A program made the translations under genes and the position numbers. DNA of 43,041 nucleotides from a phage, in NCBI GenBank assembly GCA_026180655.1, contig GCA_026180655.1_4341.1; one strand, 5' to 3'. Positions within the stretch are counted from its first letter, which is position 1; the number at the start of each line of letters is the position of its first letter. The notes under the pieces were generated by a model. The model worked only from the letters and a program-made list of their open reading frames with translations, was not told the DNA's origin and searched no databases. Below are positions 1 through 43,041 of this stretch, piece after piece.

Positions 1-528
1 ACCCAGTAAGCGTTGTGCCGGCAGGGAGGGAGAGGCCACCACTTGGGACCTCATGGATACCCTGAATCGCCGCCGAGCCAACCGACGATAAGTTATCTAC
101 CAATTCGGTAACGTTATTGGACAGCCCGGTAGATCCGACAACGAATTCGCGTAAAGTAGGGTCAGTTTGGGGCTCCCAATCCGCATTACCTACAGGATTA
201 AACCCAGCGGAAACTGTAACAGGAAGTGCACCCGCGTATGAATACCACGTTTTGCTCACGGGGTCATACACCACTTTGTCCCGGTCGTTAATGGTCAATG
301 TACCACCAGTGGAGAAATCCCACGACACGGGGGAAAATCCAGCGTCGCGCAACACGGCGGGTAGCGTCTTCTGTGTCTGCCCGGTAACTTGGTTCGTCGC
401 GTAATCGATTTCAGCACCAGACGCAACGCCACCCTGCTTACCAGTGATAACCTCGGCCTCGAAAATCTGATGTTTCTTGGCGGTCTGTAAATCCGCCAGG
501 CTTAAAACGTCACCGCATCCGCTTGACA
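1..528 (-). CDS. Tail fibre/tailspike-like protein, N-terminal part (gene truncated by window start)
   Basis: ATG at 528-526 on minus strand, frame open to base 1 with no stop; translation MSSGCGDVLSLADLQTAKKHQIFEAEVITGK...; lies directly downstream of the J-like gene. Confidence 0.45.
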
Positions 529-541
529 TATAGAGTCCTCT

Positions 542-3109
542 TTAATTAAAACCATTGCTGAATCCGTCGGAGAAGCTGCTGCCGTATGGCGCGACGCCGT
601 CGTATTTATAGAATCCGTCGTCATAGTTGTAACCAGTAATCTTGACCGTGCGGTCGTCGCCGGGGTCGATTGAAGAAACAACTATCTTCTGAGCATTATG
701 CCTTGCTTCGTTGCCGAATGAAAACTCAGTTTTTAGTGCGCTATTCCCCGTGTAGATTGCCTCCTCCGGCGCGGAGAGCATAATCACCTCGCGGTCGTGG
801 CTTCCTTTGATAACAGAAATACTCTGCACGGAGCCATCGCGCTTCTTGAGGATGATGGAGTGGTCATCGCCGGGGGTAAACGTAACAGGTTGCGACAGTG
901 TCAGCGTAAGCCCATTAACGGCAACAACATAACCATCCTGAGGCGCGATACGTGAACCTTTAACCACGCTGATTACACCACCCGGTGTAGCGAGTGCACC
1001 CTCTTCGGTAGCTTCGAACTCTACGACAACTTTACTTAACGCGTTGCGCTGGTAGCGACGCCACGCCAGCCAATATGCCTGCTGATAGTTACGTACGCCC
1101 TTCGATTCATATTCCTCGGTGTTTGCTCCGAGTTCTTCCGGGATATAAATCGTTTCCTGTACGTTAGTATCCGGGTCGATGTATGAGAACGACAGGCTAT
1201 CATAGGTTGTCGAATCGTTGAACGTGCGCGTCCATTTCTCTGTACCAGTAGTTTTGCTGCGGTGGGTGAACACCATTTCGGGCCCCGCAACCGGACGATC
1301 AAATCGCAGCATAATATCCGCACCTTTACGGTACGCAGTACAGAAAACGGCTTCCGCGATGGTCTGAACGATGTCCTGCATCGTGGTGTCGTAGTCGTCG
1401 AACGTGTAGCAGAACTGCCCCGCTAATTCACTTCCAAAATAGGATTCAATTTCTTCCTGCACAGCGAGTAACTTGTCCATGTTTGCCGTTGTCAGTTCCA
1501 GATTACCTACCGCCGGGTCGCGAGCAAGTCTGATTAGTGATTGCACTGCCTGCGTATTTGGGGACATTACCGTATCGAATATGCCGTTACCTAAGTATTT
1601 GTAACACATCTCGGTTGCTATCATGCGTAGTTCCGGTTCTGACACCTCCGCGGCACGTGGCGTTTGTTTACGAGCGCAGTGTACGGTAGTGCGGTTGCCG
1701 TAGTGCGGTGTTGTGTCCAGTGACTGCCCGTACAGATTAGTGAAAGTAACCTCATCACTAACAGTACCTTCAAAATCTTTATCGGTGTCGGAAACACGAC
1801 GCATACGGGCGCGGAATCTGGAAGCAGTTGGTAAACTTCCGTAAAGAGTAATACCTGTGTAATCCGTGTTCCGGCCTGTTACGGTTCCTTGTACAGTAAA
1901 TATATCACCTACAGGCTGTTTCAGCTCATCAACCATCTGGTATTGCAGTTCCACTGTCACTGAAGCGCGGTTATAGTCGCCGTTGTATTTATACATGCCG
2001 TTGCTGGCGGCGACATTTGCTACAACACGGTCGACAGTACCGCGGGTGATGTACGCCCATTCAGAGAGAGAAGCCGCGTAAGTGTCCGCCGGGCCTATAA
2101 GATGGTTACCCTCTTCACCTATAAACCACACAGACGCCCCTAGCTGGTTCCATACTGATTGATTTGTACTGACGTCCACAATAAGGGTGGTTTCACTAAC
2201 CGAAAGAACAGTGTACCTCCCGTCTAAGTTAACCTCATTACCTAAAGACCCAGGAGTTGTGTCCGCATATACGTTATCGAAATATGCCAGGTCTCCGACA
2301 GCCAAAAACTCATCGAAACCAGCGTCATCGCCTATTACAACACCTGTTGTTCCCTGCCGCTGGACAGTGTAGTCCTGCACGTCTATAGCGATGTCATTAG
2401 GTGCGGGAAGAACAGCGCCATCGACATCGGCGTTTTTAAATGTAACGTACAATTTCTGGTCTATAGGGTCGCCGATATGCAATTGTGGGGTGCTGGTATT
2501 ATTTGGCGAAGTATAAGGGGAATACACCGTCACCGACGAGCCAGTTATCTCGCTGATTCGGGTATCCGCCTCCGTTACACCGTCTTCCTCAATATGCAGA
2601 TACCCTCGACCGGCGTCATAGTACGCATATTCAATAAGCGCACCCGCGGCATTAAACACCTTATATGTCTGCATCAGGTCATTGGGGATGGTCTGCACTG
2701 TCCCGCAGATATCATAGGAACGCTCATAAGGTCGTGGCTTGTTTGAGCGGTCGGTGAGACTGTTGTTAGGCGACGTAGCCTGATTGTTGGTAGCGGAATA
2801 ATTAGCGTTAGCCGCTGTGTTTAGCCCGAACAATTTGGCGATTGGCTTAAGGATGAAACTGAATACACTCCCGATGGCGTCGCCAATGCCGCCGCCAGCG
2901 CCCTCAATAATGTGGTACACGGCGTCCTCGTCTTTGAGCGCGTCGAAGTCGTCTGTAACATCAGTATCATCACCAATCTCGCCAAGATAGACGCGTACCG
3001 GAACGCCGTCCGGGATACGGTTAACGACAAACTCCATCGGCATCCCGACGTGTTTTGTACGGTCGAAAGCGCCATCAGCGTTTCGCGTGTAGTGCAGGAT
3101 TATCGCCAA
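542..3109 (-). CDS. Tail tip / central fibre protein (lambda I/J-like host specificity protein)
   Basis: 855-aa ORF, last large gene of the tail module after the K-like gene; Gly-rich hydrophobic N-terminal segment (GAGGGIGDAIGSVFSFIL); GGAGA RBS before a TTG start. Confidence 0.5.
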   Translation of the reverse strand: MAIILHYTRNADGAFDRTKHVGMPMEFVVNRIPDGVPVRVYLGEIGDDTDVTDDFDALKDEDAVYHIIEGAGGGIGDAIGSVFSFILKPIAKLFGLNTAANANYSATNNQATSPNNSLTDRSNKPRPYERSYDICGTVQTIPNDLMQTYKVFNAAGALIEYAYYDAGRGYLHIEEDGVTEADTRISEITGSSVTVYSPYTSPNNTSTPQLHIGDPIDQKLYVTFKNADVDGAVLPAPNDIAIDVQDYTVQRQGTTGVVIGDDAGFDEFLAVGDLAYFDNVYADTTPGSLGNEVNLDGRYTVLSVSETTLIVDVSTNQSVWNQLGASVWFIGEEGNHLIGPADTYAASLSEWAYITRGTVDRVVANVAASNGMYKYNGDYNRASVTVELQYQMVDELKQPVGDIFTVQGTVTGRNTDYTGITLYGSLPTASRFRARMRRVSDTDKDFEGTVSDEVTFTNLYGQSLDTTPHYGNRTTVHCARKQTPRAAEVSEPELRMIATEMCYKYLGNGIFDTVMSPNTQAVQSLIRLARDPAVGNLELTTANMDKLLAVQEEIESYFGSELAGQFCYTFDDYDTTMQDIVQTIAEAVFCTAYRKGADIMLRFDRPVAGPEMVFTHRSKTTGTEKWTRTFNDSTTYDSLSFSYIDPDTNVQETIYIPEELGANTEEYESKGVRNYQQAYWLAWRRYQRNALSKVVVEFEATEEGALATPGGVISVVKGSRIAPQDGYVVAVNGLTLTLSQPVTFTPGDDHSIILKKRDGSVQSISVIKGSHDREVIMLSAPEEAIYTGNSALKTEFSFGNEARHNAQKIVVSSIDPGDDRTVKITGYNYDDGFYKYDGVAPYGSSFSDGFSNGFN

Positions 3110-3465
3110 AATTCAATCTCCGTGTACGTGTCTCTGAGGTCCGCCAGCCTGTCAAGCCGTACCTGACGAGAAGCAAGCTCGCAATGGCTAACCATCCCGT
3201 CGAAGTAAACTCCTGCGTGCCACACGATACGACCACCACGGCGATACCCCATAAGCACCGCACAGAAGTTTTCAGGCTTATCTATTTTCGTAAGCCCCTT
3301 CGTGTTGCGATGTCCTTCGTCGAACGCTTCATTAATTGCCGTTGGGCTTGTGACGTCGAACGCCGGGGTTTCTAACCCGGCATCCGCCCGCACAATTCGC
3401 ACATGATGCCAGCAATTGCGCTTGCGAAAGTCGTAAGGTATGCCCGTGTAGTCGTTAATATTCAT
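3100..3465 (-). CDS. Tail assembly protein, NlpC/P60-type peptidase (lambda K-like)
   Basis: 121 aa with Cys (NCWHH) and His (VWHAG) dyad typical of NlpC/P60; ATGA overlap with upstream gene; position between L-like and J-like genes. Confidence 0.5.
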   Translation of the reverse strand: MNINDYTGIPYDFRKRNCWHHVRIVRADAGLETPAFDVTSPTAINEAFDEGHRNTKGLTKIDKPENFCAVLMGYRRGGRIVWHAGVYFDGMVSHCELASRQVRLDRLADLRDTYTEIEFWR

Positions 3466-3992
3466 GTTGTCAACAGGCCGCGTAATAACGGTATCTCTTT
3501 AGGTGTCATCAGTATACCAGTGCTTCGTTGGTTCAGCATAGGTGTACCGACATCCGCAGAGAACTCGCCTTTCTCCTGGTTGATTGCCTGCAACTCGTAC
3601 ACGACCGGACCGTCGGCCGGATAAGACAGGTCGGTGCTGACGTAACGGCGGAAGACGAATTTCGGCAACTCGGTGTTACTCATCGGGATTTTATCCATCT
3701 CATCATCCAGTTGATTGAGAATATCCGGTAGGGTAAACGTTGTCGTCTGGTCCATATCACTGTTGTTAGCCGCCCCCGACGCCTCCATCGGGGTGGGTTC
3801 GAACGTGATTGTTTCGCCCGTCTCCAGTGTTGCCGTAAGTTCCTGTAGCCCGCGCACAAGATAATACGTCTTTGACAGCAACGGGTGGCTGATTTGCAAC
3901 GTGATGTAGTCCATCTCACCATCTTGGTTCGACGCCAGCTTCCGGCGGTAGGCTGCTTCTACTGATTCCTGGCTCATTGCATCGGGTCCCAA
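3462..3992 (-). CDS. Minor tail protein (lambda L-like), putative
   Basis: 176-aa ORF in canonical position after the M-like gene; overlapping stop/start coupling. Confidence 0.4.
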   Translation of the reverse strand: MGPDAMSQESVEAAYRRKLASNQDGEMDYITLQISHPLLSKTYYLVRGLQELTATLETGETITFEPTPMEASGAANNSDMDQTTTFTLPDILNQLDDEMDKIPMSNTELPKFVFRRYVSTDLSYPADGPVVYELQAINQEKGEFSADVGTPMLNQRSTGILMTPKEIPLLRGLLTT

Positions 3993-4474
3993 ATTCGTGG
4001 AAACGTTGATTGCGCGGTTCCGTAGGCTTTAAGGAAGCAATTAAGCCAGTCACCATAGCAACCAAACAAATCCGGCAGATTGTTAATCAGGCACCGGTTC
4101 TCAAGGTCCTGGAACGGTGACTTCTCGGCGGTTGCCGTGAAAGTAATCGTCCAGTTAATGCCGTCTTCTGTGGACTCCGCGATGGTGGACGTGATGGTTA
4201 CCTGATAATCCTCGATACCCATGCCGAAGTCGTGCGCCATCCAGAAACTTGACGCACCGCCGTCTACTTTTTCGAGGAACGACAGAAACGCCTGCCGCCC
4301 AAGCGCGGAGGTAATCAGGGTTACGCTTATCGGGAACACGTCGTAATACGTGTCGCGCCCCTGACGTACACCGCCGCCAGCTAAATCTACACTCCAGACG
4401 TTGTTGCGTCTGGTCATTGAGTAGCCTTTTGACACAATAGGCTTAAGGCTACGTGGGAAATATAAGTCGCTCAT
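3974..4474 (-). CDS. Minor/distal tail protein (lambda M-like), putative
   Basis: 166-aa ORF immediately downstream of the tape measure gene. Confidence 0.35.
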   Translation of the reverse strand: MSDLYFPRSLKPIVSKGYSMTRRNNVWSVDLAGGGVRQGRDTYYDVFPISVTLITSALGRQAFLSFLEKVDGGASSFWMAHDFGMGIEDYQVTITSTIAESTEDGINWTITFTATAEKSPFQDLENRCLINNLPDLFGCYGDWLNCFLKAYGTAQSTFPRIWDPMQ

Positions 4475-6762
4475 TACTTGAACCCCGGCGCGTTTCTTGT
4501 GGCCTTGCGGGCCTTGCTAATCTTACTGTTGCTGTTCTGCAAAGATGCGGCCACTTGCTCTTCTATGATGATGCGCAAACGGCCTTCATCATCCTGCTCA
4601 GTGGATACGTTGCCAATCTGACTCGATGTGTTATTTACGATGGTAACATTAGATGGGCCGGAAGAAGACCCATTTTGCCCCATAATCTCTTTCATTTGTT
4701 GCGCGGTGCGTACTCGCGACGCCCCTGCGGGCATGATTACCTCAGGTTTACCGCGTTCGGCAATGGTCGATGCCTGCCCTGCGGATAACTGACCGCCCTG
4801 TTCGCGCGCTGATCGGATAGCTGAAACCTGTGCCATACCCGCACCAACGGCAGCGGCAGCGGCTACAGGCGCAAGGAATGGCCCAACAACCGGGATAGCA
4901 GCCGTTGACTTGTATGCCTCGATAGCTGCGGTATACGTAGCGATAGTGGCCTGTACAATAGCGAACGCCTTATAAGCCCCGGATGCCTCCCCTAACGCGG
5001 AGCCAATGTTTGAGGCCATGTTGCCAAAAGCTGTTGCCGTCGCGTCGGCTCGCTTGGTTGCGTATTGCTCGTTGATAGCATTAAGTGCGGCCTGATACTG
5101 CTTCTCGCTAATCAAACCCTGCTCGCGGTACTTATCCGCTACCGCCAGTTTCTGCTGTTCCTGAATATCCAGAAGCTCAAGCTCGGTGGCGTTCTGGCCC
5201 ATAATCTGAGCCATGAAATCATCGCCTTTCTGTTGCTTCTCCTGGGCTTCTTTCTGGCGTTTATCAAGTTCATCTTGTCGTTTTTGCCCTGCCTCAAGAA
5301 CAATGGCAGTTTTAGCCTGCTCGTACTCTTTTAACGACAGCGCACCCTGACTGTAGAACTCTTTCGCTTTAGCCAGTTTCTGCTGTTCCTGCGCGTCAAT
5401 AGCCTTTAACTCGTCGTTGTTCTGACGGGCCAAAGTGTCGAGGTAATCCTGCGCCTGATTCCGCAATTGCTCTGCTTTCTTAGCGGCTGCTTTTGCGGCT
5501 TTATCGTCGGTTTTTCCTGTCCCACCAGTCCCGCCCTTTTTATTAACAAGGCTGGCTAAGTCGATTTCTTGTTTCTTGCGCTCGTCATACTGTTTGCGCT
5601 GTTCCTCAATTTCTTTTTTACGCTGTTTCGACCTGTCAGTAATAGCTTGGGATTCCGCCTCAGCGCGTTTTATGCTGGCGGCATACGCGGCGTCGGCCTC
5701 CGCGGTCAGGTTTTTAAATGTGAGCGCCGCCGTTTTGCTAGGGTCGAACACATCGGCAATAGTCTGGCCTAACGCCACAGCATAGTCGTCGATGCGCTGG
5801 AACCATGCGATAACCTCGTGGAAAGTCTGCTGAATATCAGGCAGCCACTCGCGGATGGCGTCGGGGATTGTGCCAAGCGAATCTGACATGTCCGCAGATT
5901 TGTCTTCTGTGTCGTACGCCAAATCGTTCAAAGCATCAGAAATAAACTTGAACGACTCATTGAACAGCGTCACCCAATCCTGGAGCGTAGCAGCTATCTC
6001 ATTAGACGCGATGGCGTCGGTGAGCGCCGTGATAGCATCTTCTGCTGTCGCCGCTTGCTCGCCTACCGCGTCACCGAAACCAGACTGCGCTACTGCAAGA
6101 ACAAGACCATCGAAGGAGTCAGCAAGGCTCGACAACTGCCCATCTAAGGTCTTCGAACGCGTTTCCATCGCCCCTGCAAAATCAGTGTTACCTATGTTCA
6201 GGAGGTATTTCTGAATTTCTTCGGAGTTCTTCTTAACCGTGGTCGTTACGCCACGGAACGTGAACGAAACAGTATCAGCCTGCTGTGACGACTTGATGCC
6301 AAACTCTTTCAGTCGCTCGAATTCAAATGTACTGGCGTCGGCAACTGCCTCAATCATCTGATTAAGGTCTTTACCCATCGCCGCAGCGGTGTTGCCGTAG
6401 GAAATCAAAGCCTCTTTGCTGGGGTTAAGCCCGAGCGCCACGAGCTTGGTAAATCCCTCTACCGCCTGGTTAAGGCCATACGGGGTTTCTTTCGCGAACT
6501 GTTGCAGGACGCTGAAAGCCTTAGCCGCGTTCTCGGCGCTCCCGGTCATCGTGATGAGGCCGGAGTTCAGCTTATCGAAGTTGCGCTGGGAGTCCACCAG
6601 CGCACTGAACACCTGCTTAGCGGTTTCCAGACTGACGACGGCAGCAGCAGCGGCCCCAGCCGCCTTAGTAAGCCCGTTCAGTTGTGATGTGGTTTTATCG
6701 ACGCCGGTCGATGATACTCGTACTATCAAGCTAGCGGTATCAGCCATGATTTCTACCTTCAA
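4474..6762 (-). CDS. Tail tape measure protein
   Basis: 762 aa, long Ala/Gln/Glu/Lys-rich coiled-coil stretches, Gly-rich segment (GGTGGTGKTDDKAAKAAAKK), position after the chaperone pair. Confidence 0.8.
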   Translation of the reverse strand: MKVEIMADTASLIVRVSSTGVDKTTSQLNGLTKAAGAAAAAVVSLETAKQVFSALVDSQRNFDKLNSGLITMTGSAENAAKAFSVLQQFAKETPYGLNQAVEGFTKLVALGLNPSKEALISYGNTAAAMGKDLNQMIEAVADASTFEFERLKEFGIKSSQQADTVSFTFRGVTTTVKKNSEEIQKYLLNIGNTDFAGAMETRSKTLDGQLSSLADSFDGLVLAVAQSGFGDAVGEQAATAEDAITALTDAIASNEIAATLQDWVTLFNESFKFISDALNDLAYDTEDKSADMSDSLGTIPDAIREWLPDIQQTFHEVIAWFQRIDDYAVALGQTIADVFDPSKTAALTFKNLTAEADAAYAASIKRAEAESQAITDRSKQRKKEIEEQRKQYDERKKQEIDLASLVNKKGGTGGTGKTDDKAAKAAAKKAEQLRNQAQDYLDTLARQNNDELKAIDAQEQQKLAKAKEFYSQGALSLKEYEQAKTAIVLEAGQKRQDELDKRQKEAQEKQQKGDDFMAQIMGQNATELELLDIQEQQKLAVADKYREQGLISEKQYQAALNAINEQYATKRADATATAFGNMASNIGSALGEASGAYKAFAIVQATIATYTAAIEAYKSTAAIPVVGPFLAPVAAAAAVGAGMAQVSAIRSAREQGGQLSAGQASTIAERGKPEVIMPAGASRVRTAQQMKEIMGQNGSSSGPSNVTIVNNTSSQIGNVSTEQDDEGRLRIIIEEQVAASLQNSNSKISKARKATRNAPGFK

Positions 6763-7072
6763 AGATTGCTTCTAAGCCCATGATAATGTCTATCTCGAAC
6801 AGGCTAAGCTGCTTTTGCGTAACATCGAGATAGGCTTTCAGGTCTTGCCACGTAACGGATTCTCTTGCAAACAATACTACAGCGTCCTCGCGCACGTGTC
6901 GCGTAAACTTAATGTCACAATACGTCTCAAAGGTGGATATAAAAAGGGGCGGGCATTCTGGCCCACCCCGTCGCGCTGCACGTTTTTTCTTATCGATTAC
7001 ACCCATTGCGATAAGCGCCTGTTCGTGACCGTCGGCTATAGAATCAAATTCTCTGATTTTATGCTTATCCAC
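6740..7072 (-). CDS. Tail assembly chaperone, frameshift-extension ORF (lambda T-like)
   Basis: ORF in the -1 frame relative to 7105..7524; its frame is open upstream to 7123, overlapping the last codons of the G-like ORF around the A-rich stretch caggaaaag. Confidence 0.4.
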   Translation of the reverse strand: MDKHKIREFDSIADGHEQALIAMGVIDKKKRAARRGGPECPPLFISTFETYCDIKFTRHVREDAVVLFARESVTWQDLKAYLDVTQKQLSLFEIDIIMGLEAIFEGRNHG

Positions 7073-7104
7073 GAACTCGTAGGTGGCGAACCTGTACAGC
7101 GCGT

Positions 7105-7524
7105 CTACTTTTCCTGTAATGCTTTACGCTCGGCATTATGGAACGCAGCTACCTGAGTACCTAGCCCCTTGAACTGGTCTAATAGCTTATTAAACGCTTC
7201 CTTAGAGAAAGGCTCGTCGTCGAAGCTCCAGCCGTTTACGACTTCTGCCGCGAGTTGCCGGTTGAGGTCTTCCGCCAGTTCATTAATCGCCAGGTTATAT
7301 TCAGTATAGTCGCCGGATTCTTTGGCGGCTTTTTCCAGTTCTTCAAAACGTGCGAGCCCGCGACGATACGCAATAATGAAAGCGCGGCCTGCTTTAACGG
7401 CGGCATCAGCATCAGGGCTTACCACATTAAGCCATTCCCCTGAGTCTTCACCGTTCGGCAGGAGAATCGGCATCTTCTTGCCTACCAGCGCTTTGTCTTC
7501 GAAATAAAAATCAGAAAGTTTCAT
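7105..7524 (-). CDS. Tail assembly chaperone (lambda G-like)
   Basis: 139-aa acidic ORF directly upstream of the tape measure gene, followed by an overlapping -1 frame ORF. Confidence 0.45.
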   Translation of the reverse strand: MKLSDFYFEDKALVGKKMPILLPNGEDSGEWLNVVSPDADAAVKAGRAFIIAYRRGLARFEELEKAAKESGDYTEYNLAINELAEDLNRQLAAEVVNGWSFDDEPFSKEAFNKLLDQFKGLGTQVAAFHNAERKALQEK

Positions 7525-7630
7525 TCTTTAATCCTTTGGTTAAGAGGTTACTGGTTAAAGGAGATGCGCCAGACGGGAACCACCCGCTTTTCGTGTGCGA
7601 CACTAGGCGCAAAATTATTCTAACACACTA

Positions 7631-7665
7631 CTTGCACACCCCAATATAATAGCGTACTATTCACT
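7631..7665 (+). promoter_or_regulatory. Conserved promoter-like element, class A copy 1 (CTTGCACACCCC-AATATAATAG-CGTA-CTATTCA)
   Basis: TATAAT at 7645-7650 overlapping palindrome AATAG-N4-CTATT (7648-7661); near-identical copies at 16310, 27219 (rc) and 28441 (rc); gene start 27 nt downstream. Confidence 0.45.
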
Positions 7666-7691
7666 TACACCAACAATGAAGGGGTTTTAAA

Positions 7692-7883
7692 ATGTCCAGT
7701 TTACCAATTTCCTTAATCCTGTTTGCACTGCTCGTGTACTTTGCGCCTTTTTTAGTTGCCTACTTCCGCAACCATAAAGCAAAGCTGGCGATATTCATGG
7801 CTAACTTATTTCTCGGATGGGTTCTGTTGCCGTGGGTATTCATTTTAATCTGGGCTTGCAACTCGAACGTGAAAGAGAAGTAA
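7692..7883 (+). CDS. Small two-TM membrane protein, superinfection-immunity (Imm)-like
   Basis: 63 aa, two hydrophobic helices, motif FRNHKAKLAIFMANLFLGWVLLPWVFILIWA recalled as typical of Imm-type superinfection immunity proteins; GAAGGGG RBS; opposite strand to flanking tail genes. Confidence 0.45.
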   Translation: MSSLPISLILFALLVYFAPFLVAYFRNHKAKLAIFMANLFLGWVLLPWVFILIWACNSNVKEK

Positions 7884-7921
7884 GCTACTATAAGACAAAT
7901 CCTAAACACGAGGAAGTAAGC

Positions 7922-9052
7922 ATGGCCCGGAAGAAAATAACCGACGAGCAGTTACAGGAAGAATTGAACGCCGGAACAAAGATTATCGACATATCCCGTA
8001 AATACGGCATCTCAGACCGCGTAATTCGTATCCGTAAAGCGAAGCTAGCTAAAAAAGGTGTAGGCCACGGGCGCGACGTTAGCCACCTTGTCCCGGACGG
8101 CTACAAGATTAAAGGAACGTCGTCACTGGTGGACGAGTTCGGCAACACTAAACTGCAATGGGTTAAGACCGACACCGACGCCGAACGCCAGGTAGAGTTG
8201 ATGAAAGCCGTAATCGAGGGCATGAAGTCAGAGATTACGCCAGTTGCGCCTGTTAAAGCCACCCGCACCAAACGTGACGATAAACTACTCAATCTTTACA
8301 CGGTATCTGATTTACATCTCGGTATGCTGGCCTGGGCCGACGAGAGCGGCGACGACTGGGATATGAAGATTGCGGAAGACCTGTTTTCTCGATGGTTCGA
8401 CGCAGCGTTTCAGAAAGCACCGGATGCAGGAACAGGAGTCATTAACCTGCTAGGCGACTTCGCACACTTCGATAGTCTTGATGCCGTTACCCCTGAGTCG
8501 CGTCATGTGTTGGACGCAGACACGCGCTATCAGAAACTTGTACGCTACATGATTCGTATGGTCCGCCGTGTTGTAGATATGGCGCTGGTTAAACATAAAA
8601 CCGTTCGCTTGCTTATTGTGCAAGGGAACCACGACGAAAGCGGAATGATTTGGTTGGCTGAGATGTTCAGTACGCTGTATGATAACGAGCCGCGTGTGTT
8701 CGTCGATACGTCGCCGGACGTTTACAAGATGGTACGGCACGGCAAAACGACGCTGTTCTTCCATCACGGGCATAAAGCACGATTCGACGCTATCGAACCG
8801 GTTATGATTGCCAAGTTCCGCAAAGCGTTTGGTGAGAGCGTTTACAGCTACGCCCACGTAGGCCACCTGCACCATCAGAAGATTGTAGAAAGCCGTAATA
8901 TGATTGTTGAGCAACACCGCACCTTAGCGGCGAAAGACGCCTACGCCTCTCGCGGTGGATGGATGTCGGGCCGGAGTGCAAATGTAATTACTTATAGCGC
9001 CGAATATGGTGAGGTCGCACGTTTAACTATTTCACCGGAGATGCTGGGATGA
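7922..9052 (+). CDS. Calcineurin-like metallophosphoesterase with N-terminal HTH domain
   Basis: Motifs D-x-H (VSDLHLG), GD-x-x-D (LGDFAHFD), GNH[DE] (QGNHDE), HHGH and GHLHH; N-terminal 60 aa HTH-like (IIDISRKYGISDRVIRIRKAKL); GAGGAAG RBS before ATG 7922. Confidence 0.65.
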   Translation: MARKKITDEQLQEELNAGTKIIDISRKYGISDRVIRIRKAKLAKKGVGHGRDVSHLVPDGYKIKGTSSLVDEFGNTKLQWVKTDTDAERQVELMKAVIEGMKSEITPVAPVKATRTKRDDKLLNLYTVSDLHLGMLAWADESGDDWDMKIAEDLFSRWFDAAFQKAPDAGTGVINLLGDFAHFDSLDAVTPESRHVLDADTRYQKLVRYMIRMVRRVVDMALVKHKTVRLLIVQGNHDESGMIWLAEMFSTLYDNEPRVFVDTSPDVYKMVRHGKTTLFFHHGHKARFDAIEPVMIAKFRKAFGESVYSYAHVGHLHHQKIVESRNMIVEQHRTLAAKDAYASRGGWMSGRSANVITYSAEYGEVARLTISPEMLG

Positions 9053-9279
9053 CTTCAAAATACAACCGCACAATGACAAATACTCACGGCAGCACAATGG
9101 CAGTAGATGTTTATGATGTGCTCCGCGCCTTTGATATACGCGACCCAGCACTACAGCACGCATTGAAGAAGCTATTGTGCATGGGGTTGCGCGGGCACAA
9201 AGATACAGGAACCGACTTAGCGGAAGCAATTGAAAGTCTGGAGAAGTTACGGGAGTATCGAAGCAATATTGACGAGTAA
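9049..9279 (+). CDS. Hypothetical protein (76 aa), translationally coupled to the phosphoesterase gene
   Basis: ATGA start/stop overlap with 7922..9052; followed by a terminator. Confidence 0.35.
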   Translation: MTSKYNRTMTNTHGSTMAVDVYDVLRAFDIRDPALQHALKKLLCMGLRGHKDTGTDLAEAIESLEKLREYRSNIDE

Positions 9280-9280
9280 G

Positions 9281-9310
9281 AAAAAAGGCCCCGAAAGGGG
9301 CCTTAGTTTT
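9281..9310. terminator. Bidirectional rho-independent terminator
   Basis: AAGGCCCC-GAAA-GGGGCCTT hairpin flanked by A-run on one side and T-run on the other; sits between convergent genes. Confidence 0.6.
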
Positions 9311-10481
9311 ATGCGTAGGTGATGCGCTGGATAACAATAGACGACTGGTACTGGTTGCCTGTGGACTGCCCTTCTATACTTTGGGTAATTGATTCCGGGC
9401 CAGATATTTCTGGTGTAACCGCCGTGAGTTCCGCGCGTTTCAAACTGAAAGACATAGCCCCGTTTACCCCCGCCAGAATAGAGTTAATCTCTACCTGCTG
9501 TTCGTTGATAAACTTCTGAATCATCGCCATGTCATACAGCTTACCGGAGATGGAGAAGGTGTTAGCCGCGCGGCTACGCTCAACAAATGCAACGTTAGTG
9601 TTGCCGAGTTCGAACTGCGCAGACGCGCTGTTATCGTTGGTGATGGTCAGGCTGTCACAACGCAACGGCGTAGAACCGTCGAACACGGAAACGTCAACCG
9701 AGGAGAACGGCTCATCAGTGAAAGTCACCGTAGAGAAATCAGAGCCAGACGGCTGCGCGGCGAGAATCTCCTGACTGCGACCGATGAATGGGAAGCTGCC
9801 AGTTACCATCGCGTTAACAGCCTGTTCGATGGTAAAACCAGAAACTTCCACGCCTTTGGTAAGCGTGTACGCGTCAGCCCCGCCGCACTGGCCTTTGTAC
9901 CAGGTGAGAATAGAGAACGTCTTACACTGGCTACCGGTTTCCAGTTTGTCGCCGGTCTTAGCCGCAGTAGTGGCAGTCTCCGTGGTGAGGGTGTGCTGAA
10001 TGCCCGCACCGGTAACAACCGTAGCCGTTACCGCGGTGACGATAAACGGTTTTGCGTTGTCGCCCGTTAAGTCGGTAAACGCGATCAGGTCGCCTACTTC
10101 AACGCCATCAGAAATAAAGCTGCCATCAGCACGGGTGAACGTCTTGCCCGCTGGTGCGACGGTAATAGACAGGTCAGTCAAGGATACACCTGATTGCCAC
10201 GTAGAGCCTAAAGCACCTGCCAGCCAGTCATCCTGGCTTTTCGAACTAAGCTCGATGGCGTATTCTCCGCTAACCTGTTTGTTACCGGTGCGGATGGACG
10301 TAGTTTCACGGCTGCCGTCCAGTTCGTTGGAGGTCAGCGTGTCGCGGGTAATAGCAGGAACGCCACCTGTGTTACGCAACGGCGACCAGACAGGGTTGTC
10401 CGGGGTTACGCCAGGGGTAGTTTCCGCCACATAGAATTGCGCGGTATTAGCGCCCTTAAAAGGAGTTGTAGCCATATTCAC
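9309..10481 (-). CDS. Major tail protein, putative
   Basis: 390-aa Thr/Ser/Gly-rich ORF preceding the chaperone/tape measure block; strong terminator downstream. Confidence 0.5.
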   Translation of the reverse strand: MNMATTPFKGANTAQFYVAETTPGVTPDNPVWSPLRNTGGVPAITRDTLTSNELDGSRETTSIRTGNKQVSGEYAIELSSKSQDDWLAGALGSTWQSGVSLTDLSITVAPAGKTFTRADGSFISDGVEVGDLIAFTDLTGDNAKPFIVTAVTATVVTGAGIQHTLTTETATTAAKTGDKLETGSQCKTFSILTWYKGQCGGADAYTLTKGVEVSGFTIEQAVNAMVTGSFPFIGRSQEILAAQPSGSDFSTVTFTDEPFSSVDVSVFDGSTPLRCDSLTITNDNSASAQFELGNTNVAFVERSRAANTFSISGKLYDMAMIQKFINEQQVEINSILAGVNGAMSFSLKRAELTAVTPEISGPESITQSIEGQSTGNQYQSSIVIQRITYA

Positions 10482-10894
10482 AGCCTCTTGGTGAATGCAA
10501 TAAAGTTAATTGACAATGGTCGTTTGGCCCATCCGTTTTCTACAATCAGCGGCCCCAGGCTAACCGATTGAACCTCGGCGCAGATGTCGTTACGCGAAAA
10601 TGACTTACCTGCTTTAAACGCCGTGTTAAGTAAGTCTGCCATTTTATTGATTGGCGCGCTACCTTTCACAGATGCGTAGTTAATATCTACCTGATAGATG
10701 CCCGCGCGTTGTTCCGTGAAGAACAAATCAGCCTGTTCCGTATCTGCCAGCAACATGTAACTTGCCAGATACGGCGTATCGGTTGACGTCGGCGCGTCGA
10801 TGTTTTCAAGCGCGACCTTGATGCCGTTGGTGGTTCCGAAGGCTACCAGCTGCACATCGAACGCTTTGGTTAAGTCCTCAAAGTAGCCCATCAT
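10478..10894 (-). CDS. Tail completion/terminator protein, putative
   Basis: 138-aa ORF immediately upstream of the major tail gene, overlapping start/stop. Confidence 0.35.
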   Translation of the reverse strand: MMGYFEDLTKAFDVQLVAFGTTNGIKVALENIDAPTSTDTPYLASYMLLADTEQADLFFTEQRAGIYQVDINYASVKGSAPINKMADLLNTAFKAGKSFSRNDICAEVQSVSLGPLIVENGWAKRPLSINFIAFTKRL

Positions 10895-11286
10895 TTCACC
10901 TTGTTGGCTTCTTCGTTAATGAGTTGCTGGAAGCGAGACACGTTAGTCCTGACCATCCCGGCCGGAGCCTGTTGCGACCAGCCATACTCCAGCCGCTGTA
11001 TATACGGCAGGTTATTTGTCAGTGTGAACTCGTGCCAGTCTGTAGCGGTGTTTATAACCGCAGTAACACGCTGGATAGTAGCCGTTCCTTGTGGCGCGCC
11101 GTAGGTGGTAGTTTCCTGTGACGGAGTGCTGCCAGACGCAAACCAGTTATTTCTCGCGCGACCGGTATCAACTGGCGTCGCCTTTATGATAGCGGAAAAC
11201 AGCTTGATAGACACCTGACGCATCACCTTCTCAGGGTTCTTCTTCGCCTTTTCCACGAACTTAGAGACATCTAGCGCGAAACTCAT
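10891..11286 (-). CDS. Head-tail joining protein, possibly HK97 gp10-like
   Basis: 131 aa with PVDTGRARNNW segment reminiscent of gp10-family proteins; position in neck gene block. Confidence 0.4.
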   Translation of the reverse strand: MSFALDVSKFVEKAKKNPEKVMRQVSIKLFSAIIKATPVDTGRARNNWFASGSTPSQETTTYGAPQGTATIQRVTAVINTATDWHEFTLTNNLPYIQRLEYGWSQQAPAGMVRTNVSRFQQLINEEANKVK

Positions 11287-11696
11287 TTTCTCACCTGAAT
11301 AAAATATGCCACGACATCATCGTTAACCATCTTCTTCTCAATGGCCACGACAGACCATTGCTCGCCGCCAAATTGCACCTTGTCTTCCATCTTCGGAACG
11401 ACGCTGTAATCGGCCTTAACAATCATGTCACCTGCCTGAATCGTCGTACCGTTTACCAGTCCAGCGTTTACCGGAACCGGAACAGCCTTCAACGGCAACA
11501 CTTCATCCGCAGACCAGACGTACTCACCGAGAACTTCATCCCACACTTTCGAGCCGGTGTGAATCAGAGATACAGTGCTACCGAATTTGGTTAGCAGGCG
11601 TGTACCCACGCCTTGCATACGTTTACTGAAAGCGGTGCTCATCAGGCAGCCTCCAGTCTCGAAATAACCAGTAGTGCGGATGGTGCCGTCCCCCAT
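11283..11696 (-). CDS. Neck/head closure protein, putative
   Basis: 137-aa ORF in the head-to-tail joining block; coupled overlaps. Confidence 0.3.
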   Translation of the reverse strand: MGDGTIRTTGYFETGGCLMSTAFSKRMQGVGTRLLTKFGSTVSLIHTGSKVWDEVLGEYVWSADEVLPLKAVPVPVNAGLVNGTTIQAGDMIVKADYSVVPKMEDKVQFGGEQWSVVAIEKKMVNDDVVAYFIQVRK

Positions 11697-12256
11697 GCAG
11701 TTACAGTAGCCGCTTGCGGGTATACGCCACCAAAGTTGCTTCCTGCGCTATCCCGCATAATCTGAACGGCAAACGTCTGGCCTGAGGCTGGGTTAATAAC
11801 GACGCGGGATTCAATCGGGATTGTTACATCGGCGCTTACCAGTTTCGTGGCAGCTGGTGAGCCGTACTGAGCGCCGTTTACTAAAATACGTGATAGCAGG
11901 ATTGACGTACCACTCGCACCCGTGCGACCAGCCTGTAACTTGATGCGAACGGCGTAGTTACCCGCAGTGTTGAACGTAACCAGACCCGCCGCGTTAATCA
12001 TGACCGGGTCAGATGCGCTACCTTGTGCTGCGCCAAAGGTTAATTGCAGCGCTGTATCGACCGCGGACGGAGCCTGAACGACAGTAGACGCGGCGCGAAG
12101 CACTTCAACCTCTTTCACGCCAGGAGTGGCATAAATAGGCGAGTCCGCCATTTGGGTAAGAACGCCACGTAACTTAGCCGGGGTGATTAGTCCTGTGGTG
12201 TTATCTGGTAATTCAGACCCGATTAGCGCAAATATCTCTGTTTTAGTATTCGCCAT
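11642..12256 (-). CDS. Virion structural protein, putative
   Basis: 204-aa Ala/Thr/Gly-rich ORF between connector-like and neck genes. Confidence 0.3.
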   Translation of the reverse strand: MANTKTEIFALIGSELPDNTTGLITPAKLRGVLTQMADSPIYATPGVKEVEVLRAASTVVQAPSAVDTALQLTFGAAQGSASDPVMINAAGLVTFNTAGNYAVRIKLQAGRTGASGTSILLSRILVNGAQYGSPAATKLVSADVTIPIESRVVINPASGQTFAVQIMRDSAGSNFGGVYPQAATVTAWGTAPSALLVISRLEAA

Positions 12257-12258
12257 TT

Positions 12259-12771
12259 TTAACCACGGTACACGTTAAACGAGAAGCCATTGTTAAGGCC
12301 GCCGCAAAGAAGCGGGCGCAATGCATCATCTGCTGCGGTGATTGATGTAGTAGCGCCAGAGCTGCCGTTGTTGAAGTAGGTGACGGTTACTGCACCCTCT
12401 ACGCGCTCGGTCTGTACTGAACGTCCGTCGGAGTTAGCCCGCACCTCTGTACCCGTGCCGTATGTTACCGCAGCGATTACCTGCGCAAGAATCACCTGCT
12501 TCGGAATGACATTGTTCGATACAGGGAAACCATTCAACGTTACGCCGATGCGAGGGTACGCAAGAGACTGTTCGGCGGATACACGGCGACCGCACATCTG
12601 CGGTTCGGATAGGCCGACGTACGTAGCGCCATTTCGCAGGGCTACTTCAGCGTCAGTATCGTCGACAGGTAACTCAAGACCATAATTAGCCGCTAACGCG
12701 CGGGCGTCAGTCAGGCTAACGTAACTGTCAGCATTCGGGACTATTGAACCGTCTTCCACGATTAGCGGCAT
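12259..12771 (-). CDS. Head-tail connector/adaptor (gp6-like), putative
   Basis: 170 aa; N-terminal region (LTDARALAANYGLELPVDDTDAEVAL) resembles adaptor-protein N-termini; position after capsid genes. Confidence 0.35.
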   Translation of the reverse strand: MPLIVEDGSIVPNADSYVSLTDARALAANYGLELPVDDTDAEVALRNGATYVGLSEPQMCGRRVSAEQSLAYPRIGVTLNGFPVSNNVIPKQVILAQVIAAVTYGTGTEVRANSDGRSVQTERVEGAVTVTYFNNGSSGATTSITAADDALRPLLCGGLNNGFSFNVYRG

Positions 12772-12774
12772 AAA

Positions 12775-12954
12775 TTATTCCTCTGACTTGCGGCGACGAC
12801 GTTTAGTACCACCGCCGTTGTTGTGCGCTTCTTCGTTATCCGGTTGCGTTGCTACAAGCTCATCCGCTTCTACAACACCGCGAACGGGCATCACCTGACC
12901 ATCAACCATATCAACGTGGGTGTACTTTTCGCGGATTACATAATTATCTGCCAT
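12775..12954 (-). CDS. Small protein (59 aa) with basic C-terminal tail
   Basis: ATG at 12954, stop TAA at 12777-12775; ends ...GGGTKRRRRKSEE; below the ORF-track length cutoff. Confidence 0.25.
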   Translation of the reverse strand: MADNYVIREKYTHVDMVDGQVMPVRGVVEADELVATQPDNEEAHNNGGGTKRRRRKSEE

Positions 12955-12990
12955 GACCTTTCCTTATTACGGCCCCGAAGGGCCGTTGTA

Positions 12991-13332
12991 TTAAGACACA
13001 GTTGCTACGGTGCTGCTGGAGATAATATTACCATATACGTCGTGAACAACCACTTTATACGTACCGGAATCGGCGGCAGTAGTGGACGCCTTCGCATAGG
13101 AAGCAGCGTTTGCGCCAGCGATAGCGTTGTTATCCTTGTACCACTGGTAGGTGTACGGAGCCAGACCGCCGGTAACAACTACGGTCAGTGTCATAGTCTG
13201 ACTGGCTGTAACTGCTGTGGTAGCGTTCAGTGCGGTAGAAAAAGACGCTGGCGAGATATTTGCCATATCGATTTTAGCACCAACGGTATCGGCGGACACA
13301 CCGGTAATACGACGTTTGAGTACATCAACCAT
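12991..13332 (-). CDS. Ig-like domain protein (capsid or tail decoration), putative
   Basis: 113 aa with bacterial Ig-like signature (LAPYTYQWYKDNNAI...GTYKVVV). Confidence 0.4.
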   Translation of the reverse strand: MVDVLKRRITGVSADTVGAKIDMANISPASFSTALNATTAVTASQTMTLTVVVTGGLAPYTYQWYKDNNAIAGANAASYAKASTTAADSGTYKVVVHDVYGNIISSSTVATVS

Positions 13333-13344
13333 GTTAAATCTCCT

Positions 13345-13599
13345 TTACGATTCAATTACGCCAGCGGCGCGGAGTTGCGCCAGAAGTGCGTTTAGTTTAG
13401 TGCCTACGGCGTTAACCGCGGTCTGTGCGGACGTAGCAACTGCGCCGGCGTCTTCACCAGTAACGGTTTGCGTACCGATGTTCGTTACGGCAGCACCTTT
13501 CTTAACCAGTCCAGCGGTTTCTGCCGTTGCTTCCGGCACAACACTACTGAAATCAGTGTTCTCAAGGCTGCGGGGCAAGCCTTTTCCGGTCTTAGCCAT
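13345..13599 (-). CDS. Small virion-associated protein, putative
   Basis: 84-aa Ala/Thr/Gly-rich ORF just downstream of the capsid gene terminator. Confidence 0.3.
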   Translation of the reverse strand: MAKTGKGLPRSLENTDFSSVVPEATAETAGLVKKGAAVTNIGTQTVTGEDAGAVATSAQTAVNAVGTKLNALLAQLRAAGVIES

Positions 13600-13611
13600 A
13601 ATTTACCTCTT

Positions 13612-13642
13612 AGTAAATGAAAAGAGGGACCGAAGTCCCTCT
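13612..13642 (-). terminator. Rho-independent terminator after major capsid gene
   Basis: AGAGGGAC-CGAA-GTCCCTCT hairpin followed on the minus strand by TTTTCATTT. Confidence 0.55.
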
Positions 13643-13652
13643 CGATTATATC

Positions 13653-14708
13653 TTAACCTTGAGACCCTACACCAGTTACCAGGAAGGCAATCGGTACGTG
13701 CTTACGGTCAACAACGCGGTTCCAGTTGGAGGCGTTTGCCAGGTCCTGCCAGGAAGCGGAACGCGCTACAGTCTCGGTGCCGTTGCCGGTGATTACCGCG
13801 CTGGTGAAGCTGTATCCCAGCGGGTGCAGCAACCATGTCTTACGGGTCCAGAGGGTTTCAACGCCACCACCGTTACCGCGAGACGCTTCGCGCTCGTATT
13901 CCAGCGGGTTAGACGGATTTCCTTCGCCATAACCGATAGCGCCGTTGCCGAAGATGATGGAGATGAACTTGCGGCTGCCGCCGGAGCCGACTACGGTCAT
14001 GCTGTCGTCAACAATCACACGGTAGCCCTGGTAGGTGGCGAACAAGGTGTCGTTGTCGGCGTCTTTGATGAAGTCGATAAGCTGCTGCTTACGTGCCTGC
14101 GCATAAACGAAGCTGTGCATAGCGATAGCACCCAGCACCTCTCCACCGTTGCCCATCAGCGCATCGCCCATAGTCTGGGTAGCGTCGATGAACGCACCTG
14201 CGTCGAAGCCCAGAGTAGCAGACACGTCGATAACCATGTCGTTCTGCTCGTGGTAAGCATCGGTAGCAGCTACGTTGTCGTTGTACAGACCGAGCGCAGT
14301 AGCAATCAGACGGCGTTGTGCCTGGCGCTGCCAGAAGTTATCCAGACGGGACGCTACGGATTGCAGCGGGTTCTGGCTTGTCAGCTCAACCGTCAAATCC
14401 GCCTGACCGAAACCTTCGTTCAGGTACGCAACGCGGGCCATCATCTCGCCTGTCTGCACATTACGCGGGGTTGCGATGTCCTGATATACGTCGTTCGAGT
14501 AGTTAGGCTCGATAGACGTATCAATCGCTTTCCAGAAAGGGATGTTGGCGATGTTGGACGGGCCGCGAGCAATCTCGGCAGCGTACGGAGTCGGGGTCAG
14601 AATGCCGGACTGGAAGAACGCGGTTTTTTCTACCGGGTCCTCGGTCATATAAGACGCCAGGACCGGGATGTTGCCAGTTACGATATCACCGATAGTGGTA
14701 ATTGCCAT
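13653..14708 (-). CDS. Major capsid protein
   Basis: 351-aa ORF directly after the scaffold gene and before a strong terminator; size and position typical of HK97-fold capsid proteins. Confidence 0.65.
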   Translation of the reverse strand: MAITTIGDIVTGNIPVLASYMTEDPVEKTAFFQSGILTPTPYAAEIARGPSNIANIPFWKAIDTSIEPNYSNDVYQDIATPRNVQTGEMMARVAYLNEGFGQADLTVELTSQNPLQSVASRLDNFWQRQAQRRLIATALGLYNDNVAATDAYHEQNDMVIDVSATLGFDAGAFIDATQTMGDALMGNGGEVLGAIAMHSFVYAQARKQQLIDFIKDADNDTLFATYQGYRVIVDDSMTVVGSGGSRKFISIIFGNGAIGYGEGNPSNPLEYEREASRGNGGGVETLWTRKTWLLHPLGYSFTSAVITGNGTETVARSASWQDLANASNWNRVVDRKHVPIAFLVTGVGSQG

Positions 14709-14710
14709 TA

Positions 14711-15412
14711 TTATTTCCTCAGGGCTTTAAGTTGCCGTTCAAATTCGGCAGGGTTCGATTTATACAGAGCTAAACGCTCCGCTTCACTCATGTCTTTAAA
14801 CGCTGGTGCGGCCCCGCCGCCTTTGCCACCGGAAGCCCCGCCGCCGGAAGCTGCATTTGCTTTAATCAAATGCGAAAACGCTTTGTGCTCGCGCAAGTAT
14901 TTGCGGAACTGTTCTGGGTCAGTCGTGATTACGTTACCATCTGCGCCAACAAACTTAGTAACCACGTCATCGCCTTCAAACTCAGTCTTAACGAACGGTG
15001 CAAGAATGTCCACTGCTTCCGGGGTAATAAAGTCACCCGCGAAAGAGCCTAACACCGCCTTACGTTCGCTGCCGAGGATGCGCTCTGCCATTTTAGAGAT
15101 GCGGCCGTCTTTCTCGGCTAACACCGGGTCATACTGGCTACGAATCGTTTTTTCGAACTCGTCCATCTTACCGGCGGCTTTTAACGCCTCCTGGTGTGCG
15201 CGCTGCCGTTCTTCTTCGGCCTCTCTTGCTTTACGAGCGGCTTCTTTCTTCTCCGCGAGCAAGGCTTCTTGATTGGCCTTAAGCCCGGCAACTTCTTTCT
15301 CAATCAGCGCCTGAACTTCTTCAGCGGTGAACATTTTCGGCGTGTCACCGCCGCCAGATTTACCTTCTGCCCCAGCTTCTTCCTGGAACGGATAACGTAA
15401 AAAACGATTCAT
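14711..15412 (-). CDS. Capsid scaffolding protein
   Basis: ATG at 15412 with AGGGGA RBS; Ala/Glu/Lys-rich coiled-coil sequence, Gly-rich tract (GGGASGGKGGG); immediately upstream of capsid gene. Confidence 0.5.
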   Translation of the reverse strand: MNRFLRYPFQEEAGAEGKSGGGDTPKMFTAEEVQALIEKEVAGLKANQEALLAEKKEAARKAREAEEERQRAHQEALKAAGKMDEFEKTIRSQYDPVLAEKDGRISKMAERILGSERKAVLGSFAGDFITPEAVDILAPFVKTEFEGDDVVTKFVGADGNVITTDPEQFRKYLREHKAFSHLIKANAASGGGASGGKGGGAAPAFKDMSEAERLALYKSNPAEFERQLKALRK

Positions 15413-15494
15413 AGTCAGTATGTCCCCTGGACGTTGGAACCCGGGCCACCCGGATTTACATGTCAAGAATAAATTATTCCAACATGCAAGGCAA

Positions 15495-15758
15495 CTATTC
15501 CAGAATATTCCTCACGTAATCCTGCAACATGAACACTTTCAGCCTCAGTTGCCGTACGCATTCGGTGTTCTGAACGTCTATGGCTAAATCCTCGTCAGCG
15601 TCGCTACTTGGCGCTGCCAGTTTGCACGGCGGCTGCATCATCGTCGTATCCGGGGATGGAATTGGCGTTGGCGATGGCACGGGACTTGAGCAGGACGCGA
15701 GCATCGTCGAAAGTGCACACGCTGCGACCAGGCGTTTTAATGTACTTAACGACTTCAC
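15495..15758 (-). CDS. Outer-membrane lipoprotein, Rz1-like o-spanin candidate
   Basis: GTG start; signal peptide with lipobox LASC (MKSLSTLKRLVAACALSTMLASC), Pro-rich mature part (SPVPSPTPIPSP); starts inside the Rz-like ORF in another frame and extends beyond it. Confidence 0.45.
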   Translation of the reverse strand: MKSLSTLKRLVAACALSTMLASCSSPVPSPTPIPSPDTTMMQPPCKLAAPSSDADEDLAIDVQNTECVRQLRLKVFMLQDYVRNILE

Positions 15759-15990
15759 GGGTAATAACCTCTGATTTCGTCTTGCCTTCGTTGTCAGCGG
15801 CTGCGGCCTTCGATTCGTCCTGCTGCTGCCGTTGTGTTTTCTTCGCTAACTCGGCCTGCGCTTTCTGCTGTTGTTGCGAAACGAGATTAGCCCGGCCTTC
15901 GTTCCAGCCGCTGCGATACTGATAAATGCCGTGTGCGTAAGCCAGGATGATGAAACATGCTCCAGCTACGACAGTTGCTTTAAGATTCAT
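15604..15990 (-). CDS. Rz-like i-spanin candidate
   Basis: N-terminal TM helix (ATVVAGACFIILAYAHGIY), Gln/Lys/Ala-rich coiled coil, C-terminal KTPGRSVCTFDDARVLL resembling T7 gp18.5-type Rz proteins; AGGAG RBS. Confidence 0.45.
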   Translation of the reverse strand: MNLKATVVAGACFIILAYAHGIYQYRSGWNEGRANLVSQQQQKAQAELAKKTQRQQQDESKAAAADNEGKTKSEVITREVVKYIKTPGRSVCTFDDARVLLKSRAIANANSIPGYDDDAAAVQTGSAK

Positions 15991-16309
15991 GTTTCTCCTT
16001 TCTCGATAAGTAAAGCCCCGCCTTAAAGCGGGGCGCTAGTCCTTATCATTTAAACACAGAAACGGCGTAATCTCAGTAAACCAGTTACTTTTTACACAAG
16101 CAATAGAGTATGGCCCTTCCTAACGCGTCAGCGTAACTACACTCATGACTTACGTCCCGCTCCGTTACCTGCCCGCGCCGCGGTCGCTTGTTCATACTTC
16201 ACAAGCTCAGGTGGAGCTTAGCATATTTTCAGTGAAAAGTCAACTATTCGAATAGTTTATTCCAACATTTACAATTTAGTGGAATAACTGGAATACATAA
16301 CCAAATAGT

Positions 16310-16345
16310 TTGCGCACCCCAATATAATAGGGTACTATTCAGTTA
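16310..16345 (+). promoter_or_regulatory. Conserved promoter-like element, class A copy 2 (TTGCGCACCCC-AATATAATAG-GGTA-CTATTCA)
   Basis: TATAAT 16323-16328; palindrome AATAG-N4-CTATT at 16326-16339; gene start 28 nt downstream. Confidence 0.45.
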
Positions 16346-16372
16346 TTGAAACGAGAGATAAGGAACTTAAAG

Positions 16373-16585
16373 ATGAAAGAATTAATTATCGCGGTATTGA
16401 TGACATTGGCAGTTTCACTGGTAATCGCTGCTGTGGTACGTAGCTTAGATAAACACGGGTGCGAGAACTACGGAGATATCACAGGCCGAGAGGTAATGTA
16501 TAGTTACACAACTTGTTATGTAAAAACTGATAGGGGGTTTATCCCCCGTGAAGAACTTAATTTTAGAGCAGCGACACATGAATAA
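16373..16585 (+). CDS. Small membrane-anchored protein (moron), unknown function
   Basis: ATG 16373 with AAGGA RBS; N-terminal TM helix (LIIAVLMTLAVSLVIAAVV), 4 Cys in extracytoplasmic part; own promoter-like element and terminator; opposite strand to capsid module. Confidence 0.4.
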   Translation: MKELIIAVLMTLAVSLVIAAVVRSLDKHGCENYGDITGREVMYSYTTCYVKTDRGFIPREELNFRAATHE

Positions 16586-16587
16586 AA

Positions 16588-16613
16588 CTAAGGCCCCGTA
16601 AGGGGCCTTTTAT
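16588..16613. terminator. Bidirectional rho-independent terminator
   Basis: AAGGCCCC-GTAA-GGGGCCTT hairpin with flanking T/A runs. Confidence 0.55.
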
Positions 16614-17074
16614 CATTCTGGCTTAGTGACCTTCGCCGCTTTGCTAACTGCCTCTACACCATCGGCATCGGTAACTTTAACGAAGTATTCACCGACCGCG
16701 TTAACCGTCAGAGACAAAGCCTCTTCTGGAGCGTTGACCACTTCCTTCCCGTCTTTGTACCAGGTCAGAGCATACGGCGCTTTACCCGCTTTAACTTCGA
16801 CAGTGATAGTTGCGCTGCCGTCTGCCAGTTCAGCGTCCTGCGGTTGCGCAGAGAAATACACGTCGCCAGCATCAGCCAGATACGGAATTTCATAAAGCAT
16901 ACCCGCCGCTGGCAGCGCAATACCAGTTTTATACGCAAACGGCATATCGTCTACCGGTGTGCCTAGTACACTTTCATCCTCAATAAATACCACGTTCTCG
17001 CCAGAGCCAGACACACGGGCATACTGGACTACGCGGCGCGCAGGTACATCAGTTACTTTGAAAAAGCCCATCAT
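16613..17074 (-). CDS. Ig-like domain protein, capsid-associated, putative
   Basis: 153 aa; C-terminal Ig-like segment (ATITVEVKAGKAPYALTWYKDGKEV...GEYFVKVTD); follows head morphogenesis gene. Confidence 0.35.
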   Translation of the reverse strand: MMGFFKVTDVPARRVVQYARVSGSGENVVFIEDESVLGTPVDDMPFAYKTGIALPAAGMLYEIPYLADAGDVYFSAQPQDAELADGSATITVEVKAGKAPYALTWYKDGKEVVNAPEEALSLTVNAVGEYFVKVTDADGVEAVSKAAKVTKPE

Positions 17075-18150
17075 TATTCCCCTTTCAGATAATCAGCAAC
17101 ACGTTTATCGAGTTCCGCCATCTCTCTAATAGTCAGCGGACTCCCGAAACCATCTACAGATATTACGCGAAACTCTCCCGGCGATATACCGCTGTTGCGG
17201 AAAATCTTACCGCGAACAGGGCCGAGCGCTTCATCCACAAACCATGCCGGTTGTTGTTTCAGGAACTCGTAATAGGTGGTGTCTGCGCTTACCTGGGTAC
17301 CGCCGTCAGCGCCCTTAGCCGCGCGTTTCTCCCCTTTATCGAGGAAGTCGAACTCTGAACTGATTACCGGGGCCGTGCACGACCGACAATTCGGATGGGC
17401 AGGGGGCATAGGCCCTTTACCAATTTCCCATGCCATTCCGTCTCTGGCTCTGCAAATCGTACTGGTACGGCTGTCCAGCGTTGACACCCATTCGTATTTC
17501 TCGATGATGTCGTCGTTCTGACGGTACGTCTCGTTGCGGGCTTCGTTGGATACATGAGACAGCGCGGTGCGGATTACAGTAGCTGCGTTACGCTCAGAGA
17601 TGTCGGCCAGGCCGCCAGCGCCAACAACATTCTTAACAATCTGCCGTGTTGTCTGGCCTTGTACGAACCCCATCTTAACGCCCGTTACAAGACGGGCGAC
17701 TTCGGTTTCACCCCAGCCATCCATCAGCTTAGTGAAATCAACTGGCTTGTCACTTAACGCCAGTGGTTGAAACACGGCGGCAGACCACACCTGCTCAGCT
17801 GTCGGGGTAACAAATTCAGCGTTGACGTTAGCCGTGAGTGTTTTCACATTCCACTCGGCTTCATACGCAGCCAGTTCCTTAAGGTCTTCTGTCAGCTTCG
17901 TTTGCCAGTCGCCCGTAAGCCCTGTCAGTGCTTCTTCCAGGTCGCGTAACAGTTTATTCAGCCGCGCGGTGCTTCGCCCGTCGTCACCGAATAACAGCAC
18001 CTGCCGTTTGATTTCGTCCCGCATTTCCTGAAGAAACGGCGCAAGGTCTTTCACCTCACCGGATGCGGTGCGTTGCAGCCATATCTGGTGGCTGATTAGG
18101 GATGTAAGTAAGCTCATAGATAAACCCTGTGGTGCTAAAGTTAATAGCAT
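17074..18150 (-). CDS. Head morphogenesis / minor capsid protein (SPP1 gp7 / Mu F-like), putative
   Basis: 358-aa ORF directly downstream of the portal gene, the conserved position of this family. Confidence 0.5.
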   Translation of the reverse strand: MLLTLAPQGLSMSLLTSLISHQIWLQRTASGEVKDLAPFLQEMRDEIKRQVLLFGDDGRSTARLNKLLRDLEEALTGLTGDWQTKLTEDLKELAAYEAEWNVKTLTANVNAEFVTPTAEQVWSAAVFQPLALSDKPVDFTKLMDGWGETEVARLVTGVKMGFVQGQTTRQIVKNVVGAGGLADISERNAATVIRTALSHVSNEARNETYRQNDDIIEKYEWVSTLDSRTSTICRARDGMAWEIGKGPMPPAHPNCRSCTAPVISSEFDFLDKGEKRAAKGADGGTQVSADTTYYEFLKQQPAWFVDEALGPVRGKIFRNSGISPGEFRVISVDGFGSPLTIREMAELDKRVADYLKGE

Positions 18151-18186
18151 ACTATAAGAAAGCCCCTTTCGGGGCTATATGAGAAC

Positions 18187-19668
18187 TTACTGCTGAGCGG
18201 TGTCTTGTTGCTGCGCCGACCGCGGAATTTCTCCAGTTACCTGAGTAACAGCGCCTAACGGCATCGGTGCATCCTCAATCGCCGTCATAATCTCCTCGTC
18301 AGTCCAGTCAGTTACCCCGGCCTTACGCAACGCAGAGTAGTAAGCAGTTGCAGGAAGTAAACCGGCGTTAATGTCAGCCATCCACTGCGCACGGTCTTGC
18401 GCGGTCATCGGTTGCAGGAAGAATTCCATATTCAGCTTGAACTCAATCTCCGTTCCTTCACGCATGCCAAGCATAGCCGCAACCCAGCGCAATGCTTCGG
18501 TGTACGCCATGCTTACGTTACGTGCGATAGTCGCCATTACGGAAGTATCGGCGCCGCGTTGTAGACGGGCAGATTCAGCGGTGATTTGCTGCGTGGGGGT
18601 GATAAGTTGCGCCCCAATCTGGATGGCCTGATTCTCTTTATCCAGCATGTTCTGTTTGGCGAGGTTGTTCTCCCCTGCCTGAACCAGAAACGCATTACCT
18701 CCGTAACCGATGTTATGGCCTGAACGCGACCCCATGCGCACGCCGTGGGGGTTGGCTTCCGCCCACTGTTCCATGCTCATATTCTCGCCCGGGGCGATGA
18801 ACAGAGTTGGCTGGCCTACAACGAAGCTGGACTCTTCATTGTCTGCACTGTTACGGAAATGTCCGATATTAAGCTCCGCCAACGGCAGCAAAGGCGCGTC
18901 GTCAATGGTTGCGTCATTATTGCTAGCCCCGATGAACGTGAACGGGATTTTTCCGCGCAACTGTTCGCCGAGTTCCGGGAATATTTCGATTACTTCATCC
19001 TGAGCGCCACCTTCAGCATCGAAGCGATAGATGCGCTGGCGGTAGCGACCATCTATCAAATCGAGGACGCGGTATTGCTCACCGAACTTTGTTTCGAACT
19101 CCGCGCCAGGTTCCGAGTATTCCCACACCTCGCGTAGCACAACCATTGTCACGCGGTTAACTGAACCAACGCGTGTAAGTCGCCAGTTGATGATGTTCTC
19201 TGCGGTGTAGAATGCGATGACCGGGTTTAATAATCCCGCGTTCTGCTCTGCCGCCGTCGCCGCGGCTGTCTCTGGGGCGTCCACCAGCAACCCGCCACGA
19301 CCCACCGAGTCAATCTCCATTAGCGTATCCTGCGCGTGCTGCCACAGCCCAACACCAGAACCGTCCGCGTTACGTAACAGGTACTCCAGTTCAGGCGGGA
19401 TAATCTGCTCGGGGTCTTTGCGCATGACACTGCCGACCATCCCTGCCAGGGTACGTTTAGTGAAGTTGTAGCAGATAGCGCCGTTCTCGTATTCTTCCTG
19501 GCGCTGTGCAGCGTAGGTCTGGTCGGGTTCGTTCTTCCCAACGTTACGGAGATAGCGGATAAGGTCTCCTTCCAGCGCGTGGCGTACCTTCTGCCATTTA
19601 TCGAAGTGATGCAGCCATTCCCGGTGTTTTGTCTTAACACCCTGATTCTGACCGTTCATAGTTAACAT
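18187..19668 (-). CDS. Portal protein
   Basis: 493-aa ORF immediately downstream of terminase large subunit; size and position. Confidence 0.6.
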   Translation of the reverse strand: MLTMNGQNQGVKTKHREWLHHFDKWQKVRHALEGDLIRYLRNVGKNEPDQTYAAQRQEEYENGAICYNFTKRTLAGMVGSVMRKDPEQIIPPELEYLLRNADGSGVGLWQHAQDTLMEIDSVGRGGLLVDAPETAAATAAEQNAGLLNPVIAFYTAENIINWRLTRVGSVNRVTMVVLREVWEYSEPGAEFETKFGEQYRVLDLIDGRYRQRIYRFDAEGGAQDEVIEIFPELGEQLRGKIPFTFIGASNNDATIDDAPLLPLAELNIGHFRNSADNEESSFVVGQPTLFIAPGENMSMEQWAEANPHGVRMGSRSGHNIGYGGNAFLVQAGENNLAKQNMLDKENQAIQIGAQLITPTQQITAESARLQRGADTSVMATIARNVSMAYTEALRWVAAMLGMREGTEIEFKLNMEFFLQPMTAQDRAQWMADINAGLLPATAYYSALRKAGVTDWTDEEIMTAIEDAPMPLGAVTQVTGEIPRSAQQQDTAQQ

Positions 19669-19680
19669 TGAATAATCCTC

Positions 19681-20931
19681 TTAAAGTGCGAAAGTCACCG
19701 GGATGTTGATTACTGGTTTAACCACCGGCATCTCGTAAACTACAGGATAGCCGAGAGCATCCGCCATATGGTCGATGATGCCGTCTTTAGCTGGCTCTCC
19801 GTTATCGTCGTATGCCTGCTGCTCCAGCGTCTTCGCTATCTCTGGGCATAAGTGGTCGTTAACCCACAGCTTACCTTTTTCCAGCGCGGTATTCACGGCC
19901 AAAACACGGTCTTTAACCGGTGGGTTGGCAGATTTAGCGCGAACATCGAACCCGGCCTGCTGTAGTAACGCGATATCGGAGATTGACGCCGAGTTTGTCT
20001 TGCGGTTCTTGCCGCTGGCGTCTGGGTAAATGACGATGCGGTGGCCTTGCGACTTCCACTTCTCGGTAATCACGCGCACGGTGTCCGGCGTATCAAACAG
20101 ACCTTTCAGTTCTGCCACCGCGTGCCAGCCGTCTTTACGTTGCACATACACGGCGCTTGCGTTCTTCGTAACGTTGAAGTCCTGCCCGATGTACAGTGTG
20201 TCGCCAGGTTGGATTGTCTCTTTGCTGCGGTGCTTACGGCGGTCGTACGCGTAATACACGCTGCCAGATGTCAGGTTAACGAACTCACCGTTCAGATAGG
20301 CATTAATCAGTTGCGCCGGGTAAGTCTCTGTCAGCGAGCTAATATAATCCGGCGGCAGGAATCTGGCGTTCTCATGAGTTGATGCCTGCACCATAGAGTA
20401 GCTCGGCGTCGGGTTCTCTTTGAACTTGGCGTAGACGAACTTGAACCCTTCCGGCGTCGTGGTTACAGAGATGTGGTTTGTTACGCCAGGAATAACAAGA
20501 CGCATACGGGCTACGATTTTGTTCCACGCCAGCTCAGCTTTCTCGCGGCTCAATACATCGAGCTCATCCACGACCGCCGCAGCTATTTTGAAACCGACTA
20601 TCGAGCCAGGGTTATCCATTGAACGGCAGATAACCGTACCGAGCACCGTCTTACCGCGAGTGACCACGACTTCCTTGTCGCCAGATTTAACCAGCACATC
20701 GAGGCCGAGCATGTTAGCCGCTTCTTCGAATGTCGGGTAGAAGATGTCGCGGATAGCTGGGTATGTGGGGCCGAAGTATCCGAGGCGCGTACCGGGGTGC
20801 TTGAGCATAAATGTAAGCAGGTCCAGACAGCCGACGAAAGTCTTGCCGCTCCCGAAGCCGCCGACATAAGCCTTGTATTTGTTATTGCAATTCAGGAACA
20901 GTGCCTGTGGTGCGGATAGCTGAATACTCAT
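19681..20931 (-). CDS. Terminase large subunit
   Basis: Walker A GGFGSGKT, Walker B-like VVDELD, C-terminal nuclease-type acidic residues; ATGA coupling to upstream small-subunit ORF. Confidence 0.8.
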   Translation of the reverse strand: MSIQLSAPQALFLNCNNKYKAYVGGFGSGKTFVGCLDLLTFMLKHPGTRLGYFGPTYPAIRDIFYPTFEEAANMLGLDVLVKSGDKEVVVTRGKTVLGTVICRSMDNPGSIVGFKIAAAVVDELDVLSREKAELAWNKIVARMRLVIPGVTNHISVTTTPEGFKFVYAKFKENPTPSYSMVQASTHENARFLPPDYISSLTETYPAQLINAYLNGEFVNLTSGSVYYAYDRRKHRSKETIQPGDTLYIGQDFNVTKNASAVYVQRKDGWHAVAELKGLFDTPDTVRVITEKWKSQGHRIVIYPDASGKNRKTNSASISDIALLQQAGFDVRAKSANPPVKDRVLAVNTALEKGKLWVNDHLCPEIAKTLEQQAYDDNGEPAKDGIIDHMADALGYPVVYEMPVVKPVINIPVTFAL

Positions 20932-21473
20932 TCCTCTACCCCGCCCATATTCGTTGTCACGATTTTACCCACAGGCTCTGCAACACTGAAAATAATCTCA
21001 GTCGGTGCTGTTTCTTCGGCAGATTCAACTGGTTTCTCTTTGCTGAGGCCCAACTTAGCCGCGGCAAACGTAGCGGAGATTCCGGCGGCCCCTGTCTCGG
21101 TAAAGTACGCCTCTTCCAGCGCCTTCGCCGTTTCATAGGCTTCTGCAAATGCTGGAATCTCTCGCAGCCACAGCTTGATAATCGGGATAGTGACGCTGAT
21201 GTGTAGAGCGAAGCGGGCCAGCGACGGCGGTTTATCCTGAATCAACGGGCGTTCGTCACCCTTAGACGTAGGCACAAGCTCCCACGACGTGCGGTCGAAG
21301 AAACGAATCAATTCGTCACAATAGTCCGGGTCCCACAACGCGGCGGAATTACGGGATGATTGATAAAGGCTCTGTTTACCGCGCGGCCGTTTACGGCGAC
21401 GGTTTGCGCTAACAGCTTCTTCATGTGCAGCTTGCACCACCTCAGGCGATGGCTGCTTGAGTTTCAGCTTCAT
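20928..21473 (-). CDS. Terminase small subunit, putative
   Basis: ATG 21473 with AAGGGGA RBS; basic N-terminal region; position directly upstream of and overlapping the large subunit gene. Confidence 0.4.
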   Translation of the reverse strand: MKLKLKQPSPEVVQAAHEEAVSANRRRKRPRGKQSLYQSSRNSAALWDPDYCDELIRFFDRTSWELVPTSKGDERPLIQDKPPSLARFALHISVTIPIIKLWLREIPAFAEAYETAKALEEAYFTETGAAGISATFAAAKLGLSKEKPVESAEETAPTEIIFSVAEPVGKIVTTNMGGVEE

Positions 21474-21565
21474 AGAATCCCCTTGCATATGCGTCTGACC
21501 ATCAGAGCGCACCAGACGCGCCCTACGCGTCTAAAGGGATTATATAAGGGGATTGGGCGGGATGT

Positions 21566-21590
21566 ACAGAAAAGCCCTCCGTAGAGGGCT
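21566..21590 (-). terminator. Terminator-like hairpin upstream of terminase genes
   Basis: AGCCCTC-CGTA-GAGGGCT hairpin followed on minus strand by TTTTCTG. Confidence 0.35.
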
Positions 21591-21853
21591 TGTGGTGTGG
21601 TTATTTTCGGCTTGCCACCCATTGCAGTAATTGATTTATGCAATCTGCTTTCGAAAACCCGTTAAAGGACTTCGAGTAAACACCGTACATTACAGTCAAA
21701 AACACCGTTCCGCGGTATTCCTCAAATAAAACATCATCAAATTCAACCATTTTTCACTCTCCAATCAGTTGTATAGGCCGTGTCGTGAGGCTCTTTTACC
21801 ATCGCCGCCGTAATGGTCGTTAGCTACCGCGATAGCCCAGGCATTTGGGATAA

Positions 21854-22159
21854 TTAGTAGTCCCATTCCCCGCCCTCCTTTCGCATACTACGAGTTAATA
21901 ACTTATCCTGCAAAACCATAACAGCATCAGCTATGATTTGTACGTGCCACAAATCTTTATCAGCGTACGGCAGTTTGTTAGGGTCGGACGACGATACGCA
22001 GGTTGTTATCTTGGACCGCATAATGTCGATAAGAGTCAATAATTGCTTTTCATCGCCGCTTTGAAGCACTAAGCTGACAAGTGTTTCGTATTCAGCGTTC
22101 TTTTCATCAACCGGGCTTTGTTTAATACCACAACATCTGCAAGGTTTCATCTCACTCAT
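21854..22159 (-). CDS. Hypothetical protein with N-terminal Cys cluster
   Basis: 101 aa, CRCCG near N-terminus; ATGA-type overlap with upstream gene. Confidence 0.3.
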   Translation of the reverse strand: MSEMKPCRCCGIKQSPVDEKNAEYETLVSLVLQSGDEKQLLTLIDIMRSKITTCVSSSDPNKLPYADKDLWHVQIIADAVMVLQDKLLTRSMRKEGGEWDY

Positions 22160-22413
22160 TCCCCACTCTCCCCTTTAGCAATGCGTTGCTCTGTTTTAGT
22201 GATACCGCGGCGAGTGAATAACACCGGGCTTGTCTTAACGTGCGTCATCAGACGGTTGTTATAGATTACGTGGCGCTCGCAATTAACGTCTTTGCTGTAC
22301 TTGGCAATCGTCATTTCGTTGATGCCGGTTTGTCTGCATGTCTCTGCCATCGTGCCGAATTCTTTAATCAGGTTCGGAATGCTGGTAATCAGGTTCGGAA
22401 TGCTGGTAATCAT
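22156..22413 (-). CDS. HTH-like small protein carrying an in-frame 7-aa duplication
   Basis: 85 aa; N-terminus ITSIPNL-ITSIPNL encoded by a perfect 21-bp tandem repeat; HTH-like segment CRQTGINEMTIAKYSKD. Confidence 0.35.
   Translation of the reverse strand: MITSIPNLITSIPNLIKEFGTMAETCRQTGINEMTIAKYSKDVNCERHVIYNNRLMTHVKTSPVLFTRRGITKTEQRIAKGESGE
22364..22410. repeat. Perfect 21-bp tandem duplication (about 2.2 copies)
   Basis: ATCAGGTTCGGAATGCTGGTA at 22365-22385 and 22386-22406, followed by partial ATCA. Confidence 0.9.
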
Positions 22414-22631
22414 TCTGGGGCAATCTCCGATACACTAAGAATAATCACTTCGGCGCCGTTTGGGAGAGACTTTGCGATGTCCTGTTCAATTTCCCTTAGT
22501 GCGCTGTATGTGAATTTATCACTGTCAATAAGTGCTTGTTCGGTATTCCCAAACCCACTACGTCCGGTGTTGTCAGCCCAGTTGAAACCAATTAAGAAGT
22601 GTTTCGTCATAAGAAATTCCTCGTTGTCCAC
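22410..22631 (-). CDS. Hypothetical protein
   Basis: 73-aa ORF in chain of overlapping small genes. Confidence 0.3.
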   Translation of the reverse strand: MDNEEFLMTKHFLIGFNWADNTGRSGFGNTEQALIDSDKFTYSALREIEQDIAKSLPNGAEVIILSVSEIAPE

Positions 22632-22776
22632 ATCGCATTTGGGTATTTATTATCCCGGTCCTGCACAACGGCAATCATGTTACCGCGTTGCACAAGGCAG
22701 AAGTGCCGCTGTTGCTCACCGTTGTAACGACGCCAGATTGCTTCTTCGATTGCTGCGTTGATGTCACTGAACATAA

Positions 22777-22998
22777 TCACCCTACTATTTCATCACCAAG
22801 CCACGCCGTTTCTCGTATATCGTCTACCACACAGGCGGCGTGCTCACGGCTAATTGCAAAAATGTAGAAGCTGAACTTCTCCCCGTCGGCGTCGATGTGG
22901 TTGACAGAGTAAGGTTTCCACAGGACGCCATCAATTACTACTGGCTTAGGCGATTTCATATTTAGTATTGCCAGAGGTCTTGCAAGGAATGTGCCCAA
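22777..22998 (-). CDS. Hypothetical protein
   Basis: 73-aa ORF. Confidence 0.3.
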   Translation of the reverse strand: MGTFLARPLAILNMKSPKPVVIDGVLWKPYSVNHIDADGEKFSFYIFAISREHAACVVDDIRETAWLGDEIVG

Positions 22999-23147
22999 TT
23001 TTCCTCGTCCTTCATGCGCTCAAGCAACATCTTAAACGCCTCCAGTTGAAACTCACCGTTAATTGACAGTTGCCCACCTAACGTCTGTTTCTCTGACTCA
23101 AGAACCTGAATACGGCGTTCGAGTGATGCGATTGTGATTTTAGGCAT
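22962..23147 (-). CDS. Hypothetical coiled-coil protein
   Basis: 61-aa ORF. Confidence 0.25.
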   Translation of the reverse strand: MPKITIASLERRIQVLESEKQTLGGQLSINGEFQLEAFKMLLERMKDEENWAHSLQDLWQY

Positions 23148-23328
23148 TGGTGCCCCATTTGTTCAGGTTGAAGCGGTTAATCAGTTCACGGCGGCGTTCC
23201 ATAAGACTGTCTACCTGCCGTAAGTGGTACTCTATGTGGGCATCAATCCACTCTATTTCAGATTCACCGGTCGCGGATTCTACGCATGCTTTTTCATATT
23301 CGTTATTTGTCATAAGGTTACGCCTCAA
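23140..23328 (-). CDS. Hypothetical protein
   Basis: 62-aa ORF. Confidence 0.25.
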   Translation of the reverse strand: MRRNLMTNNEYEKACVESATGESEIEWIDAHIEYHLRQVDSLMERRRELINRFNLNKWGTNA

Positions 23329-23525
23329 TTAATCAAATAATAAATATCATCACGGGCTAACACATCCGCGCCATCCTGGCGGTCGATATCGTAGCCGTAG
23401 TCTACCAACTCAATCGCCATTACCCGCGCTAGCTGTCGGCGAAGCCGCTTGTTGTTCTTTAGGTCTGTAAATATCTTAAGTTCTTTGTCGTATGCACGTA
23501 CCATCATCTTCATTTTGCTTTTCAT
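23325..23525 (-). CDS. Hypothetical basic protein
   Basis: ATG at 23525 overlapping stop of upstream small ORF (ATGA). Confidence 0.3.
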   Translation of the reverse strand: MKSKMKMMVRAYDKELKIFTDLKNNKRLRRQLARVMAIELVDYGYDIDRQDGADVLARDDIYYLIN

Positions 23526-23677
23526 TTCTTCTCTCCCCACATGCGATTGAGATACTTGTTCTTGTCCGGCCCCTGGAAACTGTTACGTTTCGTCAGTTCC
23601 TCGCGTGTCGGGAACGGGGTGTGACTAACTTTACGACCTACGCGTAATGGCTGGCTTGCGGGGCATTGTTCACTCAT
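23522..23677 (-). CDS. Small hypothetical protein (51 aa)
   Basis: ATG 23677, TGA 23524-23522; ATGA coupling on both sides; below ORF-track cutoff. Confidence 0.25.
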   Translation of the reverse strand: MSEQCPASQPLRVGRKVSHTPFPTREELTKRNSFQGPDKNKYLNRMWGEKK

Positions 23678-23823
23678 TTCTTCTCTCCTGCATAAGCTGC
23701 TTTCAGTGCCTGCATCGCCGCAGCCCAGAACGCGTCCGCTGGAATATTGTTGCTCAGGTTGCCAACGGCAATACGTGCCATCAGTTGCGCGTCTTCGAAT
23801 GCTTCGATATCTTTGATTTTCAT
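23674..23823 (-). CDS. Small hypothetical protein (49 aa)
   Basis: ATG 23823, TGA 23676-23674; first gene after the lysis-cassette terminator. Confidence 0.25.
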   Translation of the reverse strand: MKIKDIEAFEDAQLMARIAVGNLSNNIPADAFWAAAMQALKAAYAGEKK

Positions 23824-23905
23824 CTTCTCTACTCCGTTCTCGTTGTCGATGAAGTAAATATAGTAGGGTCGTAGGTAATAGTCAACTAGTCATTGCAGAA
23901 AATAG

Positions 23906-23938
23906 AAAAAAAAAATCCCGGCTGGGTCAGGGCCGGGA
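23906..23938 (-). terminator. Rho-independent terminator after lysis cassette
   Basis: TCCCGGC-N8-GCCGGGA hairpin (23916-23938) followed on the minus strand by a T10 run (A10 at 23906-23915 on plus). Confidence 0.65.
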
Positions 23939-24003
23939 TAAAACTGGAGAGCAGAGGGGTGGAACAGGAGGTGATTTAGGTATCGTCGGATTAGTCTTAG
24001 GTG

Positions 24004-24096
24004 TCAACCTTTGCGAAACGTATCAATAGCACCCCAGAAAGCACCAACTACAGCACCGGCACCGATAGACAATAGAATGAAGTCAATCTCTGTCAT
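24004..24096 (-). CDS. 30-aa single-TM peptide coupled to endolysin gene
   Basis: ATG 24096 overlaps endolysin TGA (ATGA); MTEIDFILLSIGAGAVVGAFWGAIDTFRKG; too short for ORF track. Confidence 0.3.
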   Translation of the reverse strand: MTEIDFILLSIGAGAVVGAFWGAIDTFRKG

Positions 24097-24578
24097 TTAA
24101 CAGCCCTCCCAATAGCCTCCGCCTCTTGCCACGGTTTACCGTTGAACAGCGCCAGACGACCCGCAGTACGGCGACGCAGGCCGAGTAGTGGTTTGCCGTT
24201 CTGGTTGATGAACAGCGCCAGCTTAGCCCGCAGTGTCGCAATATCACCAGAACGAAGCGCCTTACCTGTACCTGTAGTAGCCGCAATCACGCCCGCACCC
24301 GCGTTATACACCAGGTCGCACACAGCGTCGAACTGCGCCTGTGTCAACGAATGGTGTGCTGCTGCATCAACCGCAGCCACGGCCTTAGCCATATCGCGAT
24401 TAAGCAGCAGGAGGCCCTGCCCTGGCGTGATGGTCTTGCCCGGTGTTACGTCAGGCCCGTAGTGACCGTAGCCTATCGTCAGGTACTTCTCGTTCGGCGT
24501 AGCGCGATATGCGGTTCCGCGGAATCCCTCGAACGCGGCGGTAAAATGCAGTCCATTATCTGAAATATTTCGAGACAC
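24093..24578 (-). CDS. Endolysin, phage lysozyme (GH24-like muramidase)
   Basis: Likely GTG start at 24578 with GGAGGA RBS; lysozyme signature FEGFRGTAYRATPNEKYLTIGYGHYG; follows two holin-like genes. Confidence 0.7.
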   Translation of the reverse strand: MSRNISDNGLHFTAAFEGFRGTAYRATPNEKYLTIGYGHYGPDVTPGKTITPGQGLLLLNRDMAKAVAAVDAAAHHSLTQAQFDAVCDLVYNAGAGVIAATTGTGKALRSGDIATLRAKLALFINQNGKPLLGLRRRTAGRLALFNGKPWQEAEAIGRAVK

Positions 24579-24828
24579 GCTTATATCCTCCGTATGACAG
24601 CCACGCCTGGCGAATCTGACGCAGCGCAACTAATGTGATTAACGTCTCGGGCAGAGTCGGCGACATGCTGCCATGTAACAGGTGGATGCATCCGGCAGCG
24701 CAGACGATAGCGGTAAGGATATAGAGCACCCGTCCAAATAGCCCGTCGTCAACGCTGGGATGATATACATTAAACAGCGACGTGCCTCCGATTGCCAGCA
24801 TACCGCCGAACCAGAATAACTCATTCAT
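24556..24828 (-). CDS. Holin/antiholin-like membrane protein (2 TM)
   Basis: 90 aa, two hydrophobic helices, basic C-terminus; GAGGAGG RBS; between holin and endolysin. Confidence 0.45.
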   Translation of the reverse strand: MNELFWFGGMLAIGGTSLFNVYHPSVDDGLFGRVLYILTAIVCAAGCIHLLHGSMSPTLPETLITLVALRQIRQAWLSYGGYKRVSKYFR

Positions 24829-25129
24829 CTGGGCCTCCTCGACGTGCGATGTATTCCCCGGCGACGATACCGGAGAGACGGGAATAGATAGGCATCCAGA
24901 GAATAGCGATAATGAATCCGAGGCCAGCTATCTCGCGCTCCCCAGTAATGCCAAACCATTGAGCCGCAAGAGGTGCCCCAAATACGGCGCAGGTGAAGCC
25001 AGTTGCGATAAAGCAGAAGCCGTCGATGGGGCCAGAAATAACGGACTTATGTTGTCGTAGTCCGATTACCCCTCCGGCTAGTGCGGCGGCGAGAAGCCAG
25101 CCTGTCACTGTTTCAGTAAATTTATCCAA
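24821..25129 (-). CDS. Holin (3 TM), putative
   Basis: 102 aa with three hydrophobic helices and charged C-terminus; TTG start with GGAGG RBS; first gene of lysis cassette. Confidence 0.5.
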   Translation of the reverse strand: MDKFTETVTGWLLAAALAGGVIGLRQHKSVISGPIDGFCFIATGFTCAVFGAPLAAQWFGITGEREIAGLGFIIAILWMPIYSRLSGIVAGEYIARRGGPDE

Positions 25130-25188
25130 GATGAATCCTCCAGGTGCGTATTAAGTATGCAGTAACTGGAGGATACCACGGGTAGGAA

Positions 25189-25629
25189 TTATCCTAATAG
25201 TTGTTTGGTAATAATCTTGCCGCCTGTGTTAGTGTCGAACTTCGAGGCAACGGCCACACCACCGTGTGCCGAATACCCGCATCCCATAGCCGCCAGCGCA
25301 TAAGGAGAACCGGAGCCTACTGCGGCAAAGCTATCAGCAATCGGAATAACTGAACTAAGGGCACAATCCCACGATTTATAAAAAGCGACTTTATACACCT
25401 TTTCTGTGTCTTTCACGAACACCAGGGCTTCGAAATCGAAGTCGTAGTGCTGCGCCCGAAGAATACCCGGGAAATCGATAAGCATAGCCCCTACCCCCGC
25501 GTCGCCAGCTACACCGATTACATAAGTGTCATTCTCATATATCTTTGTGTCTGTGTTGTAACAGTTACTCCCGCACACAACACGGGTGTCACACGCCATT
25601 GTCTTTCCATCAAACGTGATAGTAGTCAT
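25189..25629 (-). CDS. HslV/proteasome beta-like N-terminal-nucleophile peptidase
   Basis: Starts MTTI (Thr directly after Met as in HslV MTTIV), VIGVAGDAGVG and AVGSGSPYALAAMG matching HslV VIAGFAGGTADA and IGSGGPYAQAAA; ATGA coupling to upstream gene. Confidence 0.5.
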   Translation of the reverse strand: MTTITFDGKTMACDTRVVCGSNCYNTDTKIYENDTYVIGVAGDAGVGAMLIDFPGILRAQHYDFDFEALVFVKDTEKVYKVAFYKSWDCALSSVIPIADSFAAVGSGSPYALAAMGCGYSAHGGVAVASKFDTNTGGKIITKQLLG

Positions 25630-25952
25630 TTATGTCTCCAGATGTATTGTCGTCTCTGCGGTTTCGTCGGAATATCATCGTACCCCAGCGATTTCCAGTA
25701 ATTAAATAACCGATTAGCTATTGCTGCGCGTTCCTGTGTTTTGAACTCACCGAGATTCACGGCCTTCCCGTTCTGGAACCCGCAGGCACGGACAGCCTTA
25801 CGTCTGGCCTGAATCTCAGGGAACAGCGCGTTACCCCGACGCTTGTATATCTGTGTTTTAACTCTCGGTGACAGCGGCGCAAGGCCGCTTCGTTTCAGGA
25901 TGTCAGTTACCAACGACATCACTCCACCCCTCCACATGTGTAACTGACCCAC
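25626..25952 (-). CDS. Hypothetical basic protein
   Basis: 108-aa ORF, Arg/Lys-rich. Confidence 0.3.
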   Translation of the reverse strand: MGQLHMWRGGVMSLVTDILKRSGLAPLSPRVKTQIYKRRGNALFPEIQARRKAVRACGFQNGKAVNLGEFKTQERAAIANRLFNYWKSLGYDDIPTKPQRRQYIWRHK

Positions 25953-26181
25953 GGTTCGCGCATTCGACGTAATCCGGGAACTGGTCTTTGTATTTCTGTA
26001 ACTCAGCGTTTACTTCTGCCAGTCTTGACACAAGCCCCTCTATTTCCATATCCGTAGTTGTTATGTAGTCCCAGAAACTGTCGTCCAGTTCCTTGTAGGC
26101 TTCGTACCTTACATAGCGCCCAGAATCAGTCGCTACACAATCGATACGCCCTTGTGTGTCGTATCTCTGTACCATAATCAC
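25903..26181 (-). CDS. Hypothetical protein
   Basis: 92-aa ORF. Confidence 0.3.
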   Translation of the reverse strand: MIMVQRYDTQGRIDCVATDSGRYVRYEAYKELDDSFWDYITTTDMEIEGLVSRLAEVNAELQKYKDQFPDYVECANRGSVTHVEGWSDVVGN

Positions 26182-26381
26182 TTCTCCTGTTTACCAAGTC
26201 GCTTAGGGGCGCAGATGGCGCGTACCTCTGAATCGTTGGGCTTGTCTCCCTGAAACAGGAAATGCGCGTTCTCTGCGGCGCGTGCCGCTGACTGGCACGC
26301 CCCCATCGAGTAAAACATTTCTGATGCCGCCAGTTGCATCTGGCCTGTGGACAGTACCCAGATAAATAAGATGCTGGTCAT
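26178..26381 (-). CDS. Small secreted/periplasmic protein, putative
   Basis: ATG 26381 overlapping upstream stop; signal-peptide-like N-terminus MTSILFIWVLSTGQMQLAAS; two Cys. Confidence 0.3.
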   Translation of the reverse strand: MTSILFIWVLSTGQMQLAASEMFYSMGACQSAARAAENAHFLFQGDKPNDSEVRAICAPKRLGKQEK

Positions 26382-26761
26382 TTCTTTAACCCGCATTTAA
26401 TGCACATACACGGAAACCCTACTCCGTAAAATTGCCATTCGTGCTCGCATTCTTTGCGCACCCCACATTTCTTGCACATCATCGACGCACCTTTATCGTA
26501 GAAGTACCAATCATGGTCGCACTCCCGCCCGTCTTCCTCACGGCAACCGGATTGCTCCTGTTTGCGGATAAGTTTGTACGCCTCTGCATCACCTGTAGCT
26601 TTAACCAACGCCAGATGCAACTCCTTAATCTGCGCCGAGGCGTCACGTAACCGATTCTTAAGTGACTGCACCTCATGCGCCAGGTCTTCGCACTGGTTGT
26701 TATTTACCTGCTGCCGTAACTGGTCAATCAGGTACTCGAATACTTCGTTTTTGTTACCCAT
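26378..26761 (-). CDS. Coiled-coil protein with duplicated C-terminal zinc-ribbon-like motif
   Basis: 127 aa; two repeats ECDHDW...MCKKCG and ECEHEW...MCIKCG. Confidence 0.35.
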   Translation of the reverse strand: MGNKNEVFEYLIDQLRQQVNNNQCEDLAHEVQSLKNRLRDASAQIKELHLALVKATGDAEAYKLIRKQEQSGCREEDGRECDHDWYFYDKGASMMCKKCGVRKECEHEWQFYGVGFPCMCIKCGLKK

Positions 26762-26864
26762 CTCTATCTCTCCTCTCGTTTATTCAACAGCGCCTGTTAT
26801 TGCTATAAGTCCTGTGTTACCGCGGCGGCGATACTTACGAATCACTGTTTTAAGTTCTTCGTTA

Positions 26865-27059
26865 CTACTCTGATGCCCGAAAGTGATAGGCAACTCTTCC
26901 CCCCCCCGACATCCCGAACTCAGTATCTGTTGGTTTATCCCGCCACCCCTGAATAAAACCGAAACGGTCACGGGTTATATACCGGTAGTTGTTAGGGAGT
27001 GGCAACTCCAGCCCCTCAAAATCAACGGTCACGGTGTAGCTTCTAAAATTCATAGTCAA
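26865..27059 (-). CDS. Hypothetical protein whose frame is joined to a second ORF by a G9 tract
   Basis: ATG at 27053; GGG codons span the homopolymer; downstream ORF 26780..26971 is in the frame reached by a 1-nt length change. Confidence 0.3.
   Translation of the reverse strand: MTMNFRSYTVTVDFEGLELPLPNNYRYITRDRFGFIQGWRDKPTDTEFGMSGGGRVAYHFRASE
26899..26907. repeat. Homopolymeric C9/G9 tract
   Basis: ttCCCCCCCCCgac on plus strand; lies inside overlapping ORFs 26865..27059 and 26780..26971. Confidence 0.9.
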
Positions 27060-27192
27060 TTACCCCGAACTCGTTAATGATTTGAGCCTTGTAGAAGTTG
27101 CCGTTTGAGGCCAGGTGATACGCCTGCACCATAGTCATCTCGCGATAGGTTGCTGCACTGTTTTCGAATTCCATAATCATCAAAGTAACCAT
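27043..27192 (-). CDS. Small hypothetical protein (49 aa)
   Basis: ATG 27192, 27 nt downstream of class A element copy 3; below ORF-track cutoff. Confidence 0.25.
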   Translation of the reverse strand: MVTLMIMEFENSAATYREMTMVQAYHLASNGNFYKAQIINEFGVIDYEF

Positions 27193-27218
27193 CTTCCGTC
27201 TCTCCTCTCGTCTGTGTA

Positions 27219-27254
27219 AATGAATAGTATCCTATTCTATCCCAGCGTGCAAGT
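27219..27254 (-). promoter_or_regulatory. Conserved promoter-like element, class A copy 3 (minus orientation)
   Basis: Reverse complement reads CTTGCACGCTGGGATAGAATAGGATACTATTCA; palindrome AATAG-TATC-CTATT at 27223-27236. Confidence 0.4.
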
Positions 27255-27554
27255 AAATTTTATTGGTGTTTTAGAGATAATTGCTCACTGCGAATCCAGT
27301 AGTATCTCGGACGTCTGGCCCACTGCCGCCAACGCATAACACGGTACTTGTTGCCGTCTGACTCAACAATAAGCCCGAATCGCTTTTCTCCGTTTCTACC
27401 GGTCCAGGTTACGATGTCGTTCAGTTTCGTTGTTGCATCTCCTGCAATAGTCGCTTCGATTGTTGCGTTTGGTGAAATAGAACAAAAATGAGAAAAATGA
27501 TACGCTGCTGTGTAGCAGCGTAAGTCACTCAGTAAAATCCCAAACTATTGAACA

Positions 27555-27749
27555 TCACACTTCCGGCGGCTCGGGTAATGGCATCCAGTGAGTCACTTCG
27601 CCACGTGAAAACCACCCTACGCCAGTAACATACCAGGCATCATTTCTATCGTTGAACCACGCCACTCTGGAAACCATATCTATGTCGGTTATTATTACGT
27701 CACGGCACGCCATTGGCATCCGCTCACTACACTTAATCCACTTGCCCAT
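27555..27749 (-). CDS. DUF551-like phage protein
   Basis: 64 aa, KCSERMP near N-terminus and C-terminal THWMPLPEPPEV, which I recall as typical of DUF551 proteins. Confidence 0.4.
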   Translation of the reverse strand: MGKWIKCSERMPMACRDVIITDIDMVSRVAWFNDRNDAWYVTGVGWFSRGEVTHWMPLPEPPEV

Positions 27750-27928
27750 AAATCACCTCTGATTCGCGATAAACAACACACCAGCTTTCCACGCCCGCCA
27801 CGCGAGACGCGTCTTAACGTTCAGGTACTCTTTCTTCGAACCTTTGTTAACCGGCAGACCCTCGACGGTGGCCCACCGTTCAAATGCTTCTCTCATACCA
27901 ACCCCGCGCCACATAAACGGTTAAAATA

Positions 27929-28228
27929 TTACTTAGCACGGCAACCTCCCTCAGAGTCGTCGGCACAGGCATCATGATTCGATGCCGTTCTTATAAACAG
28001 CTTACCTTTGCGCTGTAACAAATCCATTGCCACAGCACCTGCCCCTGACTTATTAGGGCTACGCAGCAGGCTAAAATTCCATACCCTGGTCTTTGTTACA
28101 TCCCTGGCGTTACATACCCACAAAGCACCATTTTCTCTCAGGTCCAGTAAATCAGAAATGTTGAAATTATTTACCGGGATAAACCCGCTAATGAACTGGT
28201 GTTCACATTGAGGTAATTCTTCCATCAC
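27929..28228 (-). CDS. Hypothetical protein
   Basis: 99-aa ORF. Confidence 0.3.
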   Translation of the reverse strand: MMEELPQCEHQFISGFIPVNNFNISDLLDLRENGALWVCNARDVTKTRVWNFSLLRSPNKSGAGAVAMDLLQRKGKLFIRTASNHDACADDSEGGCRAK

Positions 28229-28422
28229 TTCGCCCCTTTGAATTTAAAATTGTTGCCGATGAGTTCTAAATATTCTGCGCTTATAGTTGCATGGTCGCCA
28301 GTAAATACGTTGCGAAGTTTACAAATGGCGGCACTGCCCCTGTTGTTGGTGGAAAATACGGCGTACAAACATCCCGACTTTTTACTACGGACCAACTGAC
28401 CCTTCTTAAACATAACCCTCAC
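28225..28422 (-). CDS. Hypothetical basic protein, first gene of leftward operon
   Basis: 65-aa ORF about 25 nt downstream of class A element copy 4. Confidence 0.3.
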   Translation of the reverse strand: MRVMFKKGQLVRSKKSGCLYAVFSTNNRGSAAICKLRNVFTGDHATISAEYLELIGNNFKFKGAK

Positions 28423-28440
28423 TCCTCTGTCTCGTTTCGA

Positions 28441-28478
28441 TAAGTGAATAGTATCCTATTATGTTGGGGTGTGCAAGA
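28441..28478 (-). promoter_or_regulatory. Conserved promoter-like element, class A copy 4 (minus orientation)
   Basis: Reverse complement reads CTTGCACACCCCAACATAATAGGATACTATTCAC; palindrome AATAG-TATC-CTATT at 28447-28460. Confidence 0.45.
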
Positions 28479-28908
28479 GAATAGTTACGTTGCCGTTGTG
28501 ATTCTTCAGGTAGGGTTGTGCCTTTATTCTTATTACTTGGTAACTAAAGGGCAGGCCTTAAGCCTGCCCAATAATCGTTACATTTTTACGGTTGCGAATC
28601 TACGGCACATTAAGAAAATCAGATACTTAAGAGATGTGCTGCCGATGAGAATAGAGCTTGCCCAGGGCAACCTGAGATACTTAGGAAGGAAAGTTACGAT
28701 AATTCTCGTGTTCAGTAAGCCTGCTGCTTAACCCTTTGCTTAACGCACGGGTTAAGCATTCTTACAAGGTGAACAAGAATCAAAGTAACTAAGATATAGA
28801 AGCACCTTAAACGAAGATTTTCATAATGTCAATAGGTGCGATTATGTTTGATTTCCCATTATTCGCAATGTATACTTGGTTTCGTTAACTGATAGTGAGG
28901 GTTTGAGA

Positions 28909-29079
28909 ATGACACAGAATGAGGTAGCTGAGCGTATCGGGGTTACTCGTCGCACGCTCAATAACTGGTTAAAGAGTGGGAAGTTCCCGGATTGTTGTAT
29001 CCGCATTATGGGTCGCCGTCAGCCGGGTACGTTTGACCCGGAGAAAGTGGAAGCGTGGATTAAGGAGAACGTGAAATGA
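28909..29079 (+). CDS. Small HTH DNA-binding protein (excisionase/AlpA-like fold), first gene of rightward operon
   Basis: ATG 28909 after TGAGGG RBS; NEVAERIGVTRRTLNNWLKSGKFP helix-turn-helix. Confidence 0.45.
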   Translation: MTQNEVAERIGVTRRTLNNWLKSGKFPDCCIRIMGRRQPGTFDPEKVEAWIKENVK

Positions 29080-29309
29080 CCGAGTTTCAGTCACGCGTAT
29101 TTACGGCAGTCGTTTCGTTAACACGTAAAAAAGGGTCGTGCAGCGTTATCGACTTGCGCCGTAGTTATTTTAGGTACTATAGTTCAGCCATTATTGAGGG
29201 GTCGTTGAAGGTGTTGGTTAAATCCGGTGTTGTGAAAAATGTTGGCGGGGGATATAGCGCCGTTGCCGAAGTTCGCGGAATGACAGCTACTTTAGAAGAC
29301 CTGGAATAA
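29076..29309 (+). CDS. Hypothetical protein
   Basis: 77-aa ORF, ATGA-coupled to upstream HTH gene. Confidence 0.3.
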   Translation: MTEFQSRVFTAVVSLTRKKGSCSVIDLRRSYFRYYSSAIIEGSLKVLVKSGVVKNVGGGYSAVAEVRGMTATLEDLE

Positions 29310-29326
29310 AAGAAAGCCCCGACGCG

Positions 29327-31609
29327 GTGAACGCCGAGGCCAAATTACTTGCTGAAGGAATATACAATATGTCCGATGTAATTTTATCCTACTCGTGGTC
29401 TCGTCGCAACGCGCGAGCAGAGAAAAAGGATATAAACGTCAGAACCACACACACGGCAACACTGGACGACCTGAAAGAGTTAATCCAGCCGCTCGATGCC
29501 GTTCGTGACGGAATTAACCCGAAGACCGCGCCCGGCTATATCACAGCCGCGTGTGATTCTACACACAGCACCGTAAAAGACCCGGAAACCGGGGACTTTA
29601 AGCAAGCGCGTAAAGGCTTCTTTTATCGCTGTGATGCGTCTGTAAGCAAATCGTCACTTGCGTATCTGGACTTCGACAGCGCAACACCGGAAGAGTATCA
29701 GGAGGCTGTGCGCCTGGTTAAGCGCAGCCGCCTGGCGATGTGTCTCTACACCACGGCATCGCATACTGATGAGTCACCGCGCTTTCGCGTCGTCATGCCT
29801 CTGGGACGCCCGGTCGAAGGTGGCGACATCATCCGTGTTCGTCATGGATTGCTCGAGCACTTCTTCAAAGGCATGGGCGCTGACCGCAGCGGGTTTACTC
29901 TTTCACAACCGATGTACCTGCCGCCGGTTGACTCCCAGGTTATCTGGTCAAGACGCAATGACCTGATTGACCCTGGCGAGTTACTGGAGGGTATACCGGA
30001 TTACGAGGTGAGCAGCGCATCGGATTACCAGATACCGGAAGAACTGCGCACCGCGTTCACTGATGCGTTCGAAGCACTGGCGTTCGAGTACGGCGGTATC
30101 ATGACGCCGCGCGGCCTTAAGATGCCAGCCACACCAGAACACGCTGAAAACTACAGCGACCCGACTCCACGCCCGGATGACTTCCTGTTGTGCTTCCCGC
30201 GAGAGGGATACGAAGCGCCTAACGTAACCATGATTCACGACACTGACATCACGGCAACAGAGGGCATGTCGCCAAAAGAGGTGTGGAAATATGCGTGTGA
30301 TGCGACCGGGCTGCCGTTCAGTGAAGTCGCCGAGGCTATCGGGTGGGGTTCGCGTGAATCTGTTTCATGCAGCCTTGATGACCTGGAAGACGACGAGGAC
30401 TCAGAGGAGGACGAGTTACCAGAACCGGTAAAGGCTGATTTCGTCGTCGAAGGGTACATGCCGTCGGATTGTATCTGGGACATCGTCGGTGAGTCAGGCA
30501 CGTACAAGTCCTTCTATACGCTGGGGATGATGTACCTGGGCGCCGCCGGGTACCGGTTTGCGGGGGCGGATACACAGCGCTGCCACCATTTCTATATCGA
30601 CGGTGAGGGTGGTGCAGCTACACGCACACGTATCGACGCACTCGCGGCTAAATATGGCGAGGAAGGTAAAGATTATGTACATGTCATCGACATGGGTGAA
30701 GTCGGCAAACTGAAAAACCTGATTAAGTTGATGCGTGAAACTGCTGGCGACGAGCCTATTGGCATGGTTGCCTTCGACACTCTCAACCAGACGCTGGCTC
30801 TGACGATTGATAAGTTCGACGAGAACAGTTCATCGACGGCGATCGGCATGGGTAAAGTTATCGCCATCCTGAAAGAAGTACGCGACGCGACTAAAGCCGC
30901 GGTAGGCGTTGTTCACCATACGCCGAAGGGTGGAAAGAAGGCCCGTGGCAGCGGGGCGCTGTATGCAGGTGTAGACGTGGAGCTGACAATTGAACGAGCA
31001 ACCGACCGCCAGATAAACGTATACCACTCTAAATTCAAGCACGGGCCCCAACAGAAGACGGTTGGTATGGTGCTGGAGTCGGTACAGTTCCGGGAAGCGC
31101 CACCACCGAAAGAGTACCGCGCGGTTGAGTTCCTGAGCAGCACAGAGGAATACGGCACAATCGTTAACCTCGACCTGCCGGAGCCACACAAGGCGCTTGT
31201 GCTGATGCCGTGGGGCTTCGAGCCATTCAAAACTGACGAGGAGAAAGAGCGGGAAGAAGGGCTGACAAAGGAAGGTAAAGAAAACGTAAAGAATGCTGTA
31301 AAACGCGGGAAGGATGAAGGGCGTAATGAATCAATACTCGCCGCGCTGGAAGACCTGCAACAGTCCGACGACACCGGACGAGGTTTTACCCAACGGCAGA
31401 TAGTAGCGAACTCAGGCGACCACGCCATCACCAACCACCATCTTGAGAAGATGCTGAAAGACGGTGAGTTGATGCTTGGATGTGATGTTAACGGTGAAGT
31501 TATACCTGGTACCTACCGGATACCGGAAAAGATGGGTGACAGATTAAGACCGAAGACAATATACGAACAGAATGAAATGCTGATAGTGACAGAGGAAGAT
31601 TTGGAATAG
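29327..31609 (+). CDS. Putative DNA primase/helicase (RecA-like NTPase domain with N-terminal primase-like region)
   Basis: 760 aa; Walker A GESGTYKS in central domain, acidic linker, position at head of replication module. Confidence 0.45.
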   Translation: MNAEAKLLAEGIYNMSDVILSYSWSRRNARAEKKDINVRTTHTATLDDLKELIQPLDAVRDGINPKTAPGYITAACDSTHSTVKDPETGDFKQARKGFFYRCDASVSKSSLAYLDFDSATPEEYQEAVRLVKRSRLAMCLYTTASHTDESPRFRVVMPLGRPVEGGDIIRVRHGLLEHFFKGMGADRSGFTLSQPMYLPPVDSQVIWSRRNDLIDPGELLEGIPDYEVSSASDYQIPEELRTAFTDAFEALAFEYGGIMTPRGLKMPATPEHAENYSDPTPRPDDFLLCFPREGYEAPNVTMIHDTDITATEGMSPKEVWKYACDATGLPFSEVAEAIGWGSRESVSCSLDDLEDDEDSEEDELPEPVKADFVVEGYMPSDCIWDIVGESGTYKSFYTLGMMYLGAAGYRFAGADTQRCHHFYIDGEGGAATRTRIDALAAKYGEEGKDYVHVIDMGEVGKLKNLIKLMRETAGDEPIGMVAFDTLNQTLALTIDKFDENSSSTAIGMGKVIAILKEVRDATKAAVGVVHHTPKGGKKARGSGALYAGVDVELTIERATDRQINVYHSKFKHGPQQKTVGMVLESVQFREAPPPKEYRAVEFLSSTEEYGTIVNLDLPEPHKALVLMPWGFEPFKTDEEKEREEGLTKEGKENVKNAVKRGKDEGRNESILAALEDLQQSDDTGRGFTQRQIVANSGDHAITNHHLEKMLKDGELMLGCDVNGEVIPGTYRIPEKMGDRLRPKTIYEQNEMLIVTEEDLE

Positions 31610-31610
31610 A

Positions 31611-31636
31611 TAAAAAGAAAGGGGCGTTAAGCCCCT
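31611..31636 (-). terminator. Terminator hairpin for the minus-strand XRE gene
   Basis: AGGGGC-GTTAA-GCCCCT hairpin; on minus strand followed by TTCTTTTTATC. Confidence 0.45.
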
Positions 31637-31842
31637 TCACCTAACGCCAGCCACTTGGCGTCTACTTGCAGCACTTCCGCCAGTTTAAACAGCGTCGCCG
31701 GGCGGACGTCCTGAGTTACACCCAGTGCAAGCTGGTTAATCGCACCCTGGGAAACGCCAGCCAGGACAGCCAGACGGCGCTGGGAGATGCCGAGTTCTTT
31801 ACGGCGTTGTTCTACACGGATGCCTAGTTCAGATGGTTGCAT
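31627..31842 (-). CDS. XRE-family HTH transcriptional regulator (Cro/CI-like)
   Basis: 71 aa, LGISQRRLAVLAGVSQGAINQLALG helix-turn-helix; AAGGAG RBS; only minus-strand gene inside rightward operon. Confidence 0.75.
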   Translation of the reverse strand: MQPSELGIRVEQRRKELGISQRRLAVLAGVSQGAINQLALGVTQDVRPATLFKLAEVLQVDAKWLALGEGA

Positions 31843-31862
31843 GTCAATTACTCCTTAGTTAG

Positions 31863-31891
31863 TTGATATGTGAATAGTACCATATTAATTA
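31863..31891. promoter_or_regulatory. Operator/promoter element with imperfect palindrome (AATAG-TACC-ATATT)
   Basis: TTGATA at 31863-31868; palindrome 31873-31886; about 30 nt upstream of the XRE gene start on the other strand. Confidence 0.35.
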
Positions 31892-31906
31892 TTTTAGAAA
31901 AGCCCA

Positions 31907-31935
31907 TTGACATGTGAATAGCCCGCTATTATAGT
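31907..31935 (+). promoter_or_regulatory. Sigma70-type promoter, class B (TTGACA-N17-TATAGT) with operator palindrome in spacer
   Basis: TTGACA 31907-31912, TATAGT 31930-31935, palindrome AATAG-CCCG-CTATT 31917-31930; GAGGAGAG RBS and ATG 31967 downstream. Confidence 0.6.
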
Positions 31936-31966
31936 TAGCATATACCAAACGAGAGGAGAGAAACAA

Positions 31967-32479
31967 ATGTTAGACCAATTTTTAAAATTACTGGAACGTT
32001 TCGTAGTTGCACATGAACTGATTGCTGCGAACAGCGCGAAACAATCGACTGGTAAGTCGGTAGGCGAATTAACGGTTGACGTCGCGGTAACTGGGGTAGA
32101 GACAGTTAAAAAAGAACTGGCTAAAGCACTTGAAGAAGTCGAGAAAGCAAAAGAAATCCCGGTTGAAGGTGAAGACGTCGTTGACACTAAACCGGCAGAA
32201 GAAGAGAAGCCGAAACGTAAGCCGCGTAAAGCTAAAGTAGAGGAACCGACGCCAGAGCCGGAAGAAGAAGTCGATTATCAGTCTCTGCGTGACCAGATTC
32301 AGGCTATCGACGATGCAATTAACGAGGGTCCGAGCGATGCCGCGTGCGATGATTCAGATGAACTGCTGGAAGAGTTCACCGGTAGGAAGATGAAGATTGC
32401 AGCGATTAAAGACGAAGACCTGGCTGAATACCTGGAACGCCTGACAGCAATCAAGAACAAGTATTTCGAAGAAGAATAA
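31967..32479 (+). CDS. Highly acidic early protein, unknown function
   Basis: 170 aa, very Glu/Asp-rich with low-complexity PAEEEKPKRKPRKAKVEEPTPEPEEE; first ORF after strong promoter; own terminator. Confidence 0.4.
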   Translation: MLDQFLKLLERFVVAHELIAANSAKQSTGKSVGELTVDVAVTGVETVKKELAKALEEVEKAKEIPVEGEDVVDTKPAEEEKPKRKPRKAKVEEPTPEPEEEVDYQSLRDQIQAIDDAINEGPSDAACDDSDELLEEFTGRKMKIAAIKDEDLAEYLERLTAIKNKYFEEE

Positions 32480-32484
32480 CTATC

Positions 32485-32507
32485 CCGCGGCCTTCGGGCC
32501 GCTTTAA
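32485..32507 (+). terminator. Rho-independent terminator
   Basis: GCGGCC-TTCG-GGCCGC hairpin followed by TTTAACTG. Confidence 0.5.
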
Positions 32508-32522
32508 CTGAGGGTAGGAATT

Positions 32523-32795
32523 ATGATTTATCAACTCTACCGAGCCGTAGACAGGCGGGATAACACAGAGGCGCTATGGCTGTTACGTGCACCGTCCGGT
32601 GCGTATCAGATGGAAGAGATGGCGTACTTAGGAAAAGTACCACGGCCTAAAGATATAGGCCGTCATGTGTCGCAGATTAAGCGCACGACTTTTGCCAAAC
32701 CTGACTTTTATGTCTTCGAGTCGATGTATGGGTGGGCCATGCACTGCGACCATAAGACGCGACATTTAATTGACCAGTGGGAGAACAGGGTATGA
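32523..32795 (+). CDS. Hypothetical protein
   Basis: 90-aa ORF. Confidence 0.3.
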   Translation: MIYQLYRAVDRRDNTEALWLLRAPSGAYQMEEMAYLGKVPRPKDIGRHVSQIKRTTFAKPDFYVFESMYGWAMHCDHKTRHLIDQWENRV

Positions 32796-33286
32796 ATTGG
32801 CACGAACTGTTCGACTATGACCCGGATACAGGTAAGTTGTTTTGGAAGATAAGCCCTTCGGATAAGGTAAAGGTAGGCCAAGAGGCGGGGTCGAATGATG
32901 TTCACGGCTATAAACAGGTACAAGTGTTAGGTAAGGTCCATAAAGTGCACCGTGTTATATGGGAACTTTGTAATACTAATGATGTTTTAAGTAGCAGCGA
33001 CCAGATTGACCATATAGACCATGACAGAAGGGATAATCGCATATCTAATCTTCGTAAAGTTGACAGTCTAGGCAACCGGCGTAATTCTGGAATGTCGTCG
33101 CTAAATACGTCAGGTGTAACCGGAGTTTCATGGTGCCGTAGGCGCGGTAGATGGCGGGCAAGTATAAAAATAAACAAGGTATCGAAGCATTTAGGATACT
33201 TCGACAGCTTCGACGATGCGGTAAACGTTAGAAAGAAAGCAGAAGAGATTTACGGGTTCCACAAAAATCATGGGGTTAAAAGATGA
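32792..33286 (+). CDS. HNH homing endonuclease with AP2-like DNA-binding domain (copy 1)
   Basis: ATGA overlap with upstream gene; MNWHELFDYDPDTGKLFW, His/Asn-containing HNH core (HRVIW...DHIDHDRRDNRISNL), C-terminal AP2-like GVTGVSWCRRRGRWRASI; paralog at 41034. Confidence 0.6.
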   Translation: MNWHELFDYDPDTGKLFWKISPSDKVKVGQEAGSNDVHGYKQVQVLGKVHKVHRVIWELCNTNDVLSSSDQIDHIDHDRRDNRISNLRKVDSLGNRRNSGMSSLNTSGVTGVSWCRRRGRWRASIKINKVSKHLGYFDSFDDAVNVRKKAEEIYGFHKNHGVKR

Positions 33287-34566
33287 AATTAAAAGAACGC
33301 AGGGGCAATAACGATGTGCACGCGCTGTTGTCACCGTCCGGTGCTAAGAAATGGTTGGCGTGCAGTGCATCACTGGCATGTGAAAAAGATATTCCTAACA
33401 CATCCTGTAAATCCGCCGTTACAGGAACCGCATGTCACACTATAGCTGAGGTCCATCTAAACCAGTACATAAAAGGCACTGCGTTGCCATTAGAGCGTGA
33501 AGTTGGTGCTTACGTGCTGGATGATGGTAAAGGCCAGATTAAGGCGCTAATCAGCCCGATGAAAGGTGCGGTACTGATTACGGCTGACATGATTGAGCAG
33601 GTACGCAAGTACACCGATTACTGCAAAGCGATTATCGATGTAGCGACTTACGCTAAGCTAGAAATGCGCGTCAATCTTACCCAGGTGTTGCACCCAGGGT
33701 ACAAAGTACCTGTTGAGAGTGGGGAAGACGAGGAAGAAGACGAGGATGAATTAGAGACATTCGGAACCGCTGACCTCGTTGCCGTACAGGAACTGGCTAA
33801 CACAGACGAGCACATGCTCATTATCGGCGACCTGAAAACTGGGAGACATCGTGTTGAAGCGAAAGGAAACAAACAGCTTATGCTTTACGCTCTCGGTGTT
33901 TATCGTCGACTCAAGAGACGTTATAACATCACAGTTGTTCGTCTGGTAATCTTCCAGCCGTATGCCGGAGGCGCGTCGGAGTGGGACATCACGGTTGAAG
34001 GTCTGGAACTGTTCGCTAAGTTTGCACAGAAGCGTGCGCTGTTAGCCCTTGATGCGTACTTCCGCGGTAAGAAGAACCTGAAAGCGTCAGACTTCAGGCC
34101 TTCGGTAGATGGTTGTCAGTGGTGCCGGTTCTCAGAACAGTGCGCTGCACGTACAAAGACGGTTAACTCAGTACTGGCGGAAGAACTTGAGGACGACTTT
34201 GCACTGGAACTGACACCAGAGCAACTCGTAGCTGAATATGAGAAGTTGCCGTTGTTTCGCCAGCACATAGACAAGGTTGAAAAAGCGATGGCGGCTGCGC
34301 TGCATTCCGGTAAGAAAGTGCCGGGGTATAAACTGGTTGAAGGACGCCCGGGTAATCGTGCGTGGAGAGACGTGGAGAAAGTAGCAGAAATCTACGGCGA
34401 CAAGCTGACCAAAGAAGTGATCATGACCCCGACCGAAGCTGTTAAAGTGATACCGGAAGAAGAACTGAAAGACCTCATTACCCGCAAGCCTGGAGCGCCA
34501 TGTGTCGCGACGGCAGATGACAAACGGCCTGAGTGGAATCAAGTTAGTGAAGAAGATTTAGAATAA
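33283..34566 (+). CDS. PD-(D/E)XK exonuclease, DUF2800 / Cas4-like with Cys cluster
   Basis: N-terminus HALLSPSGAKKWLACSAS, nuclease motifs GTADL, IGDLKTG, QLMLYA, C-terminal CQWCRFSEQC. Confidence 0.65.
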   Translation: MKLKERRGNNDVHALLSPSGAKKWLACSASLACEKDIPNTSCKSAVTGTACHTIAEVHLNQYIKGTALPLEREVGAYVLDDGKGQIKALISPMKGAVLITADMIEQVRKYTDYCKAIIDVATYAKLEMRVNLTQVLHPGYKVPVESGEDEEEDEDELETFGTADLVAVQELANTDEHMLIIGDLKTGRHRVEAKGNKQLMLYALGVYRRLKRRYNITVVRLVIFQPYAGGASEWDITVEGLELFAKFAQKRALLALDAYFRGKKNLKASDFRPSVDGCQWCRFSEQCAARTKTVNSVLAEELEDDFALELTPEQLVAEYEKLPLFRQHIDKVEKAMAAALHSGKKVPGYKLVEGRPGNRAWRDVEKVAEIYGDKLTKEVIMTPTEAVKVIPEEELKDLITRKPGAPCVATADDKRPEWNQVSEEDLE

Positions 34567-34570
34567 AGTG

Positions 34571-34599
34571 TTGACACCTGAATAGTTAGCTATTATAGT
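34571..34599 (+). promoter_or_regulatory. Sigma70-type promoter, class B (TTGACA-N17-TATAGT) with operator palindrome
   Basis: TTGACA 34571-34576, TATAGT 34594-34599, perfect palindrome AATAG-TTAG-CTATT 34581-34594. Confidence 0.6.
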
Positions 34600-34667
34600 T
34601 CTAATCACTGGCCGGGCAGCTTCCCGGAGTAAACTTTGAAATATAAACTGAAAAGCGAGAAATCACG

Positions 34668-35297
34668 ATGGGTATTAAACTGAATCTGCGTAAAGTAAAC
34701 ACTGCATGGGTTAACGTATTCGAACGTGCTGCCGACTCTGAGGACAAGAAAACCGGTAAACTGATTAAGGGTAAATATCAGGTCACGGTTCTTATGCAAC
34801 CTGACCATCCTCAAATCGATGCGCTTTACGATACTGCGCTTGAAGTTGTAACAGAGGCAATCGGAACGGCTGCTGCCGAGAAATGGATGAAGGCCAACTA
34901 CGGGGTAGGCCACCATGCGGATAAATGCTGCGTCCGTGACCTGGCAATGCGTGACAATCCGATTGAGGATTTTGAAGAAGGTCTGTATTTCCGCGCTACT
35001 AACAACCGCCAACCGGTGATTATGACATCGGCTAAAGGTGAAAAACAAACCGAGCCTGATTTCAACATCGACGGGAAAGAAATCGAAGGAGAGCAGGTAT
35101 ATAGCGGATGTGTAGCAAACGTATCTGTAGAATTATGGTGGCACAAAGATTGGAAAAACCTGTGCGCTACCATCCTCGGTATCAAGTATATGGGTGAAGG
35201 TAAACGCTTCGGAGGCTCCAGTGTAGTAGCGAGCACCGATGACCTGGAAGACGATGAAGAAGATGAAGCACCGCGCCGCGAACGTCGCCGTCGTTAA
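34668..35297 (+). CDS. ssDNA-binding protein, DUF2815 / T7 gp2.5-like, putative
   Basis: 209 aa, acidic C-terminal tail DDLEDDEEDEA, position between Cas4-like nuclease and DNA polymerase. Confidence 0.45.
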   Translation: MGIKLNLRKVNTAWVNVFERAADSEDKKTGKLIKGKYQVTVLMQPDHPQIDALYDTALEVVTEAIGTAAAEKWMKANYGVGHHADKCCVRDLAMRDNPIEDFEEGLYFRATNNRQPVIMTSAKGEKQTEPDFNIDGKEIEGEQVYSGCVANVSVELWWHKDWKNLCATILGIKYMGEGKRFGGSSVVASTDDLEDDEEDEAPRRERRRR

Positions 35298-35316
35298 TAT
35301 CTGAATCAATTTAACT

Positions 35317-35341
35317 AAGGCCCTTCATTGGGCCTTTTTAC
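35317..35341 (+). terminator. Rho-independent terminator
   Basis: AGGCCC-TTCATT-GGGCCT hairpin followed by TTTTTA. Confidence 0.5.
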
Positions 35342-35507
35342 TAAGGGTCAAAATAATGATTTTCTGTAAGCACGTTTATCGCTATATGAAACCGCTTCCG
35401 TGGTATGCAGACGAGTACCGGGCCGGGTACAGGCATGTGTAGATTTGCCGTGATTGTATGAAAATAAGATTAAGCGAAACGAAGGCACTGGATTTAAGGA
35501 AAAAGAA

Positions 35508-37781
35508 ATGAGCTACTTATACCTTGACTTTGAAACATTCTCTGAGGCCGATTTAAATAAAGTCGGGTCCTACGCTTACGCCGAACACCCGACTACCGAA
35601 GTGCTTATCTGTACCTATGCTTTTGATGACGAGCCTGTGCAGGTGTGGGATTGCACCGACGGCAGCGACATGCCGGGCGATTTGCACCGAGCGCTACGCC
35701 GCCTGGTTAAGCCAAATAGCCGTATCAAGATGGTGTGGCACAATGGCTCAATGTTCGATAGGCTCATCATGAAGCACTGCTGGGGCTTTGACATCCCTGT
35801 AAGTAACACCATTGATACGATGATTTGGGCGTTTCGTCACGCGTTGCCGGGTTCACTCGAGGCATTGTGCGAAGTGTTGGGCGTGTCCGCGGACAATGCG
35901 AAAGACAAACGCGGCAAGGCGCTGATTAAGCGTTTCTCTAAACCTACGCCGAAGAACTACAAAATCCGCCGCTATACCTCCGAAACGCACCCGGATGAGT
36001 GGGCGCTGTTCATCAAATACGCTGTGAGCGACATCACTGCGATGCGAGAAGTATTCCATAAGCTGCCGCGGTGGGGTAACTCGGAGTTCGAGGACCGCGT
36101 ACTGGAACTGGACCAATTAATCAATGACCGAGGCTTCTTTGTTGATACGGCTCTTGCTGAGGCGGCGGTAGCAGCAGTTGAACGCCACAAGCAAGAGCTA
36201 AAAAACGAGGCCCGCGCGAAATTCGGGGGAAAACTAACCGGCAAAGATTTCCTGCCAATCCTTCGGGAACTGGCACCGGCCTACAATATTTATAATGCGC
36301 AGAAAGCAACGCTCGAAAGTTTGTTAGAGGACGACGACTTGCCCGACGATGCGCGTACAATCATTGAGATGCGCCTCGGCGCGGCCTCCACGGCGTCAAC
36401 AAAATATAAACCGCTCCTGCTAGGACGGTCCAAAGACGGACGACGTCGTGGCTGCATCCAGTATGGCGGCGCGAAGCGCACTTTACGATTTGCGGGTAAA
36501 GGGTTTCAGCCACAGAACCTGTCGCGCGGGTATTACCACGATGACCCGACTAACGAGGAAAAGAAACTTGTACGCCAGCCGTGGGAGTCCGACGAAGACT
36601 GGAACCGCAGGCTTAACCCGCTATCGTTTGGTATCAATTTGCTTTTAAAGGGTCGGGCGCATCGTCGTTTCGATGTATCTAAACTAACGGCCTCGACCGT
36701 CCGCAGTTGCATCATCCCGGAAAAAGGCAATAAGTTGCTCGTTGCCGACTACTCAAACGTGGAAGGACGTGGGTTAGCCTGGACGGCGGGGGAGACGTCA
36801 GCCCTTGAGACGTTCCGCGCGGGGGTTGATATCTATTGTGCCACAGCTGGTAAGATGTTTGGCATGGACCCCATAGAACTGAAAGCCACCCGTAAAGACC
36901 TACGACAGGTCGGGAAATGTTGCGAGCTTGGCCTCGGCTACGAGGGGGGCGTAGGGGCTTTTATGACTATGGCTAAAACTTACGGGCTGGACCTCTTTAA
37001 AATGACGGAGACAATGCGAGGGACCTTTCCCGACCACATATGGGCCGCCACTGCCCGAGGTTATGAATGGGCGCGGATTCAGGAGGCTAAGCGACCCCCA
37101 AAACCAGGTAAAAAGGACGAACGGGCCTCTTACGTGTTGCCTAAGGAAGTGTGGCGCACCTGCGATGCTATCAAGCGCATGTGGCGGGAAGCCCACCCAG
37201 AAACAGTGAAATTCTGGAACGACCTTAAGGATTCGGTGATCGCCGCAATCAGAAATCCGGGACGAGAGTTTTGGGCGGGGGCCAGAGTCCGCCTTAACGG
37301 CGACAGAGCTATTCGCATCTGGCGTACTAAAGAGAAAGACAGACAGGGTAACTTTGTGCCTGGTTGGTGGTTGTGCGTGGAGCTGCCGTCGGGGCGCATC
37401 ATGTCCTACCCTGGTATAGGCTTAAGCGTCACTAAAGAGACTGACGAGGATGGGCGCGTAACAACTAACGTTCGCATTAAGTACCAGGGCGAAAATCAGA
37501 CCACCCGCCAGTGGACAACTTTGTATACCCACGGCGGAAAATTGTGTGAAAACATCATCCAGGCATTGTGCCGTGATTTACTGGTTAACGGACTCCTGAC
37601 GGTGGAAGCGGCGGGCTACCCAATTGTACTTCATGTGCATGACGAATGTGTCGCCGAAACACCAGACACACCGGAGTACACGGTTAAAGAGATGGGCGAC
37701 CTGCTATGCTCATTACCTGAATGGGCTGAAGGATTCCCACTAACATGGGCCGGGGAAGAGGTGTACCGTTATGTTAAGTAA
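35508..37781 (+). CDS. DNA polymerase, family A, with 3'-5' exonuclease domain
   Basis: ATG 35508 after AAGGAAAAAG RBS; exo motifs DFETFS, WHNGSMFD, YAVSD; pol motif A DYSNVEGR, motif B RKDLRQVGKCCELGLGYEGG, motif C HVHDE. Confidence 0.85.
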   Translation: MSYLYLDFETFSEADLNKVGSYAYAEHPTTEVLICTYAFDDEPVQVWDCTDGSDMPGDLHRALRRLVKPNSRIKMVWHNGSMFDRLIMKHCWGFDIPVSNTIDTMIWAFRHALPGSLEALCEVLGVSADNAKDKRGKALIKRFSKPTPKNYKIRRYTSETHPDEWALFIKYAVSDITAMREVFHKLPRWGNSEFEDRVLELDQLINDRGFFVDTALAEAAVAAVERHKQELKNEARAKFGGKLTGKDFLPILRELAPAYNIYNAQKATLESLLEDDDLPDDARTIIEMRLGAASTASTKYKPLLLGRSKDGRRRGCIQYGGAKRTLRFAGKGFQPQNLSRGYYHDDPTNEEKKLVRQPWESDEDWNRRLNPLSFGINLLLKGRAHRRFDVSKLTASTVRSCIIPEKGNKLLVADYSNVEGRGLAWTAGETSALETFRAGVDIYCATAGKMFGMDPIELKATRKDLRQVGKCCELGLGYEGGVGAFMTMAKTYGLDLFKMTETMRGTFPDHIWAATARGYEWARIQEAKRPPKPGKKDERASYVLPKEVWRTCDAIKRMWREAHPETVKFWNDLKDSVIAAIRNPGREFWAGARVRLNGDRAIRIWRTKEKDRQGNFVPGWWLCVELPSGRIMSYPGIGLSVTKETDEDGRVTTNVRIKYQGENQTTRQWTTLYTHGGKLCENIIQALCRDLLVNGLLTVEAAGYPIVLHVHDECVAETPDTPEYTVKEMGDLLCSLPEWAEGFPLTWAGEEVYRYVK

Positions 37782-37905
37782 ACCGATTGTTACGGCACTG
37801 GCGGGATTCGCAACCGGTGTCTACTGTCACGGGGGACAGTACGGCATGATGGTCGCCGTATTGTGTATGTTAGTCGCAATTTATCTGTGGGTGCTGGAAT
37901 GAAAA
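37771..37905 (+). CDS. Small hydrophobic peptide (44 aa)
   Basis: ATG 37771 overlapping polymerase 3' end; two hydrophobic segments; below ORF-track cutoff. Confidence 0.2.
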
Positions 37906-37984
37906 TTTACTGGTTCTATGAAGAAGACTGCCGAATCTGTCCGCGCTGCGGAATTGAGCATACGAAACGTGAGGGGTGTGTATT

Positions 37985-38176
37985 ATGAAAGAAGAATGTT
38001 TCAGCAACACCAAAGCATTAGTAGATATGCCTGAGTGGGAGTTCATCACGGTAATGGGAGATGGGTTCTTTAGTGATGCCTGCGCGGGGTGCACGCATAA
38101 AGGCGTTTACTATTCAGAACACGACATCTATCAAGCGTACTTCCTGCGCAACCCGGATGCGGAGCCTTTGCTGTGA
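37985..38176 (+). CDS. Hypothetical protein
   Basis: 63-aa ORF, MKEECFSNTKALVDMPEWEF... Confidence 0.3.
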   Translation: MKEECFSNTKALVDMPEWEFITVMGDGFFSDACAGCTHKGVYYSEHDIYQAYFLRNPDAEPLL

Positions 38177-38457
38177 CCCCGGAAGGCAAGATTCAGAAAT
38201 ACGCAAAAGACCGATTCGAGGCCATTGGTGGCCTCGTTCGTAAACTTTCCTACGAAGGACGTTCCGGTGCTCCTGACCTGCTGGTAATTCTCCCCGGCGG
38301 CATCGTCTGGTTTGTCGAGGTGAAGAAAGACGAAAACACGAAGCCAGACCCACACCAGCTACGTGAGCATGAGCGTATGCGCAAACGTGGCGCGAATGTT
38401 TTTGTCGTCGGGTCGTTCAAACAGGTTGACGATCTAATAGCGAACTATTATAGTTAG
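38173..38457 (+). CDS. VRR-NUC domain nuclease
   Basis: GTG start overlapping upstream stop; GAPDLLVILPGGIVWFVEVKKDENTKPDPHQ matches the VRR-NUC PD-(D/E)XK core. Confidence 0.55.
   Translation: MTPEGKIQKYAKDRFEAIGGLVRKLSYEGRSGAPDLLVILPGGIVWFVEVKKDENTKPDPHQLREHERMRKRGANVFVVGSFKQVDDLIANYYS
38426..38454 (+). promoter_or_regulatory. Sigma70-type promoter, class B (TTGACG-N17-TATAGT) with operator palindrome
   Basis: TTGACG 38426-38431, TATAGT 38449-38454, palindrome AATAG-CGAA-CTATT 38436-38449; lies within 3' end of VRR-NUC gene. Confidence 0.5.
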
Positions 38458-38487
38458 TACTACACCAACAATATAAGGAATTGAGAG

Positions 38488-38679
38488 ATGAAACACGAAT
38501 ATAGCCGCAAACCAGCGCGTGACATTGTACCAGGGGACATGATTTTCAACGTTAGGACACGTCGTCCTGTTGCCGTTGACATGGTATTCGTCGAGTCGAA
38601 CGGTAAACTGGTTATCGAAGATGTAACAGGTAACGTTACGGCGTTCGGACGTAAAGAGTTAGTTCTGGTGGCAAAATGA
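38488..38679 (+). CDS. Hypothetical protein
   Basis: 63-aa ORF with GAGAG RBS, ATGA-coupled to the methyltransferase ORF. Confidence 0.3.
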   Translation: MKHEYSRKPARDIVPGDMIFNVRTRRPVAVDMVFVESNGKLVIEDVTGNVTAFGRKELVLVAK

Positions 38680-39620
38680 ACTATTACAACGAATGGGATA
38701 AAGGTGCAGCCGCATGGCTGCGTGAATTAATAAAACAGGGTCACATACCTTTTGGAGTTGTAGATGAAAGAAGCATTACCGAAATTAGACCAGAAGACCT
38801 TGACGGGTTCACCCAGTGTCATTTTTTCGCTGGTATCGGAGGCTGGCCTCTCGCGCTCAGACTTGCGGGAGTTTCGGAAGATACGCCTCTCTGGACGGGA
38901 AGCCCGCCTTGCCAACCGTTTAGCTCGGCAGGAAAGCAACTCGGACAGTTCGACCAGAGACACCTCGCGCCCGTATTCCTTGACCTCATCAGCGAGTGCG
39001 GCCCTCCAGTCCTCTTTGGGGAACAGGTTGCGCCAGCAATTGCAAAATCGTGGATGTGCGATTTACAAGCTCATCTGGAAGGAGAAGACTACGCCGTCGG
39101 GTTTGCCGTACTCCCAGCTTGTAGCATCGGCGCACCGCACAAACGTGACAGACTTTTCTTCGGCGCGTACAACCTGGCCGAGTCCTTGCGCGCAGAACGG
39201 GGCGGTGAACGGGTACACGGATTGGGAGAAGGTGATAAAACGCAAGGAAGCAGGACGGCAACAGAATCTACAGGACGTGGTGATTCTGGCGGCTTGGGCA
39301 ACACCGACAGCGAACGATTACAAAGGGAGCGGAGAGACAGTGATTCGCAAGGACGGGAAGGACAGGACATTCGACAGGTTGGACTACTCGACGGAGCAGG
39401 GGCTGAAAATAACACAACCAATCCGCATCACGGCTTCTGGTCAGATGCTGACTGGCTCGGATGCCGGGATGGGAAATTCAGGCCAGTTGAACCCGGCACA
39501 TTCCCGCTGGCTAATGGGATACCCGCAAGAGTGGGACGATTGCGCGGTTACGGCAATGCCATCGTCCCGCAAGTAGCCGCGGAATTTATAAAGGCGTTCA
39601 TGGGGGTGGTGAATGAGTAA
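38676..39620 (+). CDS. DNA (cytosine-5)-methyltransferase; conserved motifs split between two reading frames
   Basis: Frame of 38676: FFAGIGG (motif I), GSPPCQPFS (motif IV), GAPHKRDRLFFGAY (motif VIII), RGYGNAIVPQVAAEFIKAF (motif X); +1 frame (38764..39576) carries WATPTANDYKGSG and NPAHSRWLMGYPQEW. Confidence 0.6.
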   Translation: MNYYNEWDKGAAAWLRELIKQGHIPFGVVDERSITEIRPEDLDGFTQCHFFAGIGGWPLALRLAGVSEDTPLWTGSPPCQPFSSAGKQLGQFDQRHLAPVFLDLISECGPPVLFGEQVAPAIAKSWMCDLQAHLEGEDYAVGFAVLPACSIGAPHKRDRLFFGAYNLAESLRAERGGERVHGLGEGDKTQGSRTATESTGRGDSGGLGNTDSERLQRERRDSDSQGREGQDIRQVGLLDGAGAENNTTNPHHGFWSDADWLGCRDGKFRPVEPGTFPLANGIPARVGRLRGYGNAIVPQVAAEFIKAFMGVVNE

Positions 39621-41037
39621 GTTTCAAAGGCGCGAGTACCAGAAACTCATGACTTCGTTCATGTTGCAACATCATCGATGCAACATATGGGCAAGCATGG
39701 GTGCCGGGAAGACTGGCAGCGTACTGTGGACATTAAACCGACTGTTCCGCAACGGCCAACTTACGGACGACGACCGGGTATTAATCCTCGCCCCGTTGCG
39801 CGTTGCGTCTGGTACGTGGCCAGCAGAACAAGAGAAATGGCAATTCCCATGCCTGAGTGTTGTGGACGCGACGGGTTCGGAGAAACGCCGTATTGCGGCG
39901 CTGGAGTCGGACGCTAACGTTGTGTGCACTAACTACGAGGTAATCGAGTGGCTGATTGACTACTACGGCAAAGACGACTGGCCTTTTACCGTTATTGTTG
40001 CCGATGAAAGCACGAAGCTGAAATCATTCCGCAGCCGTTCGGGCGGCAGTAAGAGGGCGAAGGCGCTTAGCAAAGTGGCGTTAGGTAAGGTAAAGCGTTT
40101 TATAAACCTGACAGGTACTCCATCCCCTAACGGACTCAAAGACCTGTGGGGTCAGAACTGGTTTATTGATGCGGGCGAGCGCCTCGGTTCTTCATATACG
40201 GCGTTCACTGACCGCTGGTTTAACTCGGTACAGAAAGGCAAATCCGCGATGGTGCGTGAGTACCATGCACGCCCGGGCGCAGATACTGAGATTCATCAGA
40301 AGATGAAAGACATTAGTCTCACGATTGACGCCGCCGAGTGGTTCGGTTGTGAAGCGCCGATTATTGTACCGGTTGAAATCGACCTGCCGAAGAAAGCTCG
40401 TCAGGCGTACATCGATATGGAGGAGAAGTTATTCGCCGAACTGGAGAGCGGAGAAGTTGAGGCGGCTAACGCGGCAGCGAAGACGTCGAAGTGTTTGCAG
40501 ATTGCATCCGGTGCTGTATATGTGTCAGGGCCAGACGGCGAAGCAACGAAAGACTGGGAGAAAGTGCACGACACGAAACTGGACGCGCTGGAGTCCATTG
40601 TTGAGGAGTTACAGGGTGCGCCGTTACTGGTCGCCTATCAGTTCAAGCACGAACTGGAACGCATACTGAAACGTTTCCCGCAGGCACAGGCGTTTGCCAA
40701 AGGCGCTAAGGGTAATAAGCAGATGGAAGCGTGGAACCGTGGTGAAATCGAGATTTTGTGCGTCCACCCCGCGTCAGCCGGTCATGGTTTGAATTTACAG
40801 GACGGCGGACACCATCTGGCGTTCATCTCGCAAGGCTGGAACCTTGAGCACTATTTGCAGGTTGTTGAGCGTATAGGTCCAACGCGTCAAAAGCAATCGG
40901 GGTATAATCGCCCTGTTTTTATCTACAAGATTATTGCTAAAGATACGTTAGATGAGGTAGTTGCTGCTCGTACCGACGAGAAAAAGCAAGTACAAGACAT
41001 ATTACTAGAGTACATGAAGCGCAGAGGTAAAAAATGA
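39613..41037 (+). CDS. SNF2-family helicase
   Basis: Walker A GAGKTG, DExx box ADESTKLK, LTGTP motif, C-terminal helicase motifs (HPASAGHGLNLQ). Confidence 0.7.
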   Translation: MSKFQRREYQKLMTSFMLQHHRCNIWASMGAGKTGSVLWTLNRLFRNGQLTDDDRVLILAPLRVASGTWPAEQEKWQFPCLSVVDATGSEKRRIAALESDANVVCTNYEVIEWLIDYYGKDDWPFTVIVADESTKLKSFRSRSGGSKRAKALSKVALGKVKRFINLTGTPSPNGLKDLWGQNWFIDAGERLGSSYTAFTDRWFNSVQKGKSAMVREYHARPGADTEIHQKMKDISLTIDAAEWFGCEAPIIVPVEIDLPKKARQAYIDMEEKLFAELESGEVEAANAAAKTSKCLQIASGAVYVSGPDGEATKDWEKVHDTKLDALESIVEELQGAPLLVAYQFKHELERILKRFPQAQAFAKGAKGNKQMEAWNRGEIEILCVHPASAGHGLNLQDGGHHLAFISQGWNLEHYLQVVERIGPTRQKQSGYNRPVFIYKIIAKDTLDEVVAARTDEKKQVQDILLEYMKRRGKK

Positions 41038-41531
41038 CCTATTGGAATGAGCTTTTTAATTATGACCCCAATACCGGAGTACTATCGTGGAAAAAGTGGC
41101 GTAGGGGTGCAAAAAGAAGTTTAGTAGCGGGTACAAAGGAACGTGATGGGTACGTGCGCGTAAAACATAAAAACAAGCATATCCCTGTTCACAGAATAAT
41201 TTGGGACATGTGCCACCCTAATGACGTTCTGACACCTGGATTTGAGATAGACCATATAAATCACATACGGGATGACAATAGAATACTAAACTTGAGAAAA
41301 GTAGTTAAGATTGATAACAACCGCAACACGACAAGAAACAAGGCTAATACTTCTGGGGTTGTAGGCGTACATTTTAACCGTTCCAGGGGTAAATGGGTCG
41401 CCGTTATCTACGACAATCGTAAGCTAGTTTTCTTGGGGCACTTCTCTGATTTCAAAGACGCTGTTGCCGTCAGGAAAGCAGCGGAAATAAAATATAATTA
41501 CCACGAAAACCACGGATCAGAAAAACCATGA
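41034..41531 (+). CDS. HNH homing endonuclease with AP2-like domain (copy 2)
   Basis: ATGA overlap with SNF2 gene; MTYWNELFNYDPNTGVLSW, HRIIW...DHINHIRDDNRILNL, AP2-like GVVGVHFNRSRGKWVAVI; paralog of 32792..33286. Confidence 0.6.
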   Translation: MTYWNELFNYDPNTGVLSWKKWRRGAKRSLVAGTKERDGYVRVKHKNKHIPVHRIIWDMCHPNDVLTPGFEIDHINHIRDDNRILNLRKVVKIDNNRNTTRNKANTSGVVGVHFNRSRGKWVAVIYDNRKLVFLGHFSDFKDAVAVRKAAEIKYNYHENHGSEKP

Positions 41532-41665
41532 ACATCATAGCCCCGATCCCGGCATTGCAAAAACGTATCAAGGAACTTGAGGAGGAGGTCTTGCGACTAC
41601 GCCAGCAAAGAGACGCCGCTAATGCGCAACTGGCGTTTGTACTGGAGAAGTTATCAGAAGAGTAG
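41528..41665 (+). CDS. Small coiled-coil protein (45 aa)
   Basis: ATG 41528 overlapping upstream stop; KRIKELEEEVLRLRQQRDAANAQL; below ORF-track cutoff. Confidence 0.25.
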   Translation: MNIIAPIPALQKRIKELEEEVLRLRQQRDAANAQLAFVLEKLSEE

Positions 41666-41668
41666 AGA

Positions 41669-41696
41669 AAAGGCCCCGTTTGGGGCCTTAGTTTTA
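41669..41696. terminator. Bidirectional rho-independent terminator between convergent operons
   Basis: AGGCCCC-GTTT-GGGGCCT hairpin with flanking A- and T-runs. Confidence 0.6.
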
Positions 41697-43041
41697 GCTA
41701 GGAATGGCGTTAAACCCGCTATCAGCTATCTGGTATGTGATACTGCCGGTTATCGAACTCGTATCAGTTAAGTCTGTGTTAGTAGCGATAACCGTAGCTG
41801 TTGCTGCCATTCTGCGCAATGGAATAGAGTTGTCAGCAGCTACTACTGAACCAAGTACAAAGGGGCCGTTAACCATACCCGACCAAGACGTAAGAATGCC
41901 GCCAGTTAACGCTGGAATGTTTTTAGGCAGGTTACCGATTGTTACGTTGCCAGTAAGCGCCCCTTTACTCGATAGTGACAGTGTGAAGTTAACCGTAATC
42001 GTGTTGCCATTCTTCGACCATGTACCGGAGCGCGCGGCATATGTAATACCAACGGTACTACCGCCGATTAACAGCATCGGGTTGAACGCCTGGCGTTCAT
42101 ATTCGTACTCCACCACCGGAGTGTCAGCAGTGACGCCAGCGGTAAGAATGGCACGGTTGCCGCCGTTCAGCCACACGACAACTTTACTTGTCGAACCAGG
42201 CGCAATGTGGATGACAGGTATATTCCGTGCAGCGCGAACCTGAGCGGATTTAATCTCTACAAGACTGCCGTTTCCGTATACGTATAAATCCGGGTTGGTG
42301 TACGCCACGCCGTTGTTCGTGAACAGACGGTCAATGATGATGTTGTTATTATCGCCTACCGTAATAAGCGGGCCTGTATACGACTCGCCGCCATTAGCAC
42401 TGCCTGGAGATAAAGGGCTAATCTGAAAGTTATTAAGCGTGATTTTGTTACCAGAATCGAAGGTGATAGCACCGCCTTCGTTCGCGCCGAGGTTAAGGAA
42501 GTATCCAGGACCTTCGGTTGCGCAACTGTTAAGCGTCAGCGCCACACAATTCTTGAAGTAGAACGCACCACGGCGCGGGCGGTCTGAGCAGCAGCTATCG
42601 AAAACCGAATAATTAAGATTTTCTATATGGAACGCACCAAGTACATCAGTATGTCCGCGCGCCCATACGTTATCGTAATGTGTGCTGGTGCCATTTGACT
42701 GCTGAACGGCACCAGAGAAATGACATCGAATCAAGTTTGATAGGTAGACATCGCCAAGTCGCACCCCAAATTTGGTATTAAACACCTGGACGTTTTCAAA
42801 AATGAAACCTCCACCAGTAAGAACCTCTATTCCTACCTCATTTTGTGTTGGACTTGTCCCCTTAAACGCCGCGTCGCGGATGACAACCGCTCTGCCGAAA
42901 ATCTCGTTCGTACCGATAGTTCCTAGCGAATCGGTATTCACGTAAGCAATCGCGTCTGTGGTTACGGTTTGCACGGGATTGTTAGGGTTGGTGATGGTTA
43001 CCTGTGCGTTATTACTCTTAGAGAAATACCCACGGCCCAGC
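41694..43041 (-). CDS. Tailspike/tail fibre protein, beta-helix-like C-terminal part (5' end beyond window)
   Basis: Minus-strand frame open from window end (no stop upstream of the GTG used by the ORF track); repetitive Gly/Asn/Thr/Val-rich beta-strand-like sequence typical of tailspikes; convergent on replication operon. Confidence 0.5.
   Translation of the reverse strand, partial: LGRGYFSKSNNAQVTITNPNNPVQTVTTDAIAYVNTDSLGTIGTNEIFGRAVVIRDAAFKGTSPTQNEVGIEVLTGGGFIFENVQVFNTKFGVRLGDVYLSNLIRCHFSGAVQQSNGTSTHYDNVWARGHTDVLGAFHIENLNYSVFDSCCSDRPRRGAFYFKNCVALTLNSCATEGPGYFLNLGANEGGAITFDSGNKITLNNFQISPLSPGSANGGESYTGPLITVGDNNNIIIDRLFTNNGVAYTNPDLYVYGNGSLVEIKSAQVRAARNIPVIHIAPGSTSKVVVWLNGGNRAILTAGVTADTPVVEYEYERQAFNPMLLIGGSTVGITYAARSGTWSKNGNTITVNFTLSLSSKGALTGNVTIGNLPKNIPALTGGILTSWSGMVNGPFVLGSVVAADNSIPLRRMAATATVIATNTDLTDTSSITGSITYQIADSGFNAIPS

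What the first reader, a model, noticed from the sequence alone, without database searches (positions are those of the whole stretch)
6740..7524. Probable -1 programmed frameshift in the tail assembly chaperone pair
ORF 7524..7105 (G-like) ends ...NAERKALQEK. The -1 frame is open from 7123 through 6740, so a slip in the A-rich stretch caggaaaag (about 7108-7116) would produce a G-T-like fusion (...ALQEKVDALYRFATYEFVDKHKIREFD...). The position directly upstream of the tape measure gene is canonical, but the heptamer is not a textbook X-XXY-YYZ site.
Basis: partly seen in the sequence, partly recalled or inferred. Interest (0 to 1): 0.4.

Follow-up and report, generated by a model that had tools for sequence, protein, structure and literature searches.

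The report
Tail chaperone frameshift with long-range helix
This is the usual phage trick of making a second, longer tail-assembly chaperone by a -1 ribosome slip just before the tape-measure gene, already annotated in close relatives, but it uses a minimal four-base slip site next to the stop codon, apparently helped by a conserved long-range RNA helix that I found described nowhere.

Summary
On the minus strand, G (7524..7105, 139 aa) ends ...ALQEK-TAG. The -1 frame is open from 7123 to 6740 and encodes a T domain directly upstream of the tape measure gene. The window is a Kagunavirus-like siphophage. GenBank and RefSeq K1G and K1H already carry the joined G-T CDS, so the frameshift itself is not new.

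Comparison of 86 related loci (T halves 38-100% identical) refines it:
- Every G ends NNA_AAG_TAR. Only the tetramer A_AAG plus the stop is invariant.
- In some relatives the -1 frame opens only 10 nt before the stop, which pins the slip to that site.
- T has no conserved start codon.

The unexpected part is downstream. Synonymous sites are frozen at GCG-YUG, 5 nt after A_AAG. This is the 5' arm of a helix whose 3' arm lies 68-200 nt away, at lineage-specific positions. In the window it is 7103-7094 with 6981-6972.

Support for the helix: compensatory changes, RNAalifold finding it de novo, and ensemble pairing probability of at least 0.83 in 27 of 29 lineages.

The likely mechanism is a tRNA-Lys slip from AAG to AAA, stimulated by the helix and perhaps by the adjacent stop. 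The frameshift is well supported. The helix's role is inferred.

The parts
7105..7524 (-). Gene G (tail assembly chaperone, zero frame), 139 aa. ATG at 7524-7522, stop TAG at 7107-7105, SD AGGA at 7535-7532.
   Evidence: It matches phrog_15027 positions 1-138 at E=3e-69. It also matches Pfam Phage_TAC_4 at 21.9 bits against a cutoff of 21.1.
7108..7114 (-). Shift site G_GAA_AAG. The essential part is the tetramer A_AAG at 7111-7108, where tRNA-Lys re-pairs from AAG to AAA.
   Evidence: AAAGTA is invariant in 78 of 78 distinct junctions from 86 loci. The 5' codon varies: GAA 61, GCA 17, GTA 3, GGA 2 and TCA 1 among the 84 loci tabulated, and L091 has A_AAA_AAG. In L076 and L080 the -1 frame is open for only 10 nt, which confines the shift to GCA_AAG.
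7105..7107 (-). Zero-frame stop codon TAG, immediately 3' of the slip codon. It lies in the spacer between the slip site and the helix.
   Evidence: A stop (TAG or TAA) directly follows A_AAG in 86 of 86 loci.
6740..7111 (-). -1 frame coding part (T domain), read from the re-paired AAA (7111-7109) and GTA (7108-7106) through to TGA at 6742-6740. It contributes 122 aa after Lys139. The G-T fusion is 261 aa.
   Evidence: It matches phrog_15027 positions 137-259 at E=1e-70 and Pfam Phage_TAC_18 at E=1e-18. T-frame residues are conserved across five divergent lineages.
7094..7103 (-). 5' arm of the long-range helix (CGCGCUGUAC). It starts 4-5 nt after A_AAG.
   Evidence: Synonymous sites are frozen here. 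Ala is GCG in 27 of 28 lineages and Leu is only CUG or UUG, whereas other invariant Leu and Gly codons use 4-6 synonyms.
6972..6981 (-). 3' arm of the long-range helix (GUGCAGCGCG). It lies inside the variable linker of T (codons R-A-A-R).
   Evidence: - The duplex is 10 bp at -20.2 kcal/mol.
- The helix is present in the minimum-energy fold of 7107..6965, which has z=-2.42.
- Its ensemble pairing probability is 1.0.
- The core 7 pairs are paired in 22 of 22 class A sequences, with CG 10 / UA 12 at one pair.
- It is an invariant nucleotide island (columns 140, 141, 143-145) in an otherwise variable stretch.
6946..6969 (-). GC-rich hairpin (9 bp, -20.6 kcal/mol) followed by UUUUUAUAU, 2 nt after the 3' arm. 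It looks like an intrinsic terminator. Whether it belongs to the frameshift signal is unknown.
   Evidence: It was found by the pattern scan. A hairpin plus U-run recurs in many relatives, with co-varying stem extensions.
4474..6747 (-). Tape measure gene (context). The ATG at 6747 overlaps the T stop by 8 nt (ATGGCTGA).
   Evidence: It matches phrog_1538 at E=2e-195. The start is as annotated in K1G and Bas74. The ORF listing reports an upstream TTG at 6762 instead.

Best explanation
**Shown by sequence and comparison.** G and T are the tail assembly chaperone pair of a Kagunavirus-like siphophage. T has no start codon of its own and can be expressed only as a C-terminal extension of G. The only place where the frames can be joined in every relative is the last two codons of G, NNA_AAG, followed at once by a stop codon.

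**Inferred mechanism.** A minority of ribosomes decoding GAA-AAG (7113-7108) slip back one base. The single E. coli tRNA-Lys (anticodon mnm5s2UUU), which pairs poorly with AAG, re-pairs with AAA (7111-7109). The next codon read is GUA (Val) instead of UAG. The product is ...ALQEK-VDALYRF..., a 261-aa G-T fusion.

In the window the P-site tRNA-Glu can re-pair near-cognately (GAA to GGA). In relatives with C_GCA_AAG it cannot. The conserved event is therefore a single-tRNA slip.

**Inferred stimulators.**
1. A GC-rich helix whose 5' arm starts 4-5 nt after the slip site. That places it at the mRNA entrance of a ribosome holding GAA and AAG in its P and A sites. Its 3' arm lies 68-200 nt downstream (7103-7094 with 6981-6972 in the window).
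2. The adjacent stop codon, which is decoded slowly and leaves time for a P-site slip.

By analogy with lambda gpG and gpGT, abundant G and rare G-T would then coat the tape measure protein and recruit the tail tube protein.
For: **Gene identity**
- Identity and position of G, T and the tape measure gene.
- The two-frame arrangement occurs in 490 phage records.
- A joined CDS is already annotated in K1G and K1H.

**Site**
- A_AAG_TAR is invariant in 86 of 86 loci, while the flanking codons vary.
- The overlap is only 10 nt in L076 and L080.
- Natural variants carry the canonical G_GGA_AAG (RP180) and A_AAA_AAG (L091) at the same place.

**No independent start**
- No conserved in-frame start codon.
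- No conserved SD-like element upstream of the slip site; this speaks to stimulation, not to initiation.

**Helix**
- Synonymous sites are frozen at +9..+14.
- Complementary arms are found in every lineage.
- Class A: 85.9% of cells are paired, against 22-56% with the partner slid. 0 of 500 shuffles reach this. The core 7 bp are paired in 22 of 22 sequences.
- Class B: 91.3% paired, against 17-53% slid. Three pairs show double changes.
- RNAalifold recovers both helices de novo.
- The window's own fold contains the helix, with z=-2.42.
- Ensemble pairing probability is at least 0.83 in 27 of 29 lineages.
- G-U pairs make the helix specific to the mRNA strand.

**Literature**
- A_AAG is the most shift-prone tetramer in E. 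coli. It gives 5.6% with a pseudoknot 5 nt downstream and about background without one (PMC4066793).
- NNA_AAG sites are used by IS1222 and occur in Bacillus cdd (PMC5009743).
Against: - There is no experimental evidence for this phage or its family in the material I could reach.
- A_AAG alone is barely above background in E. coli reporters (0.147% against 0.112%). The model therefore depends on stimulators that are only inferred here.
- The helix closes a loop of 112 nt in the window and up to about 180 nt in relatives. No local hairpin exists (z=+1.22), and long-range helices may refold slowly between ribosomes.
- Duplex energy alone is unremarkable. The window ranks 4 of 126 sliding segments, and the median across lineages is about 11 of 126.
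- Independent compensatory events are few. The CG/UA switch is a single event on the tree.
- In class B the 3' arm encodes a conserved KFIQR motif, so part of its conservation is protein-level.
- The first T-frame residues (V, A, L) are confounded with RNA-level constraints.
Confidence: 0.85

Rival explanations
1. T is an independent gene, translated from its own start. Candidates are GTG 7072, or the CTG at 7099-7097 as several GenBank records annotate it. It might use the AGGA inside the slip site as its RBS, or be reached by termination-reinitiation after the G stop.
For: - Many records annotate a separate ORF: Bas74 and Jersey from CTG, Shashou and Golestan from TTG with an 'RBS', RP180 from GTG.
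- The codon at +12..+14 is always CUG or UUG.
- The Shashou authors noted 'no canonical slippery sequence' (PMC6776780).
Against: - GTG 7072 is not conserved.
- 10 of 29 lineages have no ATG, GTG or TTG before +96.
- CUG, in 81% of sequences, is a very poor bacterial initiator.
- Lineages with C_GCA_AAG have no AGGA.
- The frame relation (-1) and the A_AAG-stop junction are fixed in 86 of 86 loci, which independent initiation would not require.
- The YUG constraint is explained by pairing with CAR in the 3' arm, together with the frozen GCG.
Confidence: 0.05
2. The frameshift is real, but the long-range helix is not its stimulator. The helix could serve mRNA stability or processing. It could be a transcription termination or antitermination device together with the adjacent terminator-like hairpin. 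It could control tape-measure translation. In that case the slip relies on A_AAG plus the stop codon alone.
For: - The loop is large.
- The duplex energy rank is only moderate.
- A terminator-like hairpin lies 2 nt after the 3' arm.
- A structured leader RNA lies upstream of G.
- The T region is translated by few ribosomes, so other RNA-level functions are plausible there.
Against: - The 5' arm keeps the same distance (4-5 nt) from A_AAG in all lineages, while the 3' arm moves between +68, about +130 and about +200. This points to selection on what sits next to the slip site.
- The geometry equals that of the IS3 A_AAG plus pseudoknot construct.
- A_AAG without a stimulator is near background.
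Confidence: 0.2
3. The fusion arises from transcriptional slippage on the A-run (GGAAAAG) rather than from ribosomal slippage.
For: A short A-run is present at the junction.
Against: - The run is only four A's (six in L091). From general knowledge, productive RNA polymerase slippage needs about 7 or more identical bases.
- In GCA_AAG, GTA_AAG and TCA_AAG lineages the run is three A's.
Confidence: 0.01

Closest known systems
Phage lambda gpG / gpGT tail assembly chaperone frameshift (Levin 1993; Xu, Hendrix and Duda 2004, 2013, 2014, as summarised in PMC5009743)
   Same: - Two overlapping ORFs lie directly upstream of the tape measure gene.
- The shift is -1, near the end of G.
- The slip codon is AAG, decoded by tRNA-Lys.
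- The expected outcome is a low fusion-to-G ratio.
- RP180, a 94% relative, even carries lambda's exact G_GGA_AAG.
   Different: - The conserved motif here is only the tetramer A_AAG.
- The slip codon is the last sense codon of G, so the stop is adjacent.
- A conserved downstream helix is present.
- There is no detectable sequence similarity to lambda G or T. The family assignment rests on PHROG and Pfam chaperone families.
- An opposite-strand gene block separates the tail tube gene from G.
A_AAG tetramer and NNA_AAG hexamer -1 frameshifting in IS3-family elements (IS3, IS1222) and Bacillus subtilis cdd (PMC4066793, PMC5009743)
   Same: - The minimal motif is the same.
- It has the same dependence on the third-base A of the 5' codon.
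- The spacer to a 3' structure is the same, about 5 nt.
- The efficiency expected with a stimulator, a few percent, fits a chaperone ratio.
   Different: - The stimulator in the IS elements is a local pseudoknot or hairpin, and in cdd an upstream SD. Here it is a helix closing a loop of 50-180 nt, with no conserved SD.
- The biological context is phage tail assembly, not transposase.
'Shifty stop' frameshifting (Weiss 1987; cited in PMC5009743), and Burkholderia phage KL1 with GGGAAAC immediately before the gp18 stop (PMC3483164)
   Same: A stop codon directly 3' of the slippery codon, also seen in another phage chaperone pair.
   Different: Classical shifty stops are mostly +1 (prfB, antizyme). 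A role for the stop here is inferred only from its invariance.
Long-distance frameshift stimulators of plant RNA viruses (for example umbravirus-like RNAs, PMC10602861)
   Same: Sequence next to the slip site pairs with a distant downstream segment.
   Different: Those act in eukaryotic translation over kilobases. Here the distance is 68-200 nt, inside the same bacterial-phage ORF.

Membership tests
Tail assembly chaperone G/GT programmed -1 frameshift (lambda type) | Two overlapping ORFs immediately upstream of the tape measure gene and downstream of the major tail gene. | tested here: met
   G is at 7524..7105, T runs to 6740, and the tape measure gene starts at 6747. The tail tube gene is at 10481..9309 (Pfam Phage_tube_2). 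An opposite-strand block at 7692..9279 lies between the tube gene and G.
Tail assembly chaperone G/GT programmed -1 frameshift (lambda type) | The downstream ORF is in the -1 frame and lacks its own conserved start and RBS. | tested here: met
   The -1 relation holds in 86 of 86 loci. No conserved start codon exists, and 10 of 29 lineages have none before +96.
Tail assembly chaperone G/GT programmed -1 frameshift (lambda type) | A canonical X_XXY_YYZ slippery heptamer in the overlap. | tested here: not met
   The window has G_GAA_AAG. Only RP180 (G_GGA_AAG) and L091 (A_AAA_AAG) are canonical, and 17 loci have N_GCA_AAG. The tetramer rule Z_ZZN is met.
Tail assembly chaperone G/GT programmed -1 frameshift (lambda type) | Protein homology to tail assembly chaperone families. 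| tested here: met
   phrog_15027 covers G and T at E=3e-69 and 1e-70. Pfam Phage_TAC_18 matches T at E=1e-18, and Phage_TAC_4 matches G at a borderline 21.9 bits against a cutoff of 21.1. There is no PDB relative by sequence.
Tail assembly chaperone G/GT programmed -1 frameshift (lambda type) | The fusion protein is made at a low ratio to G and is needed for tail assembly. | not testable with these tools
   This needs reporter assays, proteomics or phage genetics.
Z_ZZN (A_AAG) tetranucleotide -1 frameshift with a 3' stimulator (IS3 / IS1222 type) | A_AAG in zero-frame register, with host tRNA-Lys able to re-pair to AAA. | tested here: met
   7111-7108, invariant across the family. The fact that E. 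coli has a single tRNA-Lys comes from PMC5009743.
Z_ZZN (A_AAG) tetranucleotide -1 frameshift with a 3' stimulator (IS3 / IS1222 type) | A stable RNA structure beginning about 5-8 nt 3' of the motif. | tested here: met
   The helix starts at +8 or +9, a spacer of 4-5 nt. It is supported by covariation and by folding. It is long-range, not a local hairpin or pseudoknot.
Z_ZZN (A_AAG) tetranucleotide -1 frameshift with a 3' stimulator (IS3 / IS1222 type) | Frameshift efficiency depends on the structure. | not testable with these tools
   This needs mutational reporter assays.
Shifty-stop frameshifting | A stop codon immediately 3' of the slip codon. | tested here: met
   TAG or TAA follows A_AAG in 86 of 86 loci. 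Dependence on release-factor activity is not testable here.
Any described Rfam frameshift element | A match to a curated covariance model over the frameshift region. | tested here: not met
   There is no Rfam match in 6740..7130 at E<=1. The only hit in 6700..7700 is int-alpA in the leader.

The most novel reading that the evidence does not exclude
Guernseyvirinae (Kagunavirus, Jerseyvirus and relatives) use a distinct, family-wide frameshift cassette for their tail chaperone.
- A minimal A_AAG tetramer is the last sense codon of G.
- The stop codon sits in the spacer.
- A GC-rich helix has its 5' arm fixed next to the slip site. Its 3' arm has moved during evolution between at least three places in the T coding sequence (+68, about +130, about +200).

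The cassette may work together with a terminator-like hairpin inside T and an int-alpA-like leader RNA upstream of G. It would be a natural bacterial-phage example of a long-distance -1 frameshift stimulator with an evolutionarily mobile partner.
Probability: 0.55. Interest if true: 0.55.

Novelty: new variant of a known kind. Interest (0 to 1): 0.45.

Why it matters
**Annotation.** Most of the roughly 500 Guernseyvirinae genomes annotate T as a separate gene starting at CTG, TTG or GTG, or as a hypothetical protein. One genome paper states that no slippery sequence exists. The comparison here fixes the site (NNA_AAG-stop) and gives a rule for annotating the joined CDS.

**Mechanism.** Tail-chaperone frameshifts are usually described as heptamer-only. 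This is a family in which a weak tetramer is invariant and appears to be compensated by a phylogenetically supported RNA helix and an adjacent stop codon. That gives a compact, testable natural system in E. coli and its phages for three questions:
- how tetramer sites reach useful efficiencies;
- how a stop codon in the spacer contributes;
- how a stimulator's distal arm can relocate while the proximal arm stays put.

**Therapy.** These phages are used as therapy candidates (K1-capsule phages). Synonymous recoding of this region in engineered phages could unintentionally break tail assembly.

Tried and rejected
- **Local 3' hairpin or pseudoknot.** The 55 nt after the stop fold no better than shuffles (z=+1.22). 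The 90-nt segment gives z=-1.48.
- **RNAalifold on all 29 lineages over 120 nt or less.** It gave an empty consensus. The 3' arm lies further away and at different places, so this early negative was misleading.
- **A mid-range pairing of the 5' arm with the FDSI codons (+55..+80).** It is present only in a subset and was dropped.
- **Upstream SD-like stimulator.** It is strong only in Jersey (-8.0 kcal/mol) and not conserved.
- **Independent start for T.** Rejected.
- **Duplex energy as a stand-alone statistic.** It gives only top 2-25% ranks, so I do not rely on it.
- **Protein homology search.** Searching the 5.8-billion-protein database with the fusion returned only 4 hits and no fusion proteins.
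- **PDB sequence searches.** They found nothing meaningful.
- **Rfam.** It has no model for the frameshift region.
- **Literature.** The Jerseyvirinae paper (PMID 25663216), which probably discusses the frameshift, is not in the held library. Searches found no description of the helix.
- **Not done.** I did not determine where K1G's join is annotated, and I did not predict protein structures.
Full report
**1.

On the minus strand the ORF 7524..7105 encodes 139 aa ending NAERKALQEK, followed by TAG (7107-7105). The -1 frame has a TAA at 7126-7124 and is then open from 7123 to TGA 6742-6740. In register the junction reads CAG GAA AAG TAG.

**2. What the genes are.**

The window is a Kagunavirus-like siphophage of the Guernseyvirinae. 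The region is 93-94.5% identical to Kagunavirus 536P11, Raoultella phage RP180 and phage K1G.
- G and the -1 ORF match the two halves of a single 259-position PHROG profile, 'tail assembly chaperone' (E=3e-69 and 1e-70).
- The -1 ORF matches Pfam Phage_TAC_18 (E=1e-18). G matches Phage_TAC_4 only just above its cutoff.
- The next gene (6747..4474) is the tape measure protein (E=2e-195).
- The tail tube gene lies upstream at 10481..9309. A block of opposite-strand genes (7692..9279) separates it from G.

**3. The frameshift is already annotated in relatives, but inconsistently.**

GenBank GU196277 (K1G) and RefSeq K1G and K1H carry a two-piece joined CDS, ORF22B and ORF19B. Other records annotate a separate ORF:
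- from CTG in Bas74 and Jersey;
- from TTG in Golestan, and in Shashou with an annotated 'RBS' that is the AGGA of the slip site;
- from GTG in RP180;
- from a later start in Tsm2.

The Shashou announcement states that there is 'no canonical slippery sequence' (PMC6776780).

**4. Comparative test of the frameshift.**

A tblastn search with the fusion finds both halves, in two frames and side by side, in 490 phage records at 45-98% identity. I collected 91 loci from GenBank and IMG/VR. A junction could be read in 86.

- In all 86, G ends NNA_AAG followed directly by TAG or TAA. AAAGTA is invariant in 78 of 78 distinct sequences.
- The preceding codon varies: GAA 61, GCA 17, GTA 3, GGA 2 and TCA 1 among the 84 loci tabulated. 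RP180 has the lambda heptamer G_GGA_AAG and L091 has A_AAA_AAG.
- The length of the frame overlap varies from 10 to 208 nt. In L076 and L080 it is 10 nt, so the shift can occur only at GCA_AAG.
GTG 7072 is GTC, ATA or GTT elsewhere. 10 of 29 lineages have no ATG, GTG or TTG in the T frame before +96. The only conserved ATG is an internal Met at +105.

The fixed -1 relation and the fixed junction across relatives whose T halves are as little as 38% identical would not be required if T were initiated independently.

**5. The slip site.**

The conserved element is the tetramer A_AAG, not a heptamer. According to Sharma et al. (PMC4066793):
- A_AAG is by far the most shift-prone Z_ZZN motif in E. 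coli;
- it is at about background (0.147% against 0.112%) without a stimulator;
- it reaches 5.6% with a pseudoknot placed 5 nt downstream.

NNA_AAG sites are used by IS1222 and occur in Bacillus cdd. Their efficiency depends on the tRNA that reads NNA (PMC5009743). E. coli has a single tRNA-Lys for AAA and AAG.

In the window the P-site tRNA-Glu could re-pair near-cognately (GAA to GGA). In C_GCA_AAG lineages no P-site re-pairing is possible. The family-wide event must therefore be a single-tRNA slip. This last step is inference.

**6. A downstream stimulator: a long-range helix.**

Local folding gave nothing. Codon statistics, however, showed frozen synonymous sites right after the stop. Ala at +9..+11 is GCG in 27 of 28 lineages, and Leu at +12..+14 is only CUG or UUG. 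Other invariant Leu and Gly codons use 4-6 synonyms.

This hexamer is the start of a segment complementary to a distant downstream segment in every lineage.

| Class | 3' arm position | Example | Strength |
|---|---|---|---|
| A (122-aa T, includes the window) | about +130, in the variable linker of T | window CGCGCUGUAC (7103-7094) with GUGCAGCGCG (6981-6972) | 10 bp, -20.2 kcal/mol |
| B (121-aa T: Jersey, K1H, Tsm2) | about +200, over the KFIQR codons | GCGCUGUAUGAAUU with AAUUCAUACAGCGC | 13-15 bp, -21 to -25 kcal/mol |
| L091 | +68 | 5' arm uniquely GCCCUGC, partner GCAGGGC | 11 bp, -22.2 kcal/mol |
| L067 and L073 | class A position | their class B site is broken | |

Formal counts on ungapped alignments:
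- **Class A.** The core 7 pairs are paired in 22 of 22 sequences, with CG 10 / UA 12 at one pair and UA, UG and CG at another. Overall 85.9% of cells are paired, against 22-56% when the partner is slid. 0 of 500 shuffles reach this.
- **Class B.** 91.3% of cells are paired, against 17-53% when slid. Three pairs carry double changes. L083 alone carries three compensated pairs that change amino acids on both arms.
- RNAalifold, given only the alignments, returns these helices as the main consensus feature.
- The window's own 143-nt fold contains the helix (MFE -43.5 kcal/mol, z=-2.42).
- In partition-function folding of each lineage's own 236 nt, the helix has a mean pair probability of at least 0.83 in 27 of 29 lineages, and 1.0 in the window.
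- Numerous G-U pairs make the structure specific to the mRNA strand.

Caveats:
- Duplex energy alone ranks only in the top 2-25% of sliding controls in most lineages, and worse in a few such as L049 at 55 of 126.
- On a neighbour-joining tree the CG/UA switch is a single event, and the number of independent compensatory events is modest.
- In class B the 3' arm also encodes a conserved peptide.

**7. Geometry and mechanism (inferred).**

The helix starts at +8 or +9, that is 4-5 nt after A_AAG. With GAA in the P site and AAG in the A site, this is about +11/+12 from the P-site codon, at the mRNA entrance. It is the same spacing as in the IS3 A_AAG construct.

The 5' arm stays put while the 3' arm has relocated. 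This argues that selection acts on having a helix next to the slip site.

The stop codon occupies the spacer in all 86 loci. It may add a 'shifty stop' contribution, a P-site slip while the A site awaits a release factor (concept cited in PMC5009743). KL1, another siphophage, also has its heptamer immediately before the stop (PMC3483164).

Both routes give the same protein. No conserved upstream SD exists. Transcriptional slippage is implausible on 3-4 A's.

**8. Comparison and novelty.**

In function and position this is a lambda-type G/GT chaperone frameshift, and it is already annotated in K1G and K1H.

It fails the canonical-heptamer criterion and meets the tetramer-plus-3'-structure criteria of IS3-type sites. 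The stimulator is neither a local hairpin nor a pseudoknot, and it matches no Rfam model.

I found no description of the A_AAG-stop rule or of the helix in the held literature. The 2015 Jerseyvirinae paper could not be read.

I rate it a new variant of a known kind. The frameshift itself is ordinary. The cassette architecture is the modestly new part.

**9. Confidence.**
- A -1 frameshift at A_AAG producing G-T: about 0.9.
- The helix is a real, selected RNA structure: about 0.8.
- The helix stimulates the frameshift: about 0.6.
- The stop codon contributes: about 0.4.

**10. Side observations.**

An int-alpA-like structured RNA (Rfam RF02996) lies in the leader of G. It scores 34.7 bits against a gathering score of 35.8, and it recurs at the same place in distant relatives, above threshold in Golestan.

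A strong terminator-like hairpin lies inside T, 2 nt after the 3' arm, and recurs in relatives.

Their relation to each other and to the frameshift is unknown.

Noticed in passing
window 7549..7613, minus strand (5' leader of gene G, 25 nt upstream of the ATG at 7524): There is a full-length match to Rfam int-alpA RNA (RF02996) at 34.7 bits, just under the gathering score of 35.8 (E=7e-6 on 200 nt). The same element sits at the same place upstream of G in distant relatives: Golestan L004 at 36.6 bits, above threshold; K1H L007 at 31.6; L028 at 33.5; L074 at 31.5; L083 at 27.8. The held literature gives no function for this motif. Finding it in the leader of a tail-gene operon of virulent phages is unexplained.
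   Followed up: partly
window 6946..6969, minus strand, plus the U-run at 6945..6937 (inside the T coding region): This is an intrinsic-terminator-like hairpin, GGGGUGGGC-CAGAAU-GCCCGCCCC followed by UUUUUAUAU (9 bp, 8 of them GC, -20.6 kcal/mol). It lies 2 nt after the 3' arm of the long-range helix. A GC hairpin over the conserved GPECP codons, followed by a U-run, recurs in many relatives, and its stem extensions co-vary with the variable linker. It could be a partial terminator in a sparsely translated region, or part of the frameshift signal.
   Followed up: partly
loci L002 (Bas74), L003 (RP180), L004 (Golestan), L005 (Shashou), L006 (Tsm2), L008 (Jersey): Public records annotate T as an independent gene with unlikely starts. 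Bas74 and Jersey use CTG. Shashou and Golestan use TTG, Shashou with an 'RBS' that is the AGGA of the slip site. RP180 uses GTG and Tsm2 a start 100 nt downstream. These are probably systematic mis-annotations of one joined CDS.
   Followed up: yes
window 7692..9279, plus strand: A block of opposite-strand genes is inserted between the tail tube gene (10481..9309, minus) and G. It includes a 63-aa membrane protein annotated in relatives as superinfection immunity, and a metallophosphatase annotated as 'DNA repair exonuclease' (phrog_704, E=7e-164). G-T-TMP therefore needs its own promoter in 7525..7700. The sigma-70 consensus scan found none on the minus strand there.
   Followed up: no
window 6740..6762, minus strand: The mechanical ORF list starts the tape measure gene at TTG 6762. 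Relatives annotate the ATG at 6747, which overlaps the T stop by 8 nt (ATGGCTGA) and has a GAAGG Shine-Dalgarno upstream. That suggests translational coupling of the tape measure gene to the rare ribosomes finishing G-T, or independent initiation.
   Followed up: no
window 7105..7524 compared with L001-L008: G is 139 aa in the window but 138 aa in K1G, RP180, Golestan, K1H and Jersey, a one-codon difference. I did not locate it.
   Followed up: no

What the first reader, a model, noticed from the sequence alone, without database searches (positions are those of the whole stretch)
7631..9310. Opposite-strand moron island: Imm-like membrane protein + HTH-metallophosphoesterase + small coupled ORF
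Between the tail chaperone and major tail genes (both minus strand) sits a self-contained plus-strand unit with its own promoter-like element (7631-7665) and bidirectional terminator (9281-9310). It encodes a 63-aa two-TM protein with an Imm-type superinfection-immunity motif, a 376-aa calcineurin-like metallophosphoesterase with all five metal-binding motifs fused to an N-terminal HTH, and a 76-aa ORF overlapping by ATGA. A DNA-binding phosphoesterase paired with a superinfection-immunity-like membrane protein looks like a candidate superinfection-exclusion or host-modulation module rather than a virion component.
Basis: partly seen in the sequence, partly recalled or inferred. Interest (0 to 1): 0.6.

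Follow-up and report, generated by a model that had tools for sequence, protein, structure and literature searches.

The report
Immunity gene plus nuclease-like operon in tail genes
A small, separately transcribed three-gene unit sits backwards inside the tail genes of this Kagunavirus-type phage; it is real but already annotated in hundreds of related phages, and its immunity gene and its DNA-binding phosphoesterase are independent passengers rather than a joint exclusion device.

Summary
The window is a whole Kagunavirus-like (Guernseyvirinae) phage genome, and the island is about 90% identical in DNA to annotated relatives such as Bas74 and the K1ind phages.

The island's layout is a conserved promoter, variable slot A, an HTH-metallophosphoesterase (MPE), variable slot B and a bidirectional terminator.
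- **Slot A** here holds a T4-Imm-family two-TM protein. In relatives it is replaced exactly by secreted signal-peptide proteins.
- **Slot B** here holds a 76-aa protein of unknown function. In relatives it is replaced by a PNKP-type HAD phosphatase plus a dNMP-kinase-like gene.
- **The slots assort independently.** All four combinations of the two slots occur, so Imm and the esterase are not a functional pair.

The esterase belongs to a very large, uncharacterised phage family (phrog_704). It occurs full length in 2,038 phage records from several families, usually among replication, repair or nucleotide-metabolism genes. Its closest folds are PolD-DP1, Mre11 and SbcD.

The promoter is one of four near-identical copies in the genome. 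Two of the others drive the leftward, early-looking small-gene operons.

The joint "exclusion module" reading is not supported. This is an ordinary, already-annotated feature of modest interest.

The parts
7632..7667 (+). Island promoter block. Candidate -35 is TTGCAC (7632-7637), then a 17-nt spacer, and candidate -10 is TACTAT (7655-7660). The palindrome AATAG-N4-CTATT (7648-7661) overlaps the -10.
   Evidence: A 36-nt block recurs at 16310(+), 28476(-) and 27252(-) with 3, 3 and 9 mismatches, each about 25 nt upstream of an RBS and ATG. It is conserved in Bas74, K-01 and, more loosely, Jerseyvirus Ent1. In relatives, homology runs through this block and breaks just after it. The palindrome gives 12 hits against 1.07 expected.
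7692..7883 (+). Slot A cargo: a 63-aa two-TM Imm-family (superinfection immunity) protein.
   Evidence: PF14373 at 49.5 bits against GA 27.9, and phrog_1039 at E=7e-23. Hydropathy shows two TM segments, and GC is 42.7%. It is 39% identical to T-even-type Imm. It is replaced exactly between about 7665 and 7885 in L025, L030 and L036.
7922..9052 (+). Constant gene: a 376-aa HTH-metallophosphoesterase (phrog_704). The HTH spans about aa 5-45, a beta-hairpin plus helix spans aa 61-102, and the MPE core spans aa 119-376.
9049..9279 (+). Slot B cargo: a 76-aa protein of unknown function whose start overlaps the esterase stop (ATGA).
9285..9304 (.). Bidirectional intrinsic terminator shared by the island (+) and the major tail gene (-).
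   Evidence: It belongs to a family of similar terminators at 16590-16609 and 41670-41689 (D1/D4).
7525..7631 (-). Conserved intergenic leader of the tail-chaperone/TMP operon. A candidate extended -10, TGTTAGAAT, lies on the minus strand at 7617-7625.
   Evidence: Strong Kagunavirus-Jerseyvirus conservation. The promoter reading is by inspection only. The predicted RNA fold is not better than shuffles (z=-0.6).
16310..16609 (+). Sister cassette with the same promoter block (16310-16345), a 70-aa N-terminal-TM protein (16373-16585) and a bidirectional terminator (16590-16609). It also lies antisense inside the late operon.
   Evidence: GC is 40.8%. phrog_26710, function unknown. No tblastn hit in the part of Bas74 fetched here (loci L001 and L007, which together cover the Bas74 genome).
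28441..28476 (-). Near-identical copy of the island promoter. It drives the leftward small-ORF operon at the divergent control region.
   Evidence: 3 mismatches of 36.
27217..27252 (-). More diverged copy of the island promoter block, upstream of the next leftward small ORF (27043-27192).
   Evidence: 9 mismatches of 36, same TTGCAC-N17-TACTAT-TCAnTTA layout.

Best explanation
The region is a conserved, separately transcribed operon that the Jerseyvirus/Kagunavirus lineage carries antisense between its major tail and tail-chaperone genes. Its layout is promoter, slot A, HTH-metallophosphoesterase, slot B, bidirectional terminator.

**Shown**
- The promoter belongs to a four-copy family. Two other copies head the leftward small-gene operons at the divergent control region. 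Like the promoters inside the replication cluster, it carries an AATAG-N4-CTATT palindrome.
- The two slots are exchanged precisely and independently among close relatives.
- The esterase is the constant element. It belongs to a huge phage family that elsewhere sits in replication, repair or nucleotide-metabolism modules.

**Inferred**
- (a) The unit is transcribed by host sigma-70 RNA polymerase with the non-structural genes, not with the tail genes.
- (b) Imm inserts in the inner membrane and, like T4 Imm, blocks DNA entry of superinfecting phages.
- (c) The HTH tethers a two-metal phosphodiesterase of the Mre11/SbcD/PolD-DP1 type to DNA. There it trims or cleaves DNA ends for phage recombination or repair, or breaks down host DNA to feed nucleotide salvage. 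It may act together with the PNKP-type 3'-phosphatase, kinase and ligase genes that repeatedly sit next to it.
- (d) The 76-aa protein is an exchangeable accessory, possibly a partner of the esterase because it is translationally coupled. Its activity is unknown.
For: - **Anatomy:**
- **Promoter family and palindrome:**
- **Conservation and exact break-points of the slots:**
- **Independent assortment in 30 loci:**
- **Identity of alternative cargo:** HAD_PNKP at E=8.7e-20, phrog_139 dNMP kinase and phrog_14165 signal-peptide protein.
- **Imm homology:**
- **Spread of the esterase family:** 2,038 phage records and 4,614 clusters at 50% identity.
- **Contexts of the esterase:**
  - After helicase, VRR-NUC and Dam and before the lysis genes in Drexlerviridae.
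  - Exonuclease, endonuclease, MPE, HAD-PNKP, kinase, ligase in Erwinia phage S2.
  - dCMP deaminase, MazG, ThyX, MPE in DSS3phi2.
  - Before the lysis and terminase genes in a Luteibacter prophage.
- **Fold and motifs:** (GDFLH aligned to the Thermotoga Mre11 GDLLH).
- **HTH:**
- **Expression:** a published Kagunavirus time course places the Imm gene in the same temporal class as the DNA polymerase and methylases. The capsid and tail genes fall in a different class (PMC12645636). The data are of low resolution.
Against: - No member of the esterase family has been characterised. None was found in the searchable literature, and none has a solved structure detectable by sequence.
- Fold comparison does not separate nucleases from other MPEs cleanly. 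Foldseek ranks the cyclic-nucleotide phosphodiesterase Rv0805 level with Mre11 and DP1.
- No Rad50/SbcC partner is annotated in the ~90% identical genome.
- The promoter is a weak consensus match (7 of 12), and the consensus scan did not call it.
- Timing is inferred from promoter similarity and one weak transcriptome study.
- Adjacency to the PNKP phosphatase is recurrent but not universal.
Confidence: 0.6

Rival explanations
1. The three genes act together as a superinfection-exclusion or host-modulation module: Imm blocks entry, and the HTH-esterase destroys or silences incoming DNA.
For: The genes are co-transcribed from one promoter. The esterase is nuclease-like and DNA-binding. Slot A always carries envelope-targeted proteins.
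Against: The slots assort independently. The esterase occurs without Imm in most of its 2,038 phage records, within replication or nucleotide modules. Its GC equals the genome average. There are no PADLOC matches.
Confidence: 0.1
2. The esterase is a small-molecule or signalling phosphodiesterase. It would degrade cyclic (oligo)nucleotide alarm signals, and so act as an anti-defence factor rather than a nuclease.
For: Foldseek's best hit is the cyclic-nucleotide phosphodiesterase Rv0805, E=2.1e-8. The MPE superfamily includes many such enzymes.
Confidence: 0.1
3. The HTH-esterase is chiefly a transcription regulator. It would bind the AATAG-N4-CTATT palindromes in the phage promoters, including its own.
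For: It has an HTH. Mre11-type MPEs are known to dimerise (established knowledge), which would suit a palindromic site. The palindrome lies in the island promoter and at least 7 others. Some database records call homologues 'transcriptional regulator'.
Against: Serratia phage Tsm2 lacks the esterase entirely yet still shows the palindrome enriched, 4 hits against 0.43 expected. All catalytic residues are invariant in 63 homologues, so an enzymatic activity is under selection. The family is present in unrelated phage families that were not examined for the palindrome.
Confidence: 0.05
4. The esterase takes part in genome-end processing or packaging, acting as an HTH-guided nuclease alongside terminase.
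For: In Dhillonvirus it forms its own unit directly upstream of the terminase genes. In a Luteibacter prophage and in Drexlerviridae it lies at the boundary between early genes and the lysis/packaging genes.
Against: In this phage and in the T7-like and N4-like phages it is far from terminase. Tsm2 packages without it.
Confidence: 0.07

Closest known systems
T4 Imm (Pfam PF14373, Imm_superinfect)
   Same: A small inner-membrane protein with two hydrophobic segments. It scores above the Pfam gathering cut-off and is 39% identical over 51 aa to the Imm of a T-even-type phage, encoded next to gp43.
   Different: It is shorter (63 against 80 aa). It sits in a siphovirus, in an exchangeable slot inside the tail genes. 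No exclusion phenotype has been tested for any Guernseyvirinae copy.
Mre11/SbcD and PolD DP1 nucleases (calcineurin-like metallophosphoesterases)
PHROG 704, 'DNA repair exonuclease'; also annotated as metallophosphoesterase or calcineurin-like phosphoesterase in Bas74, the K1ind phages, Jersey, Drexlerviridae and Dhillonvirus
   Same: Full-length match at E=5e-164. Proteins 96-99% identical are already public.
   Different: Nothing material. The family name is a prediction, not a tested function.
Phage morons (lambda-type promoter-gene-terminator insertions in late operons)
   Same: Its own promoter and terminator, opposite orientation inside the late operon, low GC, and variable presence of the Imm gene and of the sister cassette at 16310-16609.
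   Different: The central esterase gene is not variable within Jerseyvirus/Kagunavirus and has genome-average GC. The promoter is one of the phage's own promoter family rather than an imported one.
T4 Pnkp / bacterial Pnkp-type end-healing systems (kinase + phosphatase, with or without ligase)
   Same: In relatives the esterase is directly followed by a PF25109 HAD_PNKP phosphatase and a P-loop kinase, and in Erwinia phage S2 also by a DNA ligase.
   Different: Those genes are absent from this window. The functional link to the esterase rests on gene order only.

Membership tests
Pfam PF14373 Imm_superinfect (T4 Imm family) | Profile score above the curated gathering threshold | tested here: met
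   49.5 bits against 27.9, E=3.9e-13, covering profile positions 1-42 of 42.
Pfam PF14373 Imm_superinfect (T4 Imm family) | Small membrane protein with two hydrophobic helices | tested here: met
   Kyte-Doolittle peaks at residues about 4-24 and 32-55.
Pfam PF14373 Imm_superinfect (T4 Imm family) | Pairwise homology to a T-even Imm | tested here: met
   39% identity over 51 aa, E=1e-12, to VR20 Imm, which lies next to gp43 with uvsX two genes further on.
Pfam PF14373 Imm_superinfect (T4 Imm family) | Blocks DNA entry of superinfecting phage | not testable with these tools
   Needs expression and phage challenge.
Calcineurin-like metallophosphoesterase superfamily | Five metal-binding motifs (DxH, GDxx[DH], GNH[DE], H, GHxH) | tested here: met
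   D130/H132, G178/D179/H182, G235/N236/H237, H282 and G314/H315/H317 are invariant or nearly so in 63 homologues of 31-49% identity.
Calcineurin-like metallophosphoesterase superfamily | Pfam Metallophos / Metallophos_2 gathering score | tested here: not met
   20.3 against 21.5 bits, and 21.8 against 27 bits. At E<=0.01, 15 and 11 of the 63 homologues match the two families.
Calcineurin-like metallophosphoesterase superfamily | Beta-sandwich MPE fold | tested here: met
Mre11/SbcD nuclease family | Closest structural and sequence relatives are Mre11/SbcD | tested here: inconclusive
Mre11/SbcD nuclease family | Rad50/SbcC ATPase partner encoded alongside | tested here: not met
   No such gene appears in the annotation of the ~90% identical Bas74 genome, nor next to the esterase in any context examined.
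Mre11/SbcD nuclease family | Mn-dependent exo/endonuclease activity | not testable with these tools
   Needs biochemistry.
PHROG 704 | Full-length profile match | tested here: met
   E=5.1e-164, residues 4-375 on profile positions 2-389 of 390.
Moron (autonomous accessory cassette in a late operon) | Own promoter and terminator, transcribed independently of the surrounding operon | tested here: met
   Repeated promoter block and bidirectional terminator, in opposite orientation. Transcription itself was not measured.
Moron (autonomous accessory cassette in a late operon) | Present in some close relatives and absent from or replaced in others | tested here: met
   Met for Imm (18 of 30 loci) and the 76-aa ORF (15 of 30 loci). 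The esterase is present in all 30 loci, but those loci were retrieved by esterase homology, so that count is not an independent test. Independent signs that it is near-universal are the similar record counts for the island and the major tail protein. It is missing only in Tsm2.
Moron (autonomous accessory cassette in a late operon) | Atypical base composition | tested here: met
   Imm has 42.7% GC against 50.9% for the genome. The esterase has 51.2%, so the criterion is not met for that gene.
Known anti-phage defence proteins (PADLOC-DB v2) | Match to any defence-system profile | tested here: not met
   No family at E<=0.1 for any of the three island proteins.

The most novel reading that the evidence does not exclude
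The HTH-metallophosphoesterase family is present in about 4% of sequenced phage genomes, has no Pfam family of its own, no solved structure and no characterised member found. It may be a stand-alone, Rad50-independent, DNA-tethered Mre11-like nuclease. With the PNKP-type 3'-phosphatase, P-loop kinase and ligase genes that repeatedly flank it, it could form a phage end-healing and end-sealing pathway. Such a pathway would repair damage from host nuclease defences or process phage DNA ends. The translationally coupled 76-aa protein could be an exchangeable specificity or regulatory subunit.
Probability: 0.15. Interest if true: 0.55.

Novelty: already known. Interest (0 to 1): 0.25.

Why it matters
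As found, it matters little. The same three genes in the same place are already deposited and annotated in over 400 phage genomes, and proteins 96-99% identical are public.

Two points have some practical value.
- The unit shows how Jerseyvirus and Kagunavirus phages, which are widely used in therapy and engineering work, keep two exchangeable cargo slots under one of the phage's own non-late promoters inside the tail operon. That makes the site a natural place for payload insertion, and a place where superinfection-exclusion genes turn over.
- The constant gene belongs to one of the larger phage enzyme families that still lacks any experimental function. A simple biochemical and genetic study would annotate thousands of genes at once.

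Tried and rejected
- **Esterase as binder of the promoter palindrome.** Rejected because Tsm2 lacks the esterase but keeps the palindrome.
- **Structured RNA in the conserved 7525-7630 leader.** The fold is no better than shuffles and there are no Rfam hits in the whole window.
- **CRISPRi-ART fitness data for phage PTXU04.** I hoped it was a Kagunavirus. Its description does not fit one: 92 CDS, a 2,198-aa polyvalent protein and "limited relation to known proteins". I found no usable information for this island there, although I did not compare its sequence.
- **Consensus promoter scan.** Its only nearby plus-strand hit (7664-7693) would start transcription inside the Imm ORF. The repeat-based evidence was used instead.
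- **The search for related loci with the 63-sequence alignment.** It failed for lack of a conserved stretch and was repeated with a 6-sequence alignment.
- **Literature searches.** No characterised family member was found.
- **Kagunavirus transcriptome paper.** The sampling is multi-cycle and coarse, so only the co-classification of genes was used.
Full report
**What the window is.** The 1.9-kb region matches 452 phage records at the DNA level. The best matches are about 90% identical and are Escherichia Kagunavirus phages (JSSK01, Bas74, K1ind-type). Several hundred Salmonella Jerseyvirus records follow. Bas74's annotation gives the same order and orientation: tail assembly chaperone (-), superinfection immunity protein (+), DNA repair exonuclease (+), hypothetical protein (+), then a tail gene (-) labelled 'minor tail protein' in Bas74. 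I take this last gene to be the major tail (tube) protein, as annotated in Ent1. The window is therefore a complete Guernseyvirinae genome, and the finding is a feature already present and annotated in public records.

**Checking the observation.** The three ORFs lie at 7692-7883, 7922-9052 and 9049-9279, with an ATGA overlap between the last two.
- The 63-aa protein passes the Pfam Imm_superinfect cut-off (49.5 against 27.9 bits). It has two hydrophobic segments. It is 39% identical to the Imm of a T-even-type phage encoded next to gp43.
- The 376-aa protein misses the Pfam Metallophos cut-offs narrowly but matches phrog_704 over its full length (E=5e-164).
- In an alignment with 62 homologues of 31-49% identity, all five metallophosphoesterase motifs are invariant or nearly so.
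- AlphaFold gives a confident model (pLDDT 91.5) with an N-terminal three-helix domain, a beta-hairpin plus helix, and an MPE core.
- The HTH is supported by a weak profile match to GerE (E=0.017). Sigma70_r4, GerE, Fis-type and LysR-type HTH families also match homologues (best E=1.5e-9).
- The terminator at 9285-9304 is a strong hairpin with T-runs in both directions.

**The promoter.**
- The element at 7632-7667 is a poor consensus match and was not called by the scan.
- However, the 36-nt block TTGCACACCCCAATATAATAGCGTACTATTCACTTA recurs at 16310 (+), 28476 (-) and 27252 (-) with 3, 3 and 9 mismatches. Each copy lies about 25 nt upstream of a Shine-Dalgarno sequence and an ATG.
- The two minus-strand copies head the leftward operons of small ORFs at the divergent control region near 28.4-28.9 kb.
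- The block contains the palindrome AATAG-N4-CTATT, which occurs 12 times (allowing one mismatch) against 1.07 expected.
- The same palindrome also sits in the spacer of three near-consensus TTGACA-N17-TATAGT promoters inside the rightward replication cluster.
- A genome paper on a close relative noticed the same motif and called it a phage-RNA-polymerase promoter (PMC9825357). No RNA polymerase gene is annotated in the ~90% identical Bas74 genome. I therefore read the motif as an operator inside host-type promoters.
- The island thus appears wired into the phage's own non-structural promoter set. One coarse Kagunavirus transcriptome places the Imm gene in the same temporal class as the DNA polymerase and methylases, and in a different class from the capsid and tail genes (PMC12645636). 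This is consistent but weak.

**Anatomy across relatives.** I fetched 80 viral-contig loci encoding esterase homologues and mapped reference proteins onto them. Thirty are Guernseyvirinae loci flanked by the chaperone and (except the truncated L037) the major tail gene.
- Upstream of the esterase they carry Imm (18), a 108-aa signal-peptide protein of phrog_14165 (8), or something else (4).
- Downstream they carry the 76-aa ORF (15, sometimes with an HNH endonuclease or a Rha/ANT-type protein), a HAD_PNKP phosphatase plus a dNMP-kinase-like P-loop protein (12), or nothing detected (3, one of them a truncated contig).
- Imm+small, Imm+HAD, sp108+small and sp108+HAD all occur.
- DNA alignments put the break-points just after the promoter block (about 7665), just before the esterase RBS (about 7885), at the esterase stop (9052), and just before the terminator (about 9275).
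- The unit is therefore promoter, slot A, esterase, slot B, terminator, with the esterase as the constant element.
- Imm has 42.7% GC against a genome value of 50.9%, while the esterase has 51.2%.
- Serratia phage Tsm2, in the same subfamily, has only a distant phrog_14165-like gene in this slot. It has no Imm, esterase or 76-aa ORF anywhere in its genome.
- A more distant Vibrio relative of the tail module has no opposite-strand insert at all.
- Record counts suggest the island is nearly universal in Jerseyvirus and Kagunavirus. About 495 records have a major tail protein at 60% identity or more, and 452 have the island DNA.

**The esterase outside this subfamily.** Full-length homologues, including the HTH, occur in 2,038 of 50,697 phage records. 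They form 4,614 clusters at 50% identity in the large protein library, and some lie in bacterial chromosomes, where the one locus examined is a prophage.
- *Drexlerviridae:* it follows helicase, VRR-NUC and Dam and precedes the lysis genes. In Webervirus it is followed directly by the HAD-PNKP phosphatase and a dNMP kinase.
- *Erwinia phage S2 (T7-like):* the order is 5'-3' exonuclease, endonuclease, esterase, HAD-PNKP, P-loop kinase, DNA ligase.
- *DSS3phi2 (N4-like):* it follows dCMP deaminase, MazG and ThyX.
- *Dhillonvirus:* it forms its own promoter-to-terminator unit upstream of terminase, with an unrelated small coupled ORF and no Imm.
- *Environmental phages:* a DUF6378-like protein (27.0 bits against a cut-off of 27.1) lies within about 1 kb upstream in 11 loci.
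- HNH homing endonucleases have inserted beside it in several lineages.

This pattern is that of a long-resident DNA or nucleotide-metabolism enzyme. It is not the pattern of an exclusion gene.

**What the esterase probably does.**
- The family profile aligns its motif II, GDFLH, to GDLLH of Thermotoga Mre11.
- Foldseek puts the cyclic-nucleotide phosphodiesterase Rv0805 level with Mre11 and DP1. The fold alone therefore does not settle the substrate.
- The fused HTH, the Mre11-like motif II and the neighbouring genes together favour a DNA-tethered two-metal nuclease working on DNA ends. Its role would be recombination or repair, or host DNA breakdown for salvage.
- There is no Rad50/SbcC partner, so it is not a classical Mre11/SbcD system.
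- None of the island proteins matches a PADLOC defence profile.
- No characterised member was found in the literature available here.

**The 76-aa protein.**
- It matches phrog_2452 and, notably, only the C-terminal ends of several ~250-position PHROG profiles.
- In Acinetobacter phage Abp9 and in Nonagvirus SE1Kor, the homologous segment is the C-terminal ~60 aa of 251-255-aa proteins. In SE1Kor that protein lies inside the 7-deazaguanine gene cluster.
- Its model is a beta-hairpin plus three helices, with no informative structural neighbour.
- Its function remains unknown. The start-stop overlap with the esterase gene suggests co-production, nothing more.

**Verdict.**
- It is wrong in treating the esterase and Imm as a functional pair.
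- The feature is already annotated in hundreds of genomes, so its novelty is low.
- The residual interest lies in the uncharacterised esterase family and in the tidy two-slot cassette design.

Noticed in passing
window 16310-16609: A second plus-strand mini-cassette lies inside the minus-strand head/lysis genes. It has a 92%-identical copy of the island promoter, a 70-aa protein with an N-terminal TM or signal segment (GC 40.8%, phrog_26710, function unknown), and its own bidirectional terminator. The protein has no tblastn hit in the fetched Bas74 loci, so the cargo appears variable.
   Followed up: partly
window 7648, 16326, 27223, 28447, 31873, 31917, 34581, 38436 (plus 1-mismatch sites): The palindrome AATAG-N4-CTATT is embedded in the spacer or -10 region of two classes of promoter: TTGCAC-N17-TACTAT and TTGACA-N17-TATAGT. 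There are 12 hits against 1.07 expected. It is probably the operator of an unidentified phage regulator. It is also enriched in Tsm2, which lacks the esterase. A related perfect 16-bp palindrome, AACTATTCGAATAGTT, lies at 16242-16257.
   Followed up: partly
window 7525-7631: The intergenic stretch upstream of the tail chaperone gene is more conserved between Kagunavirus and Jerseyvirus than many coding regions. It holds a candidate minus-strand extended -10 (TGTTAGAAT, 7617-7625), needed to restart tail-gene transcription after the terminator at 9285-9304. The predicted RNA fold is not significant.
   Followed up: partly
window 7536-7649: The counterpart of this 37-aa TTG-start ORF is annotated as a hypothetical protein in Bas74 and K-01. 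It overlaps the conserved leader and the -35 of the island promoter. It is probably not a gene.
   Followed up: no
L095 1123-1890 (Acinetobacter phage Abp9); L096 1925-2680 (Salmonella phage SE1Kor): The 76-aa island protein corresponds to a C-terminal ~60-aa module of ~250-aa phage proteins with differing N-terminal parts. In the Nonagvirus it lies between QueE and the QueC-amidotransferase gene of the 7-deazaguanine DNA-modification cluster.
   Followed up: partly
L003 4171-4671, L013 4741-5250, L026, L030 and L076 (next to the esterase gene): HNH homing endonuclease genes have inserted immediately beside the esterase gene in several unrelated phage lineages. This fits the esterase being a widely conserved homing target.
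   Followed up: no
L098 (NZ_JACVEL010000023.1, Taishania pollutisoli assembly): A 13-kb contig in a Bacteroidota genome assembly carries a complete Jerseyvirus-type island: chaperone, Imm, esterase, HNH, small ORF, ANT and major tail protein, with the small ORF, HNH and ANT-type genes 86-98% identical to Salmonella phage Ent1 or the window. This is probably phage contamination of the assembly.
   Followed up: no
L004 3800-3900 (Dhillonvirus WFI): An unannotated 26-aa hydrophobic ORF (MTRNDIYVLAIWSAAAFIGMVICELL) lies between a good sigma-70-like promoter and the esterase gene. It hints that a small membrane peptide upstream of the esterase may recur outside Guernseyvirinae.
   Followed up: no

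Follow-up and report, generated by a model that had tools for sequence, protein, structure and literature searches.

A 14-bp palindrome recurs between the genes of a Kagunavirus

The window (i.e., the whole stretch of 43,041 nucleotides that was analyzed) is a Kagunavirus genome (Guernseyvirinae), from an E. coli phage of a virulent lineage. It encodes a 71-aa XRE/HTH_3 protein that resembles 434 Cro (31627..31842, minus strand; Pfam HTH_3, E = 1.2e-12) and a 56-aa HTH_17 (Xis/MerR-like) protein, whose gene is the first of the helicase-primase operon (28909..29079, plus strand; Pfam HTH_17, E = 3.3e-7). Perfect copies of the palindrome AATAG-N4-CTATT start at seven positions (7648, 16326, 27223, 28447, 31917, 34581, and 38436), compared with about 0.03 copies expected, and none of 100 shuffles reached seven. 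Allowing up to one mismatch gives 12 sites in the window against 1.07 expected, including 31873 (AATAGTACCATATT). The count therefore recovers all eight copies listed by a first-pass annotation of this DNA (the seven perfect ones and 31873) and adds three intergenic one-mismatch copies absent from it, at 23877, 16235, and 18143. Sites with two mismatches occur at chance level (10 in the window, 15 expected). When all 5-mer palindromes with spacers of 0 to 12 were scored for over-representation, AATAG-N4-CTATT ranked first in the window, and a motif search over related genomes likewise placed it at the top in 37 Kagunavirus loci.

Eleven of the 12 sites are intergenic, while intergenic sequence makes up 9.4% of the window in our gene map (P = 6e-11). 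The copy at 38436 lies inside the 3′ end of a weak VRR-NUC ORF (38173-38457), so that the earlier description of the sites as intergenic or at gene ends is correct. The distance from the end of the palindrome to the start codon is 30-38 nt at seven sites and 73 nt at 34581. An Rfam scan of the window returned no match, and an RNA role for the palindromes is unlikely because they stand upstream of the predicted starts.

The palindrome occupies three positions within σ70-type promoters

A generic σ70 scan gave hits no commoner than in shuffles and missed the TTGCAC -35 hexamers; promoter context was assigned by register analysis in its place. All seven perfect copies fit a σ70-type promoter (TTGnnn, 16-18 bp, TAnnnT) with a gene downstream in the same orientation. 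TTGnnn-N16-18-TAnnnT promoters also contain 167 of the 174 perfect copies in 39 Kagunavirus sequences, the gap to the -35 being 4/5 or 10, in agreement with the earlier claim that the palindromes are embedded in σ70-like promoters. Spacers are 17 bp and occasionally 18 bp, shorter than the over-long spacers (19-20 bp) of the MerR type, and at 8 of 10 sites a leader of 25-28 nt leads to the RBS and start codon. Transcription is predicted to start close to 7667, 16345, 27217, 28441, 31867, 31942, 34606, 38461, and 23850. Judged by sequence, the predicted operators span about -40 to -6 of TTGnnn-N17-TAnnnT promoters and are centered at three positions: about -33.5, over the -35 (class C); about -18.5, in the spacer (class B); and about -12.5, over the -10 (class A, together with the promoter of the XRE gene itself).

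In class B, the palindrome fills the spacer of TTGAC(A/G)-N17-TATAGT, and the geometry first described for this class holds at all three members (-35 at 31907, 34571, and 38426, each with a 17-bp spacer and TATAGT). The predicted perfect operator at 31917..31930 (plus strand) occupies TTGACA(31907)-N17-TATAGT(31930), ahead of a unit (31967-34566) of 170-aa and 90-aa ORFs, HNH, and a DUF2800 nuclease; across 50 orthologous sequences, its half-sites are conserved and its N4 is variable. The one at 34581..34594 (plus strand) occupies TTGACA(34571)-N17-TATAGT(34594), with the ssDNA-binding protein and DNA polymerase genes behind it (34668-37781). The third, at 38436..38449 (plus strand), occupies TTGACG(38426)-N17-TATAGT(38449) and precedes a 63-aa ORF, a C5 methylase, a SNF2 helicase, and HNH (38488-41531).

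In class A, TTGC(A/G)C-N17-TACTAT, the right half of the palindrome supplies the -10. Two of the four predicted perfect operators are on the plus strand. That at 7648..7661 overlaps the -10 of TTGCAC(7632)-N17-TACTAT(7655), upstream of genes for an Imm-like superinfection protein, a metallophosphatase, and a 76-aa ORF (7692-9279), and that at 16326..16339 belongs to TTGCGC(16310)-N17-TACTAT(16333), which would drive a 70-aa ORF (16373-16585). The other two are on the minus strand, in leftward promoters. At 27223..27236, TTGCAC(27252)-N17-TACTAT(27229) precedes the DUF7170 gene (27192-27043) and then the leftward small-gene/lysis block; at 28447..28460, TTGCAC(28476)-N17-TACTAT(28453) precedes four small genes, DUF551 among them (28413-27555).

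The earlier description of class A stands in part. TTGCAC (TTGCGC at 16310) precedes all four copies, but its ACCCC extension is found at only three, and the proposed TATAAT at only two (7648 and 16326), with CATAAT at 28447 and no counterpart at 27223. What had been taken for a separate conserved block, CTTGCACACCCC, is the -35 hexamer plus paralogous spacer. TATAAT is separated from TTGCAC by only 7 bp and lacks conservation among relatives; having no -35 at 17 bp, and missing at 27223 and in relatives, it was ruled out as a -10. The most likely functional -10 of class A is the TACTAT within the palindrome, as read from TTGCAC-N17-TACTAT.

The imperfect predicted operator at 31873..31886 (minus strand, where it reads AATATGGTACTATT) covers the -10, TACTAT, of the XRE gene promoter, which has a poor -35 (CTTTTC). 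The XRE gene thus lies in a divergent promoter region in which a perfect operator candidate is 44 bp from the imperfect copy over its own -10. The imperfect left half of 31873 is kept in nearly all Kagunavirus orthologs, and we propose that this copy is an autoregulatory site.

We define a further class, C, in which the -35 TTGACT is inside an imperfect palindrome. Its one-mismatch member at 23877..23890 (ACTAGTTGACTATT, minus strand) contains the -35 of TTGACT(23885)-N17-TATATT(23862), follows a terminator, and faces the small genes and the terminase/structural block. This imperfect form is conserved in 41 sequences, and the homologous Jersey site is an annotated promoter. Across the 39 Kagunavirus sequences, 27 more one-mismatch copies contain a -35-like TTG hexamer, which is TTGACT in 26 of the 27. 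A weaker, class C-like candidate at 16235..16248 (AATAGTTGACTTTT, minus strand) contains TTGACT(16243)-N17-TAAGCT and has a long leader to 15990. A further one-mismatch copy, at 18143..18156 (TATAGTATGCTATT, minus strand), lies between the portal and head-morphogenesis genes, directly after a terminator hairpin; no convincing -35 was found for it.

These promoters have been read before as promoters for a phage-encoded RNA polymerase. The PHIRE promoters of fBC-Eco01 and Golestan (PMC9825357, PMC7203180) carry the same motif, and PP1-PP7 (TGAATAGTAYCCTATTAT, etc.) are the copies found here; the dyad symmetry, the σ70 embedding, and a link to an HTH protein are not noted in either paper. PHIRE picks the motif as the dominant repeated 20-mer, and the result was published for the Kagunavirus fBC-Eco01 as “phage RNAP promoters” with the consensus tgAATAGTa-ccTATTat-T (PMC9825357), seven PHIRE promoters being reported in PMC7203180. 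This reading is already refuted by gene content. Pfam scans found no RNA polymerase or sigma domain in the ORFs taken as genes, including nearly all of at least 300 aa, and relatives' annotations list no RNA polymerase. Two large ORFs (855 and 426 aa) match no Pfam family; in K1ind1, the corresponding ORFs carry the annotations tail protein and tailspike. As no RNA polymerase is encoded, the published label fails, and a symmetric dyad inside canonical -35/N17/-10 promoters, at varying register, also speaks against it.

Half-sites are conserved across relatives while their surroundings vary

The class B half-sites have an entropy of 0.08-0.12 bit, compared with 1.02 for N4 and 0.88 for the 4 nt between the -35 and the palindrome; in class A, the half-sites are at 0.02-0.03 bit and the variable core at 0.96. 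That the half-sites are near-invariant while the N4 core and adjoining spacer vary points to a sequence-specific dimeric binder rather than to RNA polymerase. Jerseyvirus, where the palindrome ranks first (jointly with an extended form) in most of 13 sequences, adds gaps of 7 and 11 from the -35. The several registers relative to the -35 argue for an element independent of polymerase contacts. Altogether, the invariant half-sites, the variable core and spacer, and the class-specific registers suggest one sequence-specific, dyad-symmetric binder, as the first-pass annotation had supposed.

The same data bear on a reading that dispenses with a dedicated binder, according to which -10-like hexamers on the two strands, and the spread of one ancestral promoter cassette by recombination, produced the palindrome incidentally. 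The right half-site does supply or abut the -10 (TACTAT, or the T of TATAGT). Moreover, three class A copies are alike over more than 40 bp, leader included, which marks them as paralogous; class A copies are thus in part paralogous promoter cassettes and not fully independent. However, the left half, AATAG, is as invariant in the spacer as the -10 while the adjacent spacer and N4 vary, and σ70 polymerase does not read the promoter spacer base-specifically. The palindrome also keeps its identity at several registers relative to the -35 and -10, the class B promoters have little in common beyond -35, palindrome, and -10, and both half-sites changed symmetrically in Cornellvirus. We therefore consider a by-product very unlikely.

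The Cornellvirus change is as follows. E. coli Kagunavirus and Salmonella Jerseyvirus have AATAG-N4-CTATT in common, and the equivalent promoters of Salmonella Cornellvirus carry TATTA-N6-TAATA instead (8 and 6 sites, about 1-1.5 expected), a symmetric AATA->ATTA change; the predicted operators adjoining the Cornellvirus XRE gene are imperfect. By sequence comparison, the motif follows phage lineage and not host. A host protein (a transcription factor or nucleoid protein of E. coli/Salmonella) exploited by the phage might be the binder, given that the promoters are host-type and that the sequence contains nothing against it. However, the motif is common to E. coli and Salmonella phages, yet differs between two Salmonella-infecting genera, and we know of no enterobacterial factor with an AATAG-N4-CTATT consensus; we give this reading a very slight chance.

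The XRE protein belongs to the 434 Cro/cI family

The best PDB sequence match of the XRE protein is 434 Cro (E = 1.8e-6, residues 6-68), and its top matches are 434 Cro, 434 repressor, and P22 C2. Its AF2 model (pLDDT 85) has five helices, with 2cro as top fold match and the 3cro Cro/OR1 complex also listed. 434 Cro/cI, of the same protein family, is therefore its closest solved relative by sequence and predicted fold, and 434 Cro has the same length, 71 aa. The 434 operators are 14-bp dyads, ACAA-N6-TTGT. Like them, AATAG-N4-CTATT is a 14-bp dyad with conserved outer 4-5 bp and a variable center, and a five-helix HTH_3 domain together with a dyad of ~14-18 bp with variable center is what characterizes the 434 Cro/cI type. 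The 434 operators overlap σ70 promoter cores, so that binding represses; judged by sequence, the predicted operators here would overlap promoter cores likewise.

The two systems differ in half-site (AATAG here, ACAA in 434) and in layout, since lone predicted operators are spread around the genome here, at 8-10 promoters or more, whereas those of 434 form tripartite OR/OL clusters. The XRE gene is divergent from the replication operon, in the cI position, while 434 cro is the first gene of PR. Unlike 434, this phage has no cI partner or lysogeny module, and its lineage is virulent. The window does not resemble a lambdoid cI-cro switch: only two HTH proteins were found among the scanned ORFs, neither with a C-terminal domain, and the operators are dispersed.

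Other systems share some of these features. P1 C1 operators and the “stoperators” of mycobacteriophage L5 gp71 are asymmetric, dispersed sites, oriented with transcription, of repressors that maintain the prophages of temperate phages. The likeness lies in one small phage repressor with many copies of a short site at or near the starts of transcription units. The sites here, by contrast, are perfect dyads within promoter cores in a virulent phage, and no lysogeny functions were found among the scanned ORFs. The restriction-modification controller proteins C.AhdI and C.BclI, which are among the structural neighbors of the XRE protein, are small XRE-type dimers that bind promoter-region dyads and time expression. 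Their C-boxes come in pairs at one promoter and serve in activation as well as repression, whereas the sites here are single 14-bp elements at many promoters, all placed where binding would occlude polymerase.

A search of 185,579 bacterial species genomes found no close XRE relatives or prophage kin, only generic HTH_3 matches of at most 48% identity. A “truncated” XRE in GE_vB_HIL is uninformative on XRE loss because it reflects a frameshift in an UNVERIFIED record, in which the palindromes are intact.

A second HTH protein tracks the palindrome

The first-pass annotation had named the XRE protein as the plausible regulator. It remains the best candidate, being an HTH_3 protein with 434-Cro-like sequence and predicted fold whose gene is placed between two copies, but the HTH_17 protein tracks the palindrome at least as well. 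The palindrome may thus be a real operator bound by two copies of the 56-aa HTH_17 protein, in which case the XRE protein would regulate some other target or nothing beyond its own region.

K1ind1, Jerseyvirus, and L041 all carry AATAG-N4-CTATT, and HTH_17 is conserved in them at 100%, 87.5%, and 75% identity, respectively. Among 443 phage records, it is confined to exactly Kagunavirus and Jerseyvirus, which left no informative case of a phage with HTH_17 but without XRE. The complete Cornellvirus genomes, where the palindrome differs, keep XRE and promoter palindromes and have no HTH_17. Being conserved between two genera and missing exactly where the palindrome changes, HTH_17 has a distribution that fits at least as well as that of XRE. 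Moreover, the Kagunavirus and Jerseyvirus XRE proteins share only ~50% identity, and four of the eight positions in the recognition helix are changed between them (SQGAINQL vs SQSLITHL), although the operator is unchanged; across three genera, no clean correspondence between recognition helix and operator was found. The HTH_17 fold matches also include the RacA DNA-binding domain, which binds 14-bp inverted repeats.

These fold matches are weak (E > 0.03), however, and mostly to Xis and BldC, which bind direct repeats head-to-tail; no dimerization module is evident. The HTH_17 gene's own promoter region (TTGATT at 28848, N17, TATACT) is without an AATAG palindrome. The gene opens the helicase-primase operon and is preceded by 450 bp of repeat-containing non-coding DNA (28461-28908, where the repeats are only short and weak), a location that suits origin binding or a role in replication. 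Promoter-embedded dyads of 14-16 bp and an XRE homolog occur in the absence of HTH_17 in Cornellvirus, L060, and L061, where a second, unrelated binder would be needed. Specifically, the distant XRE homologs of L060 and L061 (~37% identity) adjoin their own 14-bp 5-N4-5 palindromes, which overlap TTGACA promoters. We consider HTH_17 a serious competitor for the role of binder, although an unlikely one.

A Cro-like repressor circuit is the most probable explanation

We infer that the dyad is the operator of a phage repressor dimer, most probably the 71-aa HTH_3 protein, that shuts down host-type promoters, and we put the probability of this reading at roughly 0.6. Lacking an RNA polymerase gene, the phage would start all its transcription units at host σ70-type promoters. 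The operator would be built into the promoter core over the -35, in the spacer, or over the -10, where a bound dimer would exclude RNA polymerase. The XRE protein would be made early, from its own weak promoter, and as it accumulates it would fill the perfect operators first, turning down three groups of units: the class B replication operons and, from class A promoters, the leftward small-gene operons and the moron cassettes. Only at higher concentration would it occupy the imperfect copies, which belong to the promoter of its own gene and to the class C promoters leading into late genes; this would produce negative autoregulation and a graded, Cro-like temporal shut-down.

A literature search on operators, Cro, and transcription starts in Guernseyvirinae yielded the PHIRE reports, a single coarse RNA-seq study, and a paper in which Cro is said to be absent, but nothing else; it turned up no binding, footprint, or transcription-start data for any phage of the subfamily. 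In the RNA-seq study, of the Kagunavirus K1B4, a helix-turn-helix-domain gene is among only four genes peaking within the first 30 min (PMC12645636). The DNA polymerase and methylase genes, which lie behind class B promoters, are called “late” in these unsynchronised data, where phage reads never exceed 8.9% of the total (PMC12645636), and do not fit a simple early shut-off. The early peak of the helix-turn-helix gene counts as weak support for the repressor reading.

More tentatively, the 71-aa 434-Cro-like protein might be a “Cro-only” master timer of the whole transcription program of the strictly virulent Guernseyvirinae, with sites that differ in quality and take one of three positions in virtually all host-type promoters of the genome; we hold this wider version to be possible but doubtful. 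Under it, operators are perfect at early, replication, and moron promoters and of conserved imperfect form at the protein's own and late-leading promoters, and operator specificity would have switched symmetrically between genera. Acting in trans, the XRE protein might also silence superinfecting relatives.

Implications for Guernseyvirinae

A Cro-type repressor on dyad operators inside promoters is a familiar mechanism, so the finding does not open a new field. However, few phages are isolated as often, or put forward as often for therapy against E. coli and Salmonella, as Kagunaviruses and Jerseyviruses. If the Cro-like repressor circuit is real, it would correct an error that recurs in annotations (“phage RNAP promoters”, “Cro absent”) and would provide a complete transcription map of ~10 promoters with predicted starts and one regulator. 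A compact, orthogonal pair of repressor and operator would also become available, and Cornellvirus would contribute a naturally occurring variant of different specificity. Finally, a “repressor” gene in these genomes would not need to signal a temperate lifestyle in phage safety screening.

Distribution of the palindrome in the genome

The window (43,041 bp, 51% G+C) is ~90% identical to Kagunavirus genomes such as K1ind1, phiWAO78-1, and ZCEC5 (subfamily Guernseyvirinae). Its gene layout, derived from Pfam scans and the annotation of relatives, comprises a leftward block of structural and lysis genes, the structural ones interrupted by two small plus-strand cassettes, a rightward replication block (DUF2800 nuclease, ssDNA-binding protein, family-A DNA polymerase, C5 methylase, and SNF2 helicase), and a helicase-primase operon. 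Two ORFs of 855 and 426 aa had no Pfam match; their K1ind1 counterparts are annotated as a tail protein and a tailspike. The replication block also carries two HNH_3 homing-type endonuclease genes (32777-33286, with an additional weak AP2-like DNA-binding domain, and 41034-41531). A C9 homopolymer (26899-26907), possibly a sequencing error or a tract prone to slippage, lies at the frame change between the overlapping minus-strand ORFs 26865-27059 and 26780-26971.

The palindrome AATAG-N4-CTATT occurs seven times without mismatch in the window, starting at 7648, 16326, 27223, 28447, 31917, 34581, and 38436, against an expected 0.03, and none of 100 shuffles reached seven. Allowing up to one mismatch gives 12 sites (1.07 expected); two-mismatch sites are no more frequent than chance (10 versus 15 expected). 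The perfect copies and the one-mismatch copy at 31873 are those listed in the first-pass annotation, to which we add one-mismatch intergenic copies at 23877, 16235, and 18143. A motif search over the window and related genomes, which had been proposed as a check, was performed as an unbiased enumeration of every 5-mer palindrome with spacers of 0-12, and this dyad came out on top for the window, K1ind1, and the Jerseyvirus phage Jersey. It also ranked first in 37/37 IMG/VR Kagunavirus loci and, in most Jerseyvirus loci, either first or tied with the extended form TAATA-N6-TATTA. The placement at intergenic positions or gene ends was likewise borne out: 11 of the 12 sites are intergenic, though intergenic DNA makes up 9.4% of the window (P = 6e-11), and the copy at 38436 lies in the final codons of a weak VRR-NUC ORF, as it does in Jersey.

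The palindrome lies inside sigma70-type promoters

Oriented to the downstream gene, all seven perfect copies lie inside sigma70-type promoters with a 17-bp spacer. In class B (31917, 34581, and 38436; TTGAC(A/G)-N17-TATAGT), the palindrome begins 4 nt past the -35 and its last base is the first T of the -10, exactly the spacer geometry originally described. In class A (7648, 16326, and, on the minus strand, 27223 and 28447; TTGC(A/G)C-N17-TACTAT), it begins 10 nt past the -35, and its right half (TA+CTAT) supplies the -10. The first-pass annotation had instead taken TATAAT as the class A hexamer, which we rule out as the -10: it lies merely 7 bp from TTGCAC, is not conserved in relatives, and is patchily present, overlapping the left half-site only at 7648 and 16326 (CATAAT at 28447, none at 27223). 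The CTTGCACACCCC block said to be conserved upstream of class A is indeed common to three paralogous copies, but is just the -35 plus spacer. The XRE gene's own promoter (31873, minus strand) is laid out like class A, except that the left half is imperfect and the -35 is poor. In class C (23877, minus strand), N4 is TTGA, so that the one-mismatch palindrome contains the -35 TTGACT; the Jersey homologue of this site is an annotated promoter, and 16235 (minus strand) is a less convincing example of the same arrangement. Assuming that transcription starts 7 nt past the -10, the palindrome centers fall at about -33.5 (class C), -18.5 (class B), and -12.5 (class A) relative to the predicted start. 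Leaders are 25-28 nt long at 8 of 10 sites, and the downstream ORFs are all plausible (e.g., the 49-aa ORF at 27192 is DUF7170, E = 2.7e-18).

Leader blocks recur between otherwise unlike promoters (7667-7680 and 38461-38475; 16350-16365, 28425-28440, and 31950-31962); ACACCAACAAT is found downstream of one class A and one class B promoter, CGAAACGAGAG, or AAACGAGAGGAGAG, is present in four leaders, and promoters and leaders look modular. The leader of the ssDNA-binding/DNA polymerase operon (34606-34667) is unusually long at 62 nt and contains a GC-rich hairpin, GGCCGGGCAGCTTCCCGG, which is kept in Jersey and could be a translational or RNA-stability element. The plus-strand cassette at 7692-9279, within the minus-strand tail-gene block, is driven by a class A promoter, closed by a bidirectional terminator, and encodes a T4 Imm-like superinfection-immunity protein (E = 3.9e-13), a metallophosphatase-like protein, and a 76-aa ORF. 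Near-identical terminator-type bidirectional hairpins, AAGGCCCC-N4-GGGGCCTT (9285-9304, 16590-16609, and 41670-41689; variant at 35317-35336), stand at the 3' ends of plus-strand cassettes meeting minus-strand genes; among palindrome families of the window they rank second in over-representation, and they are also found in Jersey and Cornellvirus.

The dyad is constrained independently of the promoter

We aligned orthologous promoters from 59 XRE-containing IMG/VR loci (10-kb flanks) and several complete genomes. Entropy was 0.23 bit at the -35 in both classes, and 0.88 bit (class B, 4 nt) and 0.41 bit (class A, 10 nt) in the spacer between the -35 and the palindrome. Within the palindrome, it was 0.12 and 0.03 bit in the left half-site, 1.02 (N4) and 0.96 bit (2 nt) in the variable core, and 0.08 and 0.02 bit in the right half-site for classes B and A, respectively; the remaining -10 gave 0.14 bit in class B and 0.04 bit in class A, where it is the TA inside the palindrome. 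Although it is spacer DNA, which polymerase is not known to read in a base-specific manner, the left half-site is as constrained as the -10. Of the 174 perfect copies in 39 Kagunavirus sequences, 167 fall within TTGnnn-N16-18-TAnnnT promoters with gaps of 4/5 or 10; another 27 copies, each with one mismatch, belong to class C, and in Jerseyvirus gaps of 7 and 11 also occur. Judged from these alignments, a dyad of constant sequence that shifts relative to the -35 and -10 is the pattern expected of a distinct DNA-binding protein with dyad symmetry; neither a recognition element for polymerase nor simple duplication of a cassette would yield the same dyad at several registers.

The motif itself is already published: in the Kagunavirus fBC-Eco01, TGAATAGTAYCCTATTAT.. 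was given as seven "phage RNAP promoters" by PHIRE (PMC9825357), and seven PHIRE promoters were also reported for Golestan (PMC7203180). This reading does not hold, for lack of an RNA polymerase gene in these phages: Pfam found neither an RNA polymerase nor a sigma domain in the scanned ORFs of the window. We found no publication that describes the dyad as an operator, notes that it is embedded in sigma70 promoters, or links it to an HTH protein.

Candidate binding proteins

The palindrome is, from its sequence behavior, very likely the operator of a dimeric phage regulator. Only two recognizable DNA-binding regulators are encoded in the window, the 71-aa XRE (31627-31842, minus strand) and the 56-aa HTH_17 (28909-29079, plus strand). 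We consider XRE, the regulator initially suggested, the most probable binder (probability roughly 0.6, from sequence and a predicted model). It belongs to the HTH_3 family by Pfam, and among proteins of known structure it is closest to 434 Cro (71 aa, E = 1.8e-6, residues 6-68), 434 repressor, and P22 C2; the predicted model has five helices (pLDDT 85), with 2cro as the top fold match and the 3cro Cro/OR1 complex among the matches. Operators of 434 are 14-bp dyads whose outer bases are conserved and whose center varies, a geometry that AATAG-N4-CTATT shares. The XRE gene lies in a divergent control region, with a perfect operator 44 bp away and the imperfect copy over its own -10. In the loci L060 and L061, two distant XRE homologs (~37% identity) adjoin their own 14-bp 5-N4-5 dyads overlapping TTGACA promoters. 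Counting against XRE, the Kagunavirus and Jerseyvirus proteins are ~50% identical and differ in the recognition helix (SQGAINQL versus SQSLITHL), yet the operator is identical. In Salmonella phage GE_vB_HIL (UNVERIFIED GenBank record), a frameshift, probably a sequencing error, splits the XRE gene (39240-39460), and all palindromes are intact.

The Salmonella Cornellvirus genomes contain no AATAG-N4-CTATT site, even with one mismatch allowed. Their equivalent promoters carry TATTA-N6-TAATA (e.g., TTGCAA-N17-TAATAT), a symmetric AATA-to-ATTA change in which the right half provides the -10 TAATAT; there are 8 and 6 such sites versus ~1-1.5 expected, including 8263, 14981, and 38486 in Shemara and 7554, 14749, and 37322 in VSiA. 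In both phages, which lack HTH_17, the XRE gene runs in the same direction as the helicase-primase gene. Binding by a host factor is improbable, since the motif is common to E. coli Kagunavirus and Salmonella Jerseyvirus yet missing from Salmonella Cornellvirus. The distribution of HTH_17 also fits a role as the binder in place of XRE: it is 87.5% identical between Kagunavirus and Jerseyvirus and missing precisely where the palindrome changes. We nevertheless regard it as an improbable binder, given that its model gives weak matches (E > 0.03) to Xis, BldC, and RacA-type winged helices, its promoter region lacks AATAG-N4-CTATT, and Cornellvirus, L060, and L061 have promoter dyads and XRE homologs without HTH_17.

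HTH_17 is the first gene of the helicase-primase operon, which 450 bp of non-coding DNA (28461-28908) separates from the leftward class A promoter. This region, a possible replication origin or non-coding RNA, had no Rfam match; its features are a strong hairpin (28549-28569), a perfect 10-bp inverted repeat (28725-28758), and direct AGATACTTA repeats. A candidate promoter for the operon, TTGATT-N17-TATACT (28848-28876), has a different dyad in its spacer, CATTATTCGCAATG (CATT-N6-AATG), which could be chance or a second operator type.

A putative repression circuit

Every operator position overlaps a -35, a spacer, or a -10 in promoters whose 17-bp spacing is optimal; such positions would fit repression by occlusion and do not fit MerR-like or class I/II activation. 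Perfect operators head three replication operons, two leftward small-gene operons, and both plus-strand cassettes (one for the Imm-like protein and metallophosphatase, the other for a 70-aa ORF). Across relatives, the copy over the XRE promoter and those in the class C promoters, which lead toward terminase and structural genes, stay imperfect. The repressor may impose a Cro-like graded shut-down, with negative autoregulation through the imperfect copy at the XRE promoter. Coarse RNA-seq of Kagunavirus K1B4 placed an HTH-domain gene among only four genes peaking within 30 min and called polymerase and methylase genes "late" (PMC12645636); because infection was unsynchronized and phage reads were <=8.9% of the total, these data neither confirm nor refute the model.

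The family tests applied came out positive for XRE, and by analogy the candidate system would resemble 434 Cro and its operators in function. It differs from a lambdoid immunity region, as neither cI nor a tripartite OR/OL nor prophage relatives were found here. P1 C1 operators and L5 stoperators are asymmetric sites of temperate phages; their genome-wide scatter is similar, whereas the palindrome here is symmetric. One Jerseyvirus genome paper states that Cro and CI are absent (PMC5217580). These results are chiefly of value in correcting the annotation and in providing a regulatory map that can be tested, for a phage group popular in therapy.

Follow-up and report, generated by a model that had tools for sequence, protein, structure and literature searches.

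The two overlapping genes at positions 15,495 to 15,990 of the window (the whole stretch of 43,041 nt that was analysed) are, with a probability of about 0.92, a two-component spanin of a Kagunavirus coliphage, of the Jersey overlapped family. Their predicted spanin function rests on membrane and lipoprotein signals, gene architecture and family assignment. The original prediction of an Rz/Rz1-like spanin pair is supported by the topology signals, by profile matches, by curated annotation in relatives and by the fit to the Jersey family. Together with the holins and the endolysin, the pair confirms a complete three-step lysis system in the phage of the window, with the spanins encoded apart from the other two components. 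Both the spanin gene family and its position apart from other lysis genes have already been published, and the finding is correct but ordinary.

Gene structure and membrane signals of the spanin pair

The two genes, their ribosome-binding sites and the stretch that they share are arranged as follows.

15604..15990, minus strand: i-spanin gene, ATG start, 128 aa, with a predicted N-terminal transmembrane anchor, a predicted helical periplasmic domain and Cys92
15995..15999, minus strand: i-spanin ribosome-binding site AGGAG, 4 nt upstream of the start and conserved in relatives
15495..15758, minus strand: o-spanin gene, GTG start, 87-aa precursor, +1 frame relative to the i-spanin
15768..15771, minus strand: o-spanin ribosome-binding site GAGG, 9 nt upstream of the start and inside the i-spanin coding sequence; a ribosome-binding site is annotated equivalently in phage Sciku
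15604..15758, minus strand: dual-coding overlap of 155 nt between the 3' end of the i-spanin gene and the 5' end of the o-spanin gene

The i-spanin ORF was expected to carry an N-terminal transmembrane anchor, and its sole strongly hydrophobic stretch is found at residues ~5-23 (Kyte-Doolittle, 15-residue windows starting at residues 1-9, up to 2.2). The Gln/Lys/Ala-rich segment that had also been proposed follows this stretch, and a single-sequence AF2 model places a helix over residues 3-84, with pLDDT of 75-87 to about residue 60. A second helix is modelled at residues 94-107; from residue 83 on, however, pLDDT stays under 50 in this single-sequence model, in which the last 45 residues are without a confident fold. 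In Jersey-family i-spanins, the periplasmic domain has been described as a pair of helices connected by a linker for which beta strands are predicted (Kongari et al. 2018, PMC6139136). A single periplasmic Cys, C92, is located within KTPGRSVCTFDDARVLL. In two-component systems, the i-spanin is a small protein whose only transmembrane domain is N-terminal and whose remainder is periplasmic, and the 128-aa protein has this predicted topology.

The o-spanin gene starts 232 nt into the i-spanin gene and extends 109 nt beyond its stop, a layout of the 'overlapped' architecture and not of the embedded one. Its coordinates, the +1 frame and the extent of the overlap agree with the earlier reading, in which a GTG start is found within the i-spanin gene but in another frame, and the lipobox LASC and Pro-rich mature region proposed for its product are both present. 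The putative signal peptide, MKSLSTLKR-LVAACALSTMLA, combines a basic N-terminal part with a hydrophobic core and the lipobox LAS/C23. With a candidate signal peptidase II Cys and Ser-Ser, not Asp, at residues +2/+3, the product is a predicted lipoprotein, and it is predicted to be targeted to the outer membrane because the sorting rule finds Ser rather than Asp at +2. The mature part of 65 aa contains 9 Pro as well as Cys45 and Cys67, and its conserved, helix-like C-terminal segment is encoded beyond the i-spanin stop.

Other general features of two-component spanins are also found in the pair. The o-spanin gene of such systems is embedded in, overlaps or adjoins its partner, and here it overlaps. 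Periplasmic Cys residues suited to intermolecular disulfides, a rule given in PMC6139136, are found in the i-spanin (C92) and in the o-spanin (C45 and C67), and they are conserved in relatives. The unimolecular type represented by T1 gp11, in which a lipobox and a C-terminal transmembrane domain are combined in one protein, is not what is encoded, because the signal peptide contains the only hydrophobic window of the o-spanin and two separate proteins are present.

Family assignment and selection on the o-spanin frame

In a nucleotide search, the 900 bases around the spanin locus match 329 phage records, the best at 95-96% identity over their full length, and the top matches are nearly all to Kagunavirus phages (subfamily Guernseyvirinae) of Escherichia. 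To judge from these matches, the window is from a Kagunavirus (Guernseyvirinae) coliphage. Many of the matching GenBank records label both ORFs 'putative spanin', 'Rz-like spanin' or 'i-spanin / o-spanin', and the window allele is 93-98% identical at the amino-acid level to many database entries. A spanin-specific profile search, which had been proposed as a check, returned strong matches for both proteins: for the i-spanin the match is to phrog_2536, 'Rz-like spanin', over the full length (E 4.7e-56), and for the o-spanin to phrog_5672 (E 3.8e-30) and phrog_1267 (E 6.1e-18). In the curated genome of phage Sciku, an i-spanin/o-spanin pair of identical length and geometry is annotated by similarity to the 'overlapping' K1G spanins. 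The i-spanin is 64% identical to that of phage Jersey over 128 aa (tblastn, E 2e-35), and the o-spanin can be aligned with Jersey-type sequences.

Phages K1G, K1H, K1ind1-3, Jersey, SETP3, HK578, SSL-2009a and others were placed by Kongari et al. (2018) in one 'Jersey' overlapped two-component spanin family; the Jersey pair has a 155-bp overlap, o-spanin Cys45 and Cys67 are constant, and rare members are almost separated in arrangement (PMC6139136). The window pair shares with this family its sequence family, its PHROGs, the 155-nt overlap and o-spanin Cys45/Cys67, and it occupies the same genomic place, after the head-morphogenesis/Hoc-like genes and before the scaffold gene. No substantive difference was found. 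By these sequence features the pair is a member of the described Jersey family, and the window carries another Kagunavirus allele.

It could be argued that only the 128-aa protein is functional and that the 87-aa GTG ORF exists as a side effect of coding in the other frame. Many GenBank records, among them several relatives, do omit the o-spanin or annotate only a 47-aa ATG-started fragment without signal peptide, and inside the overlap it is the i-spanin frame that shapes the variation (40 distinct gap-free sequences). The omissions and truncations are, however, attributable to the GTG start, and comparison of the window with 48 IMG/VR loci related to it and with several relatives in GenBank makes this reading scarcely credible. 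The +1-frame ORF is open in 47/47 distinct o-frame sequences (window included; 53 sources), all of which keep the lipobox Cys (at precursor residues 17-23) and both later Cys, and these features persist even in relatives with an i-spanin of 45-64% identity. The lipobox Cys is kept despite differing neighbours (LASC, LSAC, LSGC, LNGC, MTGC and ITGC), the motifs PPCK and EC.RQLRLKV are likewise retained, and GTG and ATG alternate at one start position. That start is fixed by a stop codon two codons upstream of the GTG in most Kagunaviruses and by GTG or ATG at the same position in Jerseyviruses. Past the i-spanin stop, in the 106 nt that belong to the o-spanin only, diversity is 0.088, 0.034 and 0.250 at o-frame codon positions 1, 2 and 3 (40 distinct gap-free sequences), a periodicity that, as a pattern of sequence variation, is the signature of a translated and selected frame. 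A locus with only 14 nt of overlap (L040), of the almost-separated kind, still has the full lipoprotein. The pattern inside the overlap fits the loose sequence needs of a signal peptide and a Pro-rich linker, and the N-terminal part of the o-spanin is, as judged from this pattern, only loosely constrained there. For a functional pair of i-spanin and o-spanin, the practical consequence is that the o-spanin should be annotated by a curated 87-aa model.

The original prediction also likened the C-terminal region of the i-spanin to T7 gp18.5-type Rz, and this part did not hold: BLASTP gives E 7.2 over 14 residues, which is not significant. No BLASTP alignment was obtained between the window i-spanin and lambda Rz, and the Pfam models PF03245, PF06085 and PF17531 gave no match to the window proteins at E<=1; the same models recognised the T7 and lambda proteins used as positive controls, with gp18.5 and lambda Rz both matching PF03245. 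Homology to T7 gp18.5 or lambda Rz/Rz1 was rejected, as BLASTP and Pfam were negative with working positive controls, and the resemblance to gp18.5 is best described as functional analogy, not homology. The NCBIfam model NF038368 (P2_Rz1, P2 LysC) scored 14 bits against a cutoff of 27, which is sub-threshold.

The pair would thus act in the manner of Rz/Rz1, although it is of another sequence family. Lambda Rz/Rz1 has the same inferred mechanism and topology, and the summed periplasmic length is similar by our arithmetic (~105 + 65 aa in the window, ~129 + 40 aa in lambda), whereas lambda Rz1 is fully embedded, is located in the S-R-Rz cassette and has no sequence homology to the window pair; the window o-spanin is longer than Rz1, with two extra Cys and a conserved C-terminal segment. 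In P2 LysB/LysC, the overlapped prototype, the o-spanin gene likewise starts inside the i-spanin gene in the other frame and runs beyond its stop, but there is no significant sequence similarity to the window pair. P2 lysB/lysC adjoin the holin and endolysin genes. The T7 pair gp18.5/gp18.7 has the embedded architecture and, unlike the window proteins, belongs to PF03245 and PF17531. The T4 o-spanin resembles that of the window in being relatively long, with a predicted C-terminal helix and a need for disulfides, but T4 PseT.3/PseT.2 are separated, non-overlapping genes of a different sequence family.

Spanins among the head genes and a lysis cassette elsewhere

On the minus strand, the gene order is head morphogenesis, Ig/Hoc-like, spanins, scaffold and capsid.

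17074..18150, minus strand: head morphogenesis gene
16613..17074, minus strand: Ig/Hoc-like decoration protein gene
14711..15412, minus strand: scaffold gene
13653..14708, minus strand: major capsid gene

The predicted place between the head morphogenesis and scaffold genes was verified, with the Ig/Hoc-like gene also between them. The scaffold gene is directly downstream of the spanins in 53 of 54 related loci, and a holin or endolysin gene was found within the fetched flanks of the spanins in none of the 54. The same placement is found in phage Jersey, in the Klebsiella Guernseyvirinae phage VLCpiS11a and in the Dhillonvirus SSL-2009a. Separation of the spanins from the holin/endolysin cassette has been published for phages Schulenberg (PMC6763661) and fBC-Eco01 (PMC9825357). 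It is the published norm for Guernseyvirinae, with T4 and T7 as classic precedents; like those of the window, the T4 spanin genes PseT.3/PseT.2 are not near the holin (t) or endolysin (e) gene (PMC6139136). By comparison of these sequences, the arrangement is conserved across Guernseyvirinae and Dhillonvirus and is neither unusual nor new, and the spanin position among head genes is inherited across the whole subfamily.

Such a place inside the capsid module, conserved in 53/54 relatives, would also suit a pair of head-assembly or virion components, whose position would reflect their function and not lysis. No published experimental test of the Jersey spanin family (complementation, knockout or lipid labelling) was found in the literature, which leaves this reading some room. 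It is nevertheless very improbable, as a membrane anchor and a lipoprotein signal with an outer-membrane sorting residue are unexpected for capsid proteins, and both proteins match spanin profile families. Between Kagunavirus and Jerseyvirus the spanins also diverge much faster (63-66% amino-acid identity) than the scaffold and capsid proteins (88-93%). Spanins among packaging or morphogenesis genes are known elsewhere, for example T7 18.5/18.7, located between the genes for the small and large terminase subunits. Virion proteomics of Jerseyvirus T102 cannot discriminate between a virion component and a spanin, because the preparation yielded endolysin peptides as well.

With the pair read as spanins, the remaining lysis genes are found on the same strand, 8.1 kb upstream; the distance had been put at about 8.5 kb, and the claim that the pair is far from the holin and endolysin stands.

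24821..25129, minus strand: holin-like protein, 102 aa, first gene of the cassette (phrog_2359 holin, E 3.1e-29)
24556..24828, minus strand: second holin-like protein, 90 aa (phrog_2508 holin, E 1.4e-32)
24093..24578, minus strand: soluble endolysin of the lysozyme family (PF00959, E 6.5e-27; phrog_7 and phrog_33703 endolysin)
24004..24096, minus strand: 30-aa hydrophobic ORF, whose ATG overlaps the endolysin stop (ATGA)
23906..23938, minus strand: intrinsic terminator closing the cassette (stem TCCCGGC/GCCGGGA of 7 bp, 9-nt loop, T10), read from the sequence

The endolysin ORF is open up to 24629, and its GTG start at 24578 is taken from the length of annotated relatives. The cassette had been predicted to end in a terminator of its own, and the stem-loop followed by T10 at its end bears this out; an automatic terminator scan missed the site because its loop exceeds 8 nt. 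With two holins and a soluble lysozyme-type endolysin, the cassette is otherwise complete and contains no spanin.

This composition also bears on the reading of the pair as a module for envelope modification or superinfection exclusion, in which the outer-membrane lipoprotein would block a receptor (compare T5 Llp and the Cor type) with the help of an inner-membrane partner. Phage-encoded outer-membrane lipoproteins with exclusion roles exist, and the protein sequences of the pair diverge quickly between host genera. Still, this reading is given very little probability. An obligatory pairing of i-spanin and o-spanin through a +1-frame overlap is a hallmark of spanins, as are the periplasmic Cys and the C-terminal segment of interaction type, both of them conserved, and the genes are located in the late structural operon, not among early genes. 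The phage would otherwise have no outer-membrane disruption function, since the lysis cassette contains only holins and an endolysin.

The 30-aa ORF had been described as an extra transmembrane peptide carried by the cassette. The ORF is present and hydrophobic, but it is a sporadic insertion of ~90 nt, carried by only 6 phage records, and not a general cassette feature; as a cassette component that replaces the spanins, it was rejected for this reason. In most Kagunaviruses the endolysin ends ...AVKG and a stop at the insertion site and the ORF is absent; the inserted ORF ends with the same Lys-Gly-stop as the uninterrupted endolysin. One of the 6 records has a 26-aa version, with the frame kept despite many substitutions. 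The 30-aa product looks like a small accessory membrane peptide and not like a spanin replacement.

The gene structure, membrane signals, family and conserved position come from the window itself, and the steps of lysis proposed for it are modelled on lambda Rz/Rz1 and T4 PseT.3/PseT.2. By this analogy, the 128-aa i-spanin would insert in the inner membrane via its N-terminal helix, with the remainder in the periplasm. The o-spanin would be cut by signal peptidase II, lipidated at Cys23 and, given Ser rather than Asp at +2, carried to the outer membrane by Lol. The C-terminal domains of the two proteins would then bind across the periplasm, and homodimers are probably disulfide-locked through i-spanin Cys92 and o-spanin Cys45/Cys67. 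The complex would be caged, inactive, in the peptidoglycan mesh until the holins (24556-25129) trigger and the endolysin (24093-24578) degrades the wall; the freed complexes may then bring about fusion or disruption of the inner and outer membranes, completing lysis. Spanin activity would be gated by intact peptidoglycan and not by the timing of expression. With the cell wall as the gate, late expression from anywhere in the genome would suffice, so spanin genes need not adjoin those for the holin and endolysin.

A conserved non-coding leader upstream of the spanins

Upstream of the i-spanin gene, a conserved non-coding region was found.

16005..16243, minus strand: promoter-like site and ~200-nt conserved non-coding leader running into a hairpin, identified from sequence, conservation and covariation, with a putative function
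16015..16034, minus strand: G+C-rich hairpin GCCCCGC-UUUAAG-GCGGGGC followed by UUUACUUAU, terminator- or attenuator-like, from a terminator scan

The promoter-like site consists of TTGACT (16243-16238), a 17-nt spacer and TGnTAAGCT (16220-16215), and the hairpin ends ~15 nt before the i-spanin ribosome-binding site. In relatives, the hairpin is found in the compensatory variants GCCCUGC/GCAGGGC, GCCCGGC/GCCGGGC and GCCCGAC/GUCGGGC. Mean column identity over the ~240 nt before the i-spanin is 96% (29 distinct Kagunavirus sequences); this is close to the 97.6-99.6% found at codon positions 1 and 2 of the spanin genes and exceeds the 89-90% of their wobble positions. A 36-aa ORF within the leader (16085..16195), annotated as hypothetical in Sciku and Bas70, was considered as a protein gene and rejected in favour of a non-coding function: it is frameshifted, truncated or start-less in 8 of 33 relatives while the DNA is 96% conserved, and it has no counterpart ORF in Jerseyvirus despite homologous DNA.

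A hand-drawn structure of five helices is 98.3% paired within Kagunavirus, a value obtained on the same sequences from which the structure was derived, and slid controls are ~37% paired. Five pairs are changed on both sides, a number reached by 0/500 shuffles. Single-sequence folding is no more stable than that of shuffles (z = -0.99), and the structure is therefore supported by comparison only. MAFFT alignments of Kagunavirus with Jerseyvirus misplace helices P1 and P3, and pairs were therefore counted only within Kagunavirus. When the homologous Jerseyvirus element is compared by eye, whole helices are found to be replaced compensatorily: from Kagunavirus to Jerseyvirus, P1 changes from GCUUGU/ACAAGC to UACGCU/AGCGUA, P3 from GGGAC/GUCC to GGGCG/CGCCC and the terminator from GCCCCGC/GCGGGGC to GCCCGGC/GCCGGGC. 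One Cornellvirus keeps the core CGGGNC-GUAA-GNCC-UGAGU. A scan of bacterial genomes for the leader core, with a degenerate pattern too loose to be informative, gave only chance matches, in G+C-rich genomes, and an Rfam search of 15300-16700 at E<=1 gave no match to the leader, only two unrelated weak matches.

The order of a promoter, a ~200-nt leader, a terminator and then late genes is reminiscent of lambda PR'-6S RNA-tR' before S-R-Rz. When 10 unassigned ORFs were scanned with Pfam and PHROG profiles, no antiterminator of the lambda Q type was found, and the annotation of Bas70 also lists none. It is suggested, tentatively and with the odds rather against it, that the spanin pair could directly follow, as first cistron, a dedicated region of late control composed of a conserved sigma70-like promoter with GAATA/TATTC palindromes, the structured leader and the terminator hairpin. 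If so, the leader would set the expression of the spanins, and possibly of the scaffold and capsid, across Guernseyvirinae, and, were it to act as an sRNA or by attenuation or antitermination, it would represent a new phage RNA family. The leader is the only possibly new item described here, and it bears on late-gene control in a large, therapeutically used group of phages.

An exact 12-mer with GAATA/TATTC palindromes, ATGTTGGAATAA, flanks the spanin pair on either side (15474-15485 and 16257-16268), each copy just upstream of a TTGAC motif.

Divergence and annotation of the spanin genes

Across loci L002 and L037-L051, related phage loci compared with window positions 13653-18150, the spanins diverge far faster than neighbouring genes. 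Between Kagunavirus-type and Jerseyvirus-type loci, i-spanin amino acid identity is 63-66%, scaffold identity is 88% and capsid identity is 90-93%. One of these loci, L051, carries a Hoc gene and leader of Kagunavirus type together with a spanin of Jersey type, and because it mixes the two, recombination joints are placed at the spanin borders.

The o-spanin (15495-15758, -) is often omitted or shortened in public annotations, as gene callers miss its GTG start. For example, the o-spanin annotated in the relative Bas70 is only a 47-aa ATG-started fragment from which the signal peptide is missing (L059 5839-5982), and the phrog_5672 profile has just 47 positions, corresponding to o-spanin residues 41-87. 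The architecture of the pair also varies among relatives, as in the following locus:

L040, 2501-3089: spanin variant with a 118-aa i-spanin, the o-spanin start lying only 14 nt before the i-spanin stop

This nearly separated arrangement resembles the FSL_SP-031 case discussed by Kongari et al. (2018; PMC6139136).

The leader and direct repeat around the spanin pair

The surroundings of the spanin pair contain the following features:

16005-16243 (-): conserved non-coding leader, directly 5' of the i-spanin
16015-16034 (-): terminal hairpin of the leader
16085-16195 (-): 36-aa ORF inside the leader, a hypothetical protein in the annotations of the relatives Sciku and Bas70
15467-15485 and 16250-16268: copies of a 19-nt direct repeat

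Over about 200 nt, the leader shows a column identity of 96% among Kagunaviruses, and within Kagunavirus its five helices show compensatory changes. In the Jerseyvirus counterpart whole helices are replaced. The leader region includes a promoter-like TTGACT-17-TGnTAAGCT on the (-) strand, and an Rfam search of 15300-16700 (E<=1) returned no match for the leader. Possible roles for the element are those of an attenuator, of a leader for antitermination or of an sRNA. The 36-aa ORF was also considered as a gene, but this reading is disfavoured: 8 of 33 relatives carry a frameshifted or truncated copy or one that lacks its start, and Jerseyvirus has homologous DNA yet no counterpart of the ORF, so it is probably not a gene.

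Both copies of the 19-nt repeat share the exact 12-mer ATGTTGGAATAA, built of GAATA/TATTC palindromes, and each has a TTGAC(A/T) motif just downstream. One copy precedes the leader and spanins and the other precedes the scaffold gene; the two thus placed around the spanin pair are possible operators at which a regulator of the phage would act.

Further ORFs near the Hoc-like gene and the lysis cassette

Three further ORFs lie outside the spanin pair and its leader:

16346-16585 (+): 79-aa ORF, phrog_26710 (unknown function), with a hydrophobic N-terminal segment
24004-24096 (-): 30-aa hydrophobic ORF, its ATG sharing bases with the stop codon of the endolysin (ATGA)
25189-25629 (-): 146-aa ORF, directly 5' of the holins

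The 79-aa ORF, absent from Sciku, lies in the gap that separates the Hoc-like gene from the leader. The length of this gap varies among relatives, from roughly 345 to 1100 nt, and the site has the look of a hot spot for moron insertion. The ORF runs towards a hairpin at 16590-16609 that receives a terminator score on both strands.

The 146-aa ORF hits phrog_1040, a family of HslV/proteasome-like peptidases, at E 1.3e-33, and its match to Pfam Proteasome falls below the family cutoff; Bas70 has a different gene of 97 aa at this position. The 30-aa ORF is an insertion of about 90 nt and restores the Lys-Gly-stop with which the ancestral endolysin ended. This insertion was found in only six phage records, and HSE2 carries a diverged 26-aa version in which the frame is kept.

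Follow-up and report, generated by a model that had tools for sequence, protein, structure and literature searches.

The interval at positions 15991–16612 of the window (the whole stretch of phage DNA analysed, 43,041 nt) consists of two juxtaposed elements, a core region at 15991–16295 and a variable unit at 16296–16612, and lies at the boundary of two minus-strand structural transcription units, where it separates two blocks of head genes. The interval is probably explained by a moron-type unit at about 16296–16612 placed beside a core regulatory region at this operon boundary. The regulatory roles proposed for both elements are predictions drawn from sequence and comparison. The initial annotation had described a 380-bp regulatory hub with an accessory gene in the middle of the late operon. 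The individual features of this hub were all found at the positions given, but they do not compose a single hub, since about 300 bp is core that would serve the minus-strand Rz-capsid genes and that occurs with or without the moron. The placement in the middle of an operon was not upheld, because the Hoc-like gene is followed by a terminator in every relative, even where the slot is empty, which makes the site an operon boundary.

The genome is Kagunavirus-like and belongs to a coliphage of the Kagunavirus type, a virulent siphophage of the Guernseyvirinae. Neither the window nor the mapped genes of a close relative include an integrase or lysogeny module, and phage fBC-Eco01 was reported to be devoid of lysogeny genes (PMC9825357). 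The tRNA/tmRNA scan returned nothing, Rfam yielded no match at gathering score over the whole window, and a permissive Rfam search of 15950–16650 returned chance-level matches only, with E up to 10.

An accessory-gene slot with interchangeable cargos

The variable unit comprises the following features:

16296–16612, plus strand: variable unit, with operator promoter (predicted), 27-nt leader, 70-aa gene and shared bidirectional terminator
16310–16345, plus strand: predicted class A promoter with operator; –35 TTGCGC at 16310–15, 17-nt spacer, –10 TACTAT at 16333–38
16323–28, plus strand: alternative class A –10, TATAAT
16326–39: operator AATAGGGTACTATT, within the class A promoter and overlapping its –10 region
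16346–16372, plus strand: 5′ leader with Shine–Dalgarno AAGGA, of the GAAACGAGAG leader class
16373–16585, plus strand: cargo gene, encoding a putative 70-aa single-pass membrane protein with a small two-cysteine domain
16590–16609, both strands: predicted intrinsic terminator, a GC-rich stem-loop with a T-run that is terminator-like each way

Comparison with relatives, proposed in the initial annotation as a check on the small gene, revealed that the unit carrying it is variable. In 42 related loci, the flanks at 16200–16345 and 16586–16700 were mostly about 90–96% identical, and the slot between them held cargos of 127 to 790 nt encoding at least 14 unrelated products, among them two methyltransferases, an HNH/endonuclease VII-like protein, a clamp-like protein, a lipoprotein and small unknowns. 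The slot was empty in 9 of the 42 loci; in six of these the terminator directly followed the GGAATA repeats that close the core, and in three the promoter alone was missing. A contiguous empty junction was also found in about 64 of 179 GenBank relatives, and the terminator of empty-slot genomes lies some 14 nt past these repeats. Every cargo ORF was on the plus strand and started 20–30 nt past the promoter. The 734-nt cargo of two loci was an intact DpnA-like methyltransferase, distinct from the other methylase, and an 81-aa cargo, also found in two loci, had a 77.5%-identical copy in the early leftward operon of the window (27986–28225). Moreover, the corresponding slot of phiEap-2 carries a homologue of the 70-aa protein with 50% identity.

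The cargo ORF, at 40.8% G+C, is poorer in G+C than the genome (50.9%), Rz (54.3%) and the Hoc-like gene (51.7%). The unit thus fits the definition of a moron, being present or absent between collinear relatives and having a base composition unlike that of the surrounding genes, and the moron or accessory-gene reading of the initial annotation was borne out by these observations and by the replacement of the gene with many unrelated ones. Expression from a repressed prophage to the benefit of the lysogen, another attribute of morons, does not apply to this unit, which has moron architecture and not the classical prophage usage. The promoter, leader and terminator are retained while the ORF is swapped, and they would probably act as homology arms for gene exchange, the partners being the phage's own early operons and other phages.

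Morons and accessory-gene hotspots are already well known, and the slot illustrates accessory-gene trading clearly but in a rather ordinary form. It offers a natural, well-delimited expression site for interchangeable accessory genes in Guernseyvirinae phages, and an obvious place for engineered payloads without disturbing essential genes. Its cargos are ready-made candidates for anti-defence, exclusion and host takeover functions in a phage group widely used in therapy and biocontrol.

Predicted expression of the unit and its 70-aa cargo

The class A promoter-like element noticed in the initial annotation was recovered as a member of a repeat family, with further copies at 7632–7667 and, on the minus strand, at 28441–28477 and 27215–27258. 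Downstream of each of five class A copies, which share one layout, come a short leader, a Shine–Dalgarno sequence and an ATG, all in the direction of the element. The element was kept upstream of every cargo type and was absent from empty slots. It matches the consensus at 7 of 12 positions (–35 3/6, –10 4/6), below the threshold of a simple consensus scan, and its predicted start is at about 16345. The assignment of its –10 is ambiguous, as TACTAT is correctly spaced and TATAAT is perfect but has no –35.

The operator core AATAGNNNNCTATT occurs in 7 exact copies, or 12 when one mismatch is allowed, versus 1.07 expected by chance, and has the form AATAG-N4-CTATT. The genome has seven such operator promoters, one of them in the variable unit, and all exact copies are found at promoter-like sites of non-structural (early/middle) genes. 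It is therefore a repeated palindromic site overlapping predicted core promoter elements, as expected of an operator of the Cro/CI type. In the literature searched, the slot was not described anywhere, and the sole prior report concerned the operator motif, given in fBC-Eco01 as seven PHIRE "phage promoters" (PMC9825357). A candidate regulator is the 71-aa HTH_3/DicA-like protein encoded on the minus strand at 31627–31842; a degenerate copy of the operator lies upstream of its gene. Host σ70 RNA polymerase would start at the class A promoter, and the 71-aa Cro/DicA-type HTH protein may bind the operator as a repressor, an assignment made from gene position only. The cargo transcript would comprise the 27-nt leader and the 213-nt ORF and end at the bidirectional terminator. 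The GAAACGAGAG leader class was also found in three other loci and resembles the leaders behind other early promoters; a second leader class, AACTTAAACAGGAG, is common to many unrelated cargos.

The class A element could alternatively be bidirectional, with a class B-like minus-strand reading (TGAATAG...CTATTATATT) that restarts late transcription. A minus-strand –10-like TATATT (16328–16323) does occur in the register of class B, TTGACA-nn-TGAATAG-N4-CTATTATAGT, and an equal arrangement is found ahead of the tail-chaperone genes (7640–7524). However, neither TCAATA nor TTCAAT provides a usable –35, and the whole element is missing in empty-slot relatives that keep the Rz and capsid genes, so that it is not the promoter these genes require. 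Such a bidirectional role is considered very unlikely.

The initial annotation had given the small gene a terminator of its own. The plus-strand hairpin exists at 16590–16609, but it scores on both strands (–16.3 and –15.9 kcal/mol, z = –4.5 and –3.7), which indicates that it is shared by the cargo gene on the plus strand and the Hoc-like gene on the minus strand. This hairpin belongs to a family found also at 9285–9304, 35305–35338 and 41664–41696, with members at other strand-switch points.

The 70-aa Cys-containing ORF of the initial annotation was likewise recovered, with a hydrophobic segment at residues 4–22 and cysteines at positions 30 and 48, and it is carried as a CDS in the EC3-1 annotation. 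Residues 3–66 matched PHROGs 26710, 18961 and 27356 (E = 3.5e-12, 1.1e-8 and 1.1e-8), which have no assigned function, so that membership does not explain the role of the protein. Relatives were found in Acinetobacter T4-like phages, Obolenskvirus, Dhillonvirus and phiEap-2, and the family comprises 46 clusters at 50% identity sharing the motif C-x2-Y-x3-TGRET...CYVKT, in which both cysteines are invariant or near-invariant. By sequence similarity, the protein belongs to an uncharacterised but real, conserved phage protein family. AlphaFold2 predicted a helix at 2–37, three strands at 41–58 and a helix at 59–68, with a mean pLDDT of 92. Searches for function in Pfam, NCBIfam, PDB sequence profiles and by Foldseek against PDB returned no match, and the structural neighbours in BFVD were uncharacterised phage proteins only. 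A PDB match to the MotB transmembrane segment (E = 0.1) was dismissed, as it reflects the hydrophobic helix.

The cargo would be a dispensable inner-membrane protein. Charges flanking the membrane helix leave the topology unfixed; the β-sheet/helix domain of about 45 residues is most likely periplasmic and would be held by a Cys30–Cys48 disulfide. As for its role, one may guess that it acts early at the envelope as an accessory, for instance in superinfection exclusion or by interfering with a host factor associated with the envelope. Small early membrane proteins acting on the envelope are found in virulent phages, such as Imm and Sp of T4, Llp of T5 and Cor of T1/phi80. The 70-aa protein resembles them in being small and patchy in distribution and in its predicted membrane or periplasmic location, early timing and dispensability, whereas it shares no sequence or fold similarity with them.

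Its position beside Rz/Rz1 would also suit a lysis-timing factor, either antiholin-like or a spanin modulator. The gene adjoins the spanin genes, and the predicted N-terminal membrane anchor and small periplasmic domain resemble in outline T4 RI, which has such an anchor and domain. However, methyltransferases, a nuclease, a clamp-like protein and others occupy the equal position, and a slot holding unrelated cargos makes the position of the 70-aa gene uninformative about function. Moreover, the promoter belongs to the early/middle class, the genes for holin and endolysin lie 8 kb away, and homologues in Dhillonvirus and Acj61 sit amid replication or early genes. Involvement in lysis timing is therefore held to be most improbable, and the envelope-level accessory role is retained here as a guess.

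The core region and the putative Rz leader

The core region comprises the following features:

16281–16295: two GGAATA direct repeats (GGAATAACTGGAATA), the last core sequence ahead of the variable unit
16250–16263: inverted repeat GGAATA-N3-TATTC (minus-strand reading), mean conservation 0.93 over three lineages
16242–16257: perfect 16-bp palindrome AACTATTCGAATAGTT, overlapping the –35 by 2 bp and centred at –41.5 from the predicted start
16215–16243, minus strand: candidate σ70 promoter; –35 TTGACT at 16243–16238, 17 nt, extended –10 TGcTAAGCT at 16223–15
16035–16208, minus strand: putative leader of about 175 nt, untranslated, on the Rz-Rz1-scaffold-capsid transcript
16112–16187, minus strand: long imperfect hairpin with a GAC-GUAA-GUC stem-loop at its apex; the conserved block GGAAGGGCC comes next
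16015–16034, minus strand: GC hairpin GCCCCGC-CTTAAA-GCGGGGC, 10–25 nt ahead of the ribosome-binding site and start codon of Rz

The GC hairpin, the perfect palindrome and the GGAATA direct repeats (at 16281 and 16290) had all been pointed out in the initial annotation and were found. The annotation was also right that the palindrome half-sites (CTATTC–GAATAG) have the opposite orientation to those of the operator, GAATAG-N4-CTATTC. The core would restart minus-strand transcription past the terminator of the Hoc-like gene, by means of an extended –10 promoter that, with GGAATA-type protein-binding motifs ahead of it, would drive Rz and the downstream genes.

The candidate Rz promoter, with a predicted start at about 16208, has counterparts in phages of the Jersey type (T[T/A]GACT...TGyTACGCT) and of the phiEap-2 type (TGGACT...TGaTAACCT). 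Mean column conservation over the three lineages was 0.91/0.92 in the hexamers versus 0.75 in the spacer, so that the TG and the hexamers are conserved while the spacer has diverged, a pattern pointing to an extended –10 promoter. A simple consensus scan missed it because its –10 matches the consensus at only 3 of 6 positions. On the plus strand, a promoter-like match at 16198–16227 and a weak terminator at 16203–16219 were discarded, both being unconserved outside the lineage and having no gene downstream.

The palindrome is the sole perfect 16-bp one in the window, but at least one arises by chance in 45% of shuffles; its statistical weight as stand-alone evidence was therefore rejected, and its interest derives from its position, half-sites and conservation. 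It was conserved at 0.99 within Kagunavirus and SETP13-type phages, and in Jersey and phiEap-2 the site is not palindromic; the perfect form is thus confined to the Kagunavirus/SETP13 lineage. Deeper conservation in this region is seen for the inverted repeat GGAATA-N3-TATTC, of which a copy, GGAATAATTTATTC, was found upstream of the scaffold gene (15467–15480) and is kept in Jersey, SETP13, phiEap-2 and VSiA. It was not accepted as a general late motif, the matches at 12768 and 11297 lying in ribosome-binding-site and start-codon contexts, and the only credible sites are those at 16250 and 15467. The GGAATA direct repeats were essentially invariant among 15 sequences of three lineages, distant Guernseyvirinae included.

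The near-identity of the core could instead mean that it is only an arm for recombination, or that it spread horizontally along with the slot in recent times, and it would then lack a regulatory function. Exchange at the slot is clearly frequent, and in SETP13-type Salmonella phages the core was 94–99% identical versus 56–87% for the adjacent Rz. However, in Jersey and phiEap-2, where the region has diverged, the hexamers, the TG, the hairpin pairing and the GGAATA motifs are invariant; the invariance of short blocks while the intervening sequence changes is a signature of selection. An arm without regulatory function is thus regarded as unlikely. The high identity seen in the SETP13-type phages could nevertheless come from recent recombination and not from constraint, phage Jersey itself having diverged here.

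The leader was also more conserved than the gene it precedes, with fractions of variable columns of 0.32–0.34 versus 0.52 in the Rz coding sequence (42 relatives). This conservation could be due to a real gene, the 36-aa minus-strand ORF at 16085–16195, which the annotations of Bas76, Sciku and fBC-Eco01 list as a hypothetical protein and which is intact in 30 of 40 relatives. Nevertheless, its variable sites are spread over codon positions as 13/16/12, versus 57/47/96 in Rz, and it is disrupted by a frameshift, a stop codon or a lost start in the other 10 of the 40 sequences. Moreover, it differs from phiEap-2 by indels of 17, 3 and 2 nt and had no family match. The chance that it is a gene is taken to be close to negligible, and the leader is treated here as putatively untranslated.

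Within this leader, the architecture of the 16112–16187 hairpin was the minimum-energy fold in all lineages tested, although its outer stems vary (GTAAC/GTTAC, CAGGGAC/GTCCCTG, AGGGGC/GCCCCT, GCGGTCGCG/CGCGACCGC) and its inner stem-loop is GCC-GTAA-GGC in phiEap-2 and VSiA. RNAalifold of the whole leader supported the terminal hairpin alone, with little covariation support elsewhere, and folding of the whole 291-nt region gave uninformative z-scores (minus strand –1.3, plus strand –2.4). The terminal hairpin at 16015–16034 marks the end of the Rz leader and belongs to this leader, not to the moron. Its fold (–17.2 kcal/mol, z = –3.3) is terminator-like on the minus strand only, and its stem covaries as GCCCCGC/GCGGGGC, GCCCGGC/GCCGGGC, GCCCGAC/GTCGGGC, GTAGGGA/TCCCTAC and GTGGGG/CCCCAC. 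The T-run behind the stem has interruptions in this phage (TTTACTTAT) and is missing in phiEap-2 and VSiA. A role in mRNA stability or in the tuning of translation is likelier for this hairpin than transcription termination.

By analogy with T7, whose mRNAs carry RNase III sites, one or both leader hairpins may be RNA processing or stability signals, such as an RNase III site, that would uncouple the Rz-capsid mRNA from RNA upstream of it and protect its 5′ end. This possibility, doubtful though it is, finds some ground in the presence in every lineage of a long imperfect hairpin with internal loops and differing stem sequences, and of a second, covarying hairpin immediately 5′ of the ribosome-binding site. 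It is weakened by a fold z-score of –1.7 for 16120–16175 and by the imperfect pairing of the outer stem in several Jersey-type sequences.

The core could also exert late control of the λ pR′ type. A constitutive promoter would give a short RNA of about 190 nt ending at the 16034–16015 hairpin, unless a phage antiterminator permits transcription of the Rz, capsid and tail genes. The arrangement recalls λ pR′-6S RNA-tR′, in which a promoter, a leader of about 180–190 nt and a hairpin lie directly upstream of the lysis genes heading the late operon: here, a candidate promoter, a leader of about 175 nt and the GC hairpin, then UUUACUUAU, stand directly ahead of the first gene, a lysis gene. Strong minus-strand terminator-like hairpins are also found in the late region (13643–13622, 9304–9285 and 6969–6946). 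In contrast to the λ system, the U-tract is weak here and missing in phiEap-2 and VSiA (UGUUACG...) despite the conserved hairpin, the hairpin abuts the ribosome-binding site, and no Q-like gene or other antiterminator was identified among the annotations of a close relative. Control of this kind appears improbable.

It has also been considered, by analogy and as a decidedly unlikely proposal, that the leader is a cis-acting RNA like the put elements of HK022, which would modify RNA polymerase or mark the transcript and so allow polymerase starting here to pass the several intrinsic terminators of the structural region, with the GGAATA motifs and the palindrome as sites of a phage activator. 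If so, it would constitute a complete early-to-late switch in a phage that has neither its own RNA polymerase nor its own sigma factor. This proposal draws on the conservation of the leader across genera, in the form of a GUAA-capped hairpin and the GGAAGGGCC block. The reading preferred here, a core that restarts minus-strand transcription from an extended –10 promoter, makes this region a defined entry point to the timing of late gene expression in Guernseyvirinae phages.

Likeness to morons and to lambdoid operators

Morons of HK97 and lambdoid phages were reportedly described by Juhala et al. in 2000 as extra genes, each with its own promoter and terminator, placed between two genes of a late operon. 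The unit resembles them in having a predicted promoter and terminator of its own, in being present or absent in collinear relatives, and in its atypical base composition, its location in the structural region on the opposite strand and a cargo unrelated to its neighbours. It differs in that the phage is virulent, with no prophage expression, and in that the putative promoter is of the phage's own operator-controlled early/middle type. Moreover, one fixed slot accepts many cargos behind a constant promoter, leader and terminator, which brings it nearer to a cassette site than to independent insertions.

The operators, in turn, are unlike the tripartite OL/OR arrays of lambdoid phages, being seven dispersed, predicted single sites in a phage without lysogeny genes. 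They resemble lambdoid Cro/CI operators in that a short palindromic site recurs at several promoters, overlapping the –10 or the spacer, and in that the gene of a small HTH_3 protein diverges from one operator promoter and has a site upstream of it.

Cargos of the variable slot

The segment 15900-16700 was matched by 181 phage records, nearly all of them from Kagunavirus and some from Jerseyvirus (subfamily Guernseyvirinae), the top match being Escherichia phage EC3-1, with 95% identity across the entire query. Gene order in the window was taken from phage Bas76, whose genes were mapped to it, and every feature listed for the region in the initial annotation was found in the sequence:

Gene layout of the window and features of the region
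Minus strand, in this order: terS, terL, portal, head morphogenesis and Hoc-like (16613-17074) genes
Minus strand, after the Hoc-like gene: Rz (15604-15990), Rz1, scaffold, capsid and onward to the tail genes
Plus strand, starting at 28.4 kb: replication genes
Leftward from 28.4 kb: small early genes
16015-16034: GC hairpin, terminator-like on the minus strand only (-17.2 kcal/mol)
16242-16257: perfect palindrome AACTATTCGAATAGTT
16281 and 16290: GGAATA repeats
16310-16345: 36-nt element (class A, promoter-like), with another copy at 7632-7667 and inverted copies at 28441-28477 and 27215-27258
16373-16585, plus strand: ORF of 70 aa
16590-16609: hairpin with a terminator score on both strands

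The large terminase (19684-20931) presented only ~54% identity to that of Bas76, against 96% for the adjacent portal and 88% for the small terminase, and to judge from the sequence this segment was apparently swapped in as a mosaic.

The comparison of 38 related loci from IMG/VR, retrieved via the Hoc-like protein, together with GenBank relatives, revealed that the left (16200-16345) and right (16586-16700) flanks were conserved in nearly all loci, mostly at ~90-96% identity, the sequence between them ranging from 127 to 790 nt and being essentially absent in nine. Each occupied slot carried a plus-strand ORF starting 20-30 nt downstream of the promoter, and the products were mutually unrelated. 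These cargos comprised the 70-aa protein (window, EC3-1, L009 and L019); proteins of 34, 57, 67, 81, 83, 94, 106 and 92+62 aa; two ORFs of 61+79 aa; a lipoprotein (114 aa); a clamp-like protein (173 aa); an HNH/endonuclease VII-like protein (141/179 aa); a D12-class adenine methyltransferase; and a distinct, DpnA-like methyltransferase. In empty genomes, GTGGAATAACTGGAATA and a terminator were separated by ~14 nt, and the Hoc-like gene ended behind the terminator; this places the beginning of the variable unit just past 16295. A search with this junction sequence found it contiguous in 64 of 179 GenBank relatives. Moreover, the short leader AACTTAAACAGGAG was common to many unrelated cargos, and the leader of the window, GAAACGAGAGATAAGGAAC, was shared with L001, L009 and L018 and resembled those behind other early promoters. 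The G+C content of the 70-aa ORF was 40.8%, compared with 50.9% for the genome. A copy with 77.5% identity to the 81-aa cargo found in L008 and L021 stood in the window (27986-28225, minus strand), as the second gene of the early leftward operon, indicating that genes move between early operons and the slot; this gene occupies different expression sites in different phages.

Taken together, cargo exchange between conserved flanks, empty loci, leaders and G+C content constitute the architecture of a moron. The initial annotation had proposed a second moron unit here, and the architecture agrees with this; the exception to the moron definition is expression from a prophage, since these phages are virulent. 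Transcription of the unit would start at one of the early promoters that the phage itself carries under operator control. With promoter, leader and terminator kept constant and the ORFs exchanged, the unit has the character of a cassette. The slot adds a clear instance to a kind already known and is not surprising; no description of it was found in the searchable literature, and its use lies in the candidate accessory genes that it supplies and in the place it offers for engineering. Overall, we consider it rather probable that a moron-type swappable unit lies here beside a core regulatory region (15991-16295) directed to Rz.

The 70-aa protein

The 70-aa protein matched three PHROGs of unknown function, and an exhaustive search recovered 46 clusters of homologues (67-92 aa), all members combining an N-terminal hydrophobic helix with the motif C-x2-Y-x3-TGRET-x-Y-x4-CYVKT...P..E...RA.TNE. 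AlphaFold2, run with the family alignment, gave a mean pLDDT of 92 and a model comprising a helix (2-37), three strands (41-58) and a second helix (59-68); nothing resembling it was found in the PDB, and BFVD returned only uncharacterised phage proteins. The pair of conserved cysteines speaks for a putative topology with the domain in the periplasm. EC3-1 was the sole GenBank Kagunavirus genome with this protein, the slot of the distant Guernseyvirinae phage phiEap-2 contained a homologue with 50% identity, and Dhillonvirus and the T4-like phage Acj61 had homologues among replication/early genes. The most likely role, proposed with low confidence, is that of an early, envelope-level accessory.

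Operator promoters and a candidate regulator

The operator AATAG-N4-CTATT occurred in seven exact copies in the window (7648, 16326, 27223, 28447, 31917, 34581 and 38436), and allowing up to one mismatch yielded 12 copies against 1.07 expected. Two promoter layouts were built around it, and all of these promoters preceded non-structural genes. Class A, in five copies, consisted of a TTGCAC-like -35, 17 nt and TACTAT, with the operator covering the -10, and downstream of all five, in the same direction, came a leader, then a Shine-Dalgarno sequence and then an ATG; class B, in three copies, read TTGACA-nn-TGAATAG-N4-CTATTATAGT. The class A hexamers scored under the consensus-scan threshold, and a perfect TATAAT 10 nt upstream of TACTAT makes their exact -10 and transcription start uncertain.

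The obvious candidate to bind the operator is a 71-aa HTH_3/DicA-like protein of Cro/DicA type (31627-31842, minus strand). Its gene points away from a class B promoter (31906-31936) and has a degenerate operator (31865-31887) upstream, and the protein looks like a regulator that acts on all seven operator promoters and on its own gene. For fBC-Eco01 the motif had already been published, as seven 'phage promoters' called by PHIRE, and the paper describes it as a promoter used by an RNA polymerase that the phage encodes (PMC9825357). An RNA polymerase gene was absent from the gene map of these phages; a repressor operator placed on promoters of the host polymerase is the more likely reading of the motif.

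An opposite-strand island in the tail module (7632-9311), the first such, had the same build as the slot unit, with an operator-bearing class A promoter at 7632-7667 and a bidirectional terminator of the same type at 9285-9304; it carries small ORFs and, at 7922-9049, a gene for a DNA-repair exonuclease.

The core region and the Rz leader

The core region was found in both occupied and empty genomes, with 0.16-0.34 variable columns against 0.52 in the Rz coding sequence. Comparison of 15600-16300 with SETP13 (L052) gave 94-99% identity in the core and 56-87% in Rz, with a sharp step at the Rz start codon that reflects either mosaicism or very different constraint; recombination could account for part of the high core identity. 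The informative comparison was that with lineages whose core has diverged (Jersey-type, phiEap-2-type and VSiA), across which mean conservation was 1.00 for TATTCCAGTTATTCC and 0.93 for GGAATA-N3-TATTC, and the TG dinucleotide of a candidate Rz promoter was fixed. The -35 (TTGACT, TAGACT or TGGACT) and -10 (TAAGCT, TACGCT or TAACCT) hexamers of this candidate reached 0.91 and 0.92, and its 17-nt spacer diverged (0.75), as did the stretches separating the fixed blocks. A genuine extended -10 promoter would be expected to leave such a pattern; it would read toward Rz from about 16208, which makes sense given the terminator after the Hoc-like gene in every relative.

The palindrome AACTATTCGAATAGTT overlapped the -35, centred at -41.5 from the predicted start, and was palindromic in the Kagunavirus/SETP13 lineage only; it was the sole 16-bp palindrome of the window and is not significant alone, as 45% of shuffled genomes contain one. 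Perfect 12-bp palindromes numbered 4 in the whole window against ~10.5 expected from length alone, a shortage that may reflect restriction-site avoidance. The palindromic GGAATAATTTATTC motif recurred upstream of the scaffold gene (15467-15480), conserved across genera. In that intergenic stretch (15413-15494) it lay beside TTGACA, accompanied by the hairpin CCGGGTGGCCCGG; both were conserved in Jersey, SETP13, phiEap-2 and VSiA, and no -10 was recognisable there.

For every lineage the predicted fold of the Rz leader was a long imperfect hairpin, with differing stem sequences and a GUAA-capped apical stem in three groups. The hairpin adjoining the Rz ribosome-binding site covaried at several positions, and the lack of conservation of its U-tract favours a role in stability or translation over termination. 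That the leader is a cis-acting regulatory RNA forming, together with an activator site, an early-to-late switch is unlikely. The likeness of the core to control regions of late operons does not go beyond the outline. A 36-aa ORF annotated in some relatives was rejected as non-coding.

Within the late region, strong terminator-like hairpins on the minus strand also followed the major capsid gene (13622-13643) and the major tail gene (9285-9304), and another lay in the tail-chaperone region (6946-6969), so that late transcription must restart or read through them. In the more distant, Cornellvirus-like L066, L068 and L050, a different, longer leader preceded Rz, starting with the conserved block TTGACAC-N7-GTATAATGCC-TTGACC and retaining a GCC-GTAA-GGC stem-loop and the hairpin beside the ribosome-binding site.

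Follow-up and report, generated by a model that had tools for sequence, protein, structure and literature searches.

The PPH Gene and Its Neighbors

The window, by which we mean the whole 43,041-nucleotide stretch of phage DNA that was analyzed, is Kagunavirus-like and falls within the Guernseyvirinae, with Escherichia phage UTEC10 as the top DNA match (∼90%; megablast, tblastn). It represents approximately a whole genome: helicase-primase, exonuclease, DNA polymerase, methyltransferase, and SNF2 helicase are among its genes, as are the structural and packaging genes for terminase, portal, head morphogenesis protein, scaffold, major head protein, tail tube, and tape measure. The gene of interest encodes a 146-residue protein with the N-terminus MTTITFDGKTMACD, which we refer to as PPH for reasons given below. 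The gene and its surroundings comprise the following features.

24093..24578, minus strand: endolysin, Phage_lysozyme (PF00959)
24556..24828, minus strand: second holin, 90 aa, phrog_2508
24821..25129, minus strand: first holin, 102 aa, TTG start, phrog_2359
25135..25174, minus strand: RNA hairpin AUCCUCCAG-N22-CUGGAGGAU, 9-bp perfect stem, in the gap between PPH and the first holin
25189..25629, minus strand: PPH coding sequence, 146 aa, proteasome-like Ntn hydrolase
25626..25629, minus strand: ATGA overlap of the upstream-gene stop and the PPH start (PPH ATG, 25629-25627)
25636..25639, minus strand: Shine-Dalgarno GGAG, 6 nt 5' of the PPH ATG, read from the sequence
25626..25919, minus strand: upstream gene, 97 aa from the phrog_9632-matching start, translationally coupled to PPH

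The endolysin start was set at the GTG that gives 161 aa, which is the length annotated in relatives; the open frame itself reaches 24629. An in-frame TAA lies directly before the PPH ATG, so that Thr must be residue 2 and a propeptide is impossible. On rereading the sequence, we found the coordinates, the motifs, and the downstream order of holin, holin, and endolysin to be as given in a preliminary description of this DNA. That description also had the gene ATGA-coupled into the operon that continues into the holins. The ATGA overlap is present, but it couples PPH to the gene upstream and not into the holin, from which PPH is separated by 59 nt. The 97-aa phrog_9632 gene is kept in phages that have no PPH, and it is therefore not a dedicated PPH partner. 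A consensus scan for sigma-70 promoters and terminators around the PPH gene performed no better than on shuffled sequence.

Several other features of the window were recorded. A small ORF (22156-22413, minus strand) begins MITSIPNLITSIPNLIKEF, in which an 8-residue (24-nt) unit is duplicated in tandem at the 5' end. The DNA polymerase ORF (35454-37781, plus strand) contains an internal match to a PHROG annotated as "endonuclease" (phrog_93, residues 486-581), and a free-standing homing-endonuclease-like ORF with HNH_3 and AP2 matches lies near it (32777-33286, plus strand); this polymerase segment and the HNH_3/AP2 ORF may be mobile-element insertions in the replication module. A 411-aa ORF with a weak Metallophos_2 match (7817-9052, plus strand) is found inside the otherwise minus-strand tail gene block.

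Homology Searches and Predicted Fold

Taken alone, the window protein scores 19.9 bits against Pfam Proteasome (PF00227; MEROPS T1), for which the gathering threshold is 22.4, and neither phmmer nor a shallow profile finds anything significant in the PDB. PADLOC likewise has no match for it. PHROG 1040, "peptidase HslV family", matches with an E value of 1.3e-33. An exhaustive profile search returns 4,930 cluster representatives at E ≤1e-3, 412 of them at E ≤1e-10, and these relatives are nearly all 135-160 aa long and align from residue 1. In a set of 106 family sequences the median length is 145 aa, and 55 members match Pfam Proteasome individually (E 0.01 or better; best 1.4e-10). By tblastn, homologues are present in 300 phage records (weakest E 2e-7; recounts at E 1e-48 were consistent), and 171 viral-contig matches were confirmed.

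When the family profile is compared by hhalign with E. coli HslV, using the MG1655 sequence, the two align over 134 columns with 96.7% probability and an E value of 3.6e-10. Against the PDB, the profile matches HslV (4.6e-9) and BPH (6.4e-9), with 20S β subunits weaker (∼1e-6 to 1e-5). The family profile thus recognizes HslV and its relatives, whereas the single sequence stays below the Pfam and NCBIfam cutoffs. An AF2 model built from a 124-sequence alignment has a pLDDT of 92.5 and a pTM of 0.88; a model from a 33-sequence alignment of Guernseyvirinae only had a pLDDT of 60 and was discarded. Foldseek searches with the retained model give top matches that are all proteasome-family chains, and the same fold occurs in many phage proteins in BFVD. 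The hhalign result, the Pfam matches across the family, and the AF2/Foldseek comparison together uphold the original placement of the protein among Ntn hydrolases of the proteasome/HslV superfamily.

We note that the best viral structural match in BFVD, A0A1W6DWU9 (53% identity over 131 columns, TM 0.84), has 263 aa, nearly twice the usual length, and may be a fusion or carry a mis-called start.

Catalytic Residues and Selection

The hhalign alignment places the residues of the window protein opposite those of HslV and the 20S proteasome as follows (HslV/20S numbering, with the 20S residue numbers taken from published papers and established knowledge): Thr2 corresponds to Thr1, Asp14 to Asp17, Lys29 to Lys33, Gly39 to Gly47 (Gly45 in HslV), Ser106 to Ser129, Asp132 to Asp166, and Thr135 to Ser169. 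Conservation was counted over the 106 family sequences, which have a mean identity of ∼30%.

Met-Thr start: 105 of 106, plus one Met-Ser
Asp14: 106 of 106
Lys29: 106 of 106
Gly105 and Gly107: 106 of 106
Ser106: 97 of 106
Asp132: 101 of 106
Position 135: Thr, Ser, or Cys in every sequence

The placement of Thr immediately after the initiator Met, first noticed in the MTTI start of the window protein, is therefore a trait of the family. Among the Kagunavirus PPH copies dN/dS is 0.11-0.19, and these low values, taken with the conserved catalytic set, argue that an enzyme function is under selection. Judged from its sequence, the PPH product looks enzymatically intact. Residue 59 (codon 25455-25453), in the loop after the single short helix of the model, is Ala in the window protein and in its closest relative, P0001; at least 90% of the wider family has Pro there.

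The Protein Is Not HslV Proper

The preliminary description called the protein an HslV/proteasome-like peptidase that would have to act alone or with the host unfoldase. The NCBIfam equivalog models for HslV reject it widely, with 14.4 bits against a cutoff of 157.75 for TIGR03692 and 13.6 against 137 for NF003964. Where HslV has H1 and H2, the AF2 model shows a single 5-residue helix (46-50), flanked by strands 36-42 and 66-72, and hhalign opens gaps totaling ∼25 residues opposite the H2 region of HslV. The model ends three residues past the last core strand (139-143), with no C-terminal S12/H5 and no C-terminal extension. In HslV, the basic pore cluster of R86, R89, and K90 is needed for activity and is rearranged on HslU binding (PMC5777263). 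In the hhalign alignment, R86 is aligned to Asp65, which is invariant in the family, and R89 and K90 face a gap. The protein is accordingly no HslV orthologue, and with H2 and R86/R89/K90 lost, use of the host HslU by PPH is unlikely.

The window contains no AAA+ unfoldase of the Clp type, HslU type, or other kind, which agrees with the earlier statement that no HslU-like ATPase is present; the only AAA match is AAA_25 (DnaB/RecA-like), in the helicase-primase. Nor was any HslU-like protein found in 80 viral PPH neighborhoods. A phage HslV that recruits the host HslU would form an HslUV-like ATP-dependent protease degrading folded host proteins. Such an arrangement is suggested by the fold and catalytic residues common to HslV and PPH, by the presence of hslU beside hslV in the host E. 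coli, and by the label "ATP-dependent protease" in some GenBank records. We nevertheless consider it very unlikely, because the equivalog scores and the lost H2 and pore residues speak against it and because phages of many different hosts carry the family, and no ATPase recurs beside it. The related BPH, moreover, has lost the HslU-interface residues and did not pull down HslU (PMC5777263).

Membership in the Published PPH Family

In 2021, Fuchs, Alva, and Lupas described PPH as a ∼140-residue protein of Caudovirales and prophages that belongs to group I and radiates from BPH and HslV (PMC8665760). It lacks a propeptide, H2, and the C-terminal S12/H5, is not accompanied by an AAA+ partner, and has no known function; the absence of H2 is shared only with RPC, which a C-terminal extension sets apart from PPH (PMC8665760). 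Part of the PPH genes lie in bacterial contexts, and no informative gene context was reported (PMC8665760). The 146-aa window protein agrees with this description in each feature compared. It is of the expected size and has the Met-Thr start without a propeptide; it has the proteasome β-sheet core with Thr1/Asp17/Lys33 and the Gly47 oxyanion hole; the AF2 model and hhalign show neither H2 nor S12/H5 nor a C-terminal extension; and it is encoded by a tailed phage, the Kagunavirus-like genome itself, with homologues in the 300 phage records and the 171 viral-contig matches. By this match to published features, the gene product is almost certainly a PPH-family Ntn hydrolase. Within the proteasome-like N-terminal-nucleophile hydrolases, PPH forms a minimal branch of the HslV/BPH group. 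The PPH representative WP_042125023.1 did not appear in a cluster look-up of ten NCBI-sourced matches.

The preliminary description was aware of no described role for such a protein in this gene context. The family itself is already known: it was published in 2021 as PPH, it has the PHROG number 1040, and many GenBank records annotate it, in which orthologues up to 93% identical are called "peptidase HslV family", "ATP-dependent protease", "protease", or "hypothetical protein". Recognition of the superfamily from raw sequence was thus correct, but it re-identifies a published family. That no biological role had been described agrees with our literature search, which turned up neither a role for PPH nor any experimental study of PPH or of the Guernseyvirinae gene. 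What is added here beyond Fuchs et al. is the presence/absence polymorphism within the Guernseyvirinae and the preferred site of the family at the lysis/packaging junction.

Patchy Distribution and the Proposed Link to Lysis

The order PPH, holin, holin, endolysin is conserved in Jerseyvirus (Ent3) and in Kagunavirus (Bas73, NTEC3). From the position of the gene in the window it had been suggested that PPH is co-expressed with lysis or host takeover, for example to degrade host defence or lysis-timing proteins. In one form of this idea, PPH would be part of the lysis programme, for example by degrading an antiholin or another lysis-timing protein, and would be made together with the holins and endolysin. 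Its position directly upstream of holin-holin-endolysin in both genera is in keeping with such a role, as are the lambdoid-type relatives, in which PPH follows holin, endolysin, and Rz at a distance of a few genes.

The distribution of the gene argues otherwise. Kagunavirus-type PPH copies number 33, against 119 records with the same holin (≥80% identity), or ∼28%, and 86 of the 119 are without PPH; a permissive tblastn added no further copies of this type. PPH is thus not regularly inherited together with the adjoining holin and endolysin. In Jerseyvirus, ∼261 records have PPH compared with ∼319 that have the holin, and ∼20% are without PPH. The loss is seen directly in fFiEco03 and XY1, two phages that share 98-99% holin identity with the window. 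In both, the holin leader comes immediately after the 97-aa gene, and the PPH ORF is cleanly missing apart from its start region and its final 11 nt (TATTAGGATAA). The hairpin, the Shine-Dalgarno sequence, and the TTG start are identical to those of the window over the region aligned. Since the holin leader survives this clean loss unchanged, a working lysis cassette needs no PPH. With ∼70% of the same-holin Kagunavirus records lacking the gene and clean deletions in the two that were inspected, the proposed link to lysis does not hold. Since the gene occupies the same site in both genera, the simplest reading is that PPH was ancestral in both and was then lost repeatedly.

The segment between PPH and the holin points in the same direction. 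The 3' arm of the hairpin listed above includes the Shine-Dalgarno sequence of the first holin, GGAGGA, ahead of the TTG start at 25129, and the predicted minimum free energy is -22.5 kcal/mol (z = -3.0). The leader that contains it is identical in Bas73 and in the PPH-less fFiEco03 and XY1. Jerseyvirus Ent3 has a hairpin of another sequence that also buries a GGAG; a U-run and a GUG start come after it, which gives it a terminator-like look. Further hairpin coordinates are L001:4474-4510 and L003:3243-3301. The hairpin may act as a brake on the holin, either in translation or in transcription. There is, then, no translational coupling of PPH to the holin, and a 59-nt gap with an RBS-occluding hairpin lies between them. 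Other relatives of PPH are placed among replication or nucleotide-metabolism genes or on bacterial chromosomes. Taken together, these observations make a part in the lysis programme highly improbable.

Gene Neighborhoods Across the Family

For the 80 viral loci, which were obtained with an 18-sequence subset of queries, ORFs were called, neighbors were clustered, and recurrent clusters were annotated. Same-strand TerS, TerL, portal, or head genes come just after PPH in at least 25 of 48 non-redundant groups, and 8 of those groups also have Rz, holin, or endolysin genes upstream. The lambdoid layout runs NinG, Q, holin, endolysin, Rz, a few genes, PPH, TerS, TerL, portal. From these counts, the PPH family tends to sit at the lysis/packaging junction, a place where accessory or moron genes are typically found. 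This position suggests late or late-transition expression and does not indicate a function.

The frequent packaging and head genes downstream could also be taken to mean that PPH is a virion morphogenesis protease that processes the prohead or scaffold, and no canonical prohead protease was seen among the window head genes scanned. Most Kagunaviruses, however, are without PPH (counted by gene presence, head modules aside), and in the window PPH lies ∼4 kb from the terminase within a block of small genes. The genes of the window also include those for a scaffolding protein and for a head morphogenesis protein like SPP1 gp7; with this arrangement, as in P22 and SPP1, no protease is needed. We regard a morphogenesis protease as extremely unlikely.

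Five distant relatives on long contigs have varied surroundings: a BCS1-like AAA ATPase, a "Phage_stabilise" gene, replication genes, a set with ThyX, RNR, Dam, and HU, and a bacterial chromosome. The BCS1-like AAA+ ATPase (417 aa; BCS1_N, AAA, AAA_lid_BCS1) is encoded two genes downstream of its distant PPH (L005:7353-8606, Ga0613828_000162). We considered it as a possible PPH partner, but no similar protein occurs in the 80 viral loci, and the association is probably coincidental. The bacterial case is a 155-aa member (L009, scaffold_251_c1, 337 kb; gene 5001-5468) in an apparently non-phage chromosome, with CoA-transferase, HMG-lyase-like, short-chain dehydrogenase, and LysR neighbors, which echoes the published remark on bacterial contexts (PMC8665760).

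Proposed Mode of Action

The reading that we favor, and which we hold to be moderately probable as a whole, is that PPH is a stand-alone Thr peptidase that confers a conditional benefit. Translation begins at the ATG at 25629 and is coupled to the upstream gene. Host deformylase and methionine aminopeptidase would then strip Met1, as Thr is a permissive second residue, the same as in E. coli HslV, and would expose Thr1 without a propeptide. Thr1 is the predicted nucleophile, acting with Lys29 and Asp14; the Gly39 backbone would supply the oxyanion hole, and Ser106, Asp132, and Thr135 would position Thr1. The residues of this site are conserved in the alignment, and hydrolysis through Thr1 is what they suggest. 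By analogy with HslV and BPH, the subunits would probably form a single or double ring. Their contacts would run through the retained H3/H4 helices, which in proteasomes join ring to ring (PMC8665760). Since the protein has neither H2 nor the basic pore cluster and is accompanied by no AAA+ gene, PPH would be expected to act independently of HslU, of ATP, and of any dedicated ATPase. Its substrates may be short or unfolded polypeptides, or one specific protein. The patchy, accessory distribution suggests a conditional fitness benefit during infection and not a role in lysis or virion assembly. Among the points that count against this package, BPH, the closest solved relative, is inert on standard substrates, and the Pfam score of the single sequence falls short of the gathering threshold. 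The recurrent site just before terminase and portal could also indicate a role late in infection.

A different possibility is that PPH is no protease at all but a connectase-like ligase or transpeptidase, another amidohydrolase, or a catalytically silent scaffold or decoy. Connectase, a ligase, does belong to the proteasome-like family, BPH gave no proteolysis in standard assays (PMC5777263), and no substrate has been described for PPH (PMC8665760). We give this possibility a small chance. Within the favored stand-alone peptidase reading, a more specific and speculative version, which we think rather unlikely as it stands, is that PPH is an ATP-independent phage mini-proteasome, made around the late-gene transition, whose task is to degrade a single host protein, for instance a defence effector or a regulator of envelope or stress functions. 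If true, this would explain both the strict catalytic conservation and the patchy, host-dependent retention of the gene.

The clade offers a convenient test system, as these are lytic coliphages with natural isolates that differ by a clean PPH deletion. Bas73 was deposited with E. coli as its host and is a BASEL collection phage. Natural plus/minus Kagunavirus pairs on E. coli K-12 would provide a direct test of the stand-alone role of BPH/PPH.

Comparison with Known Systems

We detected no difference between the window protein and published PPH, the likeness being judged by the published description. HslV (ClpQ) is a dodecamer of two hexameric rings, and the E. coli protein likewise begins MTTI. 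Compared with HslV, the PPH protein is 30 residues shorter, is without H2 and R86/R89/K90, and has no hslU partner gene. The β subunits of the 20S proteasome stand further off, as PPH is much smaller and has no propeptide, no α-ring partner, no H2, and no C-terminal elements. BPH (PDB 5ovs, 5ovt), at 185-200 aa, keeps H2 and has a long acidic pore loop; it is chromosomal, lies in stress-linked operons, and forms tetradecamers, whereas PPH is carried by phages and prophages. BPH was inert on standard peptides and casein, yet it bound epoxomicin (PMC5777263).
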